A stretch of 60,056 nucleotides of DNA from an uncultured Desulfobulbia bacterium. Lineage in GTDB: Bacteria; Desulfobacterota; Desulfobulbia; Desulfobulbales; CG2-30-60-27. The notes beneath the pieces are model-generated. The model saw only the letters and a list, made by a program, of their open reading frames with translations, did no database searches and had not been told where the DNA came from. Where the stretch lies: contig CAYUCH010000003.1 in assembly GCA_964443295.1 (NCBI GenBank), forward strand, positions 1-60,056. Direction: 5' to 3'. How positions within the stretch are numbered: position 1 is the stretch's first letter; every line of letters begins with the position of its first letter. The translations under genes and the position numbers were made by a program. Of the stretch, positions 1 through 60,056 are shown one piece after another.

Positions 1-40
1 AAGGGTTCAAGGGTTCAAGGGTTCAAGGGTTCAAGGGTTC
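1..40. repeat. Tandem octamer (AAGGGTTC)x5, truncated by the window edge
   Basis: Five perfect copies read directly at 1-40, downstream of mnmG. Confidence 0.95.
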
Positions 41-84
41 AAAAAAATTATATATGTAATACTGGCAATTTAGCAAGCAACAAC

Positions 85-1962
85 TTAGAGAAGACCGGCT
101 TTTTTGAGATGCACCTGAAGAACCGAGACTGCGGCTGGCGTGACACCAGGAATACGGGAAGCCTGCCCCAGAGTGCGTGGGGCTACTTTAGTCAATTTTT
201 CCACCACCTCATTGGATAGACCTGCAAGACCGTGGTATTTAAAATCTTCTGGCAATGTAACATTTTCCAGCTTTTTAAAACGGCCCACCTGTTCATTTTG
301 ACGACGAATATACCCTTCATATTTGATCTGCAGCTGCACCTCTTGTTGCACAAAAGACGCCACCTTCACTTCATCCCCGGTAATGCGATGGAGGTCATTA
401 ACAGTCAACTCAGGCCTTCTCATCAGATCAAACAGGCTGATGCCGTTTTTCAATGGAGCGCTGTTCAAACAGGACAATCGATCATTGACTCCTGCTTCCG
501 GACGAAGAACAGTTTCTGAAAGCCAGGCCAAGCCTTTCTCCATGGCATTTTTCTTATTCATAAAGGCATCAAAGGTCTCTTCTGTAACCAAACCTAATTC
601 ATGCCCCAGTTCACAAAGCCGCAAATCAGCATTATCTTCCCTGAGGAGCAATCGATATTCTGCTCTGGAAGTGAAAAGACGATACGGTTCTTTGGTTCCC
701 AGAGTGACCAAATCATCAATGAGTACACCGGTGTATGCCTGGGAGCGATCAAGAATCACTGGCTCAGCATCGCGGACCTGTTGCACAGCATTGATACCTG
801 CCATGAGTCCCTGGGCCGCAGCCTCTTCATAGCCGGAGGTACCGTTAATCTGGCCAGCCAGGAATAATCCCCCAATCCGCTTTGTTTCCAATGTTGGATG
901 AAGTTCCAGAGGATCCACGTAGTCATATTCAATGGCGTAACCTGCCCGAATTATTTCCACATTTTCAAGCCCTTCAATGGATCGTACCATGTCTACCTGT
1001 ACATCATAGGGCAGACTGGTGGGGATACCGTTTGGATAGACCTCCACAGTATCCAGACCTTCCGGTTCAAGAAAAATCTGATGCCGCCCTTTTTCAGGAA
1101 ATCGCATGATTTTATCTTCAATGGAAGGACAATAACGGGCCCCAACACCTTCGATTATACCGGTGAACATGGGCGAACGCCCCACTCCTTTTCTTATTAT
1201 TTCATGGGTTTGCTCGTTGGTATAGGTGATGTAACAAGGGAGCTGAGGAAGCTTGGGCTGATTGTCACTGGTAAATGAAAATAGCTGTGGCGGATCGTCG
1301 CTGTGCTGGGGAGAAAGCTTTTCGTAATCAATGGTGCTTCCATCAAGTCTTGGCACCGTTCCTGTTTTAAGGCGCCCCATAGAAAAACCAAGTTCGCGCA
1401 AATGTTCAGGAAGAAGAAGCGATGGTGCATCCCCCATACGACCGGCTGGGAAAGATTTCAATCCGACATGGATGAGTCCATTGAGAAAAGTACCTGTGGC
1501 AATGACCACCGTCCGGGCATAAATCTCCTCTTCCAATGAGGTGATCACTCCGGTGACCCGGCCATCTTCTATGAGCAACCGGTCTACAACGGCCTGCTTG
1601 ATATCCAAGCCTTCTTGTTGTTCAAGGACCGTTTTCATGCGGATCTGGTACAGACGTCGGTCAGCCTGAGCCCGGGAGGACCAGACAGCTGGACCTTTAC
1701 GAGTGTTCAGCCTTCTAAACTGGATACCCGTTGCGTCGATGTTTTTGGCCATCTCACCGCCAAGGGCATCAATTTCCTTAACCAGATGCCCCTTGGCAAG
1801 GCCACCCACTGCGGGGTTACATGACATGGCACCAATGGTATCGGCATTGATCACCGTGACGGCGGTCCGGCATCCCATTCGGGCCGCGGCCAGAGCTGCT
1901 TCGCAACCTGCATGGCCTGCACCGATTACAAGGACGTCATATGGCTTTGCTTTACTTGTCAT
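85..1962 (-). CDS. mnmG: tRNA uridine-5-carboxymethylaminomethyl(34) synthesis enzyme MnmG/GidA
   Basis: GAGHAG FAD motif, [34 protein letters not shown]; probable ATG at 1962 (ORF track starts 1983). Confidence 0.98.
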
Positions 1963-2021
1963 AAAATTGCGTTTTAAATCCAATCATGAGTCATCCATGA
2001 TTAGTCAAGAACTTCATACCA

Positions 2022-2184
2022 AGTAAGTGATCACAGGTGCAGTAGTGCGCCCGAAGGAAGTGCCCTTGGGGTATTCGTGTTCAGGGCAAGCAGACTATAG
2101 TTTTTTCGCTATGCTGCTTGCCCTTAACGCGGACAGGTCAGCGAGCCTGCGAGACTCCGGATGCTGTGCATGTGGTCACTTACT
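2022..2184. repeat. Dispersed hairpin/MITE-like element, copy 1 (long form)
   Basis: Terminal IR AGTAAGTGATCACA / TGTGGTCACTTACT (1 mismatch); inner stem AGGGCAAGCAG/CTGCTTGCCCT around TATAG..CTATG; related copies at 5605 and 24912. Confidence 0.8.
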
Positions 2185-2993
2185 CACTTTTTCCACCAGA
2201 TCAAAGCCCACCTAACTGGCGGCTTTCCCTCAATGGTCCACGTCCCCTGTGGGTGTTCGCACAGATGCTCATTAATAAAAATTTGGAGTTTTTCCTGTTC
2301 ATCCATAGTCGGATCATCCACCATCCAGGTGAGACTCTTTTCAGCTTCTTTACGAGTTGCAAATGGGCCATTCCGGTCGGCGGAGATAAAATTCACATTG
2401 GCCTGGATACCCATTTGATAGAGAATATTTACTGTGAAAATATAATCCGGACCCGTCTTAAACTCCCGCCCAATTGCCTCAAAAAGGGCTGGATACATGG
2501 GACCGTTTCCCACCCGATCAGTGATGAAAACCGCTTTTTCAGCATGATTATTCAGTTTTTCCAATGCAGCTCGGAGATCCTGAACGGCAAGAGATCGTGA
2601 CGCAATGGCCACATCGTGAACTCCAACTCCGGCTTGCTCCCAGTCGTCTTCCCAGGCAACCTGTATGGTGTGGACATTTTCATGTCCTGCTTCCCGAGCC
2701 TGCTCATTTAACACCCCAAGCATTTTGGCAGAAAAATCCAGGGCTGTGACCTGCCTGACCATCGATGCCATAGGTAAGCTCAATGTTCCTGGCCCAGCCC
2801 CAACATCCAAAACCGACCATTCTGGTTTTGGCTTCAAAGCTGCCAGAAATTCGTCCACATAGGTTGAACCAATATTACGTTTGGCAAAACCAGCAGCCCG
2901 CTTATCCCAATCACCTTTCTTTTTCTTCTTCCAGGACTTTTTGCGGCGACTCTCTTGCCACAATGTGTTCCAATCAATATCACGAGGGTCCAT
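2184..2993 (-). CDS. Class I SAM-dependent methyltransferase
   Basis: VLDVGAGPG motif I, TALDFS motif II. Confidence 0.9.
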   Translation of the reverse strand: MDPRDIDWNTLWQESRRKKSWKKKKKGDWDKRAAGFAKRNIGSTYVDEFLAALKPKPEWSVLDVGAGPGTLSLPMASMVRQVTALDFSAKMLGVLNEQAREAGHENVHTIQVAWEDDWEQAGVGVHDVAIASRSLAVQDLRAALEKLNNHAEKAVFITDRVGNGPMYPALFEAIGREFKTGPDYIFTVNILYQMGIQANVNFISADRNGPFATRKEAEKSLTWMVDDPTMDEQEKLQIFINEHLCEHPQGTWTIEGKPPVRWALIWWKK

Positions 2994-3033
2994 AATGAAA
3001 ATTCAAGACAAATAGGCTGGTAACTAAAGGTGG

Positions 3034-3348
3034 TTAATCTTCAATCTTTGATTTTATATCGGGCATGGTCTCGGGTTTGCTTGCATCCCATATACGGCTT
3101 TCTTTACCGGTTGCGGTAACATTTTCATAAACGCCATTATCCCGCCGAACGAGCTTGGTAAAACCCATATTTTTCAGATCACTATTGGTTTTGGGAGTAG
3201 AAACAGCAACAAGCGATATGAGCCGTTTCACTGGATTGCCGCAGTTTGGGCATTGGGTGAATTTATCACTGGACATTGGCTGGGTTACTTCAAAACAGGT
3301 TCCCAGTTCACATGCTTTTTCTGTATGTTCGTATTCGTATACCGGCAT
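3034..3348 (-). CDS. FmdB-family zinc-ribbon protein
   Basis: MPVYEY start, CPNCG knuckle; first ligand appears to be His rather than Cys. Confidence 0.85.
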   Translation of the reverse strand: MPVYEYEHTEKACELGTCFEVTQPMSSDKFTQCPNCGNPVKRLISLVAVSTPKTNSDLKNMGFTKLVRRDNGVYENVTATGKESRIWDASKPETMPDIKSKIED

Positions 3349-3367
3349 TTTTCTGTATCAAACTAAC

Positions 3368-4057
3368 TTAGCGTCTTTGGAGACGATTCAGAATAATAGT
3401 CAGTTCACCCTCATCAGATGACAATAAATTGGTCTTTGTGGCTATAGTATACTCTTTTTCCGCCAGTTCAAGAAACTTGGGCAGGCTTTTCCGTCGCGCA
3501 TCATGGGCCAGGAATATCACTCCATCGGGCTTTAATAGCGTAGAAAACAGGCTGAGAAGAGGTTCAAAAAAATCATCTCGGAAAAGAACTTCAGCGCCGA
3601 TGATTTTATCAAATGGTTCCATGGTGGGTGGTTTCATCCAATCAATATGTCGAAATTTCACCTCCGGTAAACCACTGGCAGCGGCATTAACCTTCTGAAA
3701 ATCTAAAATGACCTTTTCATAATCACTCAAGGTCACCTGATATCCTGCCGCGGCTGCGGCCAAACCAGGAGCTCCAAGACCGGCACCGATCTCCAGCAGG
3801 GATTCACCAGGAGCTGGCTTACCAGATGCCATCAATCCACCCAGCACCATGGCCGATTCCCACAGGCGTACCCAGAAAGGGAAGTCCTCGACATCTTTAA
3901 AAGGATCCTTTCCCGCCAAAAGTGGCTCAAGATCCTGGACTGTTAAAATTTCCAACTCTGTAGTGCCAAAACGCAATTTCTCAAAAGCTACTTTATACTT
4001 TTTACGTATATCCCGTAACTTTTTCGCTATTTCATCGGGTAACTCTCTGGATGACAT
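3368..4057 (-). CDS. SAM-dependent methyltransferase (protein-lysine methyltransferase-like)
   Basis: PFWVRLWESA, LLEIGAGLG, IIGAEVLF motifs. Confidence 0.85.
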   Translation of the reverse strand: MSSRELPDEIAKKLRDIRKKYKVAFEKLRFGTTELEILTVQDLEPLLAGKDPFKDVEDFPFWVRLWESAMVLGGLMASGKPAPGESLLEIGAGLGAPGLAAAAAGYQVTLSDYEKVILDFQKVNAAASGLPEVKFRHIDWMKPPTMEPFDKIIGAEVLFRDDFFEPLLSLFSTLLKPDGVIFLAHDARRKSLPKFLELAEKEYTIATKTNLLSSDEGELTIILNRLQRR

Positions 4058-4094
4058 GATCTTTTCTTCCTATCCTCAAACTACTTTTTAAAAA

Positions 4095-4904
4095 CTATAC
4101 AAACAATAAGGCTGCATACACAATCCCTGCCAAAACAAGACGATAATATGCAAAAATCTCGAATGACCTGGTACGGATATAACGCAGCAACAGGGCAATG
4201 ACCAGGTAGCCCGATAATGCGGCTGACAAAAAACCGGACAGATAAATTACGGTATTGCCACCAGCTGAGCTTTGTGCAACTATCTCCGGCAATTTATATA
4301 CTCCTGCCCCAAAAATTATGGGAGCTGAGAGCAAAAATGAAAACTTTGCAACGGCCTGCCTATTAAGTCCTCTAAACAAGCCGGCTGTCATAGTTATGCC
4401 GCTTCTCGACACACCCGGCATAATGGCCATGGCTTGGGCCAAACCGATTATCAACGCATCTTTCATGGTGATGGAGGAAAAATGTCGATCATGGCTACCT
4501 GCCTTTTCCCCCCAGAGTAAGAGAAGCCCTACGAGTCCTAACACCGTGGCTACAATAGCCGGAGCACGCATATGAGCTTCAGAAAAGTCTCCCAGAAAAA
4601 GACCTGCCAGAACACCTGGGATAGTTGCCAGACAAATGTATCCCACCATGGATCGCATCCGGCTCATATCTTCCGACTTATCATTATATGAAACCAGTGA
4701 TTTGCCCATGAGGAAAAAATCCTCTCGGAAATAAACAAGTATTGCCAATAATGTGCCGAGGTGGAGCGCTACGTCAAAGGCCAATTCCGCCTCTTCCGCC
4801 CCAAAAAAAGCATGGGCAAGGGCCAGATGACCGGAACTGGAAATGGGCAGAAATTCCGTTGCACCTTGCAAAATACCCATAAGTATTGCATAAAAAACTG
4901 TCAT
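4095..4904 (-). CDS. uppP: Undecaprenyl-diphosphate phosphatase (BacA)
   Basis: QGATEFLPISSSGH and PGVSRSG signatures. Confidence 0.97.
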   Translation of the reverse strand: MTVFYAILMGILQGATEFLPISSSGHLALAHAFFGAEEAELAFDVALHLGTLLAILVYFREDFFLMGKSLVSYNDKSEDMSRMRSMVGYICLATIPGVLAGLFLGDFSEAHMRAPAIVATVLGLVGLLLLWGEKAGSHDRHFSSITMKDALIIGLAQAMAIMPGVSRSGITMTAGLFRGLNRQAVAKFSFLLSAPIIFGAGVYKLPEIVAQSSAGGNTVIYLSGFLSAALSGYLVIALLLRYIRTRSFEIFAYYRLVLAGIVYAALLFV

Positions 4905-5055
4905 TCTTAACCTCACTCAATGACATTGCGTTATATATATGTACAAATCGCTTCAAGCGAAGGCACTATACGTGAGGGGAAGTTAAATGTAAACCCTTGC
5001 GTGCGATACGTTCCCATTACCTTTTTTAATTGTTTCTTCAATGACATAAAATTTA

Positions 5056-5553
5056 ATGGAATACCTGGAACACTGGCCGGATATTATTCTCAGCATCATT
5101 TTATTTGTCGGAATTGTAGGTTCTTTTGTTCCTGTCATACCTGGGACTGGCATTATTCTCTTGGGCGCTCTCTTTCATGGTCTCATCACAAACTTTTCAC
5201 CCATAAACTTTCAAGTACTTCTGGTGTTGGTGTTTTTCTTTTTGCTGGCCCAGGCAGGCCAGTATGTCGTCACAAGTATGGGAAGTAAAAAATTTGGATC
5301 AACGAAATACGGAATAATCGGTGCAGGGGTGGGAATGCTGGCCGGGTTTATCCTGCCCATACCAGGAGGTGGCTTTGTTGGGGCATTCCTTGGAGCCTTT
5401 TTGGCCGAGCTTCTTTTTGCCCTGCAAGACCTGAAAAACTCATTCAAGGCAGGAGCCGGTGCACTTTTAGGCGCCATTTTTTCACTGTTTTTCGAATTCG
5501 GCCTTGCCTGCACCATGGCAGGGCTTATTTTCTATAGCCTCTTTGCTGTTTAG
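5056..5553 (+). CDS. DUF456-type membrane protein
   Basis: Gly-rich hydrophobic helices, PVIPG and KKFGSTKYG pattern. Confidence 0.8.
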   Translation: MEYLEHWPDIILSIILFVGIVGSFVPVIPGTGIILLGALFHGLITNFSPINFQVLLVLVFFFLLAQAGQYVVTSMGSKKFGSTKYGIIGAGVGMLAGFILPIPGGGFVGAFLGAFLAELLFALQDLKNSFKAGAGALLGAIFSLFFEFGLACTMAGLIFYSLFAV

Positions 5554-5604
5554 GCACCTCATCGGGATAAACTCCCTACCAAATCCATCACTTCCCATAA
5601 ACTG

Positions 5605-5707
5605 AAATGATCACAGGTGCCGCAAATTCACGTTAACACGGGTGATCGCCATAGACTGCTATGCGGAGAGTCATGATGGAGTGACTATGTGATGGTTGTG
5701 ATCATTT
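5605..5707. repeat. Dispersed hairpin/MITE-like element, copy 2
   Basis: Perfect 11-bp terminal IR AAATGATCACA/TGTGATCATTT, central CATAG-actg-CTATG. Confidence 0.8.
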
Positions 5708-5709
5708 AC

Positions 5710-5750
5710 AAAAAAAAAGAGCTGTTTGATCATCAATGATCAAACAGCTC
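5710..5750 (-). terminator. Intrinsic terminator of the ExtJ-like gene
   Basis: Long perfect IR GAGCTGTTTGATCAT/ATGATCAAACAGCTC followed on the minus strand by a T9 tract. Confidence 0.9.
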
Positions 5751-5780
5751 AAATTCAGACAAAGACGTGCAAATAAGTAA

Positions 5781-5996
5781 TTAGCAGCCTTCGATGGCTT
5801 TGCTTCCACCACTTTTTTTGCTTTTTACGCTTACTTTATCACCAGCTTTCAGTTTGCTGGCTTTTTTGCAGGTCATGGTAACTTTGTCGCCGTCAACAGA
5901 GTCAACGGTGCATTTTACTTTAGCAGCGAAACCAACTGCTACAGTGCTCATAAGGAAGGCGGCTGCCAAAACGGAAACAAGTACTTTTTTGCTCAT
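5781..5996 (-). CDS. Small exported ExtJ-like protein with C-terminal ...EGC
   Basis: Signal peptide, small beta domain (VDSVDGDKVT), Lys-rich flexible tail ending Gly-Cys, strong AAGGAG RBS; resembles Geobacter ExtJ family as recalled. Confidence 0.7.
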   Translation of the reverse strand: MSKKVLVSVLAAAFLMSTVAVGFAAKVKCTVDSVDGDKVTMTCKKASKLKAGDKVSVKSKKSGGSKAIEGC

Positions 5997-6070
5997 CTCT
6001 CTACTCCTTTAAAAAAATTATGATACCCAGTCCCTCACGGACGTTTAAGCCTCTACTAAAACGAGAATAT

Positions 6071-6100
6071 CTTATAAAAGATTGCCTTAATGTCTGTCAA
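6071..6100 (-). promoter_or_regulatory. Candidate sigma70 promoter for the ExtJ-like gene
   Basis: TTGACA-N18-TATAAG on the minus strand. Confidence 0.5.
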
Positions 6101-6150
6101 GATGAAATTTTAATTTGCACCTTTGGGCTCAAAAGGGAGTTCCTGCACAT

Positions 6151-6678
6151 TTAATTTAATAACTTTTCAACATCCCTTCTTAAAATTTTATACGACGTAT
6201 AACCGGTGTACGTCCTTTGTTTTCTTCCGGTTCTATCTAAAAGAAAAGTGGTTGGCACACCGCGCACTCCTCCAAACTGAACCAAAACATTTTGGTCGGC
6301 AATCACTACCGGATAGTCGATCTTGCTCCGCTTAATAAATTTCTTCACAACCCGGCTCCCACCTTGATCAATGGAAATACCAAGAACAACCAACCCTTTC
6401 TCACCGAATTCTTCCTGCAACTTTTTGAGATAAGGAATTTCTTTGCGACAAGGAGGACACCAGGTGGCCCAAAAATTCACTAAAACCACCTTGCCTCTTA
6501 ATTGTCTCGAATCAATAATATTTCCATCTGGTACTGTTGCGAGAGAAAATTGAGGGATATCCGGTGCTGCTTGCGCAATATCGCTCGATAGTGCAAAAAA
6601 CAACATCCAAACAAAGACTCCGAAAACGATCTTAAAAGCAAAACAATTCCGGCACAAAAGCTTCATGAACATAGACAT
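6151..6678 (-). CDS. TlpA/ResA-family periplasmic disulfide reductase
   Basis: NFWATWCPPC, GVPTT cis-Pro loop, N-terminal hydrophobic segment. Confidence 0.92.
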   Translation of the reverse strand: MSMFMKLLCRNCFAFKIVFGVFVWMLFFALSSDIAQAAPDIPQFSLATVPDGNIIDSRQLRGKVVLVNFWATWCPPCRKEIPYLKKLQEEFGEKGLVVLGISIDQGGSRVVKKFIKRSKIDYPVVIADQNVLVQFGGVRGVPTTFLLDRTGRKQRTYTGYTSYKILRRDVEKLLN

Positions 6679-6787
6679 ACTCTTCTATCTGTAGAAAAAA
6701 TTCATACTCTATACTTTCTTTATTATGGGCCATATCCTTACCAGTCTTTCGCCACGATGACAAAGAAAAACAACTCTACGGGCCAAT

Positions 6788-6831
6788 AAAATGACCGGCA
6801 ACCATTATTATACTCATGGCGCCGGTCATTT
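6788..6831 (-). terminator. Probable terminator of the hcp operon
   Basis: IR AAATGACCGGC/GCCGGTCATTT downstream of the ferredoxin gene. Confidence 0.55.
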
Positions 6832-6863
6832 CATGCATATTGGACAAATCAACAGACAGTTCT

Positions 6864-7619
6864 TTAGTTGTTCAGTATTTCTCCCCGGGTGCTGATCACT
6901 ACTTCTTTTACAGGAATATCTGCACCAGCCCGTTTCAATGCCTCCTGAATAATACTCCGCATCCCCGAGCAGCAGGGGACTTCCATGATGGCAATGGTGA
7001 CGCTGGCAAGTTCAGCTGTGGCAAAAATATCACGGAATTTCTGCACATACATGTCCACTTCATCAAATTTTGGACAACCGACCAGTACAACTTTCCCCTT
7101 TAGAAGTTCACCATGAAAGTGTGGATATGCAAATGCTGTACAATCAGCAGCCACTAATAAATCTGCGCCTTTAAGAAAAGGTGCTGTGGGTGGCACCAAA
7201 CGAATCTGAAGAGGCCAGTGGGTCAAGGCTGATCCACCTGCCATCGGTGTAAGTCCACTCACCGGTTTATTGGCCTGCTGGCATGGTGTAAGAGTTGGAG
7301 CAGGAGCAGCGACTAAAGAAGGACCAGAGCACGCACAGGATGGAGCACTTACCTCTTTTTTTCTGGCAGCCTTTTGCTTTGCCAAGAGTTCCTCGACTGC
7401 CTGATGATCGTAATCTTCAACTTCTCTCTCAACTATGGTAAGCGCGCCTTCAGGGCATTCCCCCAAGCAGGCGCCTAGTCCATCACAATATTTTTCCCCT
7501 ATGATCCTGGCCTTGCCGTCAATAATTTCCAGAGCCCCCTCGGCACAAGACGGTACACAAACACCACAGCCGTTGCATAATTCTTCATCTATTTCAATAA
7601 TATTGCGCATTACTTTCAT
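6864..7619 (-). CDS. Hcp-associated 4Fe-4S dicluster protein (FrdX-like)
   Basis: CNGCGVCVPSC and CDGLGACLGECP, plus C-terminal AADC/GCPK/MEVPCC domain. Confidence 0.88.
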   Translation of the reverse strand: MKVMRNIIEIDEELCNGCGVCVPSCAEGALEIIDGKARIIGEKYCDGLGACLGECPEGALTIVEREVEDYDHQAVEELLAKQKAARKKEVSAPSCACSGPSLVAAPAPTLTPCQQANKPVSGLTPMAGGSALTHWPLQIRLVPPTAPFLKGADLLVAADCTAFAYPHFHGELLKGKVVLVGCPKFDEVDMYVQKFRDIFATAELASVTIAIMEVPCCSGMRSIIQEALKRAGADIPVKEVVISTRGEILNN

Positions 7620-7680
7620 ACTCTTTCTCCTTGCATCCTTCCTTCAGCAACGGTTGGTTATATTTCCTCACATCCGTGTT

Positions 7681-8370
7681 TCAGCTTATATTCAATACTT
7701 CCCTTGCCAAACCTGCGCCCCTTTCAGTGTAAAAATTCTGCTCAATGAACTCCGTTAATTCATCATCTGTTCTAGGAGTTTCTTTTTGCGCTTCGTCCAA
7801 AGTCACGACCATGAGAGCATCGTGCAGTACTTTAGATTCAATACTACTTGCTTGATTCATGTTTGCGGTTTGACGTAAAAGATCTATTACTTCTAAGATA
7901 AAATTCGCCTCTGCATCAATGGCCTTTAAAATCTCTTTAGGAAAATCTTTATCAAAATTTTCTTCACTCTCAAAATCATAGAGTAGAGCCGAGACCATGA
8001 CCACGGCAAGTTTACAGGCTTCTTCTCTACCAATTTCTTCGGCATATTGCACTGCTTTGGATGCCCGGCCGAAACGTTGAAAATCTCCTTCACACTGCCG
8101 TTTCAGTTCTATGGCCACCTTATCTTTAATGAGCTCCTGTTTCTTGGCAGCTAGTTCCGGCGGCAGAGAGCCTAAACACTGTTCAGCATAGGGACAATAA
8201 GAAGCACAGCCAAAATCAATCCGGGGATTCAACATCCGGTGACCGCAATTTCGGCACGTCCTGGTGGAGTCATCTTTAAAGAACTCTACCACGTGCGAGC
8301 ATTCCGGACACTTTGCTTCAAAAATTGCCGCGTCATCCCAGTAGCGACTATCTTGACCAGGGCATTGCAT
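7681..8370 (-). CDS. Cys-rich N-terminal domain fused to a degenerate HD-like domain
   Basis: MQCPGQD, CPEC, CRNC, CASYCPYAEQC; LLYD where HD would be expected. Confidence 0.65.
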   Translation of the reverse strand: MQCPGQDSRYWDDAAIFEAKCPECSHVVEFFKDDSTRTCRNCGHRMLNPRIDFGCASYCPYAEQCLGSLPPELAAKKQELIKDKVAIELKRQCEGDFQRFGRASKAVQYAEEIGREEACKLAVVMVSALLYDFESEENFDKDFPKEILKAIDAEANFILEVIDLLRQTANMNQASSIESKVLHDALMVVTLDEAQKETPRTDDELTEFIEQNFYTERGAGLAREVLNIS

Positions 8371-8449
8371 GGTGTCCTCTCCCTAAAAATTATTCAAAAA
8401 GGTTTAATTGTGGGGAAGCAGTGGTAGATACTCCTTCCCCACTTTACTA

Positions 8450-10075
8450 TTAACCTAATATGGCCTGCAGGTCTTCATCCGCTGTGGAGATGGGCTTGAT
8501 CTCAAAATTCTGAACCAGCACATCAAGAACACCTGGGGTAATGAAAGCAGGAAGGCTTGGGCCAAGACGGATATTCTTGACACCCAAGGAGAAGAGTGAC
8601 AGAAGAATAACCACGGCCTTCTGCTCATACCAGGACAGAACTAATGAAAGCGGCAGATCATTTACACCGCATTCAAATGCATCGGCCAAGGCCAGGGCAA
8701 TTTTCACCGCAGAGTAAGCATCATTACATTGCCCGATATCCAGAAGTCGAGGAATGCCACCGATATCACCAAGCTGTTTGTCAAAGAAACGAAATTTGCC
8801 GCATGCCAGAGTCATTACCATGCAATCCTCTGGAATTTTCTCAACCAGCTCAGTGTAGTAATTACGTCCAGGCTTGGCTCCATCACAGCCACCAACCAGG
8901 AAGAAATGACGGATAGCCTTACTTTTTACCGCATCAATTACCTTGTCAGCCACTGACATCACTGTATTCCGACCAAAACCAACCAAAACCGTGCCTTTAT
9001 CCGTATCCGCAGGGAAACCATCCATGGCCAGCGCTTTTTCGATCACTGGACCAAAATCGCCATTCTGTACATGGGTAACTCCAGGCCAACCAACCAGGCC
9101 AGTGGTAAAGATATCATTGAAATATGAATCTTTGGGCTTCTGAATACAATTTGTGGTCATAAGAATAGCACCGGGGAATTCGGCAAATTCCTTGGCCTGA
9201 TTCTGCCATGCTGTTCCATAATGGCCATAAAAATGATCGTATTTCTTTAATTCAGGGTAACCGTGGCAAGGAAGCATCTCACCATGGGTATAGATATTGA
9301 TTCCCTTGTCTTTTGTTTGTTCCAGCAAGTCAGCCAGGTCTTTCAAGTCATGGCCGGAAACCAGGATTGCTTTGCCTGCTTTGGCACCAAGAGGAACCTC
9401 GGTTGGCACAGGATGGCCATACGTTCCGGTATTTCCTGCATCCAGCAATTCCATGGCCCGAATATTCACTTCACCGCATTTCAAGGCCAAGGCAACACAG
9501 TCATCAGCTGTAAGGTCAGTGCGCAACAAGCCGGCTAAAGCCTCATGGATAAATGTGTAGACTGCATCATCTTCCTGGCCGAGAATTTTTGCATGGTCTG
9601 CATATGCAGCCAAGCCCTTCAATCCAAAAAGCAGTGTATGCTTCAGGCTGGTAATATCCGCATTCTCGCCACCAGGCTGTAATTCGACCGCCTCACCCTG
9701 CTTAACTATTCCATCCATAAACCCTTCTGGGGTGAAATTGGCAGCTGCCTCGTCAAAATTAACATTGCCACCGGCTGCCTGGACTTTCTCTTTTAATTGT
9801 TCACGCAAGGCGACTGTACGGTTAATCAGAGAAACAAAACGCTCTTCATCAAAATTCACATTGGTCAAGGTTGAAAACACACCTTCACAAGTAAAAAGGT
9901 CTACTTCATTATCCGTAACGCCAACCTTCCGACCTTCAACAGCATAGAGGGCAAGACCCTGTAAAGCATGGATAAGCAGGTCCTGTAGAGCAGACACATT
10001 GGGTTGTTTTCCACAAACACCAATTGTTGTGCATCCAGTCCCTTTGGCAGCTTGTTCACATTGGTAACAAAACAT
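8450..10075 (-). CDS. hcp: Hybrid cluster protein (hydroxylamine/NO reductase)
   Basis: MFCYQCEQ..GC..GVCGK, SGHDL, THGEM, GQCNDAY, LSWYEQKA. Confidence 0.98.
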   Translation of the reverse strand: MFCYQCEQAAKGTGCTTIGVCGKQPNVSALQDLLIHALQGLALYAVEGRKVGVTDNEVDLFTCEGVFSTLTNVNFDEERFVSLINRTVALREQLKEKVQAAGGNVNFDEAAANFTPEGFMDGIVKQGEAVELQPGGENADITSLKHTLLFGLKGLAAYADHAKILGQEDDAVYTFIHEALAGLLRTDLTADDCVALALKCGEVNIRAMELLDAGNTGTYGHPVPTEVPLGAKAGKAILVSGHDLKDLADLLEQTKDKGINIYTHGEMLPCHGYPELKKYDHFYGHYGTAWQNQAKEFAEFPGAILMTTNCIQKPKDSYFNDIFTTGLVGWPGVTHVQNGDFGPVIEKALAMDGFPADTDKGTVLVGFGRNTVMSVADKVIDAVKSKAIRHFFLVGGCDGAKPGRNYYTELVEKIPEDCMVMTLACGKFRFFDKQLGDIGGIPRLLDIGQCNDAYSAVKIALALADAFECGVNDLPLSLVLSWYEQKAVVILLSLFSLGVKNIRLGPSLPAFITPGVLDVLVQNFEIKPISTADEDLQAILG

Positions 10076-10162
10076 AACATCCTCCTTTTCTTTTGATAAC
10101 TAATCGAGACCGATGGTTAAATCCATTCGGTTGTGTTTAAGTGGATACGCACTGTTGACTAA

Positions 10163-10205
10163 ATGATAGCAGACCCTGGAAACACTTTTCTTTGACTTAG
10201 ATCAA
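10163..10205 (-). promoter_or_regulatory. HcpR/FNR-type box plus extended -10 (class II promoter) of hcp
   Basis: TTGAT-CTAA-GTCAA at 10192-10205 (minus strand); TGC-TATCAT extended -10 at 10163-10171; box centre about 42 nt from the predicted start. Confidence 0.8.
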
Positions 10206-10288
10206 GTGCGGTATTTTTTTTCAAAAAATGCTATGTATTATTGCACTGGATTCTTCAGGATTAATTCACTCAACTTTTTCACCATCTT

Positions 10289-10885
10289 ATGACTTTATCA
10301 ATTCTCCTAATATTATTTGCTTATCTACTGGGTTCAATTCCGGTTGGGTTGGTATTGGGGCGTTTCCTTGGAGTTGATGTACGCAAGGAAGGCAGTGCCA
10401 ATATTGGCGCCACCAATGTCAGCCGTATCTTAGGTAAAAAAATTGGCCTGGCAACTTTAGTCGCTGATGCCTTAAAAGGCGCTTTTCCAATGATTGTTGC
10501 CGTTTGGATACTAAGCGGCAATCAAGACACCTCGCTTTATGTCCATCTCTGTGGAGCTGCCGCCTTTCTCGGACATGTCTTTCCTGTTTACCTGGGCTTT
10601 AAAGGTGGAAAAGGTGTGGCCACAGCTTTAGGAGTCTTTCTTTACCTTGCCCCTCTGGCCGTTTTGATAGTAGCAATAATCTTTTTCGCTGTTGTAATGA
10701 AGTGGAGATATGTCTCGGCCGGGTCTCTTACAGCATCTGGATTTCTCCCCCTTGCTGTATATCTCGTGGGAGCAGAACAATACTCCATATTTCTCGCCAT
10801 AGCCATTACCACTTTCATCTGGATATGCCATCGAGCCAATATTGGCAGATTATTACGGGGAGAAGAGTCAAAGTGGGGAAAATAA
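10289..10885 (+). CDS. plsY: Glycerol-3-phosphate acyltransferase PlsY
   Basis: YLLGSIP, GSANIGATN, FKGGKGVAT, HRANI. Confidence 0.97.
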   Translation: MTLSILLILFAYLLGSIPVGLVLGRFLGVDVRKEGSANIGATNVSRILGKKIGLATLVADALKGAFPMIVAVWILSGNQDTSLYVHLCGAAAFLGHVFPVYLGFKGGKGVATALGVFLYLAPLAVLIVAIIFFAVVMKWRYVSAGSLTASGFLPLAVYLVGAEQYSIFLAIAITTFIWICHRANIGRLLRGEESKWGK

Positions 10886-10898
10886 AGCAGGTCGGGCC

Positions 10899-11213
10899 AT
10901 GACAAAAGAAAAATGGAAAGAAGTATTAGCTGCTAAGGAAATTCTCGGCCTGGAAGACACAGTAACAATGACGGAATTAAAAAAGACTTACCGTAGATTA
11001 TCCAAGCAATTCCATCCAGACACAGCGGCATCGAGTGATAGAGAAAATACCAATGAAAAATTCAGGGAAATCAGCAAGGCATATTCAGTAATCAGGGCGT
11101 ATTGTGAGCATTACCCTGTGACATTTAATCCCGAGGAAGACGGCAGTATGTCTGCCGAGGATTTTTGGATGGACCGTTTTGGCCAAGACCCATTATGGGG
11201 TAAAGGCACCTGA
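10899..11213 (+). CDS. Small J-domain (DnaJ-type) protein
   Basis: YRRLSKQFHPD motif; ATG at 10899. Confidence 0.9.
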   Translation: MTKEKWKEVLAAKEILGLEDTVTMTELKKTYRRLSKQFHPDTAASSDRENTNEKFREISKAYSVIRAYCEHYPVTFNPEEDGSMSAEDFWMDRFGQDPLWGKGT

Positions 11214-11241
11214 GGTGCCCTTACCAGTTGGACAATCTGTT

Positions 11242-13134
11242 TTAGATCAAATCAGGATTAACAGATACCTCCGCAATTTCCTTTAAACCTTGAAGCCACC
11301 CAGACAAGACAAGTTGTTGTTTTTCTAACAGCAGTGACGCCTCAATAGACCGTCGTCTATCATCGGTCAATTCTGTCAGCGCAGCATCCTTTCTATCAAC
11401 ATAACCAAAAACAAAATTAATACCGCGTTGTTTAACCGGTGCATCCGGGTATGGATTTTCAGCAGTAAGGCCTAAACCTTTACTTATGAATTCAGGTGGG
11501 AATGCAATGGAGGATCTTCGAACGCGGGAAAAAAAGGATGTTACTTGAACTTCTACTGAACGTTTTGCCGCTTCATCAGCAAAACTTGCACCTGTCTTTA
11601 ATGCTGCCAACATAACATCAACATCATCTGCAGCCAACTTTTTACCAACTAAATCAACATAATCTTTTTCAACATCAGCCCGCACCTCTGACAATTCGGG
11701 CACCACAGGAGGCTTCTCATCGGTCAGAAAAACAATGGCATACTCTTCTGATCCTTCGAGCAACGAACTTAACTCGCCCTTTTTCAATTTAAGCACAAAT
11801 CGCAAAAGACGTTTCCTTCCCCCCAGCCCAGGATCAGGATCAGTCTGAGTGAAAAAGTCTGTCTCATGTATCTCTGTTTTATTTTCGGCAGCATAAGCGT
11901 CCATACTTCCGGCCATAATTATCTTTTTATACACCTCATTGGCTTTCTCAAAGGCGATGGACTTAGCCCTATCTGCTCTCAGTGTATTTATTATGTCCTC
12001 CTTAACTTCATCAAGTTTCTTTATGTAAGCTGGCTGGATATCTTCTACTTTAATAATATGGTAACCAAACCGTGTTTCCACTACATCACTGATTTCACCT
12101 ACACCTAGAGAAAATACTGCTTTTGCAAAGGGTGAAACCATTTGCCCGCGGGTAAAAAATCCAAGATCCCCTCCTTTGACAGCTGAACCGTCATCGGAAT
12201 GTTTTTTTGCCAAAGTAGCAAAATCGTCTCCTTTTTTTACTCGAGCTAGGAGATCTTCGGCAGCTTTCTTCTTTTCCGCCTTTGTTTCAGGTAAAGCGGT
12301 TGACGATACCTTTTGAAGTATGTGGCGGGCTTGTCGTTTTTCTTCAATTTCATACGTTTCAATATTATCTATATAATATTTTTCTACTTCTTCCGGTGGA
12401 ATGATGATCTCTTTGCCTATCTCTTCATAATTAAATGATATAAATCGCGCCTTCACCTGCCTCTTCGTCTTATACTTTTCCTGATTCTCTGCAAAATACT
12501 GAGTCAATGCTTCATCGGTGACCTCTACTTGGTCCCGGTAATTACCACTACTCAGTGAAACATATTGCAATTTCACCTCGTCGTTAGAAAAAGAGTAGCG
12601 ATCGACAACCTCCTGTGGTGATACAGTAACAAAACGGCCCAGCATATCTTGTGCTTTTTTTTCTAACAAATCCTTGCGGACTGATGCCTCAAATTCACTA
12701 GGGGACATACGAGAACTTGCAAGAGTTCCTCGATAACGCTCCATATTGAATATTCCGCCTACATTAAATGCACCGAGAGTTTTAATTTTTTCTTGTATTT
12801 CAGCATCGGTGACTCCTATTCCCATTTCTAAGGCGCCCTGCCGAAGGAGTAAAGCCTGTACCATCCTGTCTAATACCTGGGCTCGAAAAGTTCCATCATC
12901 CAGCATACTTTTTGGGACTTCCTGTCCATAACGCTGTTTAAAGGTTTCATATTCCACCTGAAAAGCTCCTTTAAACTGCTCCAAAGTAATTGGCTCGCCA
13001 TTAACGCTGGCGACTTCGTTTCGGCCTCCTTTTTGGTAACTACCAACTCCAAAAAAAACAAAAACAAGGGCAATAACTACCACAATGCCTTGCAAAAACG
13101 GGGACTGTGCTTTTTTACGAAAAAGGTCAAGCAT
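11242..13134 (-). CDS. ppiD: SurA-N/parvulin peptidyl-prolyl isomerase (PpiD-like)
   Basis: N-terminal TM anchor, ARHIL, GGDLGFF, TRFGYHII rotamase motifs, 630 aa. Confidence 0.88.
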   Translation of the reverse strand: MLDLFRKKAQSPFLQGIVVVIALVFVFFGVGSYQKGGRNEVASVNGEPITLEQFKGAFQVEYETFKQRYGQEVPKSMLDDGTFRAQVLDRMVQALLLRQGALEMGIGVTDAEIQEKIKTLGAFNVGGIFNMERYRGTLASSRMSPSEFEASVRKDLLEKKAQDMLGRFVTVSPQEVVDRYSFSNDEVKLQYVSLSSGNYRDQVEVTDEALTQYFAENQEKYKTKRQVKARFISFNYEEIGKEIIIPPEEVEKYYIDNIETYEIEEKRQARHILQKVSSTALPETKAEKKKAAEDLLARVKKGDDFATLAKKHSDDGSAVKGGDLGFFTRGQMVSPFAKAVFSLGVGEISDVVETRFGYHIIKVEDIQPAYIKKLDEVKEDIINTLRADRAKSIAFEKANEVYKKIIMAGSMDAYAAENKTEIHETDFFTQTDPDPGLGGRKRLLRFVLKLKKGELSSLLEGSEEYAIVFLTDEKPPVVPELSEVRADVEKDYVDLVGKKLAADDVDVMLAALKTGASFADEAAKRSVEVQVTSFFSRVRRSSIAFPPEFISKGLGLTAENPYPDAPVKQRGINFVFGYVDRKDAALTELTDDRRRSIEASLLLEKQQLVLSGWLQGLKEIAEVSVNPDLI

Positions 13135-13189
13135 GGCGCTTTTTTCTCCTACTCATTTGTCTGACTATAAAAAGAAACCGGAACAAACC

Positions 13190-13219
13190 GACTTCTGACT
13201 TCTGACTTCTGACTTCTGA
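13190..13219. repeat. Tandem heptamer (GACTTCT)x4 in the ppiD leader
   Basis: Four perfect copies plus GA. Confidence 0.95.
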
Positions 13220-13226
13220 ACCCGAC

Positions 13227-13255
13227 ATCCTACGTTTTTTATTTTCCGGCGTCAA
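13227..13255 (-). promoter_or_regulatory. sigma70 promoter for ppiD
   Basis: TTGACG-N17-TAGGAT on the minus strand. Confidence 0.65.
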
Positions 13256-13321
13256 CATCTTATCCTGGGGTACAGACATTCTGAATTTGGGACTCAAACG
13301 AATGCAAGATTACTCTGCAAC

Positions 13322-16000
13322 TTATGCTTTGGCTAAATTCTCACCCCATGAAATATTTGCTACCAGTGGTACGTCCAATTTCACTACATTTTCCATGGCT
13401 TCACGAACAAGGCCTACAACAATTTTTTCTTCCTCGGGCGGAACTTCGAGAACCAATTCATCATGGATCTGCAGGATCATTCGGGTCTTCAAAGCATTCT
13501 TTTTCAACTGCTCATCTGTCTCAAGCATTGCCAATTTAATAATATCGGCAGCAGTACCCTGGATAGGTGTATTGATGGCCGTACGTTCAGCAAATTCCCG
13601 CCGCATCTTATTGGAGCTCTGAATTTCCGGTAAAAGCCGACGACGCTGAAAAAGAGTAGTGACAAAACCATCTTCCCTGGCCTTTTCGACAATATCTGCC
13701 ATATATTTTTTAACACCGGTGTAATGCTCAAAATATCGTTCAATAAAAGTGGCGGCTTCTTTGCGGCTTAAATTCAATTGGCCTGCCAGACCGTATGCGC
13801 TCATGCCATACACAATGCCAAAATTAATGGTTTTTGCCACTCGCCGCATTTCGGCAGTAACAAATTCGGGATTCACTCGGAAAACTTCAGCAGCGGTACG
13901 GCGATGAACATCCTTGCCATCACGAAATGCACTGAGAAGAGCTGGATCTTGGGAATAATGGGCTAATACTCTCAGGTCGATCTGAGAATAGTCCGCCGCT
14001 AAAAATCTATACCCCTCTTCCGGAATAAAAGCTTCTCGAATCCGCTGGCCTTCAGTAGTACGAATTGGAATATTCTGTAAATTTGGCTTACTGCTCGAAA
14101 GACGTCCAGTGGCAGCAATTGTCTGGTTAAAAGAGGTGTGAACTCTTCCTGTATCAGCCTGGATAAGTTTGGCAAGTTTATCCACATAAGTCGATTTCAG
14201 TTTTGTGAGGTTCCGATAGGTTATAACGGCTTTCGGTAAATCATGATAATGTGCCAGTTTTTCAAGGACTTTTGCATCGGTGGAATAGCCGGTCTTCGTT
14301 TTTCTGCCATGGGGCAATTTTAACTGCTCAAAAAGAATTTCGCCCAGCTGCTGTGGCGAATTGATATTGAATTCACAATCGGCCAACCTATATATCTCTT
14401 CTCCTAAACTTTGAAGTTGCGAACTGAACTCCTGGGACATTTTTTGTAACGTATCAGGCTCGACTTTGATACCCCAACGCTCCATCTCTGCCAAAACAGG
14501 GACCAAAGCCATCTCCATGTCATAAAACAATTGCCATAGGGAATCAGTATTGAGCAGCTCAACAAACTCCTGCCAGAGGAGAAAAGCTGCAATTACATCC
14601 TCACAGGCGTAGTCTTTGGCTGGCTCAAGATTCACATAAGCAAAGGCATCCGGACGACGGTCATTACCAGTGACTTCTTTAAAGGAAGTTAGACGTTGCT
14701 GTAAAAATTCTTCTGCCAGATCATCGAGTTTGTGAGAACGCCGGGAAGGATCCAGGACATACGAGGCTATCATGGTATCCCATAATGGACCTCTCAAGGT
14801 GATCCCTTTTTGAAACAACACTTCAAAGTCAAATTTTATATTGTGACCCATTTTAGGCAATTCTGGATCTTCAAAAAATGGCTTGAGAGCTTCCAGAGTA
14901 TCATTTTTCCCCAACTGGCCCGGCTGAAGCTCCCCTTCTTCCTGCTTATGTCCCAGGGGTATGTAAAATGCTGCATCTTTATCGGTGCAGACCGAAATGC
15001 CCACAAGATCCGTAGTTCGAGGTTCAAGTGAACTTGTTTCAGTATCCACAACCAAAATGGATGCCTGTTGGATGTTTTGAATTACCTTGTCAAGTAGTTC
15101 AGGAGTGTCAACCAGCTGAAAACCGCTGGAATCCATACCAGCCTGACTAACCTCGGACTTTAATAATCGAGAGAATTCAAGCTTGGTATACAACTCACGT
15201 AATGCGCTCTCATCTGCTTTACCCAACTGGTAGTCAGTCAAATCATTTGGGACAATCAAGTCTTCTTTTAACGCTATTAATTGCCGGGACAAAAAGGCAT
15301 TGTCACGATTTTCAGCAAGACGTTCTCGCAGCTTAGGAGTGCCTGCCTCCTTTATATTCTCGTAAATTCCTTCAAGAGAGCCAAAAGCATCGATGAGCTT
15401 CAAGGCTGTTTTGGGCCCTACACCTGCGACGCCTGGCACATTATCCGAAGAGTCGCCCATGAGAGAAAAGAGATCAAGGAGATGCTCGGTCCCAACGCCG
15501 TATTTTTTCGACACAGCGGCCGGGTCCATAATTCGCTCCGACATGGGATCCCACATACGGATTGATGGAGACACAAGTTGCAAAAGATCCTTATCTCCAG
15601 AAACCACGATAACTTCAGCACCGGCATTGCTCAGTTGGCGGGCCGCCGAAGCCAAAAGATCATCGGCTTCCATACCCTGTTGTTCCAGACAAAGAATGCT
15701 ATTGGCCTCGACAACCTTGCGGATATAGGGCAATTGACACACCAAATCATCGGGCATGGGTGGTCGGTTTGCTTTGTATTTCTTATATAATTCATGCCGG
15801 AAGGTAGGGCCCTTCAGATCAAAGGCCACCGCCAAATATTTTGGGGTCTTTTCCCGGATAACTTTCAGAAGAGTATTGGTAAAACCCAACACCGCATGGG
15901 TGGGCAAACCATCTTTATTGCTTAATGGAGCAACAGCATGATATGCTCTATAAATATAGGCACTGCCATCAATAAGGTAGACGGGATCGTTGTTTGACAT
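13322..16000 (-). CDS. polA: DNA polymerase I
   Basis: 5'-3' exonuclease (LIDGS..YRAY), 3'-5' exo (DTET), polymerase ADYSQIDLR, KTINFGIVYG, QIHDEL. Confidence 0.99.
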   Translation of the reverse strand: MSNNDPVYLIDGSAYIYRAYHAVAPLSNKDGLPTHAVLGFTNTLLKVIREKTPKYLAVAFDLKGPTFRHELYKKYKANRPPMPDDLVCQLPYIRKVVEANSILCLEQQGMEADDLLASAARQLSNAGAEVIVVSGDKDLLQLVSPSIRMWDPMSERIMDPAAVSKKYGVGTEHLLDLFSLMGDSSDNVPGVAGVGPKTALKLIDAFGSLEGIYENIKEAGTPKLRERLAENRDNAFLSRQLIALKEDLIVPNDLTDYQLGKADESALRELYTKLEFSRLLKSEVSQAGMDSSGFQLVDTPELLDKVIQNIQQASILVVDTETSSLEPRTTDLVGISVCTDKDAAFYIPLGHKQEEGELQPGQLGKNDTLEALKPFFEDPELPKMGHNIKFDFEVLFQKGITLRGPLWDTMIASYVLDPSRRSHKLDDLAEEFLQQRLTSFKEVTGNDRRPDAFAYVNLEPAKDYACEDVIAAFLLWQEFVELLNTDSLWQLFYDMEMALVPVLAEMERWGIKVEPDTLQKMSQEFSSQLQSLGEEIYRLADCEFNINSPQQLGEILFEQLKLPHGRKTKTGYSTDAKVLEKLAHYHDLPKAVITYRNLTKLKSTYVDKLAKLIQADTGRVHTSFNQTIAATGRLSSSKPNLQNIPIRTTEGQRIREAFIPEEGYRFLAADYSQIDLRVLAHYSQDPALLSAFRDGKDVHRRTAAEVFRVNPEFVTAEMRRVAKTINFGIVYGMSAYGLAGQLNLSRKEAATFIERYFEHYTGVKKYMADIVEKAREDGFVTTLFQRRRLLPEIQSSNKMRREFAERTAINTPIQGTAADIIKLAMLETDEQLKKNALKTRMILQIHDELVLEVPPEEEKIVVGLVREAMENVVKLDVPLVANISWGENLAKA

Positions 16001-16006
16001 GGCGGG

Positions 16007-16035
16007 ATTGTACCAGCCGTTCTGTGAATTGGCAA
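16007..16035 (-). promoter_or_regulatory. sigma70 promoter abutting the polA start codon (leaderless)
   Basis: TTGCCA-N17-TACAAT with TGG extension; only 6 nt between -10 and ATG; no Shine-Dalgarno. Confidence 0.7.
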
Positions 16036-16178
16036 TCCACTTATGCCAGCTTCAATATGCAGTGATCTTGATGAAAAATGGGAGCTCGATCCCCAGATGT
16101 TGATTTATTTTTTAGCCCGATTATTGTAAAATTGAGTAACCATCTGAAAATACACCTAAAAAAAAATATTTTTTTTGT

Positions 16179-16206
16179 TAAAGATAATCGCAAAGGATGT
16201 CGATGA
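16179..16206 (+). promoter_or_regulatory. Candidate sigma28 (FliA) promoter of flgM
   Basis: TAAA-N16-GTCGATGA versus consensus TAAA-N15/16-GCCGATAA. Confidence 0.55.
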
Positions 16207-16324
16207 GTTGATTAAGGGAAATTAATGCCCAACTGTGTTAATGGAAGGGAAGACGTATTAGCGACCAAAAGAAAATGGACGAATTAGGAGACGGAAGACC
16301 CATTTGGGAAGCCGGGAGTATGCC

Positions 16325-16642
16325 ATGAAGCTGAGCAACTTGTTTCCACCTTTGAAGACAGAAAGCAGCAAGACCGATGCGCCTAAGAAAAAGGCTGTGG
16401 AGGATGCGTCTACCGGTGCGAGTACTGCACAACAGGCGGCTGAAACTGACCAGGTCAAACTCTCTGCAAACTCTCTTGATGTCCAAAAAATGAAAAGTAT
16501 TTTACAGGAGACACCAGCCGTGCGAATGGAAAAAGTTCAAGCCCTAAAGGAACAAATTGAACGAGGCGAATACCAGGTTGATTCATATCGAGTGGCAGAC
16601 AAAATGCTCATGGATTTACTTTCTGAAAACATCAACGATTGA
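16325..16642 (+). CDS. flgM: Anti-sigma28 factor FlgM
   Basis: DQVKLS and VRMEKVQALKEQIERGEYQVD..VADKM C-terminal signature. Confidence 0.93.
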   Translation: MKLSNLFPPLKTESSKTDAPKKKAVEDASTGASTAQQAAETDQVKLSANSLDVQKMKSILQETPAVRMEKVQALKEQIERGEYQVDSYRVADKMLMDLLSENIND

Positions 16643-16666
16643 TACAAACTACATCCATAAACAAAT

Positions 16667-16711
16667 AAAGCCCAAGGTTGATTACTTCAACCTTGGGCTT
16701 TTCTCTTTTTT
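16667..16711. terminator. Terminator between convergent flgM and fliW
   Basis: 15-bp perfect stem AAAGCCCAAGGTTGA/TCAACCTTGGGCTTT, T-rich tail on plus strand. Confidence 0.9.
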
Positions 16712-16746
16712 CTACTCGTTAAGTGATCAAAAGTGCCGTAGATTAC

Positions 16747-17247
16747 TTAATCCAAAGGGAAAGCAATATCATACTTAGCAGGATCAAGTAAAACCTGCTT
16801 GGCAAGTCTCTTTTTGGCATTTAGAACCAAGGGGCCAAGAAAATTCGCGGTAATATTGAGTTTTTCATCACGGGTAAATGTCAAAATGACAAGGAACTCC
16901 GGCTCTTGACCGTCGGAAAATTGTAATTCTTCATGATCTGCCTTGGAAAGGTTGGGCTGATATCCTTTATCAATGAGTCCAGCCGGCACGACTACAAAGG
17001 CCAAGGCTGGATTATCAATTGATTGAAACCACATAAAAGCAGAACCTGCTCCATGGGGCCTCAGGACAAAACGATGAGACTCTGGAAATCCAAGGATGGG
17101 GGAGGTCACAGTAATAACCCTGTCCCGATCAACCTCAATCTCACCAAATCGACTTGTTACAACCAGAAAAGAATCCGACTTCTTTTCTCCCCGTGATTGT
17201 CCCATATCTTTGTCCATTGGTTTATTATCTCCGGCAACAGTCATCAA
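16747..17247 (-). CDS. fliW: Flagellar assembly factor FliW
   Basis: SRFGEIEV, ILGFP, WFQS..PALAF, TANFLGPLVLN. Confidence 0.93.
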   Translation of the reverse strand: MMTVAGDNKPMDKDMGQSRGEKKSDSFLVVTSRFGEIEVDRDRVITVTSPILGFPESHRFVLRPHGAGSAFMWFQSIDNPALAFVVVPAGLIDKGYQPNLSKADHEELQFSDGQEPEFLVILTFTRDEKLNITANFLGPLVLNAKKRLAKQVLLDPAKYDIAFPLD

Positions 17248-17561
17248 CGGTCTCCACCACCTTTTTCATCATTCTTTTTGGAGGTTTGAATTTCTCCAAT
17301 TAACTCTTGGCCAGCTGACGATGTCTGCCATCCTTCCTTTTGCAACCCACTTGGGAGAGAAGAAATGTCTGCGGGTATTTCCATACCTGCCCGGATATTT
17401 TCTTCTAAAATGGCCTTATATATCTCTTCTCGGTGTACAGTTACTTTGGAAGGAGCTTCAACCCCGACCTTGACCTGCCCACCTTTAATTTCCAGGATCC
17501 GAACGGTGACATCATTGTCAATGACAATGGCCTCTCCGATTTTCCTGGTTAAAATTAGCAC
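17244..17561 (-). CDS. csrA: Carbon storage regulator CsrA with C-terminal extension
   Basis: MLILTRKIGE...VHREEIY; adjacent to fliW. Confidence 0.97.
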   Translation of the reverse strand: MLILTRKIGEAIVIDNDVTVRILEIKGGQVKVGVEAPSKVTVHREEIYKAILEENIRAGMEIPADISSLPSGLQKEGWQTSSAGQELIGEIQTSKKNDEKGGGDR

Positions 17562-17627
17562 AACCTCAGCCCTCCCTGGGGTTTGTGGATTCGTTAATAA
17601 ACTCCCTGTTTACAACAGGATACCCTG

Positions 17628-19661
17628 TTAAATAAAATCCACAAGACTTAAGTTCATTGCCCTTGCCGAGGCCTGAAGGGCGGCCTCATAAGCAACTTCC
17701 CTGGTTTTCAGATCAACAAGTGATTTCACCATATCGGCATCCTGCCGATCGGAGAGATTCTCAGTGGCAATCAAATCCAAATCAACATAAATGGTCTTCT
17801 GAGACATAATCCGATTGGCCCGGGAACCAAAGTCAACCATCTTGGTGGTCAAATCTTCAAATACCACATCCAAGTCGGCAAAGGCCTGCTCAATGGCCCC
17901 AACCTGGACATCTTCATACCTGAGGCCCACAGCTCTCAAAAAATTACTTCCCCCTGAATCCTCATGGGAAAGTTCAAAATTATACCGTTCAGGATCAGCG
18001 GAATCGATTTCCAGATACCCATTAGGATTCCATGCCGCATCAAGCCCTGGAACATCATTGAGTCGACTGACTACGGTGTCAAGACTGTCATTTGCCACAT
18101 CTACGCCAATTTCATAGGTAGTCCGTGTTGGCGGATAATAAGCCTGGTCAATCATGGTGACTGAGAAAAAGCCATCCGCCAATGCCTGTTCTGCCGGAAG
18201 TTCGGGAAGACCTGTATCCCCAGAGTCAAGAGTGACGGTTGTATCTGCTGCTGCTGCTACTCCGACGGCCCGGGTATATTCCTGGTTCTGCAGAGCATCA
18301 TAAAAAGCCTCTAGAGTTTCAAAAACTCCGGAGTCCATCAGCACATCTTCTCCGTTACGGCCCACAGTGAGGGTACTGCTGCGGCCCACACGAATATCCA
18401 AGTCATGATCTCTATCGCCGGTATATCGCACACTCTCATCCTGAAACTGGACATGGTCTACCAGAATACGGCCATCAGCGGCCGTGTCATCAGGCTCACC
18501 AGTGACGGCTGTACCGCCGGCCACGCCGATTATGTCAAGGCCAGCATCACCAGGCAAAGTAGACTCCAGGATAAAACGGTCCTCGGAATGAAGTTGCAAC
18601 GATCCGTAGTATACTCTGTCTCCAGGAATAGCAGGGAAGGTCAGTAGGGGATCTGTCAAGTGAGTGATTTGCTCGGCATTAATTGTAGTGGTTTCTATAT
18701 GCAAATTCCTTCCATCCACTGCAGTAAGTATGAGTTGCCCACTATTATTTCGGGTGGCAACAATACCTGTGTTTACTTGCTCAGCATTGATGGCGTCGAT
18801 CAGCACATTATCCACATCATCAGCCACAATGGCGGTGGAACCACCAGCAAATATATCAACACCGTTGATGAGTAAATCACCGGGATCAAGAGTACCTGCC
18901 TCAACACTACCCAGCACCCTATGAGAAACAGGCACAACTTCAGCTGTCACGCCGGTCAGGCTGGCCTCGGCATTGATAGCGTTGGCTTTGGCTTGGGCAG
19001 AGGCCTCATCATAAGTACCTGGACCTGGAACAAAAGGTAAAGCTTCAGACAAACCATCTGAAACCGATGCCCCAATAGGTTGACCATCTATGACCAGATC
19101 CCCGGCCGCCAGGGGTACAGGTTGTGGAGCAGGCGGCGGCCCGGCCAACTGATCCGTTGACGGAGGTTGCGTGCCATTAATCCGGTAGCCATTAATCCGA
19201 TCAATCATAAATGGAGCCGGCTCATCAGCGGTATAGCCATCGATACGGTGCCCGCCAAATATATATCGGCCACCCACCTGGGTATTACCGAGAATAACAA
19301 TCTGCTCCATGAAACTTCGTACTTCAATTGCCACACTGGCATACTGATCTGGATGGATAGCGCCATCGATCATGCTGGCGGCCTTAGTCCTGGCATCCAC
19401 AACCAGGTCTTTAATCTGGGTCAAAATATTGCCGGATGACTCGGCAATATCTGCGCCATAACTCAAGTTCTCTTGGTATTGTTTTATTTCTTCTAAGTTG
19501 CTGCGCAAATTCAGTACAGCCACCATACCTACCGGGTCATCGGACGGGGCGGATATCTCTTTACCAGAGGATATTTTCTTGGTGATACTCTGCAGGTCCG
19601 CCGTATGCAGATTCAAATCTGTGATGATATTTCGATTAATGGACTGAAGAGTTGCTCTCAT
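17628..19661 (-). CDS. flgL: Hook-associated protein 3 FlgL (long form)
   Basis: Flagellin-like N-terminus (PSDDP, GRYIFGG) and C-terminus (AYEAALQ..LSLVDFI); follows flgK. Confidence 0.93.
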   Translation of the reverse strand: MRATLQSINRNIITDLNLHTADLQSITKKISSGKEISAPSDDPVGMVAVLNLRSNLEEIKQYQENLSYGADIAESSGNILTQIKDLVVDARTKAASMIDGAIHPDQYASVAIEVRSFMEQIVILGNTQVGGRYIFGGHRIDGYTADEPAPFMIDRINGYRINGTQPPSTDQLAGPPPAPQPVPLAAGDLVIDGQPIGASVSDGLSEALPFVPGPGTYDEASAQAKANAINAEASLTGVTAEVVPVSHRVLGSVEAGTLDPGDLLINGVDIFAGGSTAIVADDVDNVLIDAINAEQVNTGIVATRNNSGQLILTAVDGRNLHIETTTINAEQITHLTDPLLTFPAIPGDRVYYGSLQLHSEDRFILESTLPGDAGLDIIGVAGGTAVTGEPDDTAADGRILVDHVQFQDESVRYTGDRDHDLDIRVGRSSTLTVGRNGEDVLMDSGVFETLEAFYDALQNQEYTRAVGVAAAADTTVTLDSGDTGLPELPAEQALADGFFSVTMIDQAYYPPTRTTYEIGVDVANDSLDTVVSRLNDVPGLDAAWNPNGYLEIDSADPERYNFELSHEDSGGSNFLRAVGLRYEDVQVGAIEQAFADLDVVFEDLTTKMVDFGSRANRIMSQKTIYVDLDLIATENLSDRQDADMVKSLVDLKTREVAYEAALQASARAMNLSLVDFI

Positions 19662-19670
19662 GACATACTC

Positions 19671-22166
19671 CTATCGTCGCAGACTATTCACCAGGGTTTC
19701 CAACATCTCATCGGATGTGGAAACCAATTTGGCAGCCGCCGTATAGGCCTGTTGAAATTTAATAATGTTGGCCAATTCCTCATCAAGAGAAACGCCGGAA
19801 AAAGAATCTCGCATGTCATTCAACTGATTGGAAATCATGGTATGTAATTCAGCATTGCGTTCAAGCATCCGCACCCGCGAACCAAGATCACCAACCAATG
19901 AATTATAAAAACCATCCAAAGTGGTTATATCACCATTTGAGAACTCAACTGTTTCATCAAATTGCACCAAATTCAAAGCGAGGGCGTTTTCGTTGTCACC
20001 CCGAAAAATTGATCCATCATCATCTATATTTCCAGCAGCAACAAACGAAACGTTCGCCTCGAGCACACTGTTCACCCTGATGGTGGATGCATCATAACCG
20101 GAGAAGAAGGTGTTAACCCCTGCTACTTGGAGGATGTTGGAAGTATCATTGGCAAAGGCATACTGCACATCAACTGCTCCCAGAAATTCCAACTTATTCT
20201 CTCTTACCGAAGCGGTAAGATATGCGGGGCCACCGGAAGCGTTTGTAACGGATGTATTGATTGCACTGGCAACATCGTGCAGCGTATAAGCGCGATCCAA
20301 ATCCACGGTCACTGGAATGGGAAGGAGAGGCATATCATCGGCATCATAGAGCCAGATATCAAAGCTCCCACCATCGGTGACAACTTCATCACCATATTCA
20401 AAACCCAGAAGAGAGGCAGCCACACCGCCGGGATGCTCGTAGCCATAGGTAACTTCTCCATCGTTGGCCACATCATCAACATGCAGGCCTCCGGCCATAC
20501 CCAGATGCACCAGATTTATATCATCAGGTCCAGCAGTTATCTCAATATCTTCATTTGAAAACAGAGTGATCTCGCCGGTATTCTGGGTAGCAGTCGCTTC
20601 ATATGTGCCATCGACAAACGAAAGGTTTGCGTCAGCTGGTGTCGTAAGTGGATCAACACCACCAATGACAATGCTTGAACTCTCGCCTGGCAATGTATTT
20701 CGAAAAATGATGGAATCAATTGGGCCGCCATTTGTTCCATCACCCACTATTGCCTCAATGGTCATGGTGTCGGGAACTGTGGTCGGGTCTGCATTATATA
20801 CGGTAATTGCAGCATTAGTCGCTGCAGCCACTGCCGTTGCCGTAGCATTGGCAGTCTCTGCTCCCACTGCCGTGTACGTGACAGCAATACCATTTATTGT
20901 GAAATCCACCACATCAGCAGCTGCCAGGCCAACAACCGTTCCACCAGCTACCTGCGTGGTAAGCCGAGCAACGACACCTTCCTGAGCAACATTAATGGCA
21001 TTGACTGCATTATAGGCCTTTTCCATAGCCAGGCCATTAGCAGGCGGTCCACCATTTATTGTTCCTACCTCGCGACCGTTTATCTCAAAAATGCCTGCTG
21101 TAATATCAACGTTGGCTAATGCTGCATCAACGGTTGTAGTGAGTACAGCAGTATTCTCCGCCCGCTCCGTACCCATGAGATCATCTGAAAACCTGAGCAT
21201 CCCCACACCCTGAGAATGCACTTGATTGACTTCCCGAATAAATGACCTGGTAAAGGATTCAAGACGACCAAAAACATTACTGGGATCTCCGGGAATAAGC
21301 TCATTATGGACTTCCAACCACCCGCCCATTTCACCGCCCATTTCCTCACCTTCTCCCAATTCCGCCCTCAATTCTCGACCATCATTGAGCTCCGAAATCC
21401 AGACTAATTGATTGTTGTTGAAATCAATTCTATTGGATTCCGTACCATCAACCAAAGTGTGCCCATCTGCCAACAATACCGAAACAGCGCCGTTTCTGAC
21501 ATTTTCGTAGGTTGTGATATCAAGGAAAGTAGACAATTCGCCCACGAGATTATCGCGCGTATCGCGTAAATCATTCATCTGCTGTCCCGGTTTTTCCAGG
21601 GTAGCGATTTCCCTGTTAATATCCGCAACCTGTTCTGTCAGCCTGTTAACCTCGGAAATCGCAACATTGAGCTCGTTGCCGATATCAGTTCTTGCCTTAA
21701 TTAATTCACTATAGGCATTGCCAAGATAATCTTGAACCAATGTGCCGCTTTGCAACAACGCCTGACGAGTTGCAAGATTTTCAGGCAGGTTGGCGACATC
21801 CTGCCAGCTCTGCCAATATTGGCCCATCAAATCATTGAGACCAAGTCCGGTTGATTCATTAAAGATGGCCTCTACAATGGTCAAGGTCTTTTCCTGAGCT
21901 TCAAAATTCGCCAGGGTGGTATTCTCCTCTATTATCCTGCTGGTAAGGATTTGATCATACTGCCGCATTATGGATTCTGCTTCTACACCTGTACCGATAG
22001 ATCCGACAGAGGTAGGTGTGGCCAACCTGTTGGCCAGATTCAAGACCTGCCGGGAATAACCAGGAGTATCAACATTTGCGACATTATTGGAAGCAACCTG
22101 TACCGATAGTTGATGGGTCAGGAGGGCTCCCTTGGCGATATCGAGGACTGAACTGATTCCTGCCAC
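19671..22166 (-). CDS. flgK: Hook-associated protein 1 FlgK (long form)
   Basis: NNVANVDTPGYSRQ and SGVSLDEE..FQQAY termini. Confidence 0.95.
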   Translation of the reverse strand: MAGISSVLDIAKGALLTHQLSVQVASNNVANVDTPGYSRQVLNLANRLATPTSVGSIGTGVEAESIMRQYDQILTSRIIEENTTLANFEAQEKTLTIVEAIFNESTGLGLNDLMGQYWQSWQDVANLPENLATRQALLQSGTLVQDYLGNAYSELIKARTDIGNELNVAISEVNRLTEQVADINREIATLEKPGQQMNDLRDTRDNLVGELSTFLDITTYENVRNGAVSVLLADGHTLVDGTESNRIDFNNNQLVWISELNDGRELRAELGEGEEMGGEMGGWLEVHNELIPGDPSNVFGRLESFTRSFIREVNQVHSQGVGMLRFSDDLMGTERAENTAVLTTTVDAALANVDITAGIFEINGREVGTINGGPPANGLAMEKAYNAVNAINVAQEGVVARLTTQVAGGTVVGLAAADVVDFTINGIAVTYTAVGAETANATATAVAAATNAAITVYNADPTTVPDTMTIEAIVGDGTNGGPIDSIIFRNTLPGESSSIVIGGVDPLTTPADANLSFVDGTYEATATQNTGEITLFSNEDIEITAGPDDINLVHLGMAGGLHVDDVANDGEVTYGYEHPGGVAASLLGFEYGDEVVTDGGSFDIWLYDADDMPLLPIPVTVDLDRAYTLHDVASAINTSVTNASGGPAYLTASVRENKLEFLGAVDVQYAFANDTSNILQVAGVNTFFSGYDASTIRVNSVLEANVSFVAAGNIDDDGSIFRGDNENALALNLVQFDETVEFSNGDITTLDGFYNSLVGDLGSRVRMLERNAELHTMISNQLNDMRDSFSGVSLDEELANIIKFQQAYTAAAKLVSTSDEMLETLVNSLRR

Positions 22167-22167
22167 G

Positions 22168-22686
22168 TCACACCTCCCGGCTTACAACGCGAGGAACATT
22201 GCTCACGGTTTTTGATTGTCCAACCGCGCCATAACCACCCTGTTTCTGTTCCGCACCGGTAAAAAGAGCTATGGAGTCTCCTAAAAATGAAAGAGTCTCT
22301 TGGATAAACTGGTGATTTACCAAATTCCTGGTGACAATTTTTTCCCGCAGCTCTCGCCACTCATGCTGCATGGCTTTAAAATGCTCCTCCGACTCTCCTT
22401 CAAACAAGGCATCAAGAGTAGCCAAAGCAGCTGATTTGTCTGGACCATTTGGGCATAAATTTTCCAGTACATAGCGGAGTTTGTCGTCCTGTTCCTGTAA
22501 GGCACCGAAAAGATCGTCCTTGATCTGCGAAAAACCGATGAGGGCAGAAACATCCATTTTTACAATAGCTTCCCGCTCTTGCTCGAGAAGATCTATTATT
22601 TCCTGACCAAGGACAAGTTCTCTTTCTAAAACTGTAATGATTGTCTCATGGGCTGAAATGTCGGATATTTGGTCTTGTGTATTCAT
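22168..22686 (-). CDS. flgN: Flagellar export chaperone FlgN
   Basis: Helical protein (LLEQEREAI, RNLVN, GY tail) directly before flgK; ATG at 22686. Confidence 0.85.
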   Translation of the reverse strand: MNTQDQISDISAHETIITVLERELVLGQEIIDLLEQEREAIVKMDVSALIGFSQIKDDLFGALQEQDDKLRYVLENLCPNGPDKSAALATLDALFEGESEEHFKAMQHEWRELREKIVTRNLVNHQFIQETLSFLGDSIALFTGAEQKQGGYGAVGQSKTVSNVPRVVSREV

Positions 22687-22690
22687 GACT

Positions 22691-23008
22691 CTACTCACTT
22701 GTGTTATTAGAGGTAAGCTGCTTATAGAGAATTTCGCCAAGGCCCATACCTTTTTCGCTGGCAAGCTGATCGGCTAAGGCATTATCGTGCATACTCTGGA
22801 ACATATCCTTGGAGTAGGAATCTCCAAAAAGGCCATCTTTTGGAACTGTCTCCCGCATAAGTTTCAAAAGCTGGCGAAGCATAATTGCCTCGAAATTCTT
22901 ACATGCCTGGTGCAACCTTTCCTCATTTGCATTATCGGTCAAAACACCCTTTTCCTTTAATGCAATTTCCGGGTTTATCGGCATATTAAGAGGAATTTTC
23001 GGAATCAC
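22691..23008 (-). CDS. flgJ: Rod-binding-only FlgJ
   Basis: ACKNFEAIML..MR, GMGLGEILYKQL; no muramidase domain. Confidence 0.9.
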   Translation of the reverse strand: MIPKIPLNMPINPEIALKEKGVLTDNANEERLHQACKNFEAIMLRQLLKLMRETVPKDGLFGDSYSKDMFQSMHDNALADQLASEKGMGLGEILYKQLTSNNTSE

Positions 23009-23021
23009 GGCAACACTCCTT

Positions 23022-24113
23022 TTAAATAATGACCAACTCAGCCATTAAACCACCCGAGGCCTTAATGGCCTGAAAGATGGCGATCATATCCCGGGGAGTT
23101 ACTCCCACGGAATTTAAAGTTCGTACCAGCTCACCTAAAGTGGCCTTTTCTTCCAATGTTATCAACTGGTTGGACCGACCAGTGGCAGGATTGCCACCAA
23201 TACGGAGACTTAATTTACCGTGCGAAAGGGCAAGCTGTCGAAGCCGTACATGTTCTCCCATGACGACGGTTCCAGTGCGCTCATCCAAAACGACCCGGGC
23301 CATGGCATCCGGCGTTACCTCAAGGTTTTCCACATCGGCCAGAAATAAAATTTGTTTGTCCTGGTATGATTCCGGCACATTAATAGTCACTGTAGATCCG
23401 TCCAAAGCCTTGGCATAGGGACCTTCCAGAAATCCATCAATCACTGAAACCATACGGGAAACCGTGGTAAAATCGGGATGCTTCAAGCTCAACGTAATGG
23501 TATTACGGTCTGCATATGAGAGTGTTACCTCTCGTTCAACGGTTGCGCCTCCGGGGATTCTTCCCACAGTAAGATGATTTTTCTGTACACCACCAGTCTC
23601 ACCTTCTACCTCAATTCCACCTACGGAAACTGCTCCTTGGGCCATTGCATATACCTTGCCATCCAATCCTTTAATGGGGGTGGCAACAAGGGTCCCACCC
23701 TGGAGGGATGCGGCATCACCCAGTGATGAAAGTGTTACATCAATGGTCTGGCCCGCTTTTACAAAGGGTGGCAAATGGGCTGTTAGCATTACTCCAGCCA
23801 CATTTTTTACTTTGACATTGGCTGGATCGACATGAACACCCATCTTTTCCAGCATATTGATAAGTCCTTGGGTAGTGAAAGCAGAATTGCTCCCATCACC
23901 TGTGCCGTTCAAGCCAACAACCAGACCAAAGCCGACCAGCTGATTACCCCGAACACCATGTACTGTTGCCAAGTCTTTCAGGCGGGCAGCATTGCTCAAG
24001 GTCGGCCAAATCAATATCAAAGCCAATATCGCGCACGCCAGGCCCATTCTACCTTTTACCCAATCTGCTTTGTCCTGCGTTTTGACTGCCATCATCGTCA
24101 TTCCTTCGCTCAT
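23022..24113 (-). CDS. flgI: Flagellar P-ring protein FlgI
   Basis: GVRGNQLVGFGLVVGLNGTGD, VLDERTGTVV. Confidence 0.97.
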   Translation of the reverse strand: MSEGMTMMAVKTQDKADWVKGRMGLACAILALILIWPTLSNAARLKDLATVHGVRGNQLVGFGLVVGLNGTGDGSNSAFTTQGLINMLEKMGVHVDPANVKVKNVAGVMLTAHLPPFVKAGQTIDVTLSSLGDAASLQGGTLVATPIKGLDGKVYAMAQGAVSVGGIEVEGETGGVQKNHLTVGRIPGGATVEREVTLSYADRNTITLSLKHPDFTTVSRMVSVIDGFLEGPYAKALDGSTVTINVPESYQDKQILFLADVENLEVTPDAMARVVLDERTGTVVMGEHVRLRQLALSHGKLSLRIGGNPATGRSNQLITLEEKATLGELVRTLNSVGVTPRDMIAIFQAIKASGGLMAELVII

Positions 24114-24135
24114 TGAATGCGGAAATTATTTCCCA

Positions 24136-24870
24136 CTAAAATGGCCAGATAAAATCCATACCCCTTGCCAACCAACCCGGTTGTTGCTTTTCACTGATAA
24201 TACCGGTGCCGCTGTATTCGATACGGGCATCTGCAATGCGAGTGGAGAGGATCGTATTATCAAAAGAAATATCCTCAGGCCGCACCAAACCGGTGATGAT
24301 CATATGCTGAGTCTCATCATTCACCCGCACTTCTTTATAACCACGGACCATGAGATTTCCCTGAAGTGTTACCTCGATAATCCGGGCGGCCATACTGGCG
24401 GTCACTGTACTGTCTCGCTTGGTCTCTCCGGATCCGTCAAAATCGTTTTTCAAGGTCACGTTAATATTGCTGGTGGAAGGGGTAAAATTGGCATTTCGGC
24501 CGCTCAACCATTGCTCAACTCCGAAAAAAGCCCCCAAACCACCGGTAAGTGTTGAATTCCGTGCTGTTTTTGTAGATGCCTTTTTGGTAGCGCTAGACGT
24601 CTCAACAATCTTCACCATGATGATATCTCCCACCCGTGAAGCACGATGGTCGCTATATAAATCAAGGGAATTCTCAGCTTGGTAGATGGCACCTTCTTTT
24701 GGTGTAAAAGCCTGGGTTTCCACACTTGGTAATGTATAGCGCTGGGGCATATGGCCGTCATCGTCAGACTTTACAGCACTGCTTCCCGTGGTAACGCAAC
24801 CACTTAGCAGCCATACAAACACAGGAAGGATAAAAGCCTTGGCTATCCGCATGTTTTTTACCTTTTTCAA
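24136..24870 (-). CDS. flgH: Flagellar L-ring lipoprotein FlgH
   Basis: Lipobox LSGC, GLVRPEDI, IADARIEYSG, QQPGWL. Confidence 0.96.
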   Translation of the reverse strand: MKKVKNMRIAKAFILPVFVWLLSGCVTTGSSAVKSDDDGHMPQRYTLPSVETQAFTPKEGAIYQAENSLDLYSDHRASRVGDIIMVKIVETSSATKKASTKTARNSTLTGGLGAFFGVEQWLSGRNANFTPSTSNINVTLKNDFDGSGETKRDSTVTASMAARIIEVTLQGNLMVRGYKEVRVNDETQHMIITGLVRPEDISFDNTILSTRIADARIEYSGTGIISEKQQPGWLARGMDFIWPF

Positions 24871-24911
24871 AATGTCACCTTTCGTAATGCGCTATCTACC
24901 TTATGGTCCTG

Positions 24912-25015
24912 AAATGATCACAGGTACCGTAGATGTTCGTAAGCAGGATAATCAGTCTATAGTTACCTATGCTGGTTAGCCTGATCACGAGCAGATGCGG
25001 TGTATGTGATCATTT
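24912..25015. repeat. Dispersed hairpin/MITE-like element, copy 3, between flgA and flgH
   Basis: Perfect terminal IR AAATGATCACA/TGTGATCATTT; arms pair nearly end to end with G.T pairs; centre CAGTCTATAG-ttac-CTATGCTG. Confidence 0.85.
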
Positions 25016-25017
25016 GT

Positions 25018-25740
25018 TCAAAATGTCACCCTCACTGTCTTCTCATCAATAACCTGGGCATACACCTCTCGGCGGCTCATTAAATTTTTCACCCGAACCT
25101 CATCGCCCCGTGCACCAGTACTGCGAACTTCACCTGGCACCGTAACAACGATAGCACCGGATTTTGCCTCAATGAGTACTCGATCACCACGCTTGACCAG
25201 TGGTTTTTGCTCTAAAAGATCTGTAAAAAGTGGGGCGCCGGCCTGCATGGACCTCTTCAAACGCTGTCCAACAGCAGGACCGGGCTCACGCAGGACATCT
25301 TCTGCCATCTGGGTAATATCCATTCGCATAACTTTCACATCCTCTTCTGTTACCACTTGGTGACGGGCCATTCTCTTTGTGGTAACCACAACATCAGCCA
25401 TTAGTTTAATGCGGCCGATTAGAGTCACTCTGGCTTGCTGTTGTCCATCGATGAAAGCTGCAATTTCCAGCTTTTTCTTGCCAAGAAAATTATTATGGGG
25501 CTGATTGAGGAGTCTAAATTCTACCGGTCCGGCAGGCAAATACAGGATTGTAGGATTTGCATAAAAATTGGATATTTCAAGATCATTTACAGACCAAGGT
25601 GCCTCTCTGGTTACCAAATCAAAAAACAGGTTTTCCAGATCATCACCATCAATTACCTGAGTATTCGCCAGTAGACCTGCAGGTTGGAACAATGCGACCA
25701 GGAAAAAAGCTATCAATATAATTACCCTTTTAATCATCAT
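25018..25740 (-). CDS. flgA: P-ring formation chaperone FlgA
   Basis: SAF domain, LVKRGDRV, VRVKNLMSRR; position between flgG and flgH. Confidence 0.93.
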   Translation of the reverse strand: MMIKRVIILIAFFLVALFQPAGLLANTQVIDGDDLENLFFDLVTREAPWSVNDLEISNFYANPTILYLPAGPVEFRLLNQPHNNFLGKKKLEIAAFIDGQQQARVTLIGRIKLMADVVVTTKRMARHQVVTEEDVKVMRMDITQMAEDVLREPGPAVGQRLKRSMQAGAPLFTDLLEQKPLVKRGDRVLIEAKSGAIVVTVPGEVRSTGARGDEVRVKNLMSRREVYAQVIDEKTVRVTF

Positions 25741-25748
25741 AATTGCCT

Positions 25749-26531
25749 CTATCGAACCAGACTATTACCTACTTCTAACAACCGATCCGCAGTTTGAACA
25801 CTCTTGGAGTTTGCCTCAAAAGCACGTTGTGTGATAATCAAATTGACCATCTCCTCAGTTACATCCACATTGGATGTTTCCAAAATTCTTTGAGCAATGG
25901 TGCCTGCACCTGTGGTGCCGGGATTTGAAGTAGTCGCTTCTCCCGACGCATCTGTTTCGGTAAAAAGATTGGCTCCCTGGGCTTTTAGACCGGCAGGATT
26001 AATAAATGTATTGAGAGTGATCTGCACCGATCCCAAACTATTCTGATCAGCATCCAATGCTACCAGCAGACCACCGGAATCTATCGATATGGCATTAGTC
26101 CCTTCAGGAATAGCAAACTCAGGTTGCAGGCGATCACCATTGGCAGTGACTATATATCCATCTGCATCTTTCTTGAAATTGCCTGCCCTGGTGTAATATT
26201 CTTCTCCGTTCCTGAGGACTTGGAAAAAGCCGTCACCTTCAATGGCCCAGTCCAGCTCATTACCGGTCTGTTGAAAGTCACCTTGAGTGAAAATACGATG
26301 TACGGCCGTGGGGCGAACACCCATACCTACCTGTACACCGGTGGGAACCTGGCCGCCATCCGCCGTTTCAGCACCGACCTCGCGGATTGTTTGGTAAAAG
26401 AGATCCTCAAACTGCGCTCTGGCCTTTTTAAATCCTGCGGTATTGACATTGGCCAGGTTATTGGAAATTACATCCAGCTGTAATTGCTGGCCGATCATGC
26501 CTGTTCTTGATGAATACAATGCTCGTATCAT
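25749..26531 (-). CDS. flgG: Distal rod protein FlgG
   Basis: NNLANVNTAGFK, FEDLFYQ, LETSNVD..EEMV; 260 aa. Confidence 0.97.
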   Translation of the reverse strand: MIRALYSSRTGMIGQQLQLDVISNNLANVNTAGFKKARAQFEDLFYQTIREVGAETADGGQVPTGVQVGMGVRPTAVHRIFTQGDFQQTGNELDWAIEGDGFFQVLRNGEEYYTRAGNFKKDADGYIVTANGDRLQPEFAIPEGTNAISIDSGGLLVALDADQNSLGSVQITLNTFINPAGLKAQGANLFTETDASGEATTSNPGTTGAGTIAQRILETSNVDVTEEMVNLIITQRAFEANSKSVQTADRLLEVGNSLVR

Positions 26532-26573
26532 TGCTTCTCCCTCGACGGATTTCGCGATTCAGTCAACCGTTTT

Positions 26574-26588
26574 CCGTCAATATGATGG
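26574..26588. promoter_or_regulatory. Palindromic 15-mer CCGTCAATATGATGG, copy between flgF and flgG
   Basis: Identical to 27468-27482. Confidence 0.55.
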
Positions 26589-27320
26589 TTACCCTGTCAA
26601 TTTTCCAACTCGTTGCACAGCCATGCCATCGATATCATCCAGTGAACGAATGGCTCTTTGCTGGGACTCATAATCTCGATATAAATCGAGCATGGCAGTC
26701 ATTTCTTCGATTGTTTGGGTATTGGACTGTTCCAGATATCCTTGCCTTATTTCAAAATTCCCAGCTTGCTGTTCTCCAGTTCCGCCTTCTTTCAAACGAA
26801 AGAGGTTAACGCCGTCTCTCTCAAGATTTGACAGATCCTGAAACGTTACAACCGCAAGTGTTCCTACAATTTCGTCGTTCTGGGTGACAGTACCGTCAAT
26901 ACCAATGGCAACCGGATCGTCGGACAAAACCAAAGTCCCACCATCGCCCAAGACCAATCCCCCATCAGGCATAGTAAGCTGGCCTTGATTATTTAGCTGG
27001 AGAGCCCCTGCCCGACTGTATCGGACCCCATCAGTGGTCTGCACTTTTAGAAAACCATCACCGTTTATCATGAGGTCCAGCGGGTTACCGGTCATTTTTG
27101 CCGGCCCATCCGTATGATCGGTAAGTGGCTTAATACCTTTTCCCACCCGCTGCCGATTATCATTTGCGGTATACAGCGTTTCCCAAAATGTGACATGCTC
27201 TCTTTTAAACCCAGGTGTATCAACATTTGCCAGGTTATTAGCCACCTGATCCATGCGTCCTTGCTGGGCCAACATGGTTTCGACGTTCTCGATCATCCCT
27301 AATCTGTTCTGGATATACAC
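26589..27320 (-). CDS. flgF: Proximal rod protein FlgF
   Basis: ANNLANVDTPGFK, TGNPLD, YSRAG, QGYLEQSN; precedes flgG. Confidence 0.9.
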   Translation of the reverse strand: MYIQNRLGMIENVETMLAQQGRMDQVANNLANVDTPGFKREHVTFWETLYTANDNRQRVGKGIKPLTDHTDGPAKMTGNPLDLMINGDGFLKVQTTDGVRYSRAGALQLNNQGQLTMPDGGLVLGDGGTLVLSDDPVAIGIDGTVTQNDEIVGTLAVVTFQDLSNLERDGVNLFRLKEGGTGEQQAGNFEIRQGYLEQSNTQTIEEMTAMLDLYRDYESQQRAIRSLDDIDGMAVQRVGKLTG

Positions 27321-27353
27321 AATGCACCTCTTTTGCTTTTGACAAGTTGAAGA

Positions 27354-27369
27354 TGCAACTGGCGTGCCA
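27354..27369 (-). promoter_or_regulatory. sigma54 (-24/-12) promoter of the flgF operon
   Basis: TGGCAC-GCCAG-TTGCA matches the consensus, 33 nt upstream of flgF. Confidence 0.88.
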
Positions 27370-27467
27370 TTATTTATATACAGCCATAGCGTTTTCGAAA
27401 AACCCTTGTGGCTCTAAGGACAAAAGAGAGAAATATCAATAAAGGAAGAACGAACAGATGAGATGGA

Positions 27468-27482
27468 CCGTCAATATGATGG
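27468..27482. promoter_or_regulatory. Candidate enhancer (UAS) for a sigma54 activator
   Basis: Imperfect palindrome CCGTCA-ATA-TGATGG about 100 bp upstream of the -24 element; duplicated exactly at 26574. Confidence 0.55.
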
Positions 27483-27616
27483 CTCAAAGGATTTGAAACA
27501 AAGATTTTCTTAAGGCAATAATTTCAATATGTTAAAGGAATACAGCCGAAATAATTCAGATGAGGCACAGCAAGAGTGGGCATTTTTTTCCCACCTCAAA
27601 GAACGAACTTAACAGT

Positions 27617-28513
27617 TTATTTTTCATGTCCCATTGCCGCCTCTCTTTCACGACTGAGCGACTGGGCTTGGGCAATTTCATTTTCAGAAAGAAATTTCGT
27701 CACATCTTTTCTGGCATCAACTGCAGCCTTATATCCATTTGCAGCGGCGAGATTAAAACAGACATAGGCTTCTAGAATATTTTTCTGCACTCCCTGGCCG
27801 AGCATATTCATCAATCCCAGCTGATAGAATGCTTCTGCATTCCCATCTGCAGAGGCCAGTTCAAACCATTTAACCGCCTCCAAATAATCCTGACGAACAT
27901 TATACCCTTCTCGATACATAAGCCCAAGCTGCAATTGGGCTCCAATATGACCTTGAGCGGCAGCCTTGAAGAACATTTTGGCTATACCTTTCGTGTCGAC
28001 ACGTGAATAACGAGCTGTAGCCTGCTCTTCATACAGAAGGCCGAGATGAAACTGAGCATCAGCATGACCCTGATCAGCGGCCAATTTAAGCCATTTCTCT
28101 GCTTTTATTTGATCGTTAGGTAAATCTCCGCCCTGCTTATAGGCATAACCCAGATTAAATTGGTCCACAGCCCGGCCACTTTGTGCTTCTTCCAAGAGGG
28201 CCACCTCCACATCATTTGCTGAGGTGTTTTCCACTCTTGGTTGGTTGTGCTCAACATCATTTCCATTTTCCACGTATATTGAAAATACCAGCCACCCACA
28301 AAGTACAAGCAAACCAGTTATAATAATAAAACTCTTCCAATGCCTGCTGATAACGGAAAAATGACGCCGGCACGCTCTGCACCGATACAACGGAAAAAGA
28401 AGACGATAAAGAGATGCTTCCGGATTATACTTTAATGACAGCCGGACATTGGTGCTTCCACAGCGCGGGCATGTTTTGGAAATTGCTTCTCTAAGCCTGG
28501 TGAAACTTACCAT
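27617..28513 (-). CDS. Sel1-like repeat membrane protein with N-terminal zinc ribbon
   Basis: CPRC..CRAC, one TM helix, then Sel1 repeats (AADQGHADAQFHLG, AAAQGHIGAQLQLG). Confidence 0.88.
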   Translation of the reverse strand: MVSFTRLREAISKTCPRCGSTNVRLSLKYNPEASLYRLLFPLYRCRACRRHFSVISRHWKSFIIITGLLVLCGWLVFSIYVENGNDVEHNQPRVENTSANDVEVALLEEAQSGRAVDQFNLGYAYKQGGDLPNDQIKAEKWLKLAADQGHADAQFHLGLLYEEQATARYSRVDTKGIAKMFFKAAAQGHIGAQLQLGLMYREGYNVRQDYLEAVKWFELASADGNAEAFYQLGLMNMLGQGVQKNILEAYVCFNLAAANGYKAAVDARKDVTKFLSENEIAQAQSLSREREAAMGHEK

Positions 28514-28684
28514 CTTATCCTCTACCCTTAAAAACGCCGTCGCAAACGACCCTTCATTATTTGGAAAATATTACATGACCATTAATCGCAGCTCAGGATA
28601 CCCAACTTTCCTGCAATATGGTAGTCTAAGTTCTTCTGAATACGTATGTCCATGCGATAATAAGTAAACCAAGAAGGATCTACC

Positions 28685-30460
28685 ATGGAACTGCATGAAC
28701 AACTCACAGAATTTTATCTCTCTCACTTGCCGGATAACGTCTGTGACCAGTCACACATCAAGAGCACATGCCCCTTTTGTGCAGGCAGAGGAAAAAAAGA
28801 ACCAGGCACCCTTATTGTTAATGTGAAAGCCGGGGATTTTTTCTGCGGGTATTTTCGCTGCCTTTCCCGCTGTGTAACTGGTGGATTTGCACCGAGATTT
28901 GCCAAACTCTTTGGCATTGACCGAAGCCTTGTGCCGGGCTACGACCCAGACCGAGAGCTCTATGTACAGGATATTGACTTTCCTTTACAGAATATCAACA
29001 ACGACATTCTTAAGTACCAGTCAAGCCTGACCAGTGAAATACTTACATATTTTTCTGGATTCGGCATTACCAAGCCCACATTAGAACAAATGAAAATCGG
29101 CTTTAACGGTCGTTACCTTGTTTTCCCGTATTTTCAGAGCAATGGTCGTTGTTATGCTGCCCATTGCATCCTGCCAGAAAAAAATCGAGACCATTTTTGG
29201 CATGGTGCACAGGAATTTACTGAAGGTCAATTTCGAACTTTTAATCTTGAAGATATTGACTTCTGTGAAGATGGAGCCCTCTTTGTTGTGGAAGGAGAAG
29301 AAAACCTCCTCTGCCTCAAGGAACTTGGCTATCCAGGTATCGCTGTCCCCCAGGCCGCCGACCTGGCCTCACTGGATCCAGCTCGCTTTCAGTTTATCAA
29401 AAATATCTTTCTGGTCGTTGATAATGCACCGGAATCTGATGCCGCTGCCAGGGCTTTTGCTGGCATTATGGGATTTAAAGTCCGCTTGCTTCGCTGGCCT
29501 GCTACAGCTAAGTCCAATTACAATCTCGTTGAACTCGCCAGAGACAGTAAGGAAAATTTCTCAACTGAAGTTGAGCAACTCATAACAGACTCCAAGGCAT
29601 TTTCCCCTTTCGCGACTCCAAAACGAGAATACCATGTTTTTCTGGACAATCTTGAGGCACAATTGGGGACGAGCTACCAGTCCCTCAAAAGCGGACTCCC
29701 ACACCTTGACAAGGCCTTAAACGGAATCCATGGAATCAATATCATCGGTGGACCTCCAAAAGCTGGAAAATCCTGTTTTGCCATTCAATTGGCTACAGAA
29801 ATGTCACGAAACAATGTACCGGTAATTTATTATGATTTTGAAAATGGCCGACAAAAAATCTATCAACGCACCTTAGCCAGGTTAAGCCGCCTTGCTGTAT
29901 CGCAACTCACCCAACCGCAAGATGGCGAAAATAAAAGCCGGTTTCAATCTGCCCAGGACCAGTTACGCACGATGATGCACTCTTTCAGGGTGGTGAATGA
30001 CCGCCAGTTAAATCCCGAAATTATGCGTCGTCATATTGATTTCCTGCGCCATGAAACCCAAAGGGAACATACCGTTGTTGTGGTTGACTCGGTACACAAA
30101 CTACCGTTTAAAGATTTTTCCGAACGCCGCACCGGCATTGACGCCTGGCTGCGAGAGATGGAGTCCATCCGCGATGAACTCAAGGTATCATTTCTGGTAA
30201 TATCAGAGTTGGATCGACAGGAGCACGGACGCTATGATGGTACACCCCACATGGGTGCCTTCAAAGGCTCTGGCGATATAGAATACACTGCAGATAATGC
30301 CATGGTTTTACTGCCGGATTGGAATCCTATGAATACAGATGAACAAAGTGGGGAGAAAATAAATTCTCTCTGGCTTGTAGCAAGCCGTGAAAACAGCCCT
30401 GGACTTATATCCCGTTACAGGCTTGATTATCCCTATTGGGGTTTTACAGAAATCAACTAA
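28685..30460 (+). CDS. Zn-binding/TOPRIM/SF4 (DnaB-like) helicase fusion, T7 gp4/Twinkle architecture
   Basis: CPFC..CLSRC, VVEGEEN TOPRIM motif, Walker A GGPPKAGKS, Walker B VVVVD, GSGDIEYTAD H4 motif. Confidence 0.8.
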   Translation: MELHEQLTEFYLSHLPDNVCDQSHIKSTCPFCAGRGKKEPGTLIVNVKAGDFFCGYFRCLSRCVTGGFAPRFAKLFGIDRSLVPGYDPDRELYVQDIDFPLQNINNDILKYQSSLTSEILTYFSGFGITKPTLEQMKIGFNGRYLVFPYFQSNGRCYAAHCILPEKNRDHFWHGAQEFTEGQFRTFNLEDIDFCEDGALFVVEGEENLLCLKELGYPGIAVPQAADLASLDPARFQFIKNIFLVVDNAPESDAAARAFAGIMGFKVRLLRWPATAKSNYNLVELARDSKENFSTEVEQLITDSKAFSPFATPKREYHVFLDNLEAQLGTSYQSLKSGLPHLDKALNGIHGINIIGGPPKAGKSCFAIQLATEMSRNNVPVIYYDFENGRQKIYQRTLARLSRLAVSQLTQPQDGENKSRFQSAQDQLRTMMHSFRVVNDRQLNPEIMRRHIDFLRHETQREHTVVVVDSVHKLPFKDFSERRTGIDAWLREMESIRDELKVSFLVISELDRQEHGRYDGTPHMGAFKGSGDIEYTADNAMVLLPDWNPMNTDEQSGEKINSLWLVASRENSPGLISRYRLDYPYWGFTEIN

Positions 30461-31653
30461 GCATGGAGACCTTTATCAGTATACGCAAAAACCTGTAACT
30501 GATTCCGGCCATTACGTTTTGCTTTATAGAGAGCTTCATCTGCCGATTCTCTCAACATGCAACACATTTTGGCAACAGGCTCTTCCAGATCGGCCATATC
30601 CTGGCAGGAAATTCCCGTTAGTTTCTCCACGGATATATCCTTCCAGCCATAATCAATTTCACAGATTCCACCGCTAAGATAAATGGGTATTCGCTGTGGA
30701 TCTATACTCTTACCTTCACTGTTTTTTGTGACCATGACTCCGCGTTCAATTGCCTCCCGGCAAATGAGCTGAGCCTTTCGCAATGCAACATCCTTATCAG
30801 CCCCAATGAGAAACAAAGCAAATTCATCTCCTCCCATGCGAACAGGAGAATCTATACCGGCACGACAATTTTTCTGAATAATTTCAGCAAGTTTTTGCAG
30901 GGCAACATCACCTACTGAATGTCCATAGGAGTCATTGACGATTTTAAAAAGATCGATATCCAGAAGAACCAACGTAAAGGGGTACTTTCCTTTATTCTCC
31001 AAAAATGTCTTCACTACTCGGGGTAATTCCTGATCAAAAAAACGACGGTTAAAAATCCCTGTTAGTTTATCAAGAATTGCCTTTGCCTCTAAATCAAGGA
31101 GGTTTCCGACGATGCTCTCGACACGTTCCTGGTTTTGTTGAACATTTTTACTAATTTCTGCAAATCCCTGTTCAACTGCCTTGAGGATATCCTCCTTGCT
31201 TCTGGCGGAATTTATAGCAAGAAGAGTTTCTTCCTTAGATTTGTTGATAATATTAGGAGTGTCTGAGAGGGTAAGAGCCTTCCGGAGCTTATCAATATTT
31301 TTATTTACCGACTCAAGGAGCTGGGTGGCGAATTTCCTCTCCTCATTGATGGCATGGATAGTGGCATTTCTTTTAATCTGCTGGATTTCATGCAGGAAGT
31401 CGGCGCCGAAGCCTTCGTATTTTTGCGGCTTCTTGACCGTATCAATTAAGTCGAGATACTCATCAAATAGAGTTTTGATCACCTCTTTATCATCTGCAGC
31501 GAAACAGGTGTCATACTCAAGGTGTTTCATGAAATGAGCGAGATAGAGCCAGACGGAATCGTGGGGCAGACCGCGCTTTTTAAAGCTGGCACAAACATCA
31601 TTACAGGCAAACATTGCAGAATCAACGACCAGTGATTCCTTCTTACGTGCCAT
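30457..31653 (-). CDS. Cytoplasmic diguanylate cyclase
   Basis: DKLTGIFNRR, DIDLFK.VNDSYGH..GD, RMGGDEF. Confidence 0.93.
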   Translation of the reverse strand: MARKKESLVVDSAMFACNDVCASFKKRGLPHDSVWLYLAHFMKHLEYDTCFAADDKEVIKTLFDEYLDLIDTVKKPQKYEGFGADFLHEIQQIKRNATIHAINEERKFATQLLESVNKNIDKLRKALTLSDTPNIINKSKEETLLAINSARSKEDILKAVEQGFAEISKNVQQNQERVESIVGNLLDLEAKAILDKLTGIFNRRFFDQELPRVVKTFLENKGKYPFTLVLLDIDLFKIVNDSYGHSVGDVALQKLAEIIQKNCRAGIDSPVRMGGDEFALFLIGADKDVALRKAQLICREAIERGVMVTKNSEGKSIDPQRIPIYLSGGICEIDYGWKDISVEKLTGISCQDMADLEEPVAKMCCMLRESADEALYKAKRNGRNQLQVFAYTDKGLHA

Positions 31654-31672
31654 AAATTTTCCCTGTAGTTTG

Positions 31673-31960
31673 CTAGATTACCCTTGGAACAACAAATGCC
31701 TCAGCATTTTGCTGGGGCCCATTGGCCAAGGCATCCTCTTGTGACAAAGATTCTTTCACTTCGTCAGCCCGAAATGCATTATTGATGGAGAGTGTATGGG
31801 TTGTTGGAGCCACTTCTGTGGTGTCCAATTCATTCAATTTTTCAATGTAGCCCAAAATACGATCCAGTTGCCCGGCCATAGTTTCTACTTCTTGAGGGCT
31901 GAGTTCCAGTTTTGCCAGGGCGGCGACATAGCCCACTTCATCAGGTGTTATAGACATCAT
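31673..31960 (-). CDS. gatC: Asp/Glu-tRNA amidotransferase subunit C
   Basis: VAALAKLEL, LNELDT..V.PT, FVVPRVI. Confidence 0.95.
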   Translation of the reverse strand: MMSITPDEVGYVAALAKLELSPQEVETMAGQLDRILGYIEKLNELDTTEVAPTTHTLSINNAFRADEVKESLSQEDALANGPQQNAEAFVVPRVI

Positions 31961-32093
31961 ACATTCCAAAAACGATAGCTAATTTAATAATGGCGGACGA
32001 ATTCCACATTGAATATAAGGTACCAAAAAAATTATGACCGGGAAACAGAGTAATGCTACAGAAACCACCAATAATGATTTTAAATGAAGTTTT

Positions 32094-33146
32094 TTAATTT
32101 TTACCAGGCAATACCCCTGCCAGTACCTCAACCAGATCAGGATCGAATTGCGTTCCTGCACAACGCCTTAACTCTGCCAAGGCACCATCTCTGGACAGGT
32201 TCACACGATAACTACGCATGGAGGTCATGGCATCAAAACTGTCTGCCACGGTAATAATCCTTGTGAGAATATCGAGTTCAGCCCCCGGCATGCCATCTGG
32301 ATAGCCAGTGCCATCCATTCGCTCATGATGGTGTAAAACTATATCAATATCACCTTCGCGATCCAAGAAGAGCAGTGGCTTAATAATATTTGCCCCAACG
32401 GCTGGATGTTTCTTAATAAGAATCCACTCTTCTTTGTCCAAAGGACCGGGCTTTTGGATACAAGAATTGTCCAAAACCAATTTGCCGATATCATGAAGTT
32501 GGCTGGCTCTTTCCAGGACAACCATATCTGCATTGGGAAGGTTCAAAGCTTGGCCAATCCACTGGGCATACCTGGTAACCCTTAAAGTATGGCCGGCAGT
32601 ATACTGGTCCTTTTCCTCCATAGCAGTCTGCAAGGTTAAAATGGTGGAAAGTGCAGATTCCTCAAGTTGATGGCTATAATCCTCGAGAAGAACGTTCTTC
32701 TCGGCAAGCTCTTTCGTCTTTGCTTGAATTTCAGATTCCAGGTTAGCCTTGCATGCTTTTTCCCGACGCACATACATCCGTTTTTCGATGGCCCGTTTGA
32801 TCTTAACATCAAACATATCGAGGTCTTCAATGGGCTTGGGGATAAAGTCATACGCTCCTAGGTTTATGGCCTTTACGGCATATTCCATGGAGCCCGCTCC
32901 GGTGAGAAAGAGAACAGGAATGCCAAGTTTTTTTTCATTGATTGCCGTCATGGTTTCAAAGCCATCCATGCCAGGCATATTTATATCGAGAATTATTACG
33001 TCCAGGTCATCTTCGATAACTTCAAGGGCTTCAGGACCACTGGAAGTTGAAATTACGGTATGACCGAAGAGCTCCAGTATCTTTTCAACCGCTTCACGTA
33101 CCAGAGCGTCATCGTCAGTGATAAGTATTTTTGATGGACTTGCCAT
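32094..33146 (-). CDS. Response regulator with HD-GYP phosphodiesterase domain
   Basis: REC (LDINMPGMDG), LHDIGK, HHERMDGTGYP. Confidence 0.95.
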   Translation of the reverse strand: MASPSKILITDDDALVREAVEKILELFGHTVISTSSGPEALEVIEDDLDVIILDINMPGMDGFETMTAINEKKLGIPVLFLTGAGSMEYAVKAINLGAYDFIPKPIEDLDMFDVKIKRAIEKRMYVRREKACKANLESEIQAKTKELAEKNVLLEDYSHQLEESALSTILTLQTAMEEKDQYTAGHTLRVTRYAQWIGQALNLPNADMVVLERASQLHDIGKLVLDNSCIQKPGPLDKEEWILIKKHPAVGANIIKPLLFLDREGDIDIVLHHHERMDGTGYPDGMPGAELDILTRIITVADSFDAMTSMRSYRVNLSRDGALAELRRCAGTQFDPDLVEVLAGVLPGKN

Positions 33147-33276
33147 TGGATCTTGATTCCATTGCCGGAAGTATAACGTGCAGATTGTGAGTACAGGGAA
33201 ACAATAATTGTTGCCTTACACCCTGTAACGATAAGCATCCCAGCATAAATTTTCTCAATTATATAAAAAGCTTATT

Positions 33277-34320
33277 CTACAGTTTCCAGTATTTTTTTGC
33301 AATGCTTCGTGTTTGTTCCATGGGCATTAAAGATGGTGAGGCTTCTTCTAGAGTGGTAATTTCGTCAGGCTGCAACACACTCCTCCCGGCAAGCTCTGCA
33401 AGCACGGCAAGCACGCCATCCCTTAAGCCGGAGAGGTTGTATCCACCTTCCAAGAGGAGAAACAATCTCCCCTGGCAAATTTCCTCGGCCATGGTAAGGA
33501 GCTGCCTGGTCAGGAACGCAAAACCAGTAGCTGTCACCCCCATAGTACCCAATGGGTCGCCATGATATATATCAAAGCCTGCTGAGACCAAAATCAAGTC
33601 TGGTTTATACTGTTTGGCAATGGGGTAAAGTAATTCTCGAAAAATACAGGCATATGCGCGATCATCCTGCCCCCCGGGCAATGGGACGTTTATGGTATAC
33701 CCTTCCCCGACTCCTCGGCCTACTTCATGTATACCACCAGTCCCAGGGAAATAGGGATATTGGTGGGTAGAAAAATAAAGAACCTGGTCTGTGTCATAGA
33801 ATGAGTGTTGAGTTCCATTTCCATGATGCAGATCCCAATCGATAAGCAAAACCCGTTCAGCTCCCAATTCATTCAAAGCAAACTGGGCACCAATGGCAAC
33901 GTTGTTAAAAAGACAGAAACCACTCGTGTGGTCTGCCTCTGCATGATGTCCTGGCGGCCGTACAAGGGCAAGACCATTGGCAGCCTCGCCATTCATCACC
34001 ATTTTGACACCATCCACAGCAGCGCCGGCTGCCAGACAGGCTGCTTCGTAGGAAAAGGGTGAGGCGGTGGTGTCCGGATCCAGCACAGAATAATTTTGCC
34101 CTTCGGTATCTGCCACCCTCTGTACATGGGAAGATGTATGGATAAGCTCCAAAATATCATGGGAGGCGGGAGTAACATCAGGAAAAACCAGCCCCTCCTG
34201 GTTTTCTGGCCGATCAAGCTGTTCATAGATAACAGCCAAACGCTCAGGAGACTCAGGATGGCCGGGGCCGGGATCGTGCTTCAAATAGGTATCATGACAA
34301 AAAACAGCTGTTTCACTCAT
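33277..34320 (-). CDS. Histone deacetylase-family Zn hydrolase
   Basis: HPESPERL, RPPGHHA, GFCLFNN, DWDLHHGNGT, LEGGY. Confidence 0.96.
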   Translation of the reverse strand: MSETAVFCHDTYLKHDPGPGHPESPERLAVIYEQLDRPENQEGLVFPDVTPASHDILELIHTSSHVQRVADTEGQNYSVLDPDTTASPFSYEAACLAAGAAVDGVKMVMNGEAANGLALVRPPGHHAEADHTSGFCLFNNVAIGAQFALNELGAERVLLIDWDLHHGNGTQHSFYDTDQVLYFSTHQYPYFPGTGGIHEVGRGVGEGYTINVPLPGGQDDRAYACIFRELLYPIAKQYKPDLILVSAGFDIYHGDPLGTMGVTATGFAFLTRQLLTMAEEICQGRLFLLLEGGYNLSGLRDGVLAVLAELAGRSVLQPDEITTLEEASPSLMPMEQTRSIAKKYWKL

Positions 34321-34358
34321 ATTTATCTCTCCTTAAATATCTCCGCTTGCCTCCGCAA

Positions 34359-35252
34359 TCATGGTGTCGACATTGAGTGGCCGACCTTCTCAACAGCCGG
34401 TCTATCAACAACGGCAGCCTTAATCCGACCAATTACATGGCCGGGTAAAGCCAAGGTGAACTGGGCAGCAAATTGTATCCAGGGCTCAATATTAATCCAT
34501 CGCAAACCTTCACCGGCAACGTAGGTGGCATAGGCGGGATACAATATCTTATAGGCCTCTTTCTCTTTTTCCACAAGATTCTCTTCCACAGCATATGATA
34601 TGGCATCGTTTGAGGCCACAGCCTCTTGATACAATGGTGTTAATGGAAGAATACGTAAAAAAGAATACCACCCTTTCCAATGCCGATTCCGTTTTTCGGC
34701 AAAATCCTTGGCATGGCCACCTTCATGGAGAGCAATGGCCGGGACGTCTGAATAGAGGTTTATGGTATTGGTATACGGATTGTAATTATCTCCCCCGAAT
34801 AAGCGCCCGGGCAAAATAGTATAGAGAGAGGTGGAGATGGCACCCAAGGTGTAACGAAAGAAAGCAGGCATCTCACGATTTCTGATCAAACGACGCCATT
34901 CTGCCCCGGGTGCATATTGATTGAGTCGAACCTTCACATTACCAAGATCATTGGCAGCAAGATACTTTGCCAGAACATCCTCGGTGTCCTGCTCGATTGC
35001 ATGATTATCAACCTGCCAATTCCATAGAATGAACTTGGAGGGTAGAGAGAAAAAATAATGGCCCAGTCCATCAAGCCAACCAACAGGCTGACCACGTTCA
35101 ACCTGGGACTCATTGGCCTGTAACCTTAATGTTAGAGGAGTATCAAGATCACGTCCATATTCATAGGGGACAGTGGCACAACCAGAAGCACAGACAACGA
35201 TTACAAGCAGCAATACACCAAAACAATACCGGCTGGCATGGAACATGCTCAT
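34359..35252 (-). CDS. Hypothetical lipoprotein with HExxH motif
   Basis: Lipobox ASGC; ALHEGGHAKD followed later by YQEAVA. Confidence 0.6.
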   Translation of the reverse strand: MSMFHASRYCFGVLLLVIVVCASGCATVPYEYGRDLDTPLTLRLQANESQVERGQPVGWLDGLGHYFFSLPSKFILWNWQVDNHAIEQDTEDVLAKYLAANDLGNVKVRLNQYAPGAEWRRLIRNREMPAFFRYTLGAISTSLYTILPGRLFGGDNYNPYTNTINLYSDVPAIALHEGGHAKDFAEKRNRHWKGWYSFLRILPLTPLYQEAVASNDAISYAVEENLVEKEKEAYKILYPAYATYVAGEGLRWINIEPWIQFAAQFTLALPGHVIGRIKAAVVDRPAVEKVGHSMSTP

Positions 35253-35306
35253 GCTCCTCTTGCATTAATTACGATGATACGAACATTACCTGAACAATTC
35301 CTCGTA

Positions 35307-35792
35307 TTATAGCCTACCCAACAGACCTGCCAAGTCAATTTCACCAGTATAATCAAACGACAGGTTGTCCCGTCCCATGGCTTGCAGCTTACCATATACT
35401 CTGTACGGCAGGATTGTTGAAGCGCCCTGCATTTGCAATCGATTCAGCTGCCGCACAAGAGCGAGAGTGGTACTGACTGCTTCCAACTCCAAAATCCCAC
35501 TTTCCTTGGCCGATATCTTTACTTGTTCATTGGACACTCCATGGGCAAAGGCCTGCCCGTGGAGATCCAAATTTACCTGTAATCCTTTAATTGGAATTGC
35601 AAATGAATTTGGATTGTGAATGCGCAACTCCACAAAAAATCGTTGCTCAAAAAGAGTCGCCTTGTGCAGTCTAACATCGACTAAGGTTACCTGAGGAGGC
35701 TCCACCGGGCGGAAAAGCATGGCGCACCCTGTGAGGCTGAGTATCAACAGGAGCCCCAATAGCCTTTGTAATAGCCTGCCACTCAACAACAA
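35307..35792 (-). CDS. LEA type 2 (WHy domain) lipoprotein
   Basis: Lipobox LTGC, LRIHNPNSFAIP; TTG start approximate, just after the ettA stop. Confidence 0.85.
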   Translation of the reverse strand: MLLSGRLLQRLLGLLLILSLTGCAMLFRPVEPPQVTLVDVRLHKATLFEQRFFVELRIHNPNSFAIPIKGLQVNLDLHGQAFAHGVSNEQVKISAKESGILELEAVSTTLALVRQLNRLQMQGASTILPYRVYGKLQAMGRDNLSFDYTGEIDLAGLLGRL

Positions 35793-35793
35793 A

Positions 35794-37479
35794 CTAATCC
35801 CTGGTGAGGTGTCGATATTTGATGCGATGGGGCCGTTCCGCCTCAGCACCAAGTCGTTGACGCCGGTCTTCTTCATATTCGGAATAATTTCCATCAAAAT
35901 ACACGACCTTCGAATCCCCTTCAAAGGCAAGAATATGGGTGGCAAGTCGATCCAGGAACCAACGGTCATGGCTAATTACCACAGCGCACCCAGCGAAATT
36001 TTCCAAGGCTTCTTCAAGGGCTCGCAACGTATTTACATCAAGATCATTGGTGGGCTCATCCAGCAAAAGAACATTGGCACCTTCCTTAAGCATCCGGGCC
36101 AAATGCACTCTATTGCGTTGACCACCTGAAAGATTACCCACCTTTACCTGTTGATCCTGCCCTGAAAAATTGAACCTGCCCACATAAGCGCGGGAGTTGA
36201 CTTCACGTTGCCCCAGCTGAATGGTATCCAGGCCATCTGAAATGGTTTCCCAAATAGTTTTCTCCGGATCCAGGGAATCGCGACTTTGGTCCACATAGGC
36301 AAGTTTAACAGTATCGCCAATCCGGATAGATCCTCCATTGGGTGTATCTTGGCCGGTAATCATCCTGAACAAAGTTGTCTTGCCGGCGCCGTTAGGACCA
36401 ATAACCCCGACGATCCCGCCCGGTGGCAATGAAAATGTCATATCATCCACCAGAATACGGTCATCAAACCCCTTGCGCACTCCATCTGTCTCGATCACCA
36501 CATCACCCAACCGTGGCCCGGGGGGGATAAAAATTTCAAGATCCTTGGCATGCTTTTCACTATCTTCCGCCAGGAGTTTTTCATAGGCGGTGATTCGTGC
36601 CTTTGATTTGGCATGCTTTGCCTTGGGTGTCATACGGATCCAATCCAGCTCACGGGCCAGGGTCTTTTGACGTTCGCTTTCCTGTTTTTCTTCATGATGC
36701 AGCCGTTTTTTCTTCTGCTCAAGCCAGGATGAATAATTCCCCTTCCACGGAATACCACGCCCCCGATCCAGTTCAAGAATCCAGCCTGCCACATTATCGA
36801 GAAAATAACGATCATGGGTGACGGCAATGACGGTACCCCCATATCTCTGCAAATGATGCTCTAACCAGGCTACTGTTTCCGCATCCAAGTGGTTGGTGGG
36901 CTCATCAAGGAGAAGAATATCAGGCTTACGAAGAAGGAGGCGACACAGGGCAACCCGGCGTCGTTCACCACCGGAAAGGACATTGACCATGGTATCTTCA
37001 GGTGGACATCGTAGAGCATCCATGGCCATATCAAGACGTGAATCCAAATCCCAGGCATCAAGGGCGTCAAGCTTGGCTTGCACCTTGCCCTGTTTCTCAA
37101 TGAGGGCATTCATGGCATCGTCATCCATGGGTTCTGCGAATGCATTGTTGATCTGGTCGAATTCGGCCAGCAGGTCCACAGTCTCCTGTACACCTTCCTC
37201 CACCACTTGCCGCACTGTTTTGTCACTATCGACCAAAGGTTCCTGCTCAAGCATCCCAATGGTATATCCAGGTGAGAGGTGAATTTCACCATTGAATTCC
37301 TTGTCTACACCAGCCAAAATATTCAGCAAGGAACTCTTACCCGAGCCGTTCAAGCCCAATACGCCGATTTTTGCGCCATAAAAATAAGAAAGGCTGATGT
37401 CCTGTAACACTTGCTTTTTATTAAAAAACTTGCTCACCTTAAGCATCGAATAAATGATCTTATTAGGCTCGTCACTCAT
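35794..37479 (-). CDS. ettA: Energy-dependent translational throttle EttA (ABC-F)
   Basis: Two ABC domains, ISLSYFYGAKIGVLG, GIPWKGNYSSWLEQK. Confidence 0.96.
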   Translation of the reverse strand: MSDEPNKIIYSMLKVSKFFNKKQVLQDISLSYFYGAKIGVLGLNGSGKSSLLNILAGVDKEFNGEIHLSPGYTIGMLEQEPLVDSDKTVRQVVEEGVQETVDLLAEFDQINNAFAEPMDDDAMNALIEKQGKVQAKLDALDAWDLDSRLDMAMDALRCPPEDTMVNVLSGGERRRVALCRLLLRKPDILLLDEPTNHLDAETVAWLEHHLQRYGGTVIAVTHDRYFLDNVAGWILELDRGRGIPWKGNYSSWLEQKKKRLHHEEKQESERQKTLARELDWIRMTPKAKHAKSKARITAYEKLLAEDSEKHAKDLEIFIPPGPRLGDVVIETDGVRKGFDDRILVDDMTFSLPPGGIVGVIGPNGAGKTTLFRMITGQDTPNGGSIRIGDTVKLAYVDQSRDSLDPEKTIWETISDGLDTIQLGQREVNSRAYVGRFNFSGQDQQVKVGNLSGGQRNRVHLARMLKEGANVLLLDEPTNDLDVNTLRALEEALENFAGCAVVISHDRWFLDRLATHILAFEGDSKVVYFDGNYSEYEEDRRQRLGAEAERPHRIKYRHLTRD

Positions 37480-37612
37480 GATCTTCCCTCAAAATAATGT
37501 TGTATGAAAACTCTTCTGGGACGAACATATCATACCCTTTTTTGCTCGCCAAATAAAAACAGGCCCACGCTTTTGCGAGGACCTGTTTAAAATATTATAG
37601 ACATACTTAAAA

Positions 37613-40480
37613 CTATGGCCTGACCACCGCACCATCATTCGATGTATCGCCATCATTTTGTAAGTACTCTGCTGCATCAGGGTAATTTGCAAAATCGATT
37701 GTACCGGTTAAGTCATTATGATCCAGCCAATCAATGGCATCAAATACCAATCGTTTGGCATACCTGCTGTTGTGGACATATGCCCCTGGCTCTTGAGAAA
37801 TAAGAATATAATTGAAGGCAGCTCCCATATTATTTTGGCCATTGCCTTCGTCTTCTTCGTCCGGCTCCCAATTGATAATACGGTTATCAAAAGAATTATC
37901 CGTACTGCGGAAAAAATATGGCCATTTGGGCGAATAAATAAATCCAGTGCTTTCTAACTCTTCAAGCAATACATCAAGAAGAGCATTCAGACCATTTTTT
38001 TGAAAATTTAAAAAGGCTACAAATTCACTTTCAGTCCCGGCATGACAGTCCAAACATTTCTCGCTCTCGATCCCCACCACCGTTTCATTTTCTTTTTCCA
38101 CAGCCAGAAAAGAATGATCATCAGCCCCTGGTGAAGACATATGGCAACCAATGCAAGGCCCCATGCCATCATCAGTATCATCAATTTCATGATGTTTGTA
38201 ATGGGAAGGATTGGCATAATCCTGGTTTTCAAATTCATAACCTATTTTTTTATACACCAAGCCACCGGCAGGAAGGTAATGGGCATGGATAAAATCCTTA
38301 TTTTCGAAGGCTTTATTGCTAGCATCGGCCTCCTTGATCACTGCCCCACTCTCAATACCGATATGGCAAACAAGGCACATGTTTGACTTTTTGGCATCGG
38401 GATAAGCAACTACATTTGGAGTGCTATAAGGAGCCAGGATATCTGCGTCATTAGGGATTACATTCAATCCATCATTTTCATTAGGATTATTTGAATGACA
38501 GGTAGAGCAGTATAGCACCTGATTTTCACCCGGGAGAAGATCAAAAGTATTGTCGTCCGGATCATAGGTCGTTGGAGCCGCCAAATAATTTTTTGCTCCT
38601 GTCGCTGTATGACAGCGTTGACACTCTTTATATTCCGCAGCGCCGTCCCAATCTCTTTGACTCCAGGCCTCACTGTCTTCGTTGCCATGGCCTGATTTGG
38701 CCCAGGCCAGCACTTGTTCCGTCCCTGATTCAGCCCTGGCCATCTCGCCTTCTTCAACTTCATAATGACACTCATTACATGCATTGGGGAGGTCTAGTAA
38801 GCTCAAATCAGACTCCACTTGATCGTCGGCTAAATCTTCAAAATCAACATCCATTTCATTTTTTGAAGGCCAGATGACACGGAATGTGTGTGAGCTGATA
38901 TCACCCAAACCATTTTCGTCGCGCACTGCACTTTGGCCAGTCTTGGGCATATGGCATCCTGTACATCGCCCCTGACCAGTCCCACCAGGATCATATACCA
39001 CTCCCTCTCCTGCCATACCCACTCGACTCATATGAGCCTCAACAGCATCTTTGGCATTGGCGACACCCACCTCGTCCGCCGTGAGCTCAGCGAAGTCTCC
39101 CTCCCTCCCTGCGTGACAAGCGAGACAGAGGGTATTGTTATCTTTTTCATTCGTGGGGATACCGTTTATTGAAGTGGTCACCAGGTGTTCTTTGGGATCA
39201 TCGTCAAGGGAGTGCATATCATGGCAGATAAAACATTCATAATCATCTGTTGTGTCCGGTGCATGGGGGCTGAAGCCAAAATCAAGTTGGTGCTGCTGAT
39301 GATTCTTTGAAGCAATAAAACCGGAAAAACCTTTGCTTGCTAATGAATTGTTGGTGTTAGGGTGACTCCATACGTTGTCGCCAACAACTATCACTTTAAA
39401 ATAAAGTTGCCAATTTAAACCTGGAATGAAAAATAACGGCTCGCCATCCGCATCAACCTTGCTTGGATAAGCGGAAAAATCGGTGTTATCTAACTCATTT
39501 GGATAACGGTAATAGCCTTCTCCGAATGAATGGCATGAGAGACAAACCATATTACGAACATTCAGTTGATCGATTTCATTTACGACTCCATCGACATTAA
39601 GATCATTGTCAATGGCCTCATCAGCATCATTGGCAACCTTACCCTGAAATATCATGGTGGCAGGATTGATGATATTTTCTTTCAAAGGCAAAAGAACATG
39701 GCGTTGTCCGGGTCCATGACAGGCTTCACAGGTTACACCTGAATCCACATACTCCATGGCCCACTCCCCTTCATCGCTCACTTCAATCTGCAAGCCAGTT
39801 ACATGGCAACCGGCACAGAGCCGTTCAAAGGATCGGCTGAGCCCGATTTCCTGTGGAACATTTTCCTTGTCATACCACCCCTGTTCCTTCGAATCTATTT
39901 CTTGCGTATCATCTTCGAAATCAAACTGCTCATCCTCTGGCGTGTAGTTCACATACTCTTTAGTTTTAGCGTTATACTGAACGGGAAGAACATAATGGCT
40001 ATTGCCGATTTTGGTGAGATAAAGCTGCTTCCACTGTTCATTGAAGCCGCCCACCGTATGGCTTATGTAGTATTTCTTGTCACCGATTTCCATATATGGT
40101 CCGGACTGATCACTGCCGAGCTTAGGAGCATCTTCATCATATTTAGAAAAATCATCATCGCCTTTTAATTCCAACCCCCCGACATCAAAAAAATCCGGCC
40201 GGCCGGAATCGTCGGAGTCATTAATATAACTTGCCTCCAGACTACCGTCCCTTAGGGTCTGAGCATGGGCAGTGGTTAGCCAGCTTTCATGAATATCTCC
40301 ATGGCATTCAAGACATTTTGCTTCACCCACATAGGCCGTGGACCGGAGCTCCTCTTCCGGAGTTTGAGGAGGAGTATCATATCCGTCACTGTTCTGGTTG
40401 CTGCTGCAGCCAGTCAGCATGAAAAAAAATAAAGTAGTGACAACACTTGTCACTCCTATTGAATTTAAATATCTATTCAT
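37613..40480 (-). CDS. Outer-surface multiheme cytochrome c lipoprotein (13 CxxCH), OmcB-like C-terminal half
   Basis: Lipobox LTGC; 13 CxxCH counted; WAKSGH, CQRCHTATG, NMGAAFN..PGAYVHN..YAKRLVFDAIDW; ATG at 40480. Confidence 0.9.
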   Translation of the reverse strand: MNRYLNSIGVTSVVTTLFFFMLTGCSSNQNSDGYDTPPQTPEEELRSTAYVGEAKCLECHGDIHESWLTTAHAQTLRDGSLEASYINDSDDSGRPDFFDVGGLELKGDDDFSKYDEDAPKLGSDQSGPYMEIGDKKYYISHTVGGFNEQWKQLYLTKIGNSHYVLPVQYNAKTKEYVNYTPEDEQFDFEDDTQEIDSKEQGWYDKENVPQEIGLSRSFERLCAGCHVTGLQIEVSDEGEWAMEYVDSGVTCEACHGPGQRHVLLPLKENIINPATMIFQGKVANDADEAIDNDLNVDGVVNEIDQLNVRNMVCLSCHSFGEGYYRYPNELDNTDFSAYPSKVDADGEPLFFIPGLNWQLYFKVIVVGDNVWSHPNTNNSLASKGFSGFIASKNHQQHQLDFGFSPHAPDTTDDYECFICHDMHSLDDDPKEHLVTTSINGIPTNEKDNNTLCLACHAGREGDFAELTADEVGVANAKDAVEAHMSRVGMAGEGVVYDPGGTGQGRCTGCHMPKTGQSAVRDENGLGDISSHTFRVIWPSKNEMDVDFEDLADDQVESDLSLLDLPNACNECHYEVEEGEMARAESGTEQVLAWAKSGHGNEDSEAWSQRDWDGAAEYKECQRCHTATGAKNYLAAPTTYDPDDNTFDLLPGENQVLYCSTCHSNNPNENDGLNVIPNDADILAPYSTPNVVAYPDAKKSNMCLVCHIGIESGAVIKEADASNKAFENKDFIHAHYLPAGGLVYKKIGYEFENQDYANPSHYKHHEIDDTDDGMGPCIGCHMSSPGADDHSFLAVEKENETVVGIESEKCLDCHAGTESEFVAFLNFQKNGLNALLDVLLEELESTGFIYSPKWPYFFRSTDNSFDNRIINWEPDEEDEGNGQNNMGAAFNYILISQEPGAYVHNSRYAKRLVFDAIDWLDHNDLTGTIDFANYPDAAEYLQNDGDTSNDGAVVRP

Positions 40481-40518
40481 ATCTTCCGGTTTCCACCTTT
40501 TCTCTTCGTTCTTCCCTA

Positions 40519-41361
40519 TCAATGACATCTTCGGCAGGTCCGACCGCTACTCGCCTTTTCCAGTCGGCCTTTGATCTTATCCCAATTATCAGGGTGAGGA
40601 TTAATCCGCATACCGCTCACCGCACTATGGCATTGCAGGCACATGTCACCATCAGGGTGGCAGGCCTGGCAGGTGACTAAATTTTTTCGGGCTTCACGAG
40701 CGTGCCCTGTACCCCATTCATCATTATGGGCCACAGAACTATCTGGGTGACAATTTTCACAAGACTCCCGATCAATAATTCCCAATTTAGCATGGACCTC
40801 TTCTACCTCAAGATCAGTGGTAGAACTCCATCCTCTACGGTGGGAAAAAAGAGCCAACTCTTCCGGCGCAAACCGGTCGTGACAATCCAGGCAAAAACGT
40901 TGCTCGTGGCACTGTGAACATTTTTGTGGATCAGTGCGAGCCGCCACGGGATGACTTACCGTAAAGTCACCATTATGAATGTTGGCCATGGTATTGCTGA
41001 AAGCCCCCATCTCATCGGCAAAGCCAGCCACATGACACTCCAGACAATCGGCCTGCTCATGACAATTTTCACAATCAATGACCTTCGCCCGGACCTCGGT
41101 CTGATGGTTTAATGCCCAAAGAGGGCCATGGGTGGCAGGAGAGACAAAAGAAACCGCATCAATCTTCTCTTTATCATCATGACATTCCATACAGACAATT
41201 TTTTCGGGCACAATGGACATGGCATCTGTTCGATGACAGATGGCACAGGATTTCTCCTTGGCAAATTCCGCCACATGGCGCCCATGGTCAAACGACACGG
41301 CCCAAACCGATGGCACCCATGCGCAAATCATGGCGAATACACATATAAAATAACGAATCAT
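40519..41361 (-). CDS. Periplasmic multiheme cytochrome c (10 CxxCH), OmaB-like
   Basis: Signal peptide, 10 CxxCH counted in 280 aa, ends in CRRCH. Confidence 0.92.
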   Translation of the reverse strand: MIRYFICVFAMICAWVPSVWAVSFDHGRHVAEFAKEKSCAICHRTDAMSIVPEKIVCMECHDDKEKIDAVSFVSPATHGPLWALNHQTEVRAKVIDCENCHEQADCLECHVAGFADEMGAFSNTMANIHNGDFTVSHPVAARTDPQKCSQCHEQRFCLDCHDRFAPEELALFSHRRGWSSTTDLEVEEVHAKLGIIDRESCENCHPDSSVAHNDEWGTGHAREARKNLVTCQACHPDGDMCLQCHSAVSGMRINPHPDNWDKIKGRLEKASSGRTCRRCH

Positions 41362-41501
41362 CTCGCCATCCCCCTAACCCACTAAAGTGGAAAAAACATC
41401 AGGTTTTTAGGATAAATCCCTTAACAGTAGGTGCAAGTTGTTTATTTCAAAGAAGTTTTTGAAAATCTTGCCACAAATAAAACGTAAAAATGCATAAGGG
41501 A

Positions 41502-42731
41502 CTAAAATTTCACATTAAACCGAAGACGACCACGGAATGAAGATCCATAAACTTCATCCTCCAGTCGTTCCAGCTTAAATTGCAGGTTCATTTTTTTATT
41601 CAGATAAAAACTCGTATCAAACCAATACCGGCCACTGGTGAGTTCATCATTTTCATCATCAAGCCGTCTTTCGATGACATTATAGTGGGCTCCGACCCCG
41701 ACGTTAAGATACCGTTGCACCAGATATCCTACATGAAATTTCACCCCTTCTTCATTCTGCCCATCATCATCGTCACGAATCTCCACGCTGAGATAGCCGG
41801 AAATCCGTTTAGTTCTGGTTCTGATTTTTTCAATTCCCATTTCATAGACATTGGCGTCATCATAATCCTTATATAACTCTCTTGTATACCGGCCGAAAGC
41901 CTGCAAACCCTGGTCAAGTTTATAAGTCGCTTCTGCCATCACCTCCTCATATTCCGAGGTGTCAAAGGCAGAGTAAATACTGTTGGCAGAAAATATCGGA
42001 ATAGAATGAATATACTCGGCACGTAGGCTCCAATGGGGATTCCCATGGAATTTCAACCCGGCGAGGATTTCGGAGAACTCAGCTTTAAGCCAATTATATT
42101 GAAGGTCGGTATACACATGAAGGTGGCCTGGGATACGATAATCGAGATTACCACCAAATATCTCGTAGGTCATATCACCACTATTCCATTTCTGGACAGT
42201 GGAAAGCCCAATGTTGAAATTTTCATACACTTCACTTGTGGCCTCAAGACCGAGAATCAAGTCTTGCTCCTGATAATCGCTGTAATAACCCAGATCCCCT
42301 CCACCGAAAAATGTAAACTTAATTCGTTTGCCAAGTCCATCATAGGGAGCTTTGAGTACTATACCATCTAAAAGGGACGCTCCTGCCGCAGAGGAAATGA
42401 ATTGCCGGCCAAGCCTTACATCAAGGTTATCTTTTATAAAATCCCTTTTTTCGATATAGGCATAATAGAGACGACTCTCAACGTCGTCCTCATTGGCAAG
42501 ATCTTTTGCCAAGCGACCATAGCTACGAAAACTATAGCCCTTTTCGGCAATATCCCTGATATTCAAATTGAGATACTGGTAGAAAGGGACCGCTGTTTCG
42601 CCCAAAACATTTTCATAAAATTCCAAAGCCGTACTAGCTTTGCCGGAAACAGTGGTTGCCAAAGAACCTTTGGCAGGAAGAAAGATCAAAAGCATACTTA
42701 TAAAGGAAAGCAGCCTCTTGGAAATTTTCAT
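41502..42731 (-). CDS. Outer-membrane beta-barrel (OmbB-like porin of a porin-cytochrome complex)
   Basis: Signal peptide from ATG 42731, alternating amphipathic strands, VRLGRQF motif, C-terminal Phe (RLRFNVKF); first gene before two multiheme genes. Confidence 0.82.
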   Translation of the reverse strand: MKISKRLLSFISMLLIFLPAKGSLATTVSGKASTALEFYENVLGETAVPFYQYLNLNIRDIAEKGYSFRSYGRLAKDLANEDDVESRLYYAYIEKRDFIKDNLDVRLGRQFISSAAGASLLDGIVLKAPYDGLGKRIKFTFFGGGDLGYYSDYQEQDLILGLEATSEVYENFNIGLSTVQKWNSGDMTYEIFGGNLDYRIPGHLHVYTDLQYNWLKAEFSEILAGLKFHGNPHWSLRAEYIHSIPIFSANSIYSAFDTSEYEEVMAEATYKLDQGLQAFGRYTRELYKDYDDANVYEMGIEKIRTRTKRISGYLSVEIRDDDDGQNEEGVKFHVGYLVQRYLNVGVGAHYNVIERRLDDENDELTSGRYWFDTSFYLNKKMNLQFKLERLEDEVYGSSFRGRLRFNVKF

Positions 42732-42960
42732 GCGGTTTTCTTCCAACAATTCGATACCTCTCATTATAACTCTCCTGGGACGCATCCCAAGTAGAGACAA
42801 AATATAATCTAATCCAGATAAACCAGGATTTTTAAAGGTCCTGCATAAGTGCCTTAACAGCTTTATGATAGTATTTACGAATTTTTCACCATTTTGCTTC
42901 ATACAATAAAAATAAATAACATTCACAAAGGCACTAAAATGGATCGCAACGTAGCAGGAC

Positions 42961-43143
42961 TGGGGGAAAAAGTCCAACTTTTAGTAACTGTTCAACTGCA
43001 CTCCATCTTCGCCCATTTACGTCGTCTCGAATAAAACTAGTATACTTCGAAGACGTAACTGAACGAATATAAAACACATCTGAACAGTTACGACCGGCAA
43101 ATTCGGCTAATCCGCTTCCTATGGGGGAAAAGTCCAACTTTTA
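42961..43143. promoter_or_regulatory. Repeated operator-like motifs upstream of the porin-cytochrome cluster
   Basis: TGGGGGAAAA(A)GTCCAACTTTTA at 42961-42983 and 43122-43143; inverted GTAACTGTTCA/TGAACAGTTAC at 42984 and 43081. Confidence 0.6.
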
Positions 43144-43185
43144 TACAGAAGCCAACACTTCTCACAATCAATAATTATCGAGAGA

Positions 43186-44415
43186 TTAACTGGCTACTTG
43201 ATTTCTACCACGTTTCTTAGCCCGATAAAGTGCCTTGTCTGCCGATTTTATTACTTTTTGAGGCTTCATTTGTCGACCTGTCGGCTCTGAAACCCCAATG
43301 CTGACGGTGACACCAACTTTTTTTGAAGCCTTACGCCCACCCCGTGTTTTTTTAGGTTTTTTCTTCGGGCGTCCCTGTCCACGCAGTGAAAATCCAGAAG
43401 TTTGAATTACCAGTCGTAATTGTTCGAGATGGGGCAAGACCTCTTCTTTGGCGGCACCTGGAAACAGTAAAGTAAATTCCTCGCCTCCATAGCGATAGGC
43501 CCGGCCGCCTCCCGTCACCTTAGCCAGTTTGCCAGCCACCATCCGTAGCACCTGATCTCCAACTTCATGGCCATATGTATCATTAAACTTTTTAAAAAAA
43601 TCGATATCCACCATGGCCACAGTATATGTCGAGCCCAGCTTGAGGAGATCTTCATTCAAGGCTCGTCGTGCCGGCAAGCCGGTCAACTCATCTCTGAAAG
43701 CCATTTTATACGCTTCTTCAAGAGCAGCTATGATAAGAATCAAACCGGCACAGGAAAAAAACAACGTTGCATTCACGGGGCTTTGCCAGGGCAACAAGGC
43801 TGTACACCCAGCAACCAGGGCCCAAAAAAAACCATAATCAATGACTCCCTGTCTTTTCAGCGAGGCACCTATAAATAGAAGGGAGACAAAGAAAAAAAGA
43901 AAAACGGGAATTTCTGTAAATGGCACCCACTCGGGAAGAGAAAATGTGATAAAAGAGCGGGAAAAAAAGGCGACCAACTCATCTTGCTTTGAGCGAAACA
44001 GAAGAAAAACGGCCAGAGGTTGCAAGGTGATAAAAACTAAGCGCCACAGCCCATGGATAGTTGCCAGTCCTCTCTCTTTAAGGAGGAAAATATATGCCAG
44101 ATTCAATGGCAACAAGGTTGCCACACTATTCAAAACAATCCAGACTGGTTCACCAACCTCGGCAGATGAAGCAGGAAAACCTGCCAAAAAGCGATCTGCA
44201 ACAAAAAAAGCCCCAACCCCATAAACCAATCTACTTCGATTAAACCGCCATCCTAATAGACCGCCAACCGCAAGCACTGCATAGGGTGCAATGGCTGTGA
44301 TGCCTGGGACCATGGGCGTTAATCGAGAGGCAAAGACAAAGGCCAACCCCACGCTGAACAGCAGGCCACCCGGCAAAAAAAACCATAAAAATGCCCTGAT
44401 AACAGTCCAACCCAT
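43186..44415 (-). CDS. Membrane-bound diguanylate cyclase
   Basis: Multiple TM helices, DELTGL, DIDFFKKFNDTYGH..GD, RYGGEEF. Confidence 0.93.
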   Translation of the reverse strand: MGWTVIRAFLWFFLPGGLLFSVGLAFVFASRLTPMVPGITAIAPYAVLAVGGLLGWRFNRSRLVYGVGAFFVADRFLAGFPASSAEVGEPVWIVLNSVATLLPLNLAYIFLLKERGLATIHGLWRLVFITLQPLAVFLLFRSKQDELVAFFSRSFITFSLPEWVPFTEIPVFLFFFVSLLFIGASLKRQGVIDYGFFWALVAGCTALLPWQSPVNATLFFSCAGLILIIAALEEAYKMAFRDELTGLPARRALNEDLLKLGSTYTVAMVDIDFFKKFNDTYGHEVGDQVLRMVAGKLAKVTGGGRAYRYGGEEFTLLFPGAAKEEVLPHLEQLRLVIQTSGFSLRGQGRPKKKPKKTRGGRKASKKVGVTVSIGVSEPTGRQMKPQKVIKSADKALYRAKKRGRNQVAS

Positions 44416-44473
44416 GAATGATTACCTATATACCCCGCGCCATAAATGCGACGAGGATTTATGAACAAATTGA

Positions 44474-44542
44474 ACCACAGAGAGTATAGAGGACACAGAG
44501 TCCTTCAACCTTTTTCTCTGTGCTCTCTCAGTCCTCTGTGGT
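44474..44542. repeat. Intergenic inverted repeat built from CACAGAG units
   Basis: ACCACAGAG..ACACAGAG / CTCTGTG..CTCTGTGGT. Confidence 0.75.
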
Positions 44543-44655
44543 GAAAAAAATAGTAGATGTTTAACTTCGCAGGCATTTTAGCATAAGCTGGATGCAGCCG
44601 CCATCTGGAAAGAGTACAATCAAACCGGAGATAAAAAAACAAAGCGGAGACAAGT

Positions 44656-44850
44656 ATGGAAGAAAGATTGAATGAATTAGAAACTCGAATTGCCTTTATG
44701 GACAAAACCATTGAGGATCTTGATGACGCCTTGGCCGGTCAGCAAAAACAGCTGGACAAGATAGAACAGAAAGTAGATGAAATAGTGAAACATTTTCACG
44801 TATTGATGCACACTATGACAAATGCCGATTCGAACATAAATAATCTATAA
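44656..44850 (+). CDS. slyX: SlyX-family protein
   Basis: ERLNELETRIAFMDKTIEDLDDAL..QQKQLD coiled coil. Confidence 0.85.
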   Translation: MEERLNELETRIAFMDKTIEDLDDALAGQQKQLDKIEQKVDEIVKHFHVLMHTMTNADSNINNL

Positions 44851-44878
44851 ATAATAACGTGAGAGACGAAAGGATAAC

Positions 44879-45508
44879 ATGGATTTAAAAATACCAATAA
44901 TTGGCATTGTACGGGGCATCCCTGCTCTTTTTTTTAAAGAACTTATGACAACATCTTTCTCTTTGGGGTTACAAGCTATTGAAATTACAATGAACACTGC
45001 CGATGCCGAAGAAATCGTCTCTACCTGCCGTCCTCTCGTGCCCCAAGGCCACCTACTAGGTATGGGTACCATTTGTAATGTGCAGGAAGCCAAACGGGCT
45101 ATAGATGCCGGCGCCATGTTTCTGGTTACTCCAAACCTGAACATTGAAATCATTAAATTGGCCCAGGATCATGATATCCCAGTGGTAGCAGGTGCACTCA
45201 CTCCCACAGAAGTATACACCGCATGGCATGCTGGGGCCGATCTCATTAAAATTTTTCCTTGCCGGTCAATGGGTGGGGCCAGATATATCCGAGATTTGCT
45301 CGGCCCATTTAACGGTGCTCCACTGGTTCCAGTCGGTGGGGTCGACGCAGAGAGCCTGAAAGATTATTTTGCTGCCGGTGCAACAGCCGTGGGTGTCGGC
45401 CCTGCCCTGTTCGGTAAACAGGCATTGGCTCAACAGGATATTCAAGCAGTCCAGTTCAACATTAAGAATTTCATCAACAACTGCCCTACCCCACCTGGCT
45501 CCCCATAG
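44879..45508 (+). CDS. eda: KDPG/KHG aldolase family
   Basis: IEIT, GMGT, FLVTP, GALTPTE, KIFP, PVGGV. Confidence 0.88.
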   Translation: MDLKIPIIGIVRGIPALFFKELMTTSFSLGLQAIEITMNTADAEEIVSTCRPLVPQGHLLGMGTICNVQEAKRAIDAGAMFLVTPNLNIEIIKLAQDHDIPVVAGALTPTEVYTAWHAGADLIKIFPCRSMGGARYIRDLLGPFNGAPLVPVGGVDAESLKDYFAAGATAVGVGPALFGKQALAQQDIQAVQFNIKNFINNCPTPPGSP

Positions 45509-45637
45509 CTCCTATCTGTTGATAATAACTATTATTTTTTCTTTCACGGATATAAAAAAATTTAAACGGAAAAATCAGGTTTTTCTCTTGACACAGTCCT
45601 TCACCATGTGATGTCATGAATTAAGGAGGTCAGAATT

Positions 45638-46003
45638 ATGACCCTTCAAAATGTCGTTGTTTCAGAAAGAAGAAAGATTCCCCGTTTTCCTGTTCAATCA
45701 GGCCTCTTTGCCCTGGATTCTCACTTGGGACAAATCATCGATATAAGCATGACCGGCTTGGCTTTTCGCTATCCTCAGCGCCCACTCATTCAGGATATCG
45801 AGAAAGGTATGGGGATAATTTTTGACGAAGAAGATCTCTGTTTTGATCGTATTCCAGTGAAAACCATCGCTGATTTTATAATGTCCGATGAAAATGATCG
45901 TATCATTATAAGACGTTGCGGTGTGCGGTTTCTTGATTTGTCACCCACCCAAAAAACACTCTTAAAAAACTTTATCTGGTTTAATACTGCTGCTGCTCTG
46001 TAG
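45638..46003 (+). CDS. Stand-alone PilZ-domain protein
   Basis: RRKIPR (RxxxR) and DISMTG (DxSxxG); AAGGAGG RBS. Confidence 0.9.
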   Translation: MTLQNVVVSERRKIPRFPVQSGLFALDSHLGQIIDISMTGLAFRYPQRPLIQDIEKGMGIIFDEEDLCFDRIPVKTIADFIMSDENDRIIIRRCGVRFLDLSPTQKTLLKNFIWFNTAAAL

Positions 46004-46174
46004 GCCTTTTCTCTTTATTCTTGAATAGAGCTGACTGCGATCAACCATTTGAGTTCATTTTCTCCTTGTATTTCAATACATTTCCTGGTCTTTTAACCAC
46101 CGAATTTGTTTTCTTACATTTTTGTACTATCACAAACACATCTAAAAGAAAAACTTACATCACTGTTAGATATT

Positions 46175-47740
46175 ATGGTTGAACAAAACGCATCAGCAGA
46201 ACTGACCCATATCAAGTATCTTTATGAGATAACCAAGATCCTGGCCTCAGCCAGTGATCTTCGGGATTGCTTGAACAAAGGCCTTAATTACCTTGCAGAT
46301 CACGCCGATATGCGGAATGGCACAGTTACCATTGTCAACCCGGTAACAGGTCAACTCGAAGTGGAAGTCGCCCATGGCTTAACCGCAGAAGCCCGCAAAA
46401 GAGGGAAATACAAAATCGGTGAAGGGATCACCGGCCGGGTAGTGGCAAGCGGAAATCCCATTGTTGTTCCACAAATCAGTGAAGAACCACTTTTTCTTAA
46501 CCGAACTCGCTCCAGAGGAGATGTAAACCTAGCGCGCCTTAGCTTTCTCTGTGTCCCCATCAAGCATGGTCACCAGACCATTGGTGCCTTGAGTGTCGAC
46601 CGGGAATACCCTGAAGGAGAAAGTAATTTTGATGAAGACCTGCGTTCACTCACTATTTTAAGCGGTCTTATTGCCCAAACTGTTGTACGAATTCAAGCAG
46701 TAAACCGAGAAAAAGAGCGATTGCAGACGGAGAACACTCAGCTAAAGAGAGAGCTCTCTGAAAAATACCAAATAGAGAACATCATCTCTAATTCCAGCCG
46801 GATGCAGGAAGTGTTTGAGATGATCCATAGAGTAGCGAGCAGCAATGCCACTGTCCTTCTTCGAGGTGAATCAGGCACAGGAAAAACCCTGGTTGCCAAG
46901 GCTCTTCATTACAACAGTAAACGCAAGAAAAAACCATTCATCTCCGTAAACTGCTCGGCATTGCCGGAAACCCTTTTGGAAAGTGAGCTTTTTGGCCATG
47001 AGAAGGGTGCTTTCACCGGCGCTCAAACCGCCAAAAAAGGACGTTTTGAACAAGCAGAAGGTGGCACCCTCTTCCTGGATGAAATTGGCGAACTTACTCA
47101 ATCCGTACAAGTCAAGCTGCTCAACGTTGTGCAGGACAGAGAATTTCAACGACTGGGTGGCATTAAGCCCATTAAATGTAACGTACGGCTAGTTGCCGCC
47201 ACGAATAAAGATCTCGAAAAAGCAGTGGCTGATACCACTTTTCGAGAAGATCTTTATTACCGCCTCAACGTCTTTCCCATCTACCTGCCTCCTCTTCGCG
47301 AAAGGCGGACTGACATTCTTCTTTTGGCTGAATACTTTCTCCAAAAATACAGCCAGGAAAATGAAAAAAAAATCCAACGCATTTCAACACCGGCAATTGA
47401 TCTACTCATGCAATATCATTGGCCAGGTAATGTCAGAGAATTACAAAACTGCATTGAACGGGCTGTTTTAATCAGTGACGATGACTCCATAAAGGGCTAT
47501 CACCTACCACCAACCTTGCAAAGTGCAGAAACGGTAAGTGAAAACAAAAACCCCTTATCCCTCACATCCTCGGTGGAAAATTTCGAAAGGGAAATCATTG
47601 TTGATGCGCTGAAAAAATCCAATGGCAACCAGACTAACGCAGCGAAAATGCTTGATACCAGCCTGCGGATCATCAATTACAAAATCAACAAATATGATAT
47701 TTCACCCGCCCAGTTTAAAGTGGCCAAGGCAGCCCCATGA
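46175..47740 (+). CDS. GAF-AAA+-HTH sigma54 activator (NifA-like architecture)
   Basis: GAF domain, GESGTGKT, GAFTGA, LFLDEIGE, WPGNVREL, Fis-type HTH; ATG at 46175. Confidence 0.93.
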   Translation: MVEQNASAELTHIKYLYEITKILASASDLRDCLNKGLNYLADHADMRNGTVTIVNPVTGQLEVEVAHGLTAEARKRGKYKIGEGITGRVVASGNPIVVPQISEEPLFLNRTRSRGDVNLARLSFLCVPIKHGHQTIGALSVDREYPEGESNFDEDLRSLTILSGLIAQTVVRIQAVNREKERLQTENTQLKRELSEKYQIENIISNSSRMQEVFEMIHRVASSNATVLLRGESGTGKTLVAKALHYNSKRKKKPFISVNCSALPETLLESELFGHEKGAFTGAQTAKKGRFEQAEGGTLFLDEIGELTQSVQVKLLNVVQDREFQRLGGIKPIKCNVRLVAATNKDLEKAVADTTFREDLYYRLNVFPIYLPPLRERRTDILLLAEYFLQKYSQENEKKIQRISTPAIDLLMQYHWPGNVRELQNCIERAVLISDDDSIKGYHLPPTLQSAETVSENKNPLSLTSSVENFEREIIVDALKKSNGNQTNAAKMLDTSLRIINYKINKYDISPAQFKVAKAAP

Positions 47741-48282
47741 ATTTATTGATGCATATGTGCTGTGGCCCATGCTCAACGTACCCCATAACTCTGTTGCGAG
47801 ATGAAGGAAATACCCCGCAGGGTTTCTTTTTCAATCCTAATATCCATCCTTTTAAAGAGTTTCGCCGCAGGCTGGAAACACTGGAAGATTTGGCCAGTAA
47901 AACCGGTATAGTAGTTGAATTTGAAGAACAATATGGAATGCGGGAATTTTTAAGGGCCGTGGTTTTTGAAGAAGAAAAACGCTGCAAAACCTGTTACGCC
48001 ATGCGCCTTGAGGCTACCGCCATTCGTGCCAAAGAAACCGGCGCCGATGCATTCAGTTCCACCCTCCTTTATAGCCGTTATCAAAATCACAATCTCATTC
48101 GCGAGGTTGGTGATAAAATGGCCGAAAAACACAACATCTCGTTTTACTATCGTGATTTCCGTGAAGGCTGGCAAACTGGTATTGATATGGCCGTAGAATA
48201 TGGACTCTATCGTCAACCCTATTGTGGATGCATTTATAGTGAACAGGAAAGATACGACAAGAAATTGAAAAAAAAGAACTAG
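47737..48282 (+). CDS. queH: Epoxyqueuosine reductase QueH
   Basis: LMHMCCGPC, NPNIHP, RC..CY.MRL, YRQPYCGCIYSE. Confidence 0.93.
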   Translation: MNLLMHMCCGPCSTYPITLLRDEGNTPQGFFFNPNIHPFKEFRRRLETLEDLASKTGIVVEFEEQYGMREFLRAVVFEEEKRCKTCYAMRLEATAIRAKETGADAFSSTLLYSRYQNHNLIREVGDKMAEKHNISFYYRDFREGWQTGIDMAVEYGLYRQPYCGCIYSEQERYDKKLKKKN

Positions 48283-48297
48283 TGCAGCTGTACAATT

Positions 48298-48984
48298 TTA
48301 CAAAAGAAGCTGAATCCTTTTCATGATGGAAATTTTGCCATCACTTTGTTCGCCAATAATGCGAACCTCACCCAAGAGGGGCTCTGCCTCTTGAGCCACG
48401 ACACTGTTCGGATACTGAACCAGAAGCTGTTCAAGTCGGTTTACGGCAGCCTCCCACTCTCCAGTACGAACATAAAACTTTGCAACATAGAGCTCATGTT
48501 TGGCCAGAAACTCCCTCGCTTTCTTAATCCGCACTTTTGCCTCAGTAACATACGAAGAACGGGGATAGGTACGAATGAGACGGGTAAATACGCCTATTGA
48601 ATCATGGGCCGAACCGGGGTCTCGATCAATGGTATCTATGCGCTTATAATGACACATACCAATCTGGAAAAGCACATATGGCATGGCCTCGTTGGTAGGA
48701 TGCTTGCTCTCAAATTCTTCATAAAGTACAAGGGCCTCGGCAACCTCATTCTTATAGAAATAGCAATCAGCAGATTTCAACTCAGCGAGCAAACTATATT
48801 GACTGAATGGGAAAAAATCTCGTACCTGCTGGAAATCTTGAAGGGCAGAGCTGTAACGGCCTCGATTAAAATAATCCATGGCCCTGGCGGTTATTTCGTT
48901 TGGATCTGCAGGAGGTGGAGGCTCAACTGCAGCGCAGGCTGACATCAATACAACCAATATGACCAGAAATATTTTTTTTAACAT
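48298..48984 (-). CDS. bamD: Outer membrane assembly lipoprotein BamD
   Basis: Lipobox SAC, TPR repeats, DRDP, LAKHELYVAKFY. Confidence 0.92.
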   Translation of the reverse strand: MLKKIFLVILVVLMSACAAVEPPPPADPNEITARAMDYFNRGRYSSALQDFQQVRDFFPFSQYSLLAELKSADCYFYKNEVAEALVLYEEFESKHPTNEAMPYVLFQIGMCHYKRIDTIDRDPGSAHDSIGVFTRLIRTYPRSSYVTEAKVRIKKAREFLAKHELYVAKFYVRTGEWEAAVNRLEQLLVQYPNSVVAQEAEPLLGEVRIIGEQSDGKISIMKRIQLLL

Positions 48985-49911
48985 TTACACTAGCTCACTA
49001 AGATATTCTTCAACAGCCTGCTCGGCTACAGCACCTTCACCGGCAGCATTGACCACTTGCCTTACTTCCTTTGAACGAATGTCACCGGCCGCCATGACGC
49101 CGGGAATATTTGTTCGCATTTCTTCATCAGTTTTTACAAAACCGTTTTCCATGTTTAATTGATCCGCCGGTAATATTTCCGTGTTTGGGATAGTGCCGAT
49201 CAGGACAAATACACCACCCACGGCAAGCGTACTTTCATTGCCGTTATTATTGCGAATGAGAATGTTTTCCACCCCATTTTCACCACGAACCTCAGTCACA
49301 TGAGAATCCCACAGGAAATCAATCTTCTCATTGGCAAAGGCATGCTCTTGCACTATTTTCGTGGCGCGAAGTTCGTCGCGACGGTGGATTACCGTTACTT
49401 TTTCTGCAAAGCGAGTCAGGTACACGGCTTCCTGGATTGCGGTATTTCCACCCCCAACAACTACAACATGCTCACCTCTAAAAAAAGGCCCATCACATGT
49501 CGCACAATAGGAAACTCCCTTGCCGGTCATTTCCGACTCCCCTGGGATACCGAGCCTGTTGGGGCGCGCCCCTGTGCAGAGGATAAGGGCTTGGCAGGTT
49601 ATAGTCTCACCACTTTCCAAATTGAGACGTTTTACCGGTTGAGAAAGATCCATAGAAACGACATTGGCCAGTTTATGCTGTAAACCAAAACGGGCAGCCT
49701 GAGCCGACATTTTTTCCATGAGATCAAATCCGGAAATACCATCTGGAAAACCTGGATAATTATCAATCCAGTCAGTGACCAGCACTTGGCCACCAAGTGC
49801 TCCTTTCTCAAGCAGTATGGCCTGCAATTGAGAACGGGAAGCATATAGCCCTGCCGTCAAACCTGCAGGGCCGCCGCCTAAAATTACAAGCTGATAATCG
49901 ATAGATGACAT
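48985..49911 (-). CDS. trxB: Thioredoxin reductase
   Basis: GGGPAG, GVSYCATCDG, HRRD. Confidence 0.97.
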   Translation of the reverse strand: MSSIDYQLVILGGGPAGLTAGLYASRSQLQAILLEKGALGGQVLVTDWIDNYPGFPDGISGFDLMEKMSAQAARFGLQHKLANVVSMDLSQPVKRLNLESGETITCQALILCTGARPNRLGIPGESEMTGKGVSYCATCDGPFFRGEHVVVVGGGNTAIQEAVYLTRFAEKVTVIHRRDELRATKIVQEHAFANEKIDFLWDSHVTEVRGENGVENILIRNNNGNESTLAVGGVFVLIGTIPNTEILPADQLNMENGFVKTDEEMRTNIPGVMAAGDIRSKEVRQVVNAAGEGAVAEQAVEEYLSELV

Positions 49912-49948
49912 AACAGAATATGTTCACACATATTGCGAACCGGTACGA

Positions 49949-50278
49949 CTATAGTGCCTTATTAAGCATCTCAACAATTTGAGTTTTTCCAACAGCACCG
50001 GTAACCTGATCCGCCACATCGCCACCTTTAAATAAGATCAGGGTAGGAATGGCTCGAATGCCATACTTACCTGGAGTGGCAGGATTATCATCGACATTCA
50101 TTTTTGCAATAACAGCTTTTCCGTCAAATTCACCGGCCAACTCTTCAATAACCGGGCCAATTGCTTTACAAGGTCCGCACCATGGTGCCCAAAAATCCAC
50201 CAGAACGGGAACAGCTGCTTTTAATACCTGGGCCTCAAAATCACCATCGCCAACATGAATCACATTATCTCCAGCCAT
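49949..50278 (-). CDS. trxA: Thioredoxin
   Basis: FWAPWCGPCK, IPTL. Confidence 0.98.
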   Translation of the reverse strand: MAGDNVIHVGDGDFEAQVLKAAVPVLVDFWAPWCGPCKAIGPVIEELAGEFDGKAVIAKMNVDDNPATPGKYGIRAIPTLILFKGGDVADQVTGAVGKTQIVEMLNKAL

Positions 50279-50637
50279 GGTTATCTCCTCTCATCTATGG
50301 TGAAAAATAAAAAATAAGAATACATTTCAATTATAAGCTCAAAAATCGGAAGCATTCTACCTTTTGCTGAAATGCAACACAAGCAATATGTAAATAATTC
50401 GTATAAAGTTATTCCAACATCAACTACGCACCGATCATCCTTTAGCTACAGGTGTTTCACGCGACGTAATCGGTTAAATAAATATGACATGTGACACATT
50501 AATAGAAGATAAGAATATTCCAAATGCCAACTTATAATTTCAACTACTTACAGCTTGACACACGCCCGTCTGGCTACTGATTATAATACGAAGCACAAAG
50601 CCCCTGAAAAAAGACAACAGCCAGGCAAGGGAAAAAT

Positions 50638-51033
50638 ATGAATCAAAAGGAAAGAGCTGAACTCCTCCAAGTTATTGCAGATTTTATTGAAATGGGACAT
50701 GTTGAAAACATAGTTTCCATGTACAAACAAGATCCCACATTATATGAACTCACCGGCGACCTCTTACGTGATGAGCGATATATGGTTCGCATGGGCATGG
50801 CCATATTATTTGAAGAGCTTGTACAAGAACGACCAGAAGATGTGGCCTTGGCCATTCCATCACTCAAAGCTTTAGTGGGTGACTCTCCTACCTGGGTGAA
50901 AGGGGAAGCGGTTACACTCCTAGGTATCATCGGGACACCGGAAGCCCTGCTTCCCATAAAAGATCTTATTCATGATCCGGATCCACAAATTGCTGAAATC
51001 GCCCTTGATATAATGAATGAGAATGAAAGATAA
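50638..51033 (+). CDS. HEAT-repeat protein
   Basis: LLRDERYMVR, WVKGEAVTLLGIIG, DPDPQI repeats. Confidence 0.8.
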   Translation: MNQKERAELLQVIADFIEMGHVENIVSMYKQDPTLYELTGDLLRDERYMVRMGMAILFEELVQERPEDVALAIPSLKALVGDSPTWVKGEAVTLLGIIGTPEALLPIKDLIHDPDPQIAEIALDIMNENER

Positions 51034-51814
51034 CTCTAAAAAATCCACTTTTTATTTCTGGGCCGGCCATTTTATCATATTTGGAAAAATTACCGGCAAT
51101 ACGGAACACCGCCATCATGCCGTTCAGGTCATCTTTAACCGCGAAGGGCTTTTCGAGCTTCAATCGGAAGGTTCAACTCTTCTTTGTGGTGGTGTCATAA
51201 TTGGCTCTGATCACCCCCATCAATTACTCAGCTCCAATGACTCCCAAGTTCACATGCTCATCGACAACGAAACAACAGTGGCCGGAATTCTCAAGGACAA
51301 ATACCTTCAGGGAGAAACAGTCAATGTAATGGATGCGGAGCTTTTACAAAAACTACGGGATTGTATCGGTTTCTCTGGAAATGTGCCCGGCACTTGCCAG
51401 GATGCAGACCAGGTATATAGAAAGCTGACTTCGGAGCTGGGTGCTTCTCCCGGTGAAAAAAAAGGGGATTTTGACCCACGAATCCAAGACACTATTAATC
51501 ACATTAATAAATCAATCTCCAAGCGAATTACCATTCCCGACCTGGCCCGCCGGGCCTGCCTTTCTGAAAGTCGCTTGACCCACTTGTTTACCGAGCAGAT
51601 CGGTATTCCCATCAGTAGATATATCCTCTGGGCCCGCCTCATGACTGCAGTGCAGCATGTTCTTGCCGGTGAATCAATAACCGATGCCGCATATAGTGCC
51701 GGTTTCTCCGATTCCGCCCACCTGAGCCGCACCTACCGCCAAATGTATGGCATCACCTTGGCCAGCGTATTTAAAAATAGCAGGTTTATTCAAGTTATCT
51801 CCTGCCTGGATTGA
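51023..51814 (+). CDS. AraC-family transcriptional regulator
   Basis: HRHHAVQ cupin-like N-terminus, LSESRLTHLF..GIP..RY, AGFSDSAHLSR double HTH. Confidence 0.95.
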   Translation: MKDNSKKSTFYFWAGHFIIFGKITGNTEHRHHAVQVIFNREGLFELQSEGSTLLCGGVIIGSDHPHQLLSSNDSQVHMLIDNETTVAGILKDKYLQGETVNVMDAELLQKLRDCIGFSGNVPGTCQDADQVYRKLTSELGASPGEKKGDFDPRIQDTINHINKSISKRITIPDLARRACLSESRLTHLFTEQIGIPISRYILWARLMTAVQHVLAGESITDAAYSAGFSDSAHLSRTYRQMYGITLASVFKNSRFIQVISCLD

Positions 51815-51906
51815 TATCTTAATAAAGGTTGAGAGCTTAGTTAATTTCTTAAGCTCAACAAACAGACATAACACTCCGTAATTATACTAAAAAAAGGAGG
51901 GCAGAA

Positions 51907-52305
51907 ATGAGAGGGTCATATCTGGTTGCTATTTGGGTAGTATTATTTTGTTGTTCAGTTGTAAAATGTGTCTCTGCAGAGCCAGTTTTGAAGAGGTTTG
52001 ACGAAGGCACCCAAACCTGCCGAGAGATTACCTATAAAAACGTCATGACCGGCTATAAAATTTTCCGCACATCGTGTAAAACTTGTCATTATCAAGGCAA
52101 TCAGGATGGAACGCGGTTTCTGTATTCAGAATCAAAAACTCCAAAAGCCTGGAACAGGGTTTTTACAGATTTATATCCTGAGTGCGTCAGTGCGGGAGCC
52201 TGGGATAGTTTAGCGCCTACAGACAGGCTTGCTCTGAACGATTATCTTTTAGTCGATGCTTTTGGAAATTTCGATCCCAATCAAGTGGGAAGTTGCTTCA
52301 GCTGA
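51907..52305 (+). CDS. Secreted mono-heme cytochrome c, paralog 1 (may extend by a Sec codon)
   Basis: Signal peptide, single CKTCH, AAGGAGG RBS; stop region TGA-TAG. Confidence 0.88.
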   Translation: MRGSYLVAIWVVLFCCSVVKCVSAEPVLKRFDEGTQTCREITYKNVMTGYKIFRTSCKTCHYQGNQDGTRFLYSESKTPKAWNRVFTDLYPECVSAGAWDSLAPTDRLALNDYLLVDAFGNFDPNQVGSCFS

Positions 52306-52315
52306 TAGTCCCATC

Positions 52316-52334
52316 GCGCCCCGGTACGGGGCGC
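52316..52334 (+). other. Conserved hairpin GCGCCCC-GGTAC-GGGGCGC (candidate SECIS or terminator), copy 1
   Basis: Perfect 7-bp stem; loop begins 17 nt after the TGA. Confidence 0.5.
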
Positions 52335-52437
52335 TTTTCACCTCATTCCCCCACGATCTACTCTTTCCTGTCTGGCTGTAAATACAACTCAAAGATTGCC
52401 TATTAACATCCAGATATGCATATATGTAACTTTTTAA

Positions 52438-52504
52438 CACCACTTTGGCCTGCCCATTCAAAAACAGCGGATTCATTCAAGTCATCTCCTGCCTGGACTG
52501 ATAT
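52438..52504 (+). pseudogene. Remnant of a second araC 3' end (last ~20 codons)
   Basis: 55/67 nt identical to 51751-51817; translates TTLACPFKNSGFIQVISCLD* versus ITLASVFKNSRFIQVISCLD*. Confidence 0.85.
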
Positions 52505-52582
52505 TTTTCTAAGTAATGAAAGAGTTACTCCGTGGTTTTCTCTCTCAAGGCTCATTCTCAACAGAAATTTAGGAGGTGTTGA

Positions 52583-52981
52583 ATGAAAAAATTGTGTCTG
52601 GGATTTTTTACACTTTCTCTGATAGGTCTCTTTGTGTCTTTAGGGATAGCAGGCCCACAAAGTCGGTTTGATCAGACCACAAAAACATGCAGAAAATTTC
52701 ATGTTTATGATGCTCTGATGAACGAGGCATCAAACCTCTTCAAGGACAATTGCAAATCATGTCATTATCGCGGCAATGAAAAAGAAGCCCCATTTCTCCA
52801 TTCCGAGTCCAAAACGCCAGAGGCCTGGGACCGGGCATTTTTTGAGCGCTACCCCAAATGCGCCCAGGACGGTACCTGGGATAAACTTGAGCTACGGGAC
52901 CTTATGGTGATCAATGATTATCTTTTCCGTTTCGGGGCTGGGACATACGATCCCAATGATGCTGACGATGCTTACTGCTGA
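52583..52981 (+). CDS. Secreted mono-heme cytochrome c, paralog 2 (may extend by a Sec codon)
   Basis: Signal peptide, single CKSCH; shares RFD..T.TCR, FL.SESKTP.AW, NDYL, DPN with paralog 1; stop region TGA-TAA. Confidence 0.88.
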   Translation: MKKLCLGFFTLSLIGLFVSLGIAGPQSRFDQTTKTCRKFHVYDALMNEASNLFKDNCKSCHYRGNEKEAPFLHSESKTPEAWDRAFFERYPKCAQDGTWDKLELRDLMVINDYLFRFGAGTYDPNDADDAYC

Positions 52982-52993
52982 TAAGAGTTCATT

Positions 52994-53013
52994 GCGCCCC
53001 GGTACGGGGCGCT
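52994..53013 (+). other. Conserved hairpin GCGCCCC(C)-GGTAC-GGGGCGC (candidate SECIS), copy 2
   Basis: Same stem and loop as copy 1; followed by TCCCCC, with no U-tract. Confidence 0.5.
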
Positions 53014-53097
53014 CCCCCACCATTCTCCTTATTCTTCTCAATTCAGCCACTTTATAATTTCTTTGTATAGCCAAACAAATATCCGTATACTCATAAT

Positions 53098-55509
53098 ATG
53101 ATATACGGAGAACAAGCCAAAAAACATCCTGCCCTATTGAAAACAAATTTCAGAGAAATGGTCATTCCATTTCTCCTGTTTTTTATTCCGATATTCACAC
53201 TCATCGTTATATTTTCAGTTAGTATTTTTTTTCTCCACATCAAAAACAACCGAACCATTATTGAAAACCGGGGCCAGGACATTGTCAAAGTTGCAACAAG
53301 TACCATTGAAAATCATTTTGACTCCATCATCTCAGATCTCATAATTCTTTCTGAAAACCGAAACATCCTAAATTTCCTCAATACACAGAGTACTACCTCC
53401 CGCCAGGCCATTGCTGATGATTTCCTTATTCTTTCCACTGGGAAAAAACAGTATGACCAAATACGTTATCTTGACGAGACTGGCATGGAGGTTATTAGGG
53501 TAAATTTCAATTCCGGTTCCCCATCCATAGTCCCTGAAGGAGAACTGCAATCTAAGGGAAAACGCTACTACTTCTCAGACTGCTTTCAGCTTGATCGCGG
53601 ACAAATTTTTGTGTCGCCCTTTGATTTGAATATTGAGAAAGGTGAAGTTGAAAGACCACTTAAACCGATGATTCGTTTTGGCACCCCAGTCTTTGACAAT
53701 AAAGGAAACAAAAGAGGTATTGTCCTTTTGAATTATCTGGGTACTCACCTCATCCGGGCCCTCTCCGAAGCAACAGTGGAATTACCTGGTTCTTTGACAT
53801 TAGTTAACGCAGATGGATACTGGATAAAGGGTATGACCGCTGAAGATGAATGGGGATTTATGTTCAAAGAAAAAAAGCAGCGTACATTCAGCATAGATTT
53901 CCCAACAATCTGGCCCATTATTTCCTCCATGGAAACTGGGCATATCAGAAGTAATGGTAGGCTTTTTTCATTTGCCACTGTTTATCCTGTAGAGGAAGCT
54001 CATAAATCAAGCACAGGATCCGGCAAGGCCTTTTCAAAAAGCACAGCTCATTTCTCCGGCAAAGAATACTATTGGAAAATAATCTCCTATGTTTCTGCTG
54101 AGATATTTAATGCAACCACAAAGGACAAGCTTCAAAAGCTCCTCCTATTGGATTTTTTATTTATTACAATTTTAGCAATTATTTGCTGGATGCTAGCCTG
54201 GGCAAACAGCTCTAAACGTATTGCGGAGGCCGAACTGAGAAAATCCCGTGATGAACTGGAAAAACGGGTCAAAGAACGAACAAACGACCTGGCTGCTGCC
54301 AACAAAAAACTAATGAATGAAATTCGTGAACGAAAACAGGCAGAGACAAGATTACGACATACGCAAAAAACTGAGGCCATTGGGACTTTGGCTGGCGGTA
54401 TAGCCCACGATTTCAATAATATACTTACAGCGATTCTTGGTTTTGCCAATTTAGTTCAAGATGAGCTTTCCAAAAACAGTGAGCTTTGGGCTGAGCAACA
54501 CGAGGTCATCAAAGCTGCAAATCGTGCCAAAGAACTGGTAAAGCAAATTCTTGCTGTAAGCCGTCAAACAGAACACGGCCGTGAACCTATTCAAGTCCAC
54601 CTGATTATCAAAGAAGCATTACAACTGTTGCGCCCCTCCATTCCTGCAACCATTGAAATTCATTCTGATATTGATCCTGCCTCCGGCTATGTAATGGCTG
54701 ATCCAACCCAAATTTACCAAATAATCATGAACCTATGCACCAATGCCTCACATGCCATGCAGGAAAGGGGTGGAGAACTGCATATTTCATTATCACCCAT
54801 GGAGCTCAATGAAGAACAAAAACGCCTACATGAAATTGGCCCGGATCTCCCGGCAGGGAAATATCTTAAGCTGGTGGTGCGCGATACCGGTATCGGTATA
54901 GCTCCTGACGTACTAGATAAGATTTTTGATCCTTACTTTACTACCAAAAGGAAAGGAGAAGGAACAGGTTTAGGGCTTGCTGTTGTTCAAGGGATTGTGA
55001 AAACATATGGGGGTGACATTACAGTTGCCAGCAATCTCGGCCAAGGATCAACGTTTACTGTTTTCCTACCCCGCATAGAAATTGATATGAACAAAAAGCC
55101 CGAGGAGGACGAAGATAGTTCCTTTCCTGAAGGTAACGAACGAATTTTAGTAGTGGACGACGAAGAACCGGTTGCCGGTGTTATAGATCGATTGCTGACA
55201 AGCCTTGGTTACCAGGTGACCATCCGGACAAAGAGCCCGGAGGCGTTACAATTGCTTCAAAACCAGCCAGACCAATTTGACCTGGTCATTACTGATATGA
55301 CCATGCCGGGAATGACTGGTGATGAACTTGCCGAAAAACTACTGGAACTTCGCCAAGACCTGCCCATAATTCTCTGCACCGGTTTCCATGCCCTCATTGA
55401 TGAAAAGAGAGCAAAAGCCATTGGGATCCGAGAATTTATCTTCAAACCATTTTCAAAAGGAACCATTGCTGAAACGGTACGAAGGGCACTGGACAGTACT
55501 GGCAAATAA
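53098..55509 (+). CDS. Hybrid sensor histidine kinase (periplasmic Cache-like sensor, HisKA, HATPase, REC)
   Basis: Two TMs, GGIAHDFNN, NLCTNA, PYFTTK..GTGLGL, ITDMTMP; exact start uncertain. Confidence 0.95.
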   Translation: MIYGEQAKKHPALLKTNFREMVIPFLLFFIPIFTLIVIFSVSIFFLHIKNNRTIIENRGQDIVKVATSTIENHFDSIISDLIILSENRNILNFLNTQSTTSRQAIADDFLILSTGKKQYDQIRYLDETGMEVIRVNFNSGSPSIVPEGELQSKGKRYYFSDCFQLDRGQIFVSPFDLNIEKGEVERPLKPMIRFGTPVFDNKGNKRGIVLLNYLGTHLIRALSEATVELPGSLTLVNADGYWIKGMTAEDEWGFMFKEKKQRTFSIDFPTIWPIISSMETGHIRSNGRLFSFATVYPVEEAHKSSTGSGKAFSKSTAHFSGKEYYWKIISYVSAEIFNATTKDKLQKLLLLDFLFITILAIICWMLAWANSSKRIAEAELRKSRDELEKRVKERTNDLAAANKKLMNEIRERKQAETRLRHTQKTEAIGTLAGGIAHDFNNILTAILGFANLVQDELSKNSELWAEQHEVIKAANRAKELVKQILAVSRQTEHGREPIQVHLIIKEALQLLRPSIPATIEIHSDIDPASGYVMADPTQIYQIIMNLCTNASHAMQERGGELHISLSPMELNEEQKRLHEIGPDLPAGKYLKLVVRDTGIGIAPDVLDKIFDPYFTTKRKGEGTGLGLAVVQGIVKTYGGDITVASNLGQGSTFTVFLPRIEIDMNKKPEEDEDSSFPEGNERILVVDDEEPVAGVIDRLLTSLGYQVTIRTKSPEALQLLQNQPDQFDLVITDMTMPGMTGDELAEKLLELRQDLPIILCTGFHALIDEKRAKAIGIREFIFKPFSKGTIAETVRRALDSTGK

Positions 55510-55525
55510 GAAAAATCTCATAATG

Positions 55526-55555
55526 GGTGAAGGGCGAATTTAAACGCCCTTCACC
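55526..55555. terminator. Hairpin between the convergent kinase gene and aspS
   Basis: 11-bp perfect stem GGTGAAGGGCG/CGCCCTTCACC. Confidence 0.7.
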
Positions 55556-55567
55556 ACCATATTCAAT

Positions 55568-57352
55568 TTACTCTTTCCAGTCCGGCCGAAGATGTAATTC
55601 CGTGAGTTGTTTTCTTGCAACTGAAGCAGGAGCTTCGGTGAGCGGACAGGTAGCTTTCTGGGTTTTTGGGAAGGCGATGACGTCACGGATGGAATCACTG
55701 CCGGTGAGGATCATCATCAACCGGTCAAGACCAAAGGCCAGGCCACCGTGGGGTGGAGCCCCAAGCTCCAATGCCTTGAGAAGGAAGTCAAACTTATCAG
55801 CCGCCTCTTCCTCGCTGATGTGCAAGGCACGAAACACCTTATCCTGCAGATCTTTCTGATGAATACGGATGGAGCCACCACCGATCTCAACACCGTTCAA
55901 CACCAAATCATAGGCTCGGGAAAGCACCTTGCCGGGATCGGTATCGAGAAGCTCATGATCCTCTTCACGGGGTGCGGTGAATGGATGATGCACTGCCGTA
56001 TGCCGTTTTTCATCATGATCATACTCAAGCAATGGGAAATCCGTTACCCAAAGGAATGAAAAGGTTCCTTCCTCGGTGAGATTAAGACGTCTGGCAAGTT
56101 CAAGGCGAAGTTCAGCCAGGGAATTGTGCACAACAGAAGGTGTGTCGGCCACAAAAAAGAGCAGATCACCGGGCTCGGCTTCCAAAGTTTTAGACATATC
56201 ATTGCGTTCTTCTTCAGTGAAGAATTTAGCAATGGGCGATTGCCACTCGCCATCTTCTTTGACCTTGACCCAGGCCAGGCCCTTGGCACCAAATGGCGCC
56301 ACATAGGCGGTCAAATCGTCCAAGTCCTTTCTGGAAAAAGTGGCGCAGCCTTTGGCGTTTATGGATTTGACCAAACCGCCGGACTCAACCACGGAACGGA
56401 AAACCTTAAAACCACAGTTGGCCACAACATCGGTGAGACTCACCAACTCCAAACCAAACCGCACATCGGGACGGTCGGTTCCAAAACGCTCCATGGCCTC
56501 TTCGTAGGTCATGCGTGCAAATGGCGGCTTAACATCAATATCCAATGTGGCCTCAAACAGAGCATCCATCATGCCTTCAGCCACTGAATAAACATCTTCC
56601 TCTTCAACAAAGGAGAGCTCCATATCGATCTGGGTAAATTCCGGTTGCCGATCGGCACGGAGGTCTTCATCGCGGAAACATTTGACAATCTGGTAGTACC
56701 GATCCATGCCGGACACCATGAGGAGTTGCTTGAACAACTGGGGTGATTGTGGAAGGGCAAAAAACTTACCGGCATTGACCCTGCTGGGTACAAGATAATC
56801 GCGGGCTCCTTCCGGTGTAGATCGGGTCAGTACAGGGGTTTCGATCTCAAGAAAATTCTGGTTATTTAAATAGGAGCGAATTGCCTGGCTTGCCTTGTGC
56901 CGCAAAATCAGGTTGCCCGCCATTTCCGGACGCCGAAGATCGAGATATCGATATTTAAGGCGCAAGCCATCAGATATCTCGACATCCTCATCCAATTGAA
57001 AAGGAGGAGTCTGGCTCTTATTGAGGATGCGCAGTTCATCAACAAGCACTTCTATCTCACCTGTAGCAAGGTTGGAATTAACCATGCCGTCTGGTCGTGC
57101 TTCAACATGGCCGCGCACCGCAAGCACCCATTCACTGCGTATTCCATGGGCCTTGGCATGGACCTCGGCATTCACTTCGGGATTGAATACCACCTGAGTA
57201 AGACCCCATCGATCCCTCAAGTCGATGAAAATAACACCGCCGTGATCTCGTCGCCTGAGCACCCAACCCATGAGAATGACTTCTTTGCCAATATCATCGG
57301 CACCGAGCTCCTTGCAGGAATGACTGCGTTTCAGTCCGCCCATGCTTTCCAT
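55568..57352 (-). CDS. aspS: Aspartate--tRNA ligase (probably non-discriminating Asp/Asn)
   Basis: [40 protein letters not shown]; His in RDHG and Gly in RPDG are typical of ND-AspRS. Confidence 0.98.
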
Positions 57353-57373
57353 TGTCTTACTCCTTTCTTTCCA

Positions 57374-58654
57374 TTAACCGTTTGCAACGCCTATACGGCT
57401 TGCTAAAACGGAGGACCATTCATTCAGGTCATCGTCCAGGGGCAAGGTTTCCTGATCGCCGGCATTCATATCCCGCAATACCACCTGCCGATTTTCCAAT
57501 TCATTATCACCCAGTATCATTACATAACGAGCTTTCAACTTGTCAGCTTGTTTCATCTGGCTCTTCAAACTTTTTCCACTATGATCCATAACAACTCGCA
57601 CGCCATTGGAACGTAGAGCGTGAGCCATGCAAAATCCTTCTCGAAGAGCATCATCTCCCAAGGCCACCACCATTAAATCAACCTCGGAACCACTTGCCTT
57701 TTGATCACCACCCTGCATCAGCAGTACGAGTCTTTCCACGCCCAGGGCAAAACCAATACCCGGCACCTTGGGACCACCCAATTGAGCAACCAGACCATCA
57801 TATCGCCCTCCGGCCCCAACTGCACTTTGAGCACCCAATTGGTCTGTGACTAATTCAAAAGTCGTCCGAGTATAATAATCCAGACCTCGTACCATGAATT
57901 TATTACGCTTGGCAGGGATATCGAGCATCTCAAGGCCTTGCTCCACCTTATGAAAATGATCGGCACACCCCTCACAGAGATGGTCATGAATAGCAGGAGC
58001 TTCCTGGTTCAACTCTTTGCACTGTTTAGACTTACAGTCCAAAACCCGTAAGGGATTCATCTCAAGACGTCGCACACAATCTTCACAGAGCTGATCTGCA
58101 TGGGCACGCAGGAAAGAGACCAACGCCTCTGTAAAAGCAGGCCGACATGCCGGGCACCCTAAGGAGTTAATCTCAAGACTCACTTTAATGCCCAACTCAC
58201 TGACTACCATCCAGGCCATGGCCATGACCTCAGCATCCAAGTGCGGATTATCAGCACCTAGAACTTCGGCTGAAAGTTGGTGAAATTGCCGGAGCCTCCC
58301 CTTTTGGGGACGCTCGTGACGAAACATGGGACCAATGGTATAGAGCCGTTGAACTGGACGCAGGCCATAGAGGTTGTGTTCCACATACGACCTCAAAACC
58401 GGCGCCGTACCCTCGGGACGCATGGTCAACATGGCACCGTTGCGATCCGGAAAGGTATACATTTCCTTTTCAACTATGTCTGTTGCCTCGCCAATGGAAC
58501 GCACAAAAAGATCCGTTTTTTCAAGAATGGGAACCTTGATCTCACTGAATCCGAAACGATGGAATATTTCCCGTCCTTTCTGTTCAATGCGTTGCCAATA
58601 ACCAACTTCGGCTGGCAATATATCTTTAAAACCTTTGAGGGCCTTTACTTTCAC
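57374..58654 (-). CDS. hisS: Histidine--tRNA ligase
   Basis: RPEGTA, FRHERPQKGRLRQF, VRGLDYY, GGRYD. Confidence 0.98.
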   Translation of the reverse strand: MKVKALKGFKDILPAEVGYWQRIEQKGREIFHRFGFSEIKVPILEKTDLFVRSIGEATDIVEKEMYTFPDRNGAMLTMRPEGTAPVLRSYVEHNLYGLRPVQRLYTIGPMFRHERPQKGRLRQFHQLSAEVLGADNPHLDAEVMAMAWMVVSELGIKVSLEINSLGCPACRPAFTEALVSFLRAHADQLCEDCVRRLEMNPLRVLDCKSKQCKELNQEAPAIHDHLCEGCADHFHKVEQGLEMLDIPAKRNKFMVRGLDYYTRTTFELVTDQLGAQSAVGAGGRYDGLVAQLGGPKVPGIGFALGVERLVLLMQGGDQKASGSEVDLMVVALGDDALREGFCMAHALRSNGVRVVMDHSGKSLKSQMKQADKLKARYVMILGDNELENRQVVLRDMNAGDQETLPLDDDLNEWSSVLASRIGVANG

Positions 58655-58730
58655 CCTGCTCTCCTTGCAATGATACTCTTTAAAAATTCGACTGAAACAA
58701 TCTGAAAATCGGTGATTTTAGAAGGGTGCG

Positions 58731-58759
58731 ACTTTATTCCAGACAGGACAAAAAGTCAA
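58731..58759 (-). promoter_or_regulatory. sigma70 promoter of hisS-aspS
   Basis: TTGACT-N17-TAAAGT. Confidence 0.65.
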
Positions 58760-58799
58760 GATAAGTGGTCAATCCATCGGAGTTTTTTGGGCGTATTAA

Positions 58800-59315
58800 T
58801 CAACTATTCAACCAATCCTCAATTTTCCTGGACCATCTGGCATACCCCTCATCACTGATATGAACCCCGTCAGGAAGGAGGCATTGTTCATCAACCCTGC
58901 CCTGTTCATCGAGAAATTCACCATAAAAATCCAGAAAAACAGCACCATAGTCCTGGGCAATACCGGCTAAGCGCTCATTCAACCGAGGCAAAGTGTCGGG
59001 AGCTATCCAGGGGAACTGCACCGGCATCAGGCTATTTACTCCTATCACCGTATCAGGCCAGGACTCTTTAAATCGGCCCAAAACTTCTTCGTAGGAGAAT
59101 ATGAACCCATAATCCTCCATGGCCACATTATTGATACCACTCATGATCAGCAACCGATCGGGCTGTTCCATTTTCTCAATCACCGAGTTAACCCGCCAGA
59201 GAAGCTCCTGCACCGTTTCACCGGACCTACCCAGATTCCAGACCTCATGATCCAGTAAGCGTTGCTGCCAGTCAAAATATTCAATCAGGGAATCACCAAT
59301 ACAGATAAGACGCAT
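58800..59315 (-). CDS. SGNH/GDSL hydrolase
   Basis: IGDSL, G.SGET, GIN, DGVH blocks. Confidence 0.93.
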   Translation of the reverse strand: MRLICIGDSLIEYFDWQQRLLDHEVWNLGRSGETVQELLWRVNSVIEKMEQPDRLLIMSGINNVAMEDYGFIFSYEEVLGRFKESWPDTVIGVNSLMPVQFPWIAPDTLPRLNERLAGIAQDYGAVFLDFYGEFLDEQGRVDEQCLLPDGVHISDEGYARWSRKIEDWLNS

Positions 59316-59376
59316 ACAGATTGCCTCTTTACAATCATTTGATAGTTTATCAACAAAGGTCGCACAATGCCATTTG

Positions 59377-60056
59377 TCAGGGAAGCGCTAACTCCCGGCA
59401 AAGCGTGGAAAAAGGCAGGTTCCTGACTTGATCCCGCTCATAATCCTGGTCGCCCAGATGGACCTGATAGAAACGAGGGATGTCCGTGCGTTCTTTAAAA
59501 TAATGGAGGGCCGGGTTGAGGCCACGCGGACTCTGTTTGCATTCCACCGCAAAGAGGGGGCTGCCCTCTTGGAGGACGACAAAGTCTACCTCCCGCCCAT
59601 CCGTATCTCGAAGATAACGGAGCTCCATCTTGTACCCCTCGCTGTCTTCCAAAAAATGACAATACTTCAAAAGATGGCAGGCGACCATATTTTCAAAGCG
59701 ACAACCTGACTCATCCACCAGCGACCAGTCCCACAGGTACAGTTTCTGCTCTTTCTTTACAGCCCGTATCCTGGGAGAACCATAGGGTGGAATACGAAAG
59801 CAATAGTACATTCTCTCAAAGATCTCTAGCCAGCGAACCACTGTTTCATGGGCAACCTGGAGGGCTTCCTTGACGTTTTTAATGGACAGGGGGGAACCGA
59901 CACGGTTGGGCAGCTCAGCAGCCAACAATTCCAGCAGGCTGATTTCCCGTACCTGTTCCAGGTCGCGAATATCTTCATAGATTACACGCTGGATACGTTC
60001 CCGTTGCCAGCGACGCCAAAACCGATCCTGACCCTTCAATAATGGTTCTGGAAAAC
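59377..60056 (-). CDS. AAA+ ATPase with C-terminal DUF4143/nuclease-fold domain (5' part outside the window)
   Basis: KLYLWD, FENMVACHL, YLRD.DGREVDFV, AVECK; frame open towards the window end. Confidence 0.85.
   Translation of the reverse strand, partial: FPEPLLKGQDRFWRRWQRERIQRVIYEDIRDLEQVREISLLELLAAELPNRVGSPLSIKNVKEALQVAHETVVRWLEIFERMYYCFRIPPYGSPRIRAVKKEQKLYLWDWSLVDESGCRFENMVACHLLKYCHFLEDSEGYKMELRYLRDTDGREVDFVVLQEGSPLFAVECKQSPRGLNPALHYFKERTDIPRFYQVHLGDQDYERDQVRNLPFSTLCRELALP

Follow-up and report, generated by a model that had tools for sequence, protein, structure and literature searches.

A gene-less repeat with IS66-type ends and a folded core at gene ends in the Desulfobulbales

Hairpin copies in the window and the plan of the element

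The window, a stretch of 60,056 nucleotides of contig CAYUCH010000003.1 from an uncultured bacterium of the Desulfobulbales, contains four copies of a hairpin repeat and, possibly, one internally deleted relic (Table 1). The three copies that a sequence-only reading had recognised by their common ends and apex were all recovered with those ends and that apex; the element itself, however, reaches 37–57 nt further left. Its left third and its target duplication had also been overlooked in that reading. Copies 1 and 3 abut a stop codon as described, at a distance of 0 and 1 nt, respectively. Copy 2, which had been placed directly 3′ of a minus-strand gene, contacts no gene; it comes after a terminator-like stem (5719–5750, minus strand), which in turn stands behind a 71-codon ORF.

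Table 1. Positions of repeat copies, their parts and their inserts in the window
Feature	Position	Strand	Remarks
Copy 1, possible decayed left duplication (5/8 match), left end and spacer	1968..2022	+	Uncertain; by eye; not significant in the duplication test
Copy 1, hairpin part	2023..2183	+	With two inserts; right end adjoins 2184-2186, the stop codon of a methyltransferase gene on the minus strand
Four further extra bases	2043-2046	+	Beside insert A
Insert A, 26 nt	2047..2072	+	GCGCCC-n-GTGCCCTTGGGGT type; in left-arm AG/AT loop of copy 1
Insert B, 24 nt	2136..2159	+	GGTAAGCG-n-AGACTCCG type, one change; after A of right-arm AG/AT loop
Copy 2, decayed hairpin part	5604..5709	+	Left end and duplication not recognisable
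Possible internally deleted relic	16720..16746	+	Left arm start joined to TTAC; touches fliW stop codon; weak (E 0.12)
Copy 3, left 8-bp target duplication	24866..24873	+	Repeat continues to 14 bp
Copy 3, decayed left end and spacer	24874..24910	+	
Copy 3, hairpin part	24911..25016	+	Between flgA and flgH
Copy 3, right target duplication	25017..25024	+	Contains flgA stop codon
Copy 4, hairpin part	42984..43091	-	Other subtype; reversed orientation; absent from the sequence-only reading
Copy 4, spacer and left-end position	43092..43135	-	
Copy 4, left 8-bp duplication	43136..43143	-	Partner 42976-42983; repeat continues for ~21 bp

The plan of the element consists of an 8-bp target duplication, an outer left end (GTAAC..TCA), a spacer of 30–45 nt and a hairpin of ~108 nt. 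The 3′ arm of the hairpin terminates in the right end of the element, the hairpin being the right two-thirds of a gene-less miniature element (MITE) of ~155 bp. Element length ranges from 127 to 165 bp, and one copy of 181 bp carries an insert. At a threshold of E ≤ 0.01, 58 copies were counted in the genome, including the four in the window, and 0 in a reversed decoy; of the Desulfobulbales genomes compared, 150 in all, 124 contain matches. Most copies are solitary between core genes, and tandem arrays are found occasionally.

The 8-mer that follows the right end recurs 30–65 nt left of the hairpin, with at most one mismatch allowed, in 16 of the relatives' 46 copies and 10 of the 49 in the present genome, the mirror control giving 0/46 and 1/49, respectively. 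Among 105 distinct copies in relatives, 37 have an exact 8-mer with a GTAA-like start (at 43–57 nt in 34 of the 37), and the exact duplication is absent in 68. A 161-bp element of one genome (G010) is missing from two others (G047 and G025), both of which contain the 8-mer once, which constitutes an exact empty site; a second orthologous site is also elementless and too diverged for an exact junction. The terminal inverted repeats, formed by the outer left end and the right end, match at a mean of 9.4 of 12 nt (n = 36) and are decayed in the window copies, while the inner arm agrees with the right end in 11.1 of 12 nt.

The target duplication is kept in only one of the three copies first recognised, and the flanking repeats of copies 3 and 4, with 14 and ~21 bp, exceed 8 bp. 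For the site between flgA and flgH, three metagenome loci (54–61% protein identity) were obtained, of which the two with the junction visible are elementless, at a distance too great to define the exact site. No exact empty site was obtained for the window's own copies, and no strain variation was seen in two DNA runs, which may be the source of the present DNA. The one RNA run from the same study gave no reads on two stretches, a result that points in neither direction. The copies of the present genome are old and have probably lost their mobility.

IS66-type ends and the predicted transposase

Ten IS66 elements without tnpA/tnpB, with PF03050 present in the four that were scanned, end in GTAAC...TCA(G/C), and exact 8-bp duplications flank seven of the ten. 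The outer left ends of the MITE match the ends of such single-transposase IS66 elements of relatives in 10.5 of 12 nt and those of three-gene IS66 elements in 8.1, the corresponding values for its right ends being 10.4 and 9.6. Since the right ends drift away from the IS66 consensus along with the inner arm and fit three-gene IS66 elements nearly as well, the donor subgroup is less sure for the right end. In one genome (G079), the left end of the MITE is identical to the end of that genome's own IS66 element (12/12). Judged by ends and duplication, an IS66 transposase likely mobilises the MITE. None was found in the present assembly (293 contigs, from which repeats may be missing as unassembled); a cognate-type IS66 transposase occurs in four genomes (G079, G047, G127 and G002), all of which also contain the MITE. 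The earlier suggestion of a non-autonomous element is thus supported by the 8-bp duplications, the empty site and the IS66-type ends.

A close parallel is provided by ISDge4 of the ISBst12 group within the IS66 family, a single-ORF element with imperfect ends GT(A/G)ACT..TCAG of about 12–14 bp and an 8-bp direct repeat, according to what PMC12898284 reports of it. Unlike ISDge4, the present MITE has no transposase, is only about 155 bp long and contains a third, internal end-like sequence, and its hairpin core was absent from 40 IS66 loci. As far as PMC3184786 and PMC11578231 describe them, bcr1, ERIC, Nezha and Chunjie (the former source) and MITEPye1 of the IS1182 type (the latter) are likewise short and gene-less, with terminal repeats of IS families, target duplication, empty sites, proximity to gene ends and, in bcr1, compensatory changes. 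The present MITE differs from these descriptions in its IS66-type ends, in its asymmetric plan, with a right end that pairs with the inner arm rather than with the left end, and in core motifs that recur in a family with different ends. Neither an IS66-type MITE nor a description of the present family or its inserts was found in the literature searched (ISfinder was outside its scope), and the MITE catalogue of PMC11602168 may contain copies.

We consider it probable that the repeat is a gene-less IS66-type element, likely moved in trans as double-stranded DNA by an ISBst12-type enzyme, with a core predicted to form a hairpin on one strand and likely to serve as a landing site for smaller inserts. 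The transposase would act on the right end and the outer left end as a pair, mostly passing over the end-like start of the hairpin; the core may be cargo rather than a remnant of IS66. Ordinary as a MITE, the element offers natural substrates for a transposase group with a little-studied mechanism.

Folding, strand asymmetry and position at gene ends

Relative to shuffled sequences, copy 3 folds with a z of −6.9 as DNA and −7.7 as RNA, and copy 1 with −5.0 as DNA; copy 2 reaches only −1.6 (DNA) and −2.1 (RNA) and is therefore weak taken alone. The plus strand folds better than the minus strand in all three copies. Over 30 copies of the present genome, 84.0% of the cells are paired (65.3% when shuffled, 33–42% when slid), and 38 of 46 pairs show change on both sides, in a structure derived from the same 30 rows on which it was scored. 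The sequence-only reading was thus right that the arms differ and nevertheless pair, and the one-strand excess of G.T pairs that it described is also confirmed, with 154 G.T against 48 A.C after exclusion of two fixed wobble columns.

Copies sit at gene 3′ ends, on stop codons. The claim that all share one orientation does not extend to copy 4, which lies on the minus strand with its G.T strand being the transcribed one, so orientation is a bias and not a rule: between co-directional genes, 27 copies are antisense and 9 sense, and a count of 44 against 21 likewise places the better-folding strand mostly opposite the mRNA strand. Copies may persist where genes end since each end of the element brings a stop codon or leaves the existing one intact, and the better-folding strand would be mildly avoided in mRNA. 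Across the order, the repeats provide genes with stop codons and new C-termini.

What maintains the pairing can be read in two ways. We propose that the arms may be corrected against each other while the strand is transiently folded, in combination with selection on fixed odd pairs. A rather unlikely alternative is that the same IS66-type MITE has a fold without any role, its arms being complementary only through template switching or repair and its shared cores reflecting recombination between neighbouring repeats. The inner arm does follow the right end in each subfamily, single copies in the complete genome G022 have matched changes in both arms, and neither the loops nor the spacer are constrained in sequence, all of which suits a roleless fold. 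However, pure correction should remove mismatches equally on both strands, in conflict with the excess of G.T over A.C, and three further features speak for more than correction: a tandem T.G/G.T pair retained in 27–28 of the 30 copies, nearly invariant G.A/A.G loop bases and a hairpin length near 108 nt across families.

It is improbable, in our estimate, that the core acts as RNA, as an antisense or co-transcribed stem that alters how neighbouring transcripts are terminated or how stable they are. The core folds at least equally well as RNA, its tandem G.T and G.A pairs are compatible with both DNA and RNA folding, and it is located at gene 3′ ends. In the account given by PMC3184786, compensatory changes preserve the RNA structure of bcr1, and ERIC influences mRNA decay. 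Nevertheless, the mRNA strand is in most cases the one that folds less well, and the spacer, beyond the end motif, has no conserved sequence for a promoter. Nor is there an Rfam family for it: the comparison proposed earlier, made with Rfam 15 at gathering score, gave 0 matches in the window, and nine loci gave four sub-threshold matches to miRNA-type hairpins.

The sequence-only reading had also considered a REP/HUH-like element. HUH insertion makes no target duplication, so the 8-bp duplications, together with the exact empty site, argue against a REPIN-like or IS200/IS605-like unit moved single-stranded by an HUH (Y1) enzyme, and we hold this to be very improbable for the whole element despite its strand-specific fold, the resemblance of GTAA to a GTAG foot and the presence of Y1 genes in 175 of the 201 Desulfobulbales genomes examined. 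Replication-strand bias is lacking (24 against 22 in G022, counted by hand), the flanks inspected for the two 311-aa Y1 genes contain no copy, and the ends have no short internal palindrome; two partial Y1 matches exist besides. Recognition as a folded single strand is nonetheless a plausible reading of the inner core, and the case for it is strongest with the small inserts. That the hairpins are attC-like sites for a tyrosine recombinase is hardly credible, since for all their conservation of structure rather than sequence, G.T bias on one strand, occasional tandem arrays and 33 tyrosine-recombinase (PF00589) matches in the genome, the base beside TAA/TTA varies freely (G-C 9, A-T 8, C-G 8, T-A 5; column 8/114), so the fixed AAC/GTT of attC sites is absent, most copies are solitary, and the duplications flank a longer unit. 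A tyrosine recombinase 2 kb from tandem copies on C62 has a phage-like appearance.

Small inserts and a core shared between families

The extra inserts noted earlier in copy 1 are present, but the separate repeat families behind them had been overlooked. Inserts A and B are members of independent families of 17–28-nt units with over 4,000 matches, which occur in many folded repeats without duplication, at most 1 nt being repeated at 207 of 210 insertion sites. The lack of target duplication typical of HUH insertion is thus seen for the inserts and not for the whole element. Insert B sits after an adenine at about 91% of sites, not exclusively, and 0 occurrences were found in viral contigs. The two inserts do not stand out by folding energy (z +0.7 and −1.1), and their structure, which covaries and has DNA-type GNA triloops, therefore rests on covariation. 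Both insert-filled and insert-empty paralogues exist, as do tandem insert copies. In G079, a seeming preference of insert B for one strand was rejected as a listing artefact.

The inserts likely move on their own, and a putative single-strand cut-and-join enzyme would paste them into folded DNA. The search for an enzyme found none; the Y1 profile, given its presence in 175 of 201 genomes, is too common to implicate one, and a Y1 match is lacking in several genomes rich in insert B (G097, G105).

The plan and core motifs of the IS66-type MITE recur in a second family, whose ends differ and whose duplication is 6 bp long. The partner IS of the GATGG family was not among 30 PF13751 loci, and a candidate was obtained by end search. 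The ends are what defines a MITE; here, plan and core motifs are common to families whose ends differ, which goes beyond the usual picture and suggests some function of the folded core. We tentatively raise the possibility, to which we give somewhat less than an even chance, of a three-layer parasite system on folded DNA in the Desulfobulbales, in which an independent core is fitted with IS66-type (8-bp) or DUF772-type (6-bp) ends in one fixed plan and GNA-triloop mini-hairpins of 17–28 nt are pasted into the folded strands by a novel enzyme activity. If so, few known mobile elements would be as small as these mini-hairpins.

Small dispersed repeats (SDR) of Nostoc were reportedly described by Elhai et al. 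in 2008. Inserts A and B resemble SDR, as portrayed in PMC4390886, PMC2884548 and PMC3116915, in a size of about 20–27 nt, precise insertion, tandem copies and the lack of a known enzyme. They differ from that portrayal in sequence and phylum, in targeting folded repeats, mostly after an adenine, rather than HIP1, and in a covarying GNA-triloop structure. REP sequences and REPINs, to the extent covered by PMC3733652 and PMC6006769, are also small hairpins, some REP families lying inside larger palindromes; in contrast to them, the inserts have no GTAG or CGTC tag, no linked Y1 gene was found, and the host element duplicates its target. The number of B inserts per genome ranges from 0 to about 300, in a data set that is aligned and covarying, includes a near-complete genome, and bears on the question of how repeats of ~20 nt move.

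Hairpin copies and their structure

The sequence-only reading had described three long hairpins in the window, and all three are present. Folded as DNA and compared with shuffled sequences, copies 1 and 3 reach z values of -5.0 and -6.9, and copy 2 is weak at -1.6. The plus strand folds better than the minus strand in each of the three, in agreement with the strand-specific folding that had been claimed. The surrounding genes are ordinary (mnmG and a methyltransferase, a thioredoxin-like gene, flgA and flgH), and Rfam gives no match anywhere in the window. At E<=3, a profile built on 26 copies hits 67 places in the genome assembly (G000), and the reversed genome gives no hit. After excision of the inserts, 58 copies score E<=0.01, including four in the window, against zero in the decoy; the earlier observation of a family is confirmed and extended.

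Location of the hairpin copies in the window and of a third, small insert type in the G000 assembly
Feature	Position	Strand	First noted in
Copy 1	2023-2183		sequence-only reading
Copy 2	5604-5709		sequence-only reading
Copy 3	24911-25016		sequence-only reading
Copy 4	42984-43091	-	present analysis
Third insert type	C2:52575
Third insert type	C23:28626
Third insert type	C35:25116
Third insert type	C71:7999
Third insert type	C133:5804
Third insert type	C209:65

Covariation support for the hairpin is strong. Arms that differ in sequence still pair, as had been noticed: among 30 copies, both partners vary in 38 of the 46 pairs. Paired cells amount to 84.0%, against 65.3% after shuffling and 33-42% when slid, statistics for which the structure was derived from the same 30 rows with kinship uncorrected, and which are not an R-scape test. 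Three features are fixed: a bulged apex stem, a symmetric loop of GTGC facing GTGC with tandem T.G/G.T, retained in 27 and 28 of the 30 copies, and a second symmetric loop of AGAT facing AGAT with tandem G.A. With the fixed wobble columns (two) excluded, G.T pairs outnumber A.C mismatches by 154 to 48 in the G000 copies; in relatives the ratio is 194 to 26 over 49 distinct top-scoring copies, a model-selected set. Among 150 genomes of the order (Desulfobulbales), 124 match a covariance model from the 30 copies, no more than 25 candidates being scored in each; in a phylum sample the model matches 7 of 150, five of the seven lying outside the order. In one genus of the order (g17), the model matches 0 of 12 genomes, insert B (described below) occurs in only 2 of 17 and IS66 in 5 of 17.

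At G000 C62:3200-3631 and in two further loci (L117, L165), three or four hairpin copies follow one another head to tail, separated by variable spacers. Upstream of copy 2 lies a lysine-rich 71-codon ORF (5781-5996) that begins like a signal peptide and has a terminator of its own. At 28685-30460 (+), a 591-aa gene whose C-terminal half is DnaB-like helicase stands among minus-strand chemotaxis and flagellar-region genes.

The complete element and IS66-type ends

In young copies of relatives, the eight bases 3′ of the right end are repeated 43-57 nt to the left of the hairpin and are followed there by GTAAC..TCA. With at most one mismatch, this 8-mer duplication is found in 16 of 46 copies in relatives and in 10 of 49 in G000 (55 minus six with poorly defined ends or short flanks), against 0 of 46 and 1 of 49 in a mirror control. 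Among 105 distinct copies in a larger set from relatives, 37 show the duplication exactly and together with a GTAA-like start; the distance is 43-57 nt for 34 of them, 18 and 24 nt for two and 0 for one. These positions define the unit as duplication, outer left end, variable spacer, hairpin and duplication, and mean that the end-like start of the hairpin is seldom used. A 161-bp copy in one relative (G010) is missing at the orthologous locus of G047 and G025, where the flanks overlap by exactly the 8-mer, and G036 likewise lacks it; a second orthologous site is empty and too diverged for an exact junction.

In the window, copies 3 and 4 retain a flanking repeat of 8 bp, extending to 14 and about 21 bp, and copies 1 and 2 keep no flanking duplication. 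The G000 copies are decayed and probably inactive. At the longer repeats (24866-24879/25017-25030 and 42963-42983/43123-43143), the left end of the element is replaced by sequence matching the right flank.

The gene-less repeat of about 155 bp has the properties of a MITE, with ends of IS66 type. For comparison, the ends of 17 IS66 elements were read from 50 loci and two fragments. Ten elements without a tnpA/tnpB pair (1.6-1.7 kb when they hold one gene, 2.3-2.4 kb when a DruA-like gene is present) end in GTAAC...TCA(G/C), with exact 8-bp duplications in 7 of the 10; seven three-gene elements have GTAAGCG/GTAACCG ends and an inner CATCT-like box. The outer left ends of 36 MITE copies agree at 10.5 of 12 nt with the single-transposase group and at 8.1 with the three-gene group, the right ends at 10.4 and 9.6, respectively, and in G079 the MITE left end is identical to the end of the genome's own IS66 at 12 of 12 nt. 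ISDge4 (ISBst12 group) is described with ends of the same form and an 8-bp repeat (PMC12898284). Since the hairpin is absent from all of 40 IS66 loci, MITE and IS66 have only the ends in common. PF03050 occurs in 67 of 201 genomes of the order, with no match in the G000 assembly. We propose that the MITE is very probably moved in trans by the DDE transposase of IS66, which would act on double-stranded ends. The right end is closer to the inner arm (11.1 of 12) than to the outer left end (9.4 of 12), which points to arm-to-arm correction.

The MITE did not qualify as a REP/HUH element, nor the hairpin as an attC site. Two 311-aa Y1 (RAYT-like) genes in G000 (C23:36422-37357 and C154:2692-3627) have flanking short GGGGTCAGGCTTG repeats unrelated to the MITE. 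IS66 elements in which a DruA-family (PF14236) gene precedes the transposase, with 8-bp duplications, lie at L106:1134-3469 and L101:1240-3653; G079 has four matches at the same score.

A shared core and the placement of copies

A second family has GATGG...CCATC ends and, in seven listed cases, a 6-bp duplication that is exact; it follows the same plan as the MITE (outer end, spacer, inner end, then a hairpin that terminates in the right end) at 155-166 bp without inserts. It has ATACAAGGCG, GGCGTAC-loop-GTACGTCGA and ACAACGCAGTAGAT in common with an IS66-ended subtype; it resembles the window's own subtype less closely, by way of intermediate copies. Its candidate partner is a 1297-bp element that has GATGG...CCATC ends and a DUF772 transposase domain and lacks a duplication. 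A third, 141-bp family has loops similar by eye. The balance tips slightly towards a core that rides as cargo and folds for short times, rather as DNA than as RNA.

Of the full-length G000 copies, 22 of 43 have the stop codon of a long ORF between -4 and +5 nt of their right end, as do 41 of 105 copies in relatives; in 5 and 22 of these, respectively, the stop is the TAA of the MITE's own end. At the G010 site, insertion nine codons ahead of the original stop created a new gene end. Between co-directional genes, by crude ORF calls, the better-folding strand is antisense rather than sense in 27 versus 9 cases in G000 and 44 versus 21 in relatives; leading and lagging strands are balanced (24 and 22 of 46 copies, hand-counted in the complete genome G022). 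Placement would thus reflect survival where insertion is harmless, with the stronger fold mildly avoided in mRNA.

Literature searches returned no description of this family. Passages of the respective papers already report a folded MITE with compensatory changes (bcr1, PMC3184786), REPs within larger palindromes (PMC3733652), an IS1182-type MITE (PMC11578231) and a very small repeat with precise insertion (SDR5, PMC4390886). Extracts of PMC9208149 and PMC6006769 contain nothing on this family, and the main text of PMC11602168 lacks the term IS66.

Small inserts within the hairpin

Copy 1 carries two extra small hairpins, inserts A (26 nt) and B (24 nt), and one genus has near-identical MITE copies with A, B, both or none. 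Insert B has the form GGTAAGCG-n-AGACTCCG (17-28 nt). Preceded by an A base, it gives 3,882 matches spread over 126 of the order's 201 genomes analysed, the reversed pattern none; after another base, 381 matches, many tandem, in 61 of 201, the reversed pattern two. Of 201 genomes sampled from the phylum, only two have it, both members of the order. Once the insert is removed, 63 of 80 and 45 of 74 sites fall outside the MITE by its profile, which misses some decayed copies; hosts include GTAG-type and GTCATTCC-type palindromes, core-sharing families and insert A. Within the MITE it occupies many positions on both strands. At most 1 nt is repeated in the flanks of 207 of 210 sites, folding reaches z<-3 at 36 of 54 sites against 5 of 54 controls 240 nt off, and 13 of 54 lie within a long open frame. 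Insert A, with 398 matches in 47 of 201 genomes, likewise occurs in tandem arrays; of 29 sites sampled, 22 are outside the MITE.

Among 24 distinct 9-nt middles of insert B, both inner pairs are present in 22 and a GNA loop, with all four N represented, in 15; the 17-nt form is C-GNA-G itself, and a 2-nt loop takes the place of GNA in the commonest 24-nt form, the one found in copy 1. C-G-closed GNA triloops are described as unusually stable in DNA and their RNA counterparts as far less so (PMC13037366). Both inserts are probably independently mobile units acting on folded DNA. The analysis found no candidate enzyme for them; our best guess, because duplications are absent and copies occur in tandem, is a putative HUH-type cut-and-join activity.

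At three homologous G000 loci (C161:3608, C162:5620, C184:475), insert B is in frame near a gene 3′ end, and two of these adjoin tyrosine recombinase gene pairs. An insert-B-like array interrupts a sequence in L330 (G120:C1, near 2160500), which we take to resemble a 5S rRNA gene. The third insert type, about 18 nt and GACACCGCTTCGCTGTTA-like, occupies several hairpin positions in both orientations, with 6 of 8 matches near a copy.

What the first reader, a model, noticed from the sequence alone, without database searches (positions are those of the whole stretch)
37613..42731. Complete porin-cytochrome (Omb-Oma-Omc-like) electron conduit in a Desulfobulbales-like genome
Seen: three co-oriented genes encoding a ~409-aa beta-barrel ending in Phe, a 10-CxxCH periplasmic cytochrome and a 13-CxxCH lipoprotein, 23 heme motifs in total. 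Known: this order matches Geobacter ombB-omaB-omcB trans-outer-membrane conduits used for Fe(III)/electrode reduction. Inference: this organism can move electrons across its outer membrane, to minerals or to/from a syntrophic partner. Heme counts exceed those I recall for OmaB (8) and OmcB (12), suggesting a distinct subfamily.
Basis: partly seen in the sequence, partly recalled or inferred. Interest (0 to 1): 0.75.

Follow-up and report, generated by a model that had tools for sequence, protein, structure and literature searches.

The report
Group II porin-cytochrome electron conduit
Three adjacent genes encode a predicted 22-strand outer-membrane barrel, a cytochrome with 10 heme-binding motifs and a predicted lipoprotein with 13, which together likely carry respiratory electrons out of the cell; the same 22/10/13 layout was listed for Desulfuromonas acetoxidans in 2014, so this is a new member of a known family, unusual only in an OcwA-like front half of its lipoprotein.

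Summary
In detail: barrel (409 aa, ends in Phe, 22 predicted strands), 10-CxxCH cytochrome and 13-CxxCH lipoprotein, in that order on the minus strand. The host is Desulfobulbales-like (AspS 78% to Desulfurivibrio dismutans). Barrel and decaheme are homologous to OmbB/OmaB-type proteins and closest to Pcc Group II.

The 'distinct subfamily' claim is not new. Liu 2014 Table S2 lists D. acetoxidans as 22/10/13 and Desulfurivibrio alkaliphilus as 20/10/8. In related loci, 70 of 72 complete second genes have 10 motifs and 29 of 53 complete third genes have 13.

One minority feature: the lipoprotein joins an OcwA/c554-like 8-heme front module to the common NrfA-like 5-heme back module. Only 6 of 53 third genes do this. 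Same-family genomes carry the ordinary form; in G002 both flanking genes match. An AU test rejects one clade for these proteins' back modules (p=0.002).

Complex formation has only weak predicted support. Direction and acceptor are untested. The scan noted similar clusters on other DNA (e1-2414009, e1-1925616).

The parts
41502..42731 (-). Pcc porin (OmbB homologue, Group II), 409 aa; predicted 22-strand plug-less beta-barrel ending in Phe; alternative start at 42764 (420 aa)
   Evidence: pLDDT 87, 22 strands; best matches are large OM barrels incl. TonB-receptor barrels, Z 18-19, rmsd 4.2-5.6 A, 326-340 residues; about 40-50% to Desulfuromonadales/Desulfobulbales barrels; 26-29% to barrels beside octahemes
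41362..41501 (-). 140-bp spacer between barrel and decaheme, longer than the 13-20 bp seen in most related loci; no function assigned
   Evidence: promoter/terminator scan of the region at chance level
40519..41361 (-). Periplasmic decaheme cytochrome (OmaB homologue), 280 aa; 8 motifs shared with OmaB-type octahemes plus two extra (Cys39 N-terminal, Cys201 in an internal insertion)
   Evidence: Pfam c7; all 10 CxxCH invariant in 120 rows
37613..40480 (-). 13-heme lipoprotein cytochrome in the OmcB position, 955 aa, lipobox LTGC-SS, acidic (computed pI 4.3)
38741..40345 (-). Front module of the lipoprotein (residues 46-580), 8 hemes, OcwA/c554-like; heme at Cys222 (CAGCH) aligns with OcwA's five-coordinate heme 2
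   Evidence: profile vs 6I5B E 3e-37; Foldseek top hits OcwA, OmhA
37706..38725 (-). Back module of the lipoprotein (residues 586-925), 5 hemes plus C-terminal helices, NrfA-like; shared by 42 of 53 complete third genes and by a 12-heme third gene beside an octaheme
   Evidence: NrfA/ONR hits at profile positions about 536-880; helices 817-844, 880-896, 905-921
43186..44415 (-). Upstream membrane GGDEF gene; conserved flank in same-family genomes G001 and G002; no functional link shown
35794..37479 (-). Downstream ABC-F (EttA-like; name from my own knowledge) gene; conserved flank in G002

Best explanation
The three genes encode a Group II porin-cytochrome (Pcc) set whose products likely assemble into a 23-heme wire across the outer membrane, most likely carrying respiratory electrons outward to insoluble acceptors such as Fe(III) oxides. 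Shown: gene order, motif counts, homology to OmbB/OmaB-type proteins, and a predicted empty 22-strand barrel. Inferred: the decaheme inserts into the barrel from the periplasm and takes electrons from periplasmic and inner-membrane cytochromes. The Lol-sorted lipoprotein would sit on the outer face and pass electrons to minerals directly or through the genome's OmcS-like cytochromes. The barrel and the locus are inherited within the host family. The lipoprotein's front module has likely been exchanged for an OcwA/c554-like octaheme, which could supply an open (five-coordinate) heme site.
For: Barrel model with 22 strands and no plug, within the published Pcc range of 18-22. The barrel is 26-29% identical to barrels that sit beside octahemes. 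One of these (L116) matches by eye the OmbB sequence printed in Liu 2014 Fig. S2. Four of the fetched octahemes hold the published OmaB antibody peptide, and their 8 CxxCH align with 8 of the window's 10. A Desulfurivibrio dismutans barrel is 40% and its decaheme 40% identical (L087). Shi 2014 gives D. alkaliphilus barrel vs OmbB 28% and vs D. acetoxidans 47%, the same two tiers. Order conserved: 75 of 80 named loci have a decaheme homologue next to the barrel. Geobacter Pcc moved electrons across liposomes to ferrihydrite. D. alkaliphilus reduces ferrihydrite. The genome has LolA, GspD, four OmcS-like paralogues, dsrA and aprA. Barrel plus decaheme prediction: ipSAE 0.52 against a best control of 0.00, with runs agreeing in at least 74% of contacts and partner pLDDT at least 57. 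This is weak support only: the mark was reached by 116 of 157 solved and 2 of 215 mismatched pairs, but at 0.60 or under by 18 of the 157 and by both mismatches.
Against: No expression, localisation or growth data exist for this organism. The complex score is weak. No Pcc structure was found in the PDB by sequence. The lipoprotein model is poor (pLDDT 60.7; TM to OcwA only 0.39-0.40, rmsd 11 A). Shi 2014 noted Pcc clusters in organisms then thought unable to reduce metal oxides and proposed S0 or Se acceptors. In D. alkaliphilus the most induced cytochrome on ferrihydrite was an OmcS homologue, not the Pcc. A second large cytochrome cluster on contig C40 could do this job instead. G. sulfurreducens OmcB and D. 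acetoxidans Dace_0364 were not compared directly.
Confidence: 0.72

Rival explanations
1. The same conduit works mainly inward or between cells: electron uptake from minerals, a cathode or a syntrophic partner, feeding sulfate reduction through Apr/Dsr.
For: Heme wires are reversible (general knowledge). The genome has dsrA and aprA and OmcS-like proteins, a combination used by syntrophic sulfate reducers (Murali 2023).
Against: The conduit conserved in ANME partners is OetABI, a different family. This barrel family occurs mostly in Desulfuromonadales. Shi 2014 found no pcc in known Fe(II) oxidisers at that date.
Confidence: 0.12
2. The conduit feeds a surface enzyme rather than a mineral: the lipoprotein's OcwA/MccA-like and NrfA-like open hemes reduce a small substrate (S0/polysulfide, nitrite, hydroxylamine or similar) outside the cell.
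For: Front module resembles OcwA, c554 and MccA; back module resembles NrfA. OcwA has two five-coordinate hemes with His-His pockets and reduces nitrite and hydroxylamine in vitro. In 16 family rows His734 is invariant, and His is present in 13 of 16 at each of positions 394 and 395. After setting those aside, 11 conserved His remain for the 11 other hemes (my count).
Against: OcwA's nitrite kcat is only 1 per min and it did not reduce sulfite; its main role is iron reduction. No CxxCK motif: all 13 are CxxCH. The window protein keeps only one His of the first pair (His394-Gln395) and has Ala733 before His734. Heme coordination was not modelled.
Confidence: 0.11
3. The genes do not form a trans-membrane wire: the lipoprotein faces the periplasm and the barrel has another role, or the cluster is a silent relic.
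For: Complex support is weak. The barrel-decaheme spacer is unusually long, 140 bp.
Against: All three frames are intact with conserved ligands. The order is conserved across about 75 loci and two orders. The homologous Geobacter trimer was shown biochemically.
Confidence: 0.05

Closest known systems
Pcc Group II clusters of Shi et al. 2014 (PMC4245776) / Liu et al. 2014 (PMC4282303): Desulfuromonas acetoxidans Dace_0362-0364, Desulfurivibrio alkaliphilus DaAHT2_2270-2272, Desulfurispirillum indicum Selin_2482-2480
   Same: Gene order; 20-22 strand barrel; 10-heme periplasmic cytochrome; D. acetoxidans has exactly 22/10/13. Congeners of these species give 40-50% barrel identity.
   Different: The lipoprotein is 955 aa with an OcwA-like front module, against about 720-800 aa with closely spaced front hemes in most related loci, or an 8-heme protein in Desulfurivibrio. 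The three type proteins themselves were not compared.
Geobacter sulfurreducens OmbB-OmaB-OmcB (Pcc Group I)
   Same: Homologous barrel and periplasmic cytochrome. The back module matches a 12-heme third gene beside an octaheme (L115: 228 bits, 31% identity).
   Different: Only 26-29% barrel identity; 10 versus 8 and 13 versus 12 hemes; no adjacent OrfR/S-type regulator seen (a GGDEF gene lies upstream); single copy.
OcwA (Thermincola potens, PDB 6I5B), OmhA (6QVM), MccA and NrfA superfamily
   Same: Best sequence and fold matches of the lipoprotein. Eight of OcwA's nine motifs have counterparts in the front module; the back module is NrfA-like with C-terminal helices.
   Different: 13 hemes in two modules, not 9. 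A lipoprotein of a Gram-negative porin-cytochrome operon, not a Gram-positive cell-wall protein. His-His pockets are only partly kept; fold similarity is weak on a poor model.
Shewanella MtrCAB
   Same: Works alike: barrel, periplasmic decaheme and surface lipoprotein cytochrome.
   Different: No MtrB/PioB or DmsE/MtrA model match for barrel or decaheme. 22 strands versus 28 predicted for MtrB. MtrB (6R2Q) ranks 40th, Z 14.1, rmsd 6.8 A, 315 aligned.

Membership tests
Pcc (Liu/Shi 2014) | Adjacent genes: porin, periplasmic multiheme cytochrome, outer-membrane multiheme cytochrome | tested here: met
   order conserved in related loci
Pcc (Liu/Shi 2014) | Porin-like barrel of 18-22 strands | tested here: met
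   22 strands in the AlphaFold2 model, pLDDT 87; aligns to large OM barrels
Pcc (Liu/Shi 2014) | Barrel homologous to OmbB | tested here: met
   Indirect: 29% (E 3e-46) to the L116 barrel, which matches the OmbB sequence printed in Liu 2014 Fig. S2 by eye; no computed alignment to OmbB itself
Pcc (Liu/Shi 2014) | Periplasmic cytochrome homologous to OmaB | tested here: met
   28-34% (E about 1e-25 to 1e-36) to octahemes; 8 CxxCH align; four of these octahemes carry the published OmaB peptide
Pcc (Liu/Shi 2014) | Third gene is an outer-membrane lipoprotein cytochrome, OmcB-like | tested here: inconclusive
   Lipobox with Ser at +2 and LolA in the genome; back module shared with a 12-heme third gene; OmcB itself not compared; front module is of another type
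Pcc (Liu/Shi 2014) | The three proteins form one complex that moves electrons across a bilayer | not testable with these tools
   Only a weak two-chain prediction, 0.52 against best control 0.00
Pcc Group II | 10-heme periplasmic cytochrome and barrel closer to Desulfurivibrio/Desulfuromonas than to Geobacter-type octaheme clusters | tested here: met
   40-50% versus 26-29%; published Group II members all have 10 hemes; tree with Desulfurivibrio and Desulfuromonadales rows
MtrCAB | MtrB/PioB-family barrel and MtrA/DmsE-family decaheme | tested here: not met
   NCBIfam gave 0 families for the barrel and no TIGR03508 hit for the decaheme at E<=0.1, though TIGR03508 does hit other cytochromes of this genome; 22 versus 28 predicted strands
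ExtABCD (GSU2645-2642; name-to-locus link recalled) | Barrel with 5-heme partner (Pcc Group V) plus a dodecaheme | tested here: inconclusive
   Barrels beside 5-heme cytochromes match only the N-terminal half (29% over 235 aa, L126); the Ext proteins themselves were not compared
OcwA/OmhA | Single nine-heme (c554 + NrfA) core | tested here: not met
   13 motifs in an 8+5 arrangement
OcwA/OmhA | Two five-coordinate hemes capped by His-His motifs | tested here: inconclusive
   One His of each putative pair kept (His394, His734); no heme in the model

The most novel reading that the evidence does not exclude
A recurring, apparently undescribed class of Pcc surface cytochrome: an OcwA/MccA-like octaheme grafted onto the NrfA-like back module of OmcB-type proteins, swapped in several times across Desulfobulbales and Desulfuromonadales. 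It would place two open catalytic-type hemes on the outer face of a Gram-negative porin-cytochrome wire, turning a mineral conduit into a surface enzyme for sulfur or nitrogen substrates in a dsr-bearing bacterium.
Probability: 0.25. Interest if true: 0.6.

Novelty: new member of a known kind. Interest (0 to 1): 0.3.

Why it matters
It adds an uncultured Desulfobulbales family to the dsr-plus-Pcc-plus-OmcS-like bacteria that are candidates for iron-oxide respiration, including sulfide oxidation coupled to iron reduction as shown for D. alkaliphilus (Chen 2025). The conduit is patchy: 9 of 201 sampled genomes of the class have a full-length barrel match. It also gives a clean case of surface-cytochrome module swapping at a fixed chromosomal locus, testable in a named isolate (Geothermobacter ehrlichii has a 42%-identical full-length homologue). 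The conduit itself, its heme counts and its presence in this order are already published, so the interest is modest.

Tried and rejected
Recent transfer of the whole cluster from Desulfuromonadales (my first idea, from named database hits) was rejected. The barrel groups with same-family genomes G001 and G002 (SH-aLRT 100, quick tree of 87 rows), the flanking genes are conserved, and GC3 is like neighbouring genes (0.41-0.46). Older transfers are not excluded: Desulfobulbales barrels are scattered in that tree, which I did not test.

'Distinct subfamily by heme count' was rejected. Mtr membership was rejected. The genome-wide MtrB search rang nowhere, controls included, so it shows nothing.

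PDB sequence searches found no solved relative of the barrel or decaheme family. Foldseek on the barrel gave only generic barrels. Promoter and terminator scans were at chance level (15 vs 12.0; 5 vs 5.7), and no convincing sigma-54 site was found upstream.

Sequencing runs: no RNA holder listed.

Naming distant barrels through cluster look-ups gave no Geobacter name in 20 tried. The protein atlas gave only generic cytochrome clusters for the back module; the barrel was not searched there. An internal duplication between the lipoprotein's second and third heme groups has only short support (hhalign 97% probability over 49 columns). DsrA identities (75-85% across five genomes) do not tell the direction of sulfur metabolism.
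Full report
Observation. The three ORFs are real and as described: barrel 42731-41502 (409 aa, terminal Phe), cytochrome 41361-40519 (280 aa, 10 CxxCH) and lipoprotein 40480-37613 (955 aa, 13 CxxCH, LTGC lipobox, Ser at +2), all on the minus strand. Shuffles gave at most 2 motifs in 2000 trials per protein. The barrel model (120-row alignment) has pLDDT 87.4, 22 strands and no plug. Its best structural matches are large outer-membrane barrels, mostly TonB-receptor barrels (Z 18-19, rmsd 4.2-5.6 A).

Host. The window's AspS is 78% identical to Desulfurivibrio dismutans and 76% to a Desulfobulbaceae MAG, against 61% to Geothermobacter and Desulfuromusa (5 genomes). The host is therefore Desulfobulbales-like. 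The genome (99.8% complete) has 46 ORFs with three or more CxxCH. It has dsrA and aprA above cut-off, LolA and GspD, and four paralogous OmcS-like proteins, one matching 6EF8 at E 1e-7.

Family. The barrel has 381 database relatives and the decaheme 464; the few named ones are mostly Desulfuromonadales at about 45-55%. Of 80 named loci fetched with the barrel alignment, 75 had a decaheme homologue beside the barrel. Of these, 72 were complete, and 70 of 72 had 10 motifs. Among 53 complete third genes, 29 had 13 motifs and 8 had 12.

Link to Geobacter. A phylum search (49 of 401 genomes matched) gave a second tier of barrels at 25-30% identity. Most of those fetched lie beside octahemes. One (L116) matches by eye the OmbB sequence in Liu 2014 Fig. 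S2, four octahemes hold the published OmaB peptide, and their 8 motifs align with 8 of the window's 10. The extra two are one N-terminal motif and one in an internal insertion. Mtr models do not match.

What is published. Liu 2014 (PMC4282303; passages and supplement text seen, 2 of 8 pages were images) lists D. acetoxidans as 22/10/13, D. alkaliphilus as 20/10/8 and D. indicum as 20/10/15. Shi 2014 (PMC4245776; parts 1-4 of 6 and supplement rows seen) puts these three in Group II. It gives ranges of 5-14 and 1-15 hemes and says the outer cytochrome does not co-evolve with the other two. Chen 2025 (PMC12545173; passages) reports OmaB-OmbB-OmcB homologues with OmcS and Dsr in Desulfurivibrionaceae, and ferrihydrite reduction by D. 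alkaliphilus. In the class it is patchy: 12 of 201 genomes match at E<=1e-20, 9 of them full length.

Inheritance. In a quick tree of 87 barrels (window, 5 database proteins, 81 of 89 loci; weak, partial and identical rows dropped), the window groups with G001 and G002 of its own family at support 100. Both have the same upstream GGDEF gene, and G002 also has the downstream ABC-F and LEA genes. The locus is thus inherited within the family.

The lipoprotein. A profile of 20 homologues hits OcwA (E 3e-37) and OmhA over the front part, and NrfA/ONR over the back part. Foldseek on a poor model (pLDDT 60.7) ranks OcwA first (E 4e-8, TM 0.39, rmsd 11.5 A). Eight OcwA motifs have counterparts in residues 46-580. 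The missing one is heme 5 or 6: HMMER gapped heme 6, while the CxxCHxxH pattern favours loss of heme 5, as in MccA (my reading; Costa 2019 passages; Soares 2022 passages). The back module is common (42 of 53 third genes). The OcwA-like front is not: 6 of 53 complete third genes plus one partial, and two more in the phylum sample. G001 and G002 have the ordinary front with closely spaced hemes.

Module swapping. On a tree of 65 back modules the OcwA-type label needs at least 4 changes. With two long-branch rows dropped, an AU test rejects a single clade (18 of 63 rows, p=0.0018, LG+G4). The label came from HMMs built on these same proteins before the tree was made. The simplest reading is repeated exchange or loss of the front module; direction needs a root. 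Conserved histidines fit two five-coordinate hemes (Cys222, Cys620), but the window keeps only one His of each pocket pair. This remains inference.

Is that variant in print? I did not find it in searches (10, 15 and 0 papers). Of the listed papers I read passages of PMC11492766, PMC7829351, PMC12545173, PMC13591261 and two Soares preprints (whose supplements I did not see and which may bear on this), plus the abstract and one section of PMC12133095. Partial precedent exists. Gavrilov 2021 notes OcwA relatives in Gram-negative bacteria and weak OmhA-OmcB homology, and Shi 2014 stresses the extreme diversity of this component. Subscription papers are not searched. Passages of PMC8465243 and PMC10553843 were also used.

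Mechanism. Likely route: quinol-linked inner-membrane cytochromes (NapC/NirT-domain and cytochrome-b clusters are present), then periplasmic carriers, then the decaheme seated in the barrel, then the surface lipoprotein, then a mineral or OmcS-like proteins. The barrel-decaheme prediction scored 0.52 against a best control of 0.00. That is weak: 116 of 157 solved and 2 of 215 mismatched pairs reach the mark, but only 18 solved pairs and both mismatches do so at 0.60 or under. Surface exposure, direction and acceptor are untested.

Verdict. A real, intact new member of Pcc Group II. The reading as a conduit is sound and the novelty claim from heme counts is not. The OcwA-like front module is a minor, testable twist. 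Interest 0.3.

Noticed in passing
L091 and L092 (G000 contig C40, 1-28908): A second, much larger cytochrome cluster: 26-, 16-, 14-, 10-, 9- and 7-motif cytochromes, three OmcS-like proteins, beta-propeller and PPIase genes and an unannotated 700-aa protein. It resembles the OetABI/OmcS cluster described by Murali 2023; homology was not tested.
   Followed up: partly
L099:372-2537 (-), G000 C17: An 11-CxxCH cytochrome fused to a C-terminal sulfurtransferase (rhodanese-like) region (NF008557, E 1e-23, below cut-off).
   Followed up: no
L106:229-2259 (-), G000 C131: A 13-motif protein above cut-off for the octaheme tetrathionate reductase family, with an extra c3-like part.
   Followed up: no
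G000:C26:11355-12626 (-): A molybdopterin oxidoreductase match with one in-frame TGA, possibly selenocysteine.
   Followed up: no
window 41362-41501 and 42764: A 140-bp spacer between barrel and decaheme (13-20 bp in most relatives), and an alternative barrel start with a good ribosome-binding site.
   Followed up: partly
window lipoprotein residues 88-96 and 293-301: Two DxDxDG-like, possibly calcium-binding, loops recur in the OcwA-type family.
   Followed up: no
L117:3126-7256 and L121:2142-5033: The OcwA-like front module also occurs in a 24-heme, about 1377-aa third gene behind an 11-heme partner, and in a 13-heme third gene behind an octaheme.
   Followed up: no
L124:2519-3367 (G001): In this same-family genome the second gene has only 7 motifs and matches only the first ~170 residues, possibly a frameshift or assembly error.
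   Followed up: no

Follow-up and report, generated by a model that had tools for sequence, protein, structure and literature searches.

Small monoheme cytochromes c with a predicted C-terminal selenocysteine form a likely undescribed protein family in Desulfobulbia

We analysed two small cytochrome genes in a window of 60,056 nt (the whole of the stretch studied here, contig CAYUCH010000003.1 of an uncultured Desulfobulbia bacterium). The genes and their surroundings are collected in Table 1. Each copy encodes a monoheme cytochrome c with a single CxxCH motif, the two proteins being 43% identical over 104 aa, and the N-terminal sequences, judged by eye, suggest that the proteins are exported. 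An earlier note on this DNA had described two 132-aa paralogs with a TGA seven residues past a DPN motif and a second stop adjoining it, TAG in copy 1 and TAA in copy 2; we found the same arrangement, and translation through the TGA gives the tails that the note had named. Neither protein scored over the cut-off for any family in NCBIfam or Pfam, where generic cytochrome models were the only matches, all below cut-off.

Table 1. Genes, codons and hairpins around the two cytochrome copies (window positions).
Feature	Position	Strand	Remarks
Thioredoxin and thioredoxin-reductase-like genes	48985-50278	-	1.6 kb upstream
AraC-family regulator	51017..51814	+	directly upstream of copy 1
Copy 1, monoheme cytochrome c gene	51907..52308	+	133 aa predicted, tail C-F-S-U; CxxCH 57-61, Cys93; N-terminal signal peptide judged by eye
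Copy 1, ORF1	51907-52302		132 codons
Copy 1, TGA (predicted Sec)	52303-52305		
Copy 1, true stop	52306-52308		TAG
SECIS-type hairpin, copy 1	52316..52334	+	3' of true stop; loop G 17 nt past UGA
araC 3'-end remnant	52440..52501	+	precedes copy 2
Copy 2, monoheme cytochrome c gene	52583..52984	+	133 aa predicted, tail Y-C-U; Cys36, CxxCH 57-61, Cys93
Copy 2, ORF2	52583-52978		132 codons
Copy 2, TGA (predicted Sec)	52979-52981		
Copy 2, true stop	52982-52984		TAA
SECIS-type hairpin, copy 2	52994..53012	+	loop G 19 nt past UGA; no U tract

The AraC-family gene is a candidate local regulator of the region. The last 30 nt of the araC remnant match positions 51785-51814 at 27 of 30 places, with all three mismatches synonymous; alternatively, the remnant could be a conserved regulatory site that overlaps the end of araC. 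A recent duplication of the two copies is not supported: a quick tree, built from 132 of 182 distinct rows after thinning of the common CG-tail rows, assigns them to separate subfamilies. The remnant, together with the identical hairpins described below, would be explained by an old duplication of an araC-cytochrome unit or by a later conversion between the flanks. The thioredoxin and thioredoxin-reductase-like neighbourhood is not kept at other family loci.

Behind each TGA stands the 19-nt hairpin GCGCCCC-GGTAC-GGGGCGC, which the earlier note had called near-identical in the two copies and which is in fact identical. Of the loop-G distances that it gave, 17 and 20 nt, the first stands and the second is corrected to 19 nt between TGA and G (the G being the 18th and 20th base, respectively). 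Its remark that copy 2 lacks a U tract is borne out, as no T follows that stem; four T follow the stem of copy 1. The local folds have energies of -17.5 and -17.3 kcal/mol (z -2.8 and -2.1) for hairpins 1 and 2, respectively, and both hairpins agree with all four constraints of the bacterial SECIS model as set out in the Fig. 2 legend of PMC13188914. In the 4.24-Mb genome the 19-mer has these two sites only, even at two mismatches, the terminator scan called neither hairpin, and Rfam gave two chance matches only, far below the gathering score. The copy number, the terminator scan and the rarity of U tracts across the family (2 of 125 members) rule out a terminator or REP element, which the note had named as an outcome that would refute its reading. 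For comparison, an immediate second stop is found in 46 of the 687 long ORFs of this genome that end in TGA (out of 2450 long ORFs), and a loose GG-loop hairpin in 36 of 673. A genome-wide scan for TGA plus hairpin gave too much noise for a list of the selenoproteome, and one paralog, with an AGTT loop, escaped it. Separately, a radical-SAM-like gene (G000:C8 34230, +) and a rhodanese-like gene (G000:C100 10981, -; script coordinates in both cases) have an in-frame TGA and a SECIS-like hairpin, and are probably known selenoprotein types.

The host genome (99.8% complete) encodes selA, selB and selD, all over cut-off, and a tRNA-Sec, so that the machinery the earlier note had proposed to look for (selA/selB/selC/selD) is present. 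The note had also suggested a comparison with the SECIS elements of fdh and selD. The native elements of selD (7-bp stem, GGT loop, 20 nt past the in-frame TGA), fdhA (6-bp stem, GGTCT loop, 18 nt) and mvhD (6-bp stem, AGGTA loop, 22 nt) proved to be of the same hairpin type, with a GGT loop 18-23 nt past the UGA.

We compared stop codons and downstream sequences across the family. Loci were taken from GTDB contigs (7), metagenomes (the best 80 of 98) and genome searches, one of which, class-wide, contributed the 30 best of more than 400 matches; 128 long-form members were kept after dropping duplicates and loci cut at the 3' end. TGA stands at the end of 125 of the 128, and homologs thus do not use TAA or TAG freely at this codon. 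The next in-frame stop in these 125 members is TAA (68), TGA (45) or TAG (12), and adjoins the first TGA in 97, being separated from it by one codon in 24 and by two or three in 4. As the first stop is fixed and the next one varies, it is the second codon that acts as an ordinary stop. Each of the 125 distinct sequences downstream contains a stem of 5-13 bp whose loop, 16-20 nt past the UGA, includes a G. Stem pairs 4-7 were Watson-Crick at a frequency of 0.85, against 0.42 (maximum 0.49) in 500 partner shuffles, and there were 54 distinct arms. The significance of this contrast is overstated, because the stem finder fits each stem separately, so that the inner pairs are bound to match, and because the loci are related. 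Under a stricter, first hairpin rule, 86 of 91 members had the element, compared with 4-6% of background ORFs. RNAalifold on 42 downstream sequences gave compensatory changes in all three pairs of its consensus, which is limited to three pairs because 4-nt and 5-nt loops were aligned ungapped. In those members that have TGA-TGA, among the 45 with TGA as the second stop, the second codon is nearer to the hairpin than the SECIS model allows, which makes them a natural test of the spacing rule.

Taken together, the sequence evidence makes it almost certain that the UGA of both window genes is decoded as a terminal selenocysteine. The seleno-cytochrome reading that the earlier note had offered as speculation is supported by the conserved UGA, the SECIS-type hairpins and the Sec machinery, and its function is here proposed from sequence. 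What the note had called a small secreted seleno-cytochrome family is a large family in Desulfobulbia: in this genome alone, eight long-form genes, seven of the Sec type and one of the Cys type, are spread over six loci. At E 1e-5 family members were found in 174 of 401 class genomes, mostly as strong matches, some of the genomes having short relatives only. Occurrence differs widely between genera (20 of 20 genomes in g258, 0 of 40 in g2 and 0 of 38 in g275), and in a phylum-wide sample of 401 genomes strong matches were confined to the same order; named records point to Desulfobulbaceae and Desulfurivibrionaceae. A selA match is present in 359 of the 401 class genomes, which leaves little contrast for co-occurrence with the family, and selB was found in all five family-positive genomes that gave no selA match.

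Among the three long-form members without TGA, two are Cys-type and one lacks both Cys and Sec. The two Cys-type genes (L055:1468-1908 and L188) have Cys at +20 from the Tyr of the last helix, which is the register of U in the window copies; they end in TAG/TAA and have no hairpin, and the protein P0066 has the same tail. The search for Cys at the TGA position, which the earlier note had also suggested, was thus successful, in a small subfamily only. At G000:C69 8205-9075 (L055:1038-1908) of this genome, a TetR gene is followed by a natural Cys/Sec pair in one unit: first a Cys-type paralog whose N-terminus resembles that of a lipoprotein, then, directly after it, a Sec-type paralog. Other long-form proteins (L184; P0050, P0057, P0060, P0062 and P0063) have tails rich in Gly and aromatic residues and no Cys; the five P entries are known as protein only, and a TGA may follow.

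A further 39 relatives are shorter and more distant. They use TAA (24), TAG (9) and TGA (6) as stops, end in C-x-stop in 29 cases, and are separated from the long forms in the quick tree (132 of 182 rows; SH-aLRT 100). These short relatives head operons. Of 16 downstream genes picked for scanning, five were best matched by thiosulfate reductase PhsA (below cut-off, the genes being cut by locus ends), three were octaheme tetrathionate-reductase-like (two over cut-off), five were DUF3373, and one each was rhodanese, TAXI and unassigned. In one run of this genome (G000:C17 25368-30113, L226), a short monoheme cytochrome with a Cys tail is followed by a DUF3373 protein and a protein with a rhodanese domain; cytochrome and DUF3373 are paired in many genomes, and seem to make up a sulfur-handling module that is as yet undescribed. 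Three short relatives (L028, L031 and L034) have a degenerate heme motif, with Y for the first Cys and, in one, no His either; they keep the terminal Cys, and two of them precede octaheme tetrathionate-reductase genes. Three others (L186, L189 and L190) are two-domain versions with two CxxCH motifs, ending in K-T-C-E.

Residues C57, C60, H61 and C93 are invariant in the 89 Sec-type rows. Outside CxxCH, C93 (89/89) thus stands alone among Cys, His and Met residues in being invariant, and conservation extends to no further His or Met. C36 is kept in 82 rows, and 10 rows have no Cys within the four residues before U. The redox arm with a CxxU or CU pair that the earlier note had drawn is therefore upheld as to the Sec tail, but not as to the pair: an obligatory Cys partner is ruled out by those 10 rows, and what is conserved is Sec and Cys93. 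An obligatory C36-C93 disulfide is likewise ruled out, as C36 is absent from 7 of the 89. The tail before U ranges in length from +16 to +21, a spread of five residues. An AlphaFold2 model, with U read as C, has a pLDDT of 88.9, falling to 67 in the last ten residues.

The best fold match of the model is the N-terminal heme domain of the DHC diheme cytochrome c (PF09626; PDB 2fwt and 3u99), with a middling Z of 6.2 to 2fwt (rmsd 2.6, 64 aligned residues); Foldseek at E 0.001 found no match for the model. The PsbV2 structure 4lji is a weak fold neighbour (Z 4.7), with a heme that we take to be His/Cys-ligated and, unlike the window family, no Sec. A profile comparison by hhalign against 14 DHC domains gave a probability of 94.5 and E 8e-8. 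The DHC domain and the window proteins have the layout CxxCH...W...YL..NAA in common, whereas the latter lack the second heme domain and have an extra N-terminal hairpin and the Sec tail; PF09626 itself does not match the window proteins, which have a single CxxCH. The invariant His-Phe motif of DHC is replaced by K-C in the window family, the His, which is presumably the distal (axial) heme ligand in DHC, aligning with K92, one residue off C93. From its invariance and these alignments, C93 is the likeliest sixth (distal) heme ligand.

SaoC and KCU-star/DUF466 presumably carry Sec at or near the C-terminus, as the name Cys-Cys-COOH suggests. These families (NF040734 and NF033934; Table 1 of PMC13188914) have a CU motif, as do some window-family tails, but the window family carries its Sec on a heme domain and can do without the neighbouring Cys; neither model matched any member of the family alignment. 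Among the 119 families of that Table 1, three heme selenoproteins are listed, ExtKL, the GSU2204 family CXXCH protein (NF041027) and Sec forms of the octaheme TIGR04315, none of the three being a small monoheme protein; the window family was not found in that inventory. The GSU2204 family, TIGR04315 and P450 family M (PMC11703216) have heme and Sec in one chain, as here; their folds and sizes differ, and as far as these sources describe them, none is a stand-alone monoheme cytochrome with a terminal Sec. SoxA and TsdA, cited in PMC13510729 for thiolate-ligated c-hemes in sulfur chemistry, are like the family in the proposed C93 ligation, but have no Sec, oxidise thiosulfate and are not among the listed fold matches.

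A close parallel is MccSep/ExtKL (GSU2937-2936, NF040886), described in the relevant parts of PMC13510729 as a pentaheme polysulfide reductase with a His/Cys heme and Sec 3.6 A away. There, five hemes are carried in about 49 kDa, with an internal Sec on an Ig-like domain; the window proteins, in contrast, have one heme, about 12 kDa when mature, a terminal Sec and the SECIS behind the stop. The likeness would lie in a His/Cys heme next to Sec; in the window family its Cys would be the invariant C93, which aligns one residue from the DHC His. The NF040886 model matched none of 105 family rows (one CxxCH per protein against five), and the host genome has no MccSep over cut-off. An obligate partnership with MccSep is not supported, because the distributions do not track each other: of 40 g2 genomes, 26 have MccSep and none has the family, while all 13 of 13 f114 genomes have the family and none of them MccSep.

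We propose that the family acts as a miniature MccSep-like reductase, an exported His/Cys heme protein whose terminal Sec attacks S-S bonds; reading from sequence, we put the mechanism as a whole at about 0.45. SelB would bind the 3'-UTR hairpin and insert Sec133. Heme c would be attached at C57 and C60, with H61 as the proximal and the invariant C93 as the distal ligand, and the flexible tail would bring the selenolate to C93. The selenolate would then attack polysulfide or a persulfide, perhaps selenite too, and the resulting Se-S adduct would be resolved by electrons arriving via the heme, in most members with the help of a second Cys, from the tail or C36. The logic of MccSep would thus be packed into one 12-kDa domain. 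Since one heme supplies one electron, the two-electron cleavage of an S-S bond needs a partner or a dimer. What speaks against the reductase is that the sulfur context belongs to the separate clade of the short relatives, not to the Sec-type genes.

It is possible, if on balance unlikely, that the Sec-type proteins are inducible periplasmic detoxifiers of peroxide, reactive chlorine, electrophiles or metalloids rather than parts of sulfur respiration. We found no conserved operon around the Sec-type genes. An upstream ORF is present at 106 of 125 loci, the largest groups being TraB-like (18), a second, putatively housekeeping group (13), TetR (12) and DJ-1/AraC (10). Stand-alone genes, often next to a one-component regulator, would suit detoxification, as would the identity of the next upstream gene at four of the six host-genome loci (AraC, DJ-1/AraC, ECF sigma or TetR), the up to seven Sec paralogs per genome and, at a few loci, neighbouring thioredoxins of the TlpA-like or DUF255 kind. 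The regulator neighbours, however, are partly synteny among kin, no peroxidase or thiol-redox operon is conserved, and the nearest relatives with operons point to sulfur metabolism.

It is also rather unlikely, though conceivable, that Sec itself is the distal heme ligand (His/Sec), C93 being held in a disulfide with C36 or the tail Cys. The protein would then serve as a low-potential electron carrier, or be a heme gated by redox state. Sec matches C93 in conservation and is retained where the neighbouring Cys is lost (10/89), the short relatives retain the terminal Cys whether the residue near the C93 position is His or Cys, and a P450 family provides a natural Sec-ligated heme (PMC11703216, in its account of that family). 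No row lacks both C36 and the tail Cys (0/89), as expected if C93 needs a disulfide partner, but with about 0.8 such rows expected this is not significant. In addition, C93 sits where the DHC fold has its conserved His, and the variable length and lowest model confidence of the tail suit a mobile arm better than a fixed ligand. If, against these odds, the terminal Sec does bind or gate the heme iron, the family would provide the first natural c-type cytochrome with a selenolate ligand and the smallest selenoenzyme to contain heme, with up to seven paralogs per genome across Desulfobulbia masked by stop annotation.

A third reading, which we find improbable, makes the tail an arm that carries sulfur or selenium and shuttles a persulfide or perselenide to PhsA/Psr, octaheme reductases or a porin; the heme would do no more than sense or reset the arm. 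SoxY is an example of a carrier arm, and a flexible terminal chalcogen resembles such arms. The Cys-tailed relatives do precede rhodanese, DUF3373 and PhsA-like genes; the Sec-type genes, however, are unlinked to such partners. Finally, it is hardly credible that translation simply ends at the TGA and that the hairpin serves as a terminator, a REP or a stability element: the hairpin does lie 3' of the annotated ORF, four T do follow it in copy 1, and listed database entries do end before the TGA, but TGA is fixed while the next stop is free, spacing and loop are conserved, U tracts are rare, the terminator scan is silent, the genome has two copies of the element, the hairpin is absent exactly in the Cys-type genes, and the short relatives use all three stops.

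Coming back to the seleno-cytochromes with a proposed reductase function, no published description of the family was found in full-text literature searches, NCBIfam 20.0 has no specific model for any of the 105 family rows, and the main texts of deep-Sep (PMC12013277) and BSepDB (PMC13326102) contain neither 'cytochrome' nor 'heme'. We thus regard the proteins as likely to be an undescribed family of miniature selenium-and-heme redox enzymes in sulfur-cycling bacteria. Public entries stop at the residue before Sec in 23 of the 23 cluster members listed. As only one residue is lost, current pipelines miss the selenoprotein family, and expression of the protein as annotated would yield a truncated form for study.

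The proteins would be a minimal heme-plus-Sec module, small enough for spectroscopy, and would make it testable how Sec and a thiolate-ligated heme work together on S-S bonds, for which the example to date is MccSep, a much larger protein. The pathways of sulfur reduction and disproportionation in Desulfobulbia are described as unresolved in the part of PMC13490349 that deals with them, and the family is a candidate periplasmic catalyst in the sulfur metabolism of these bacteria.
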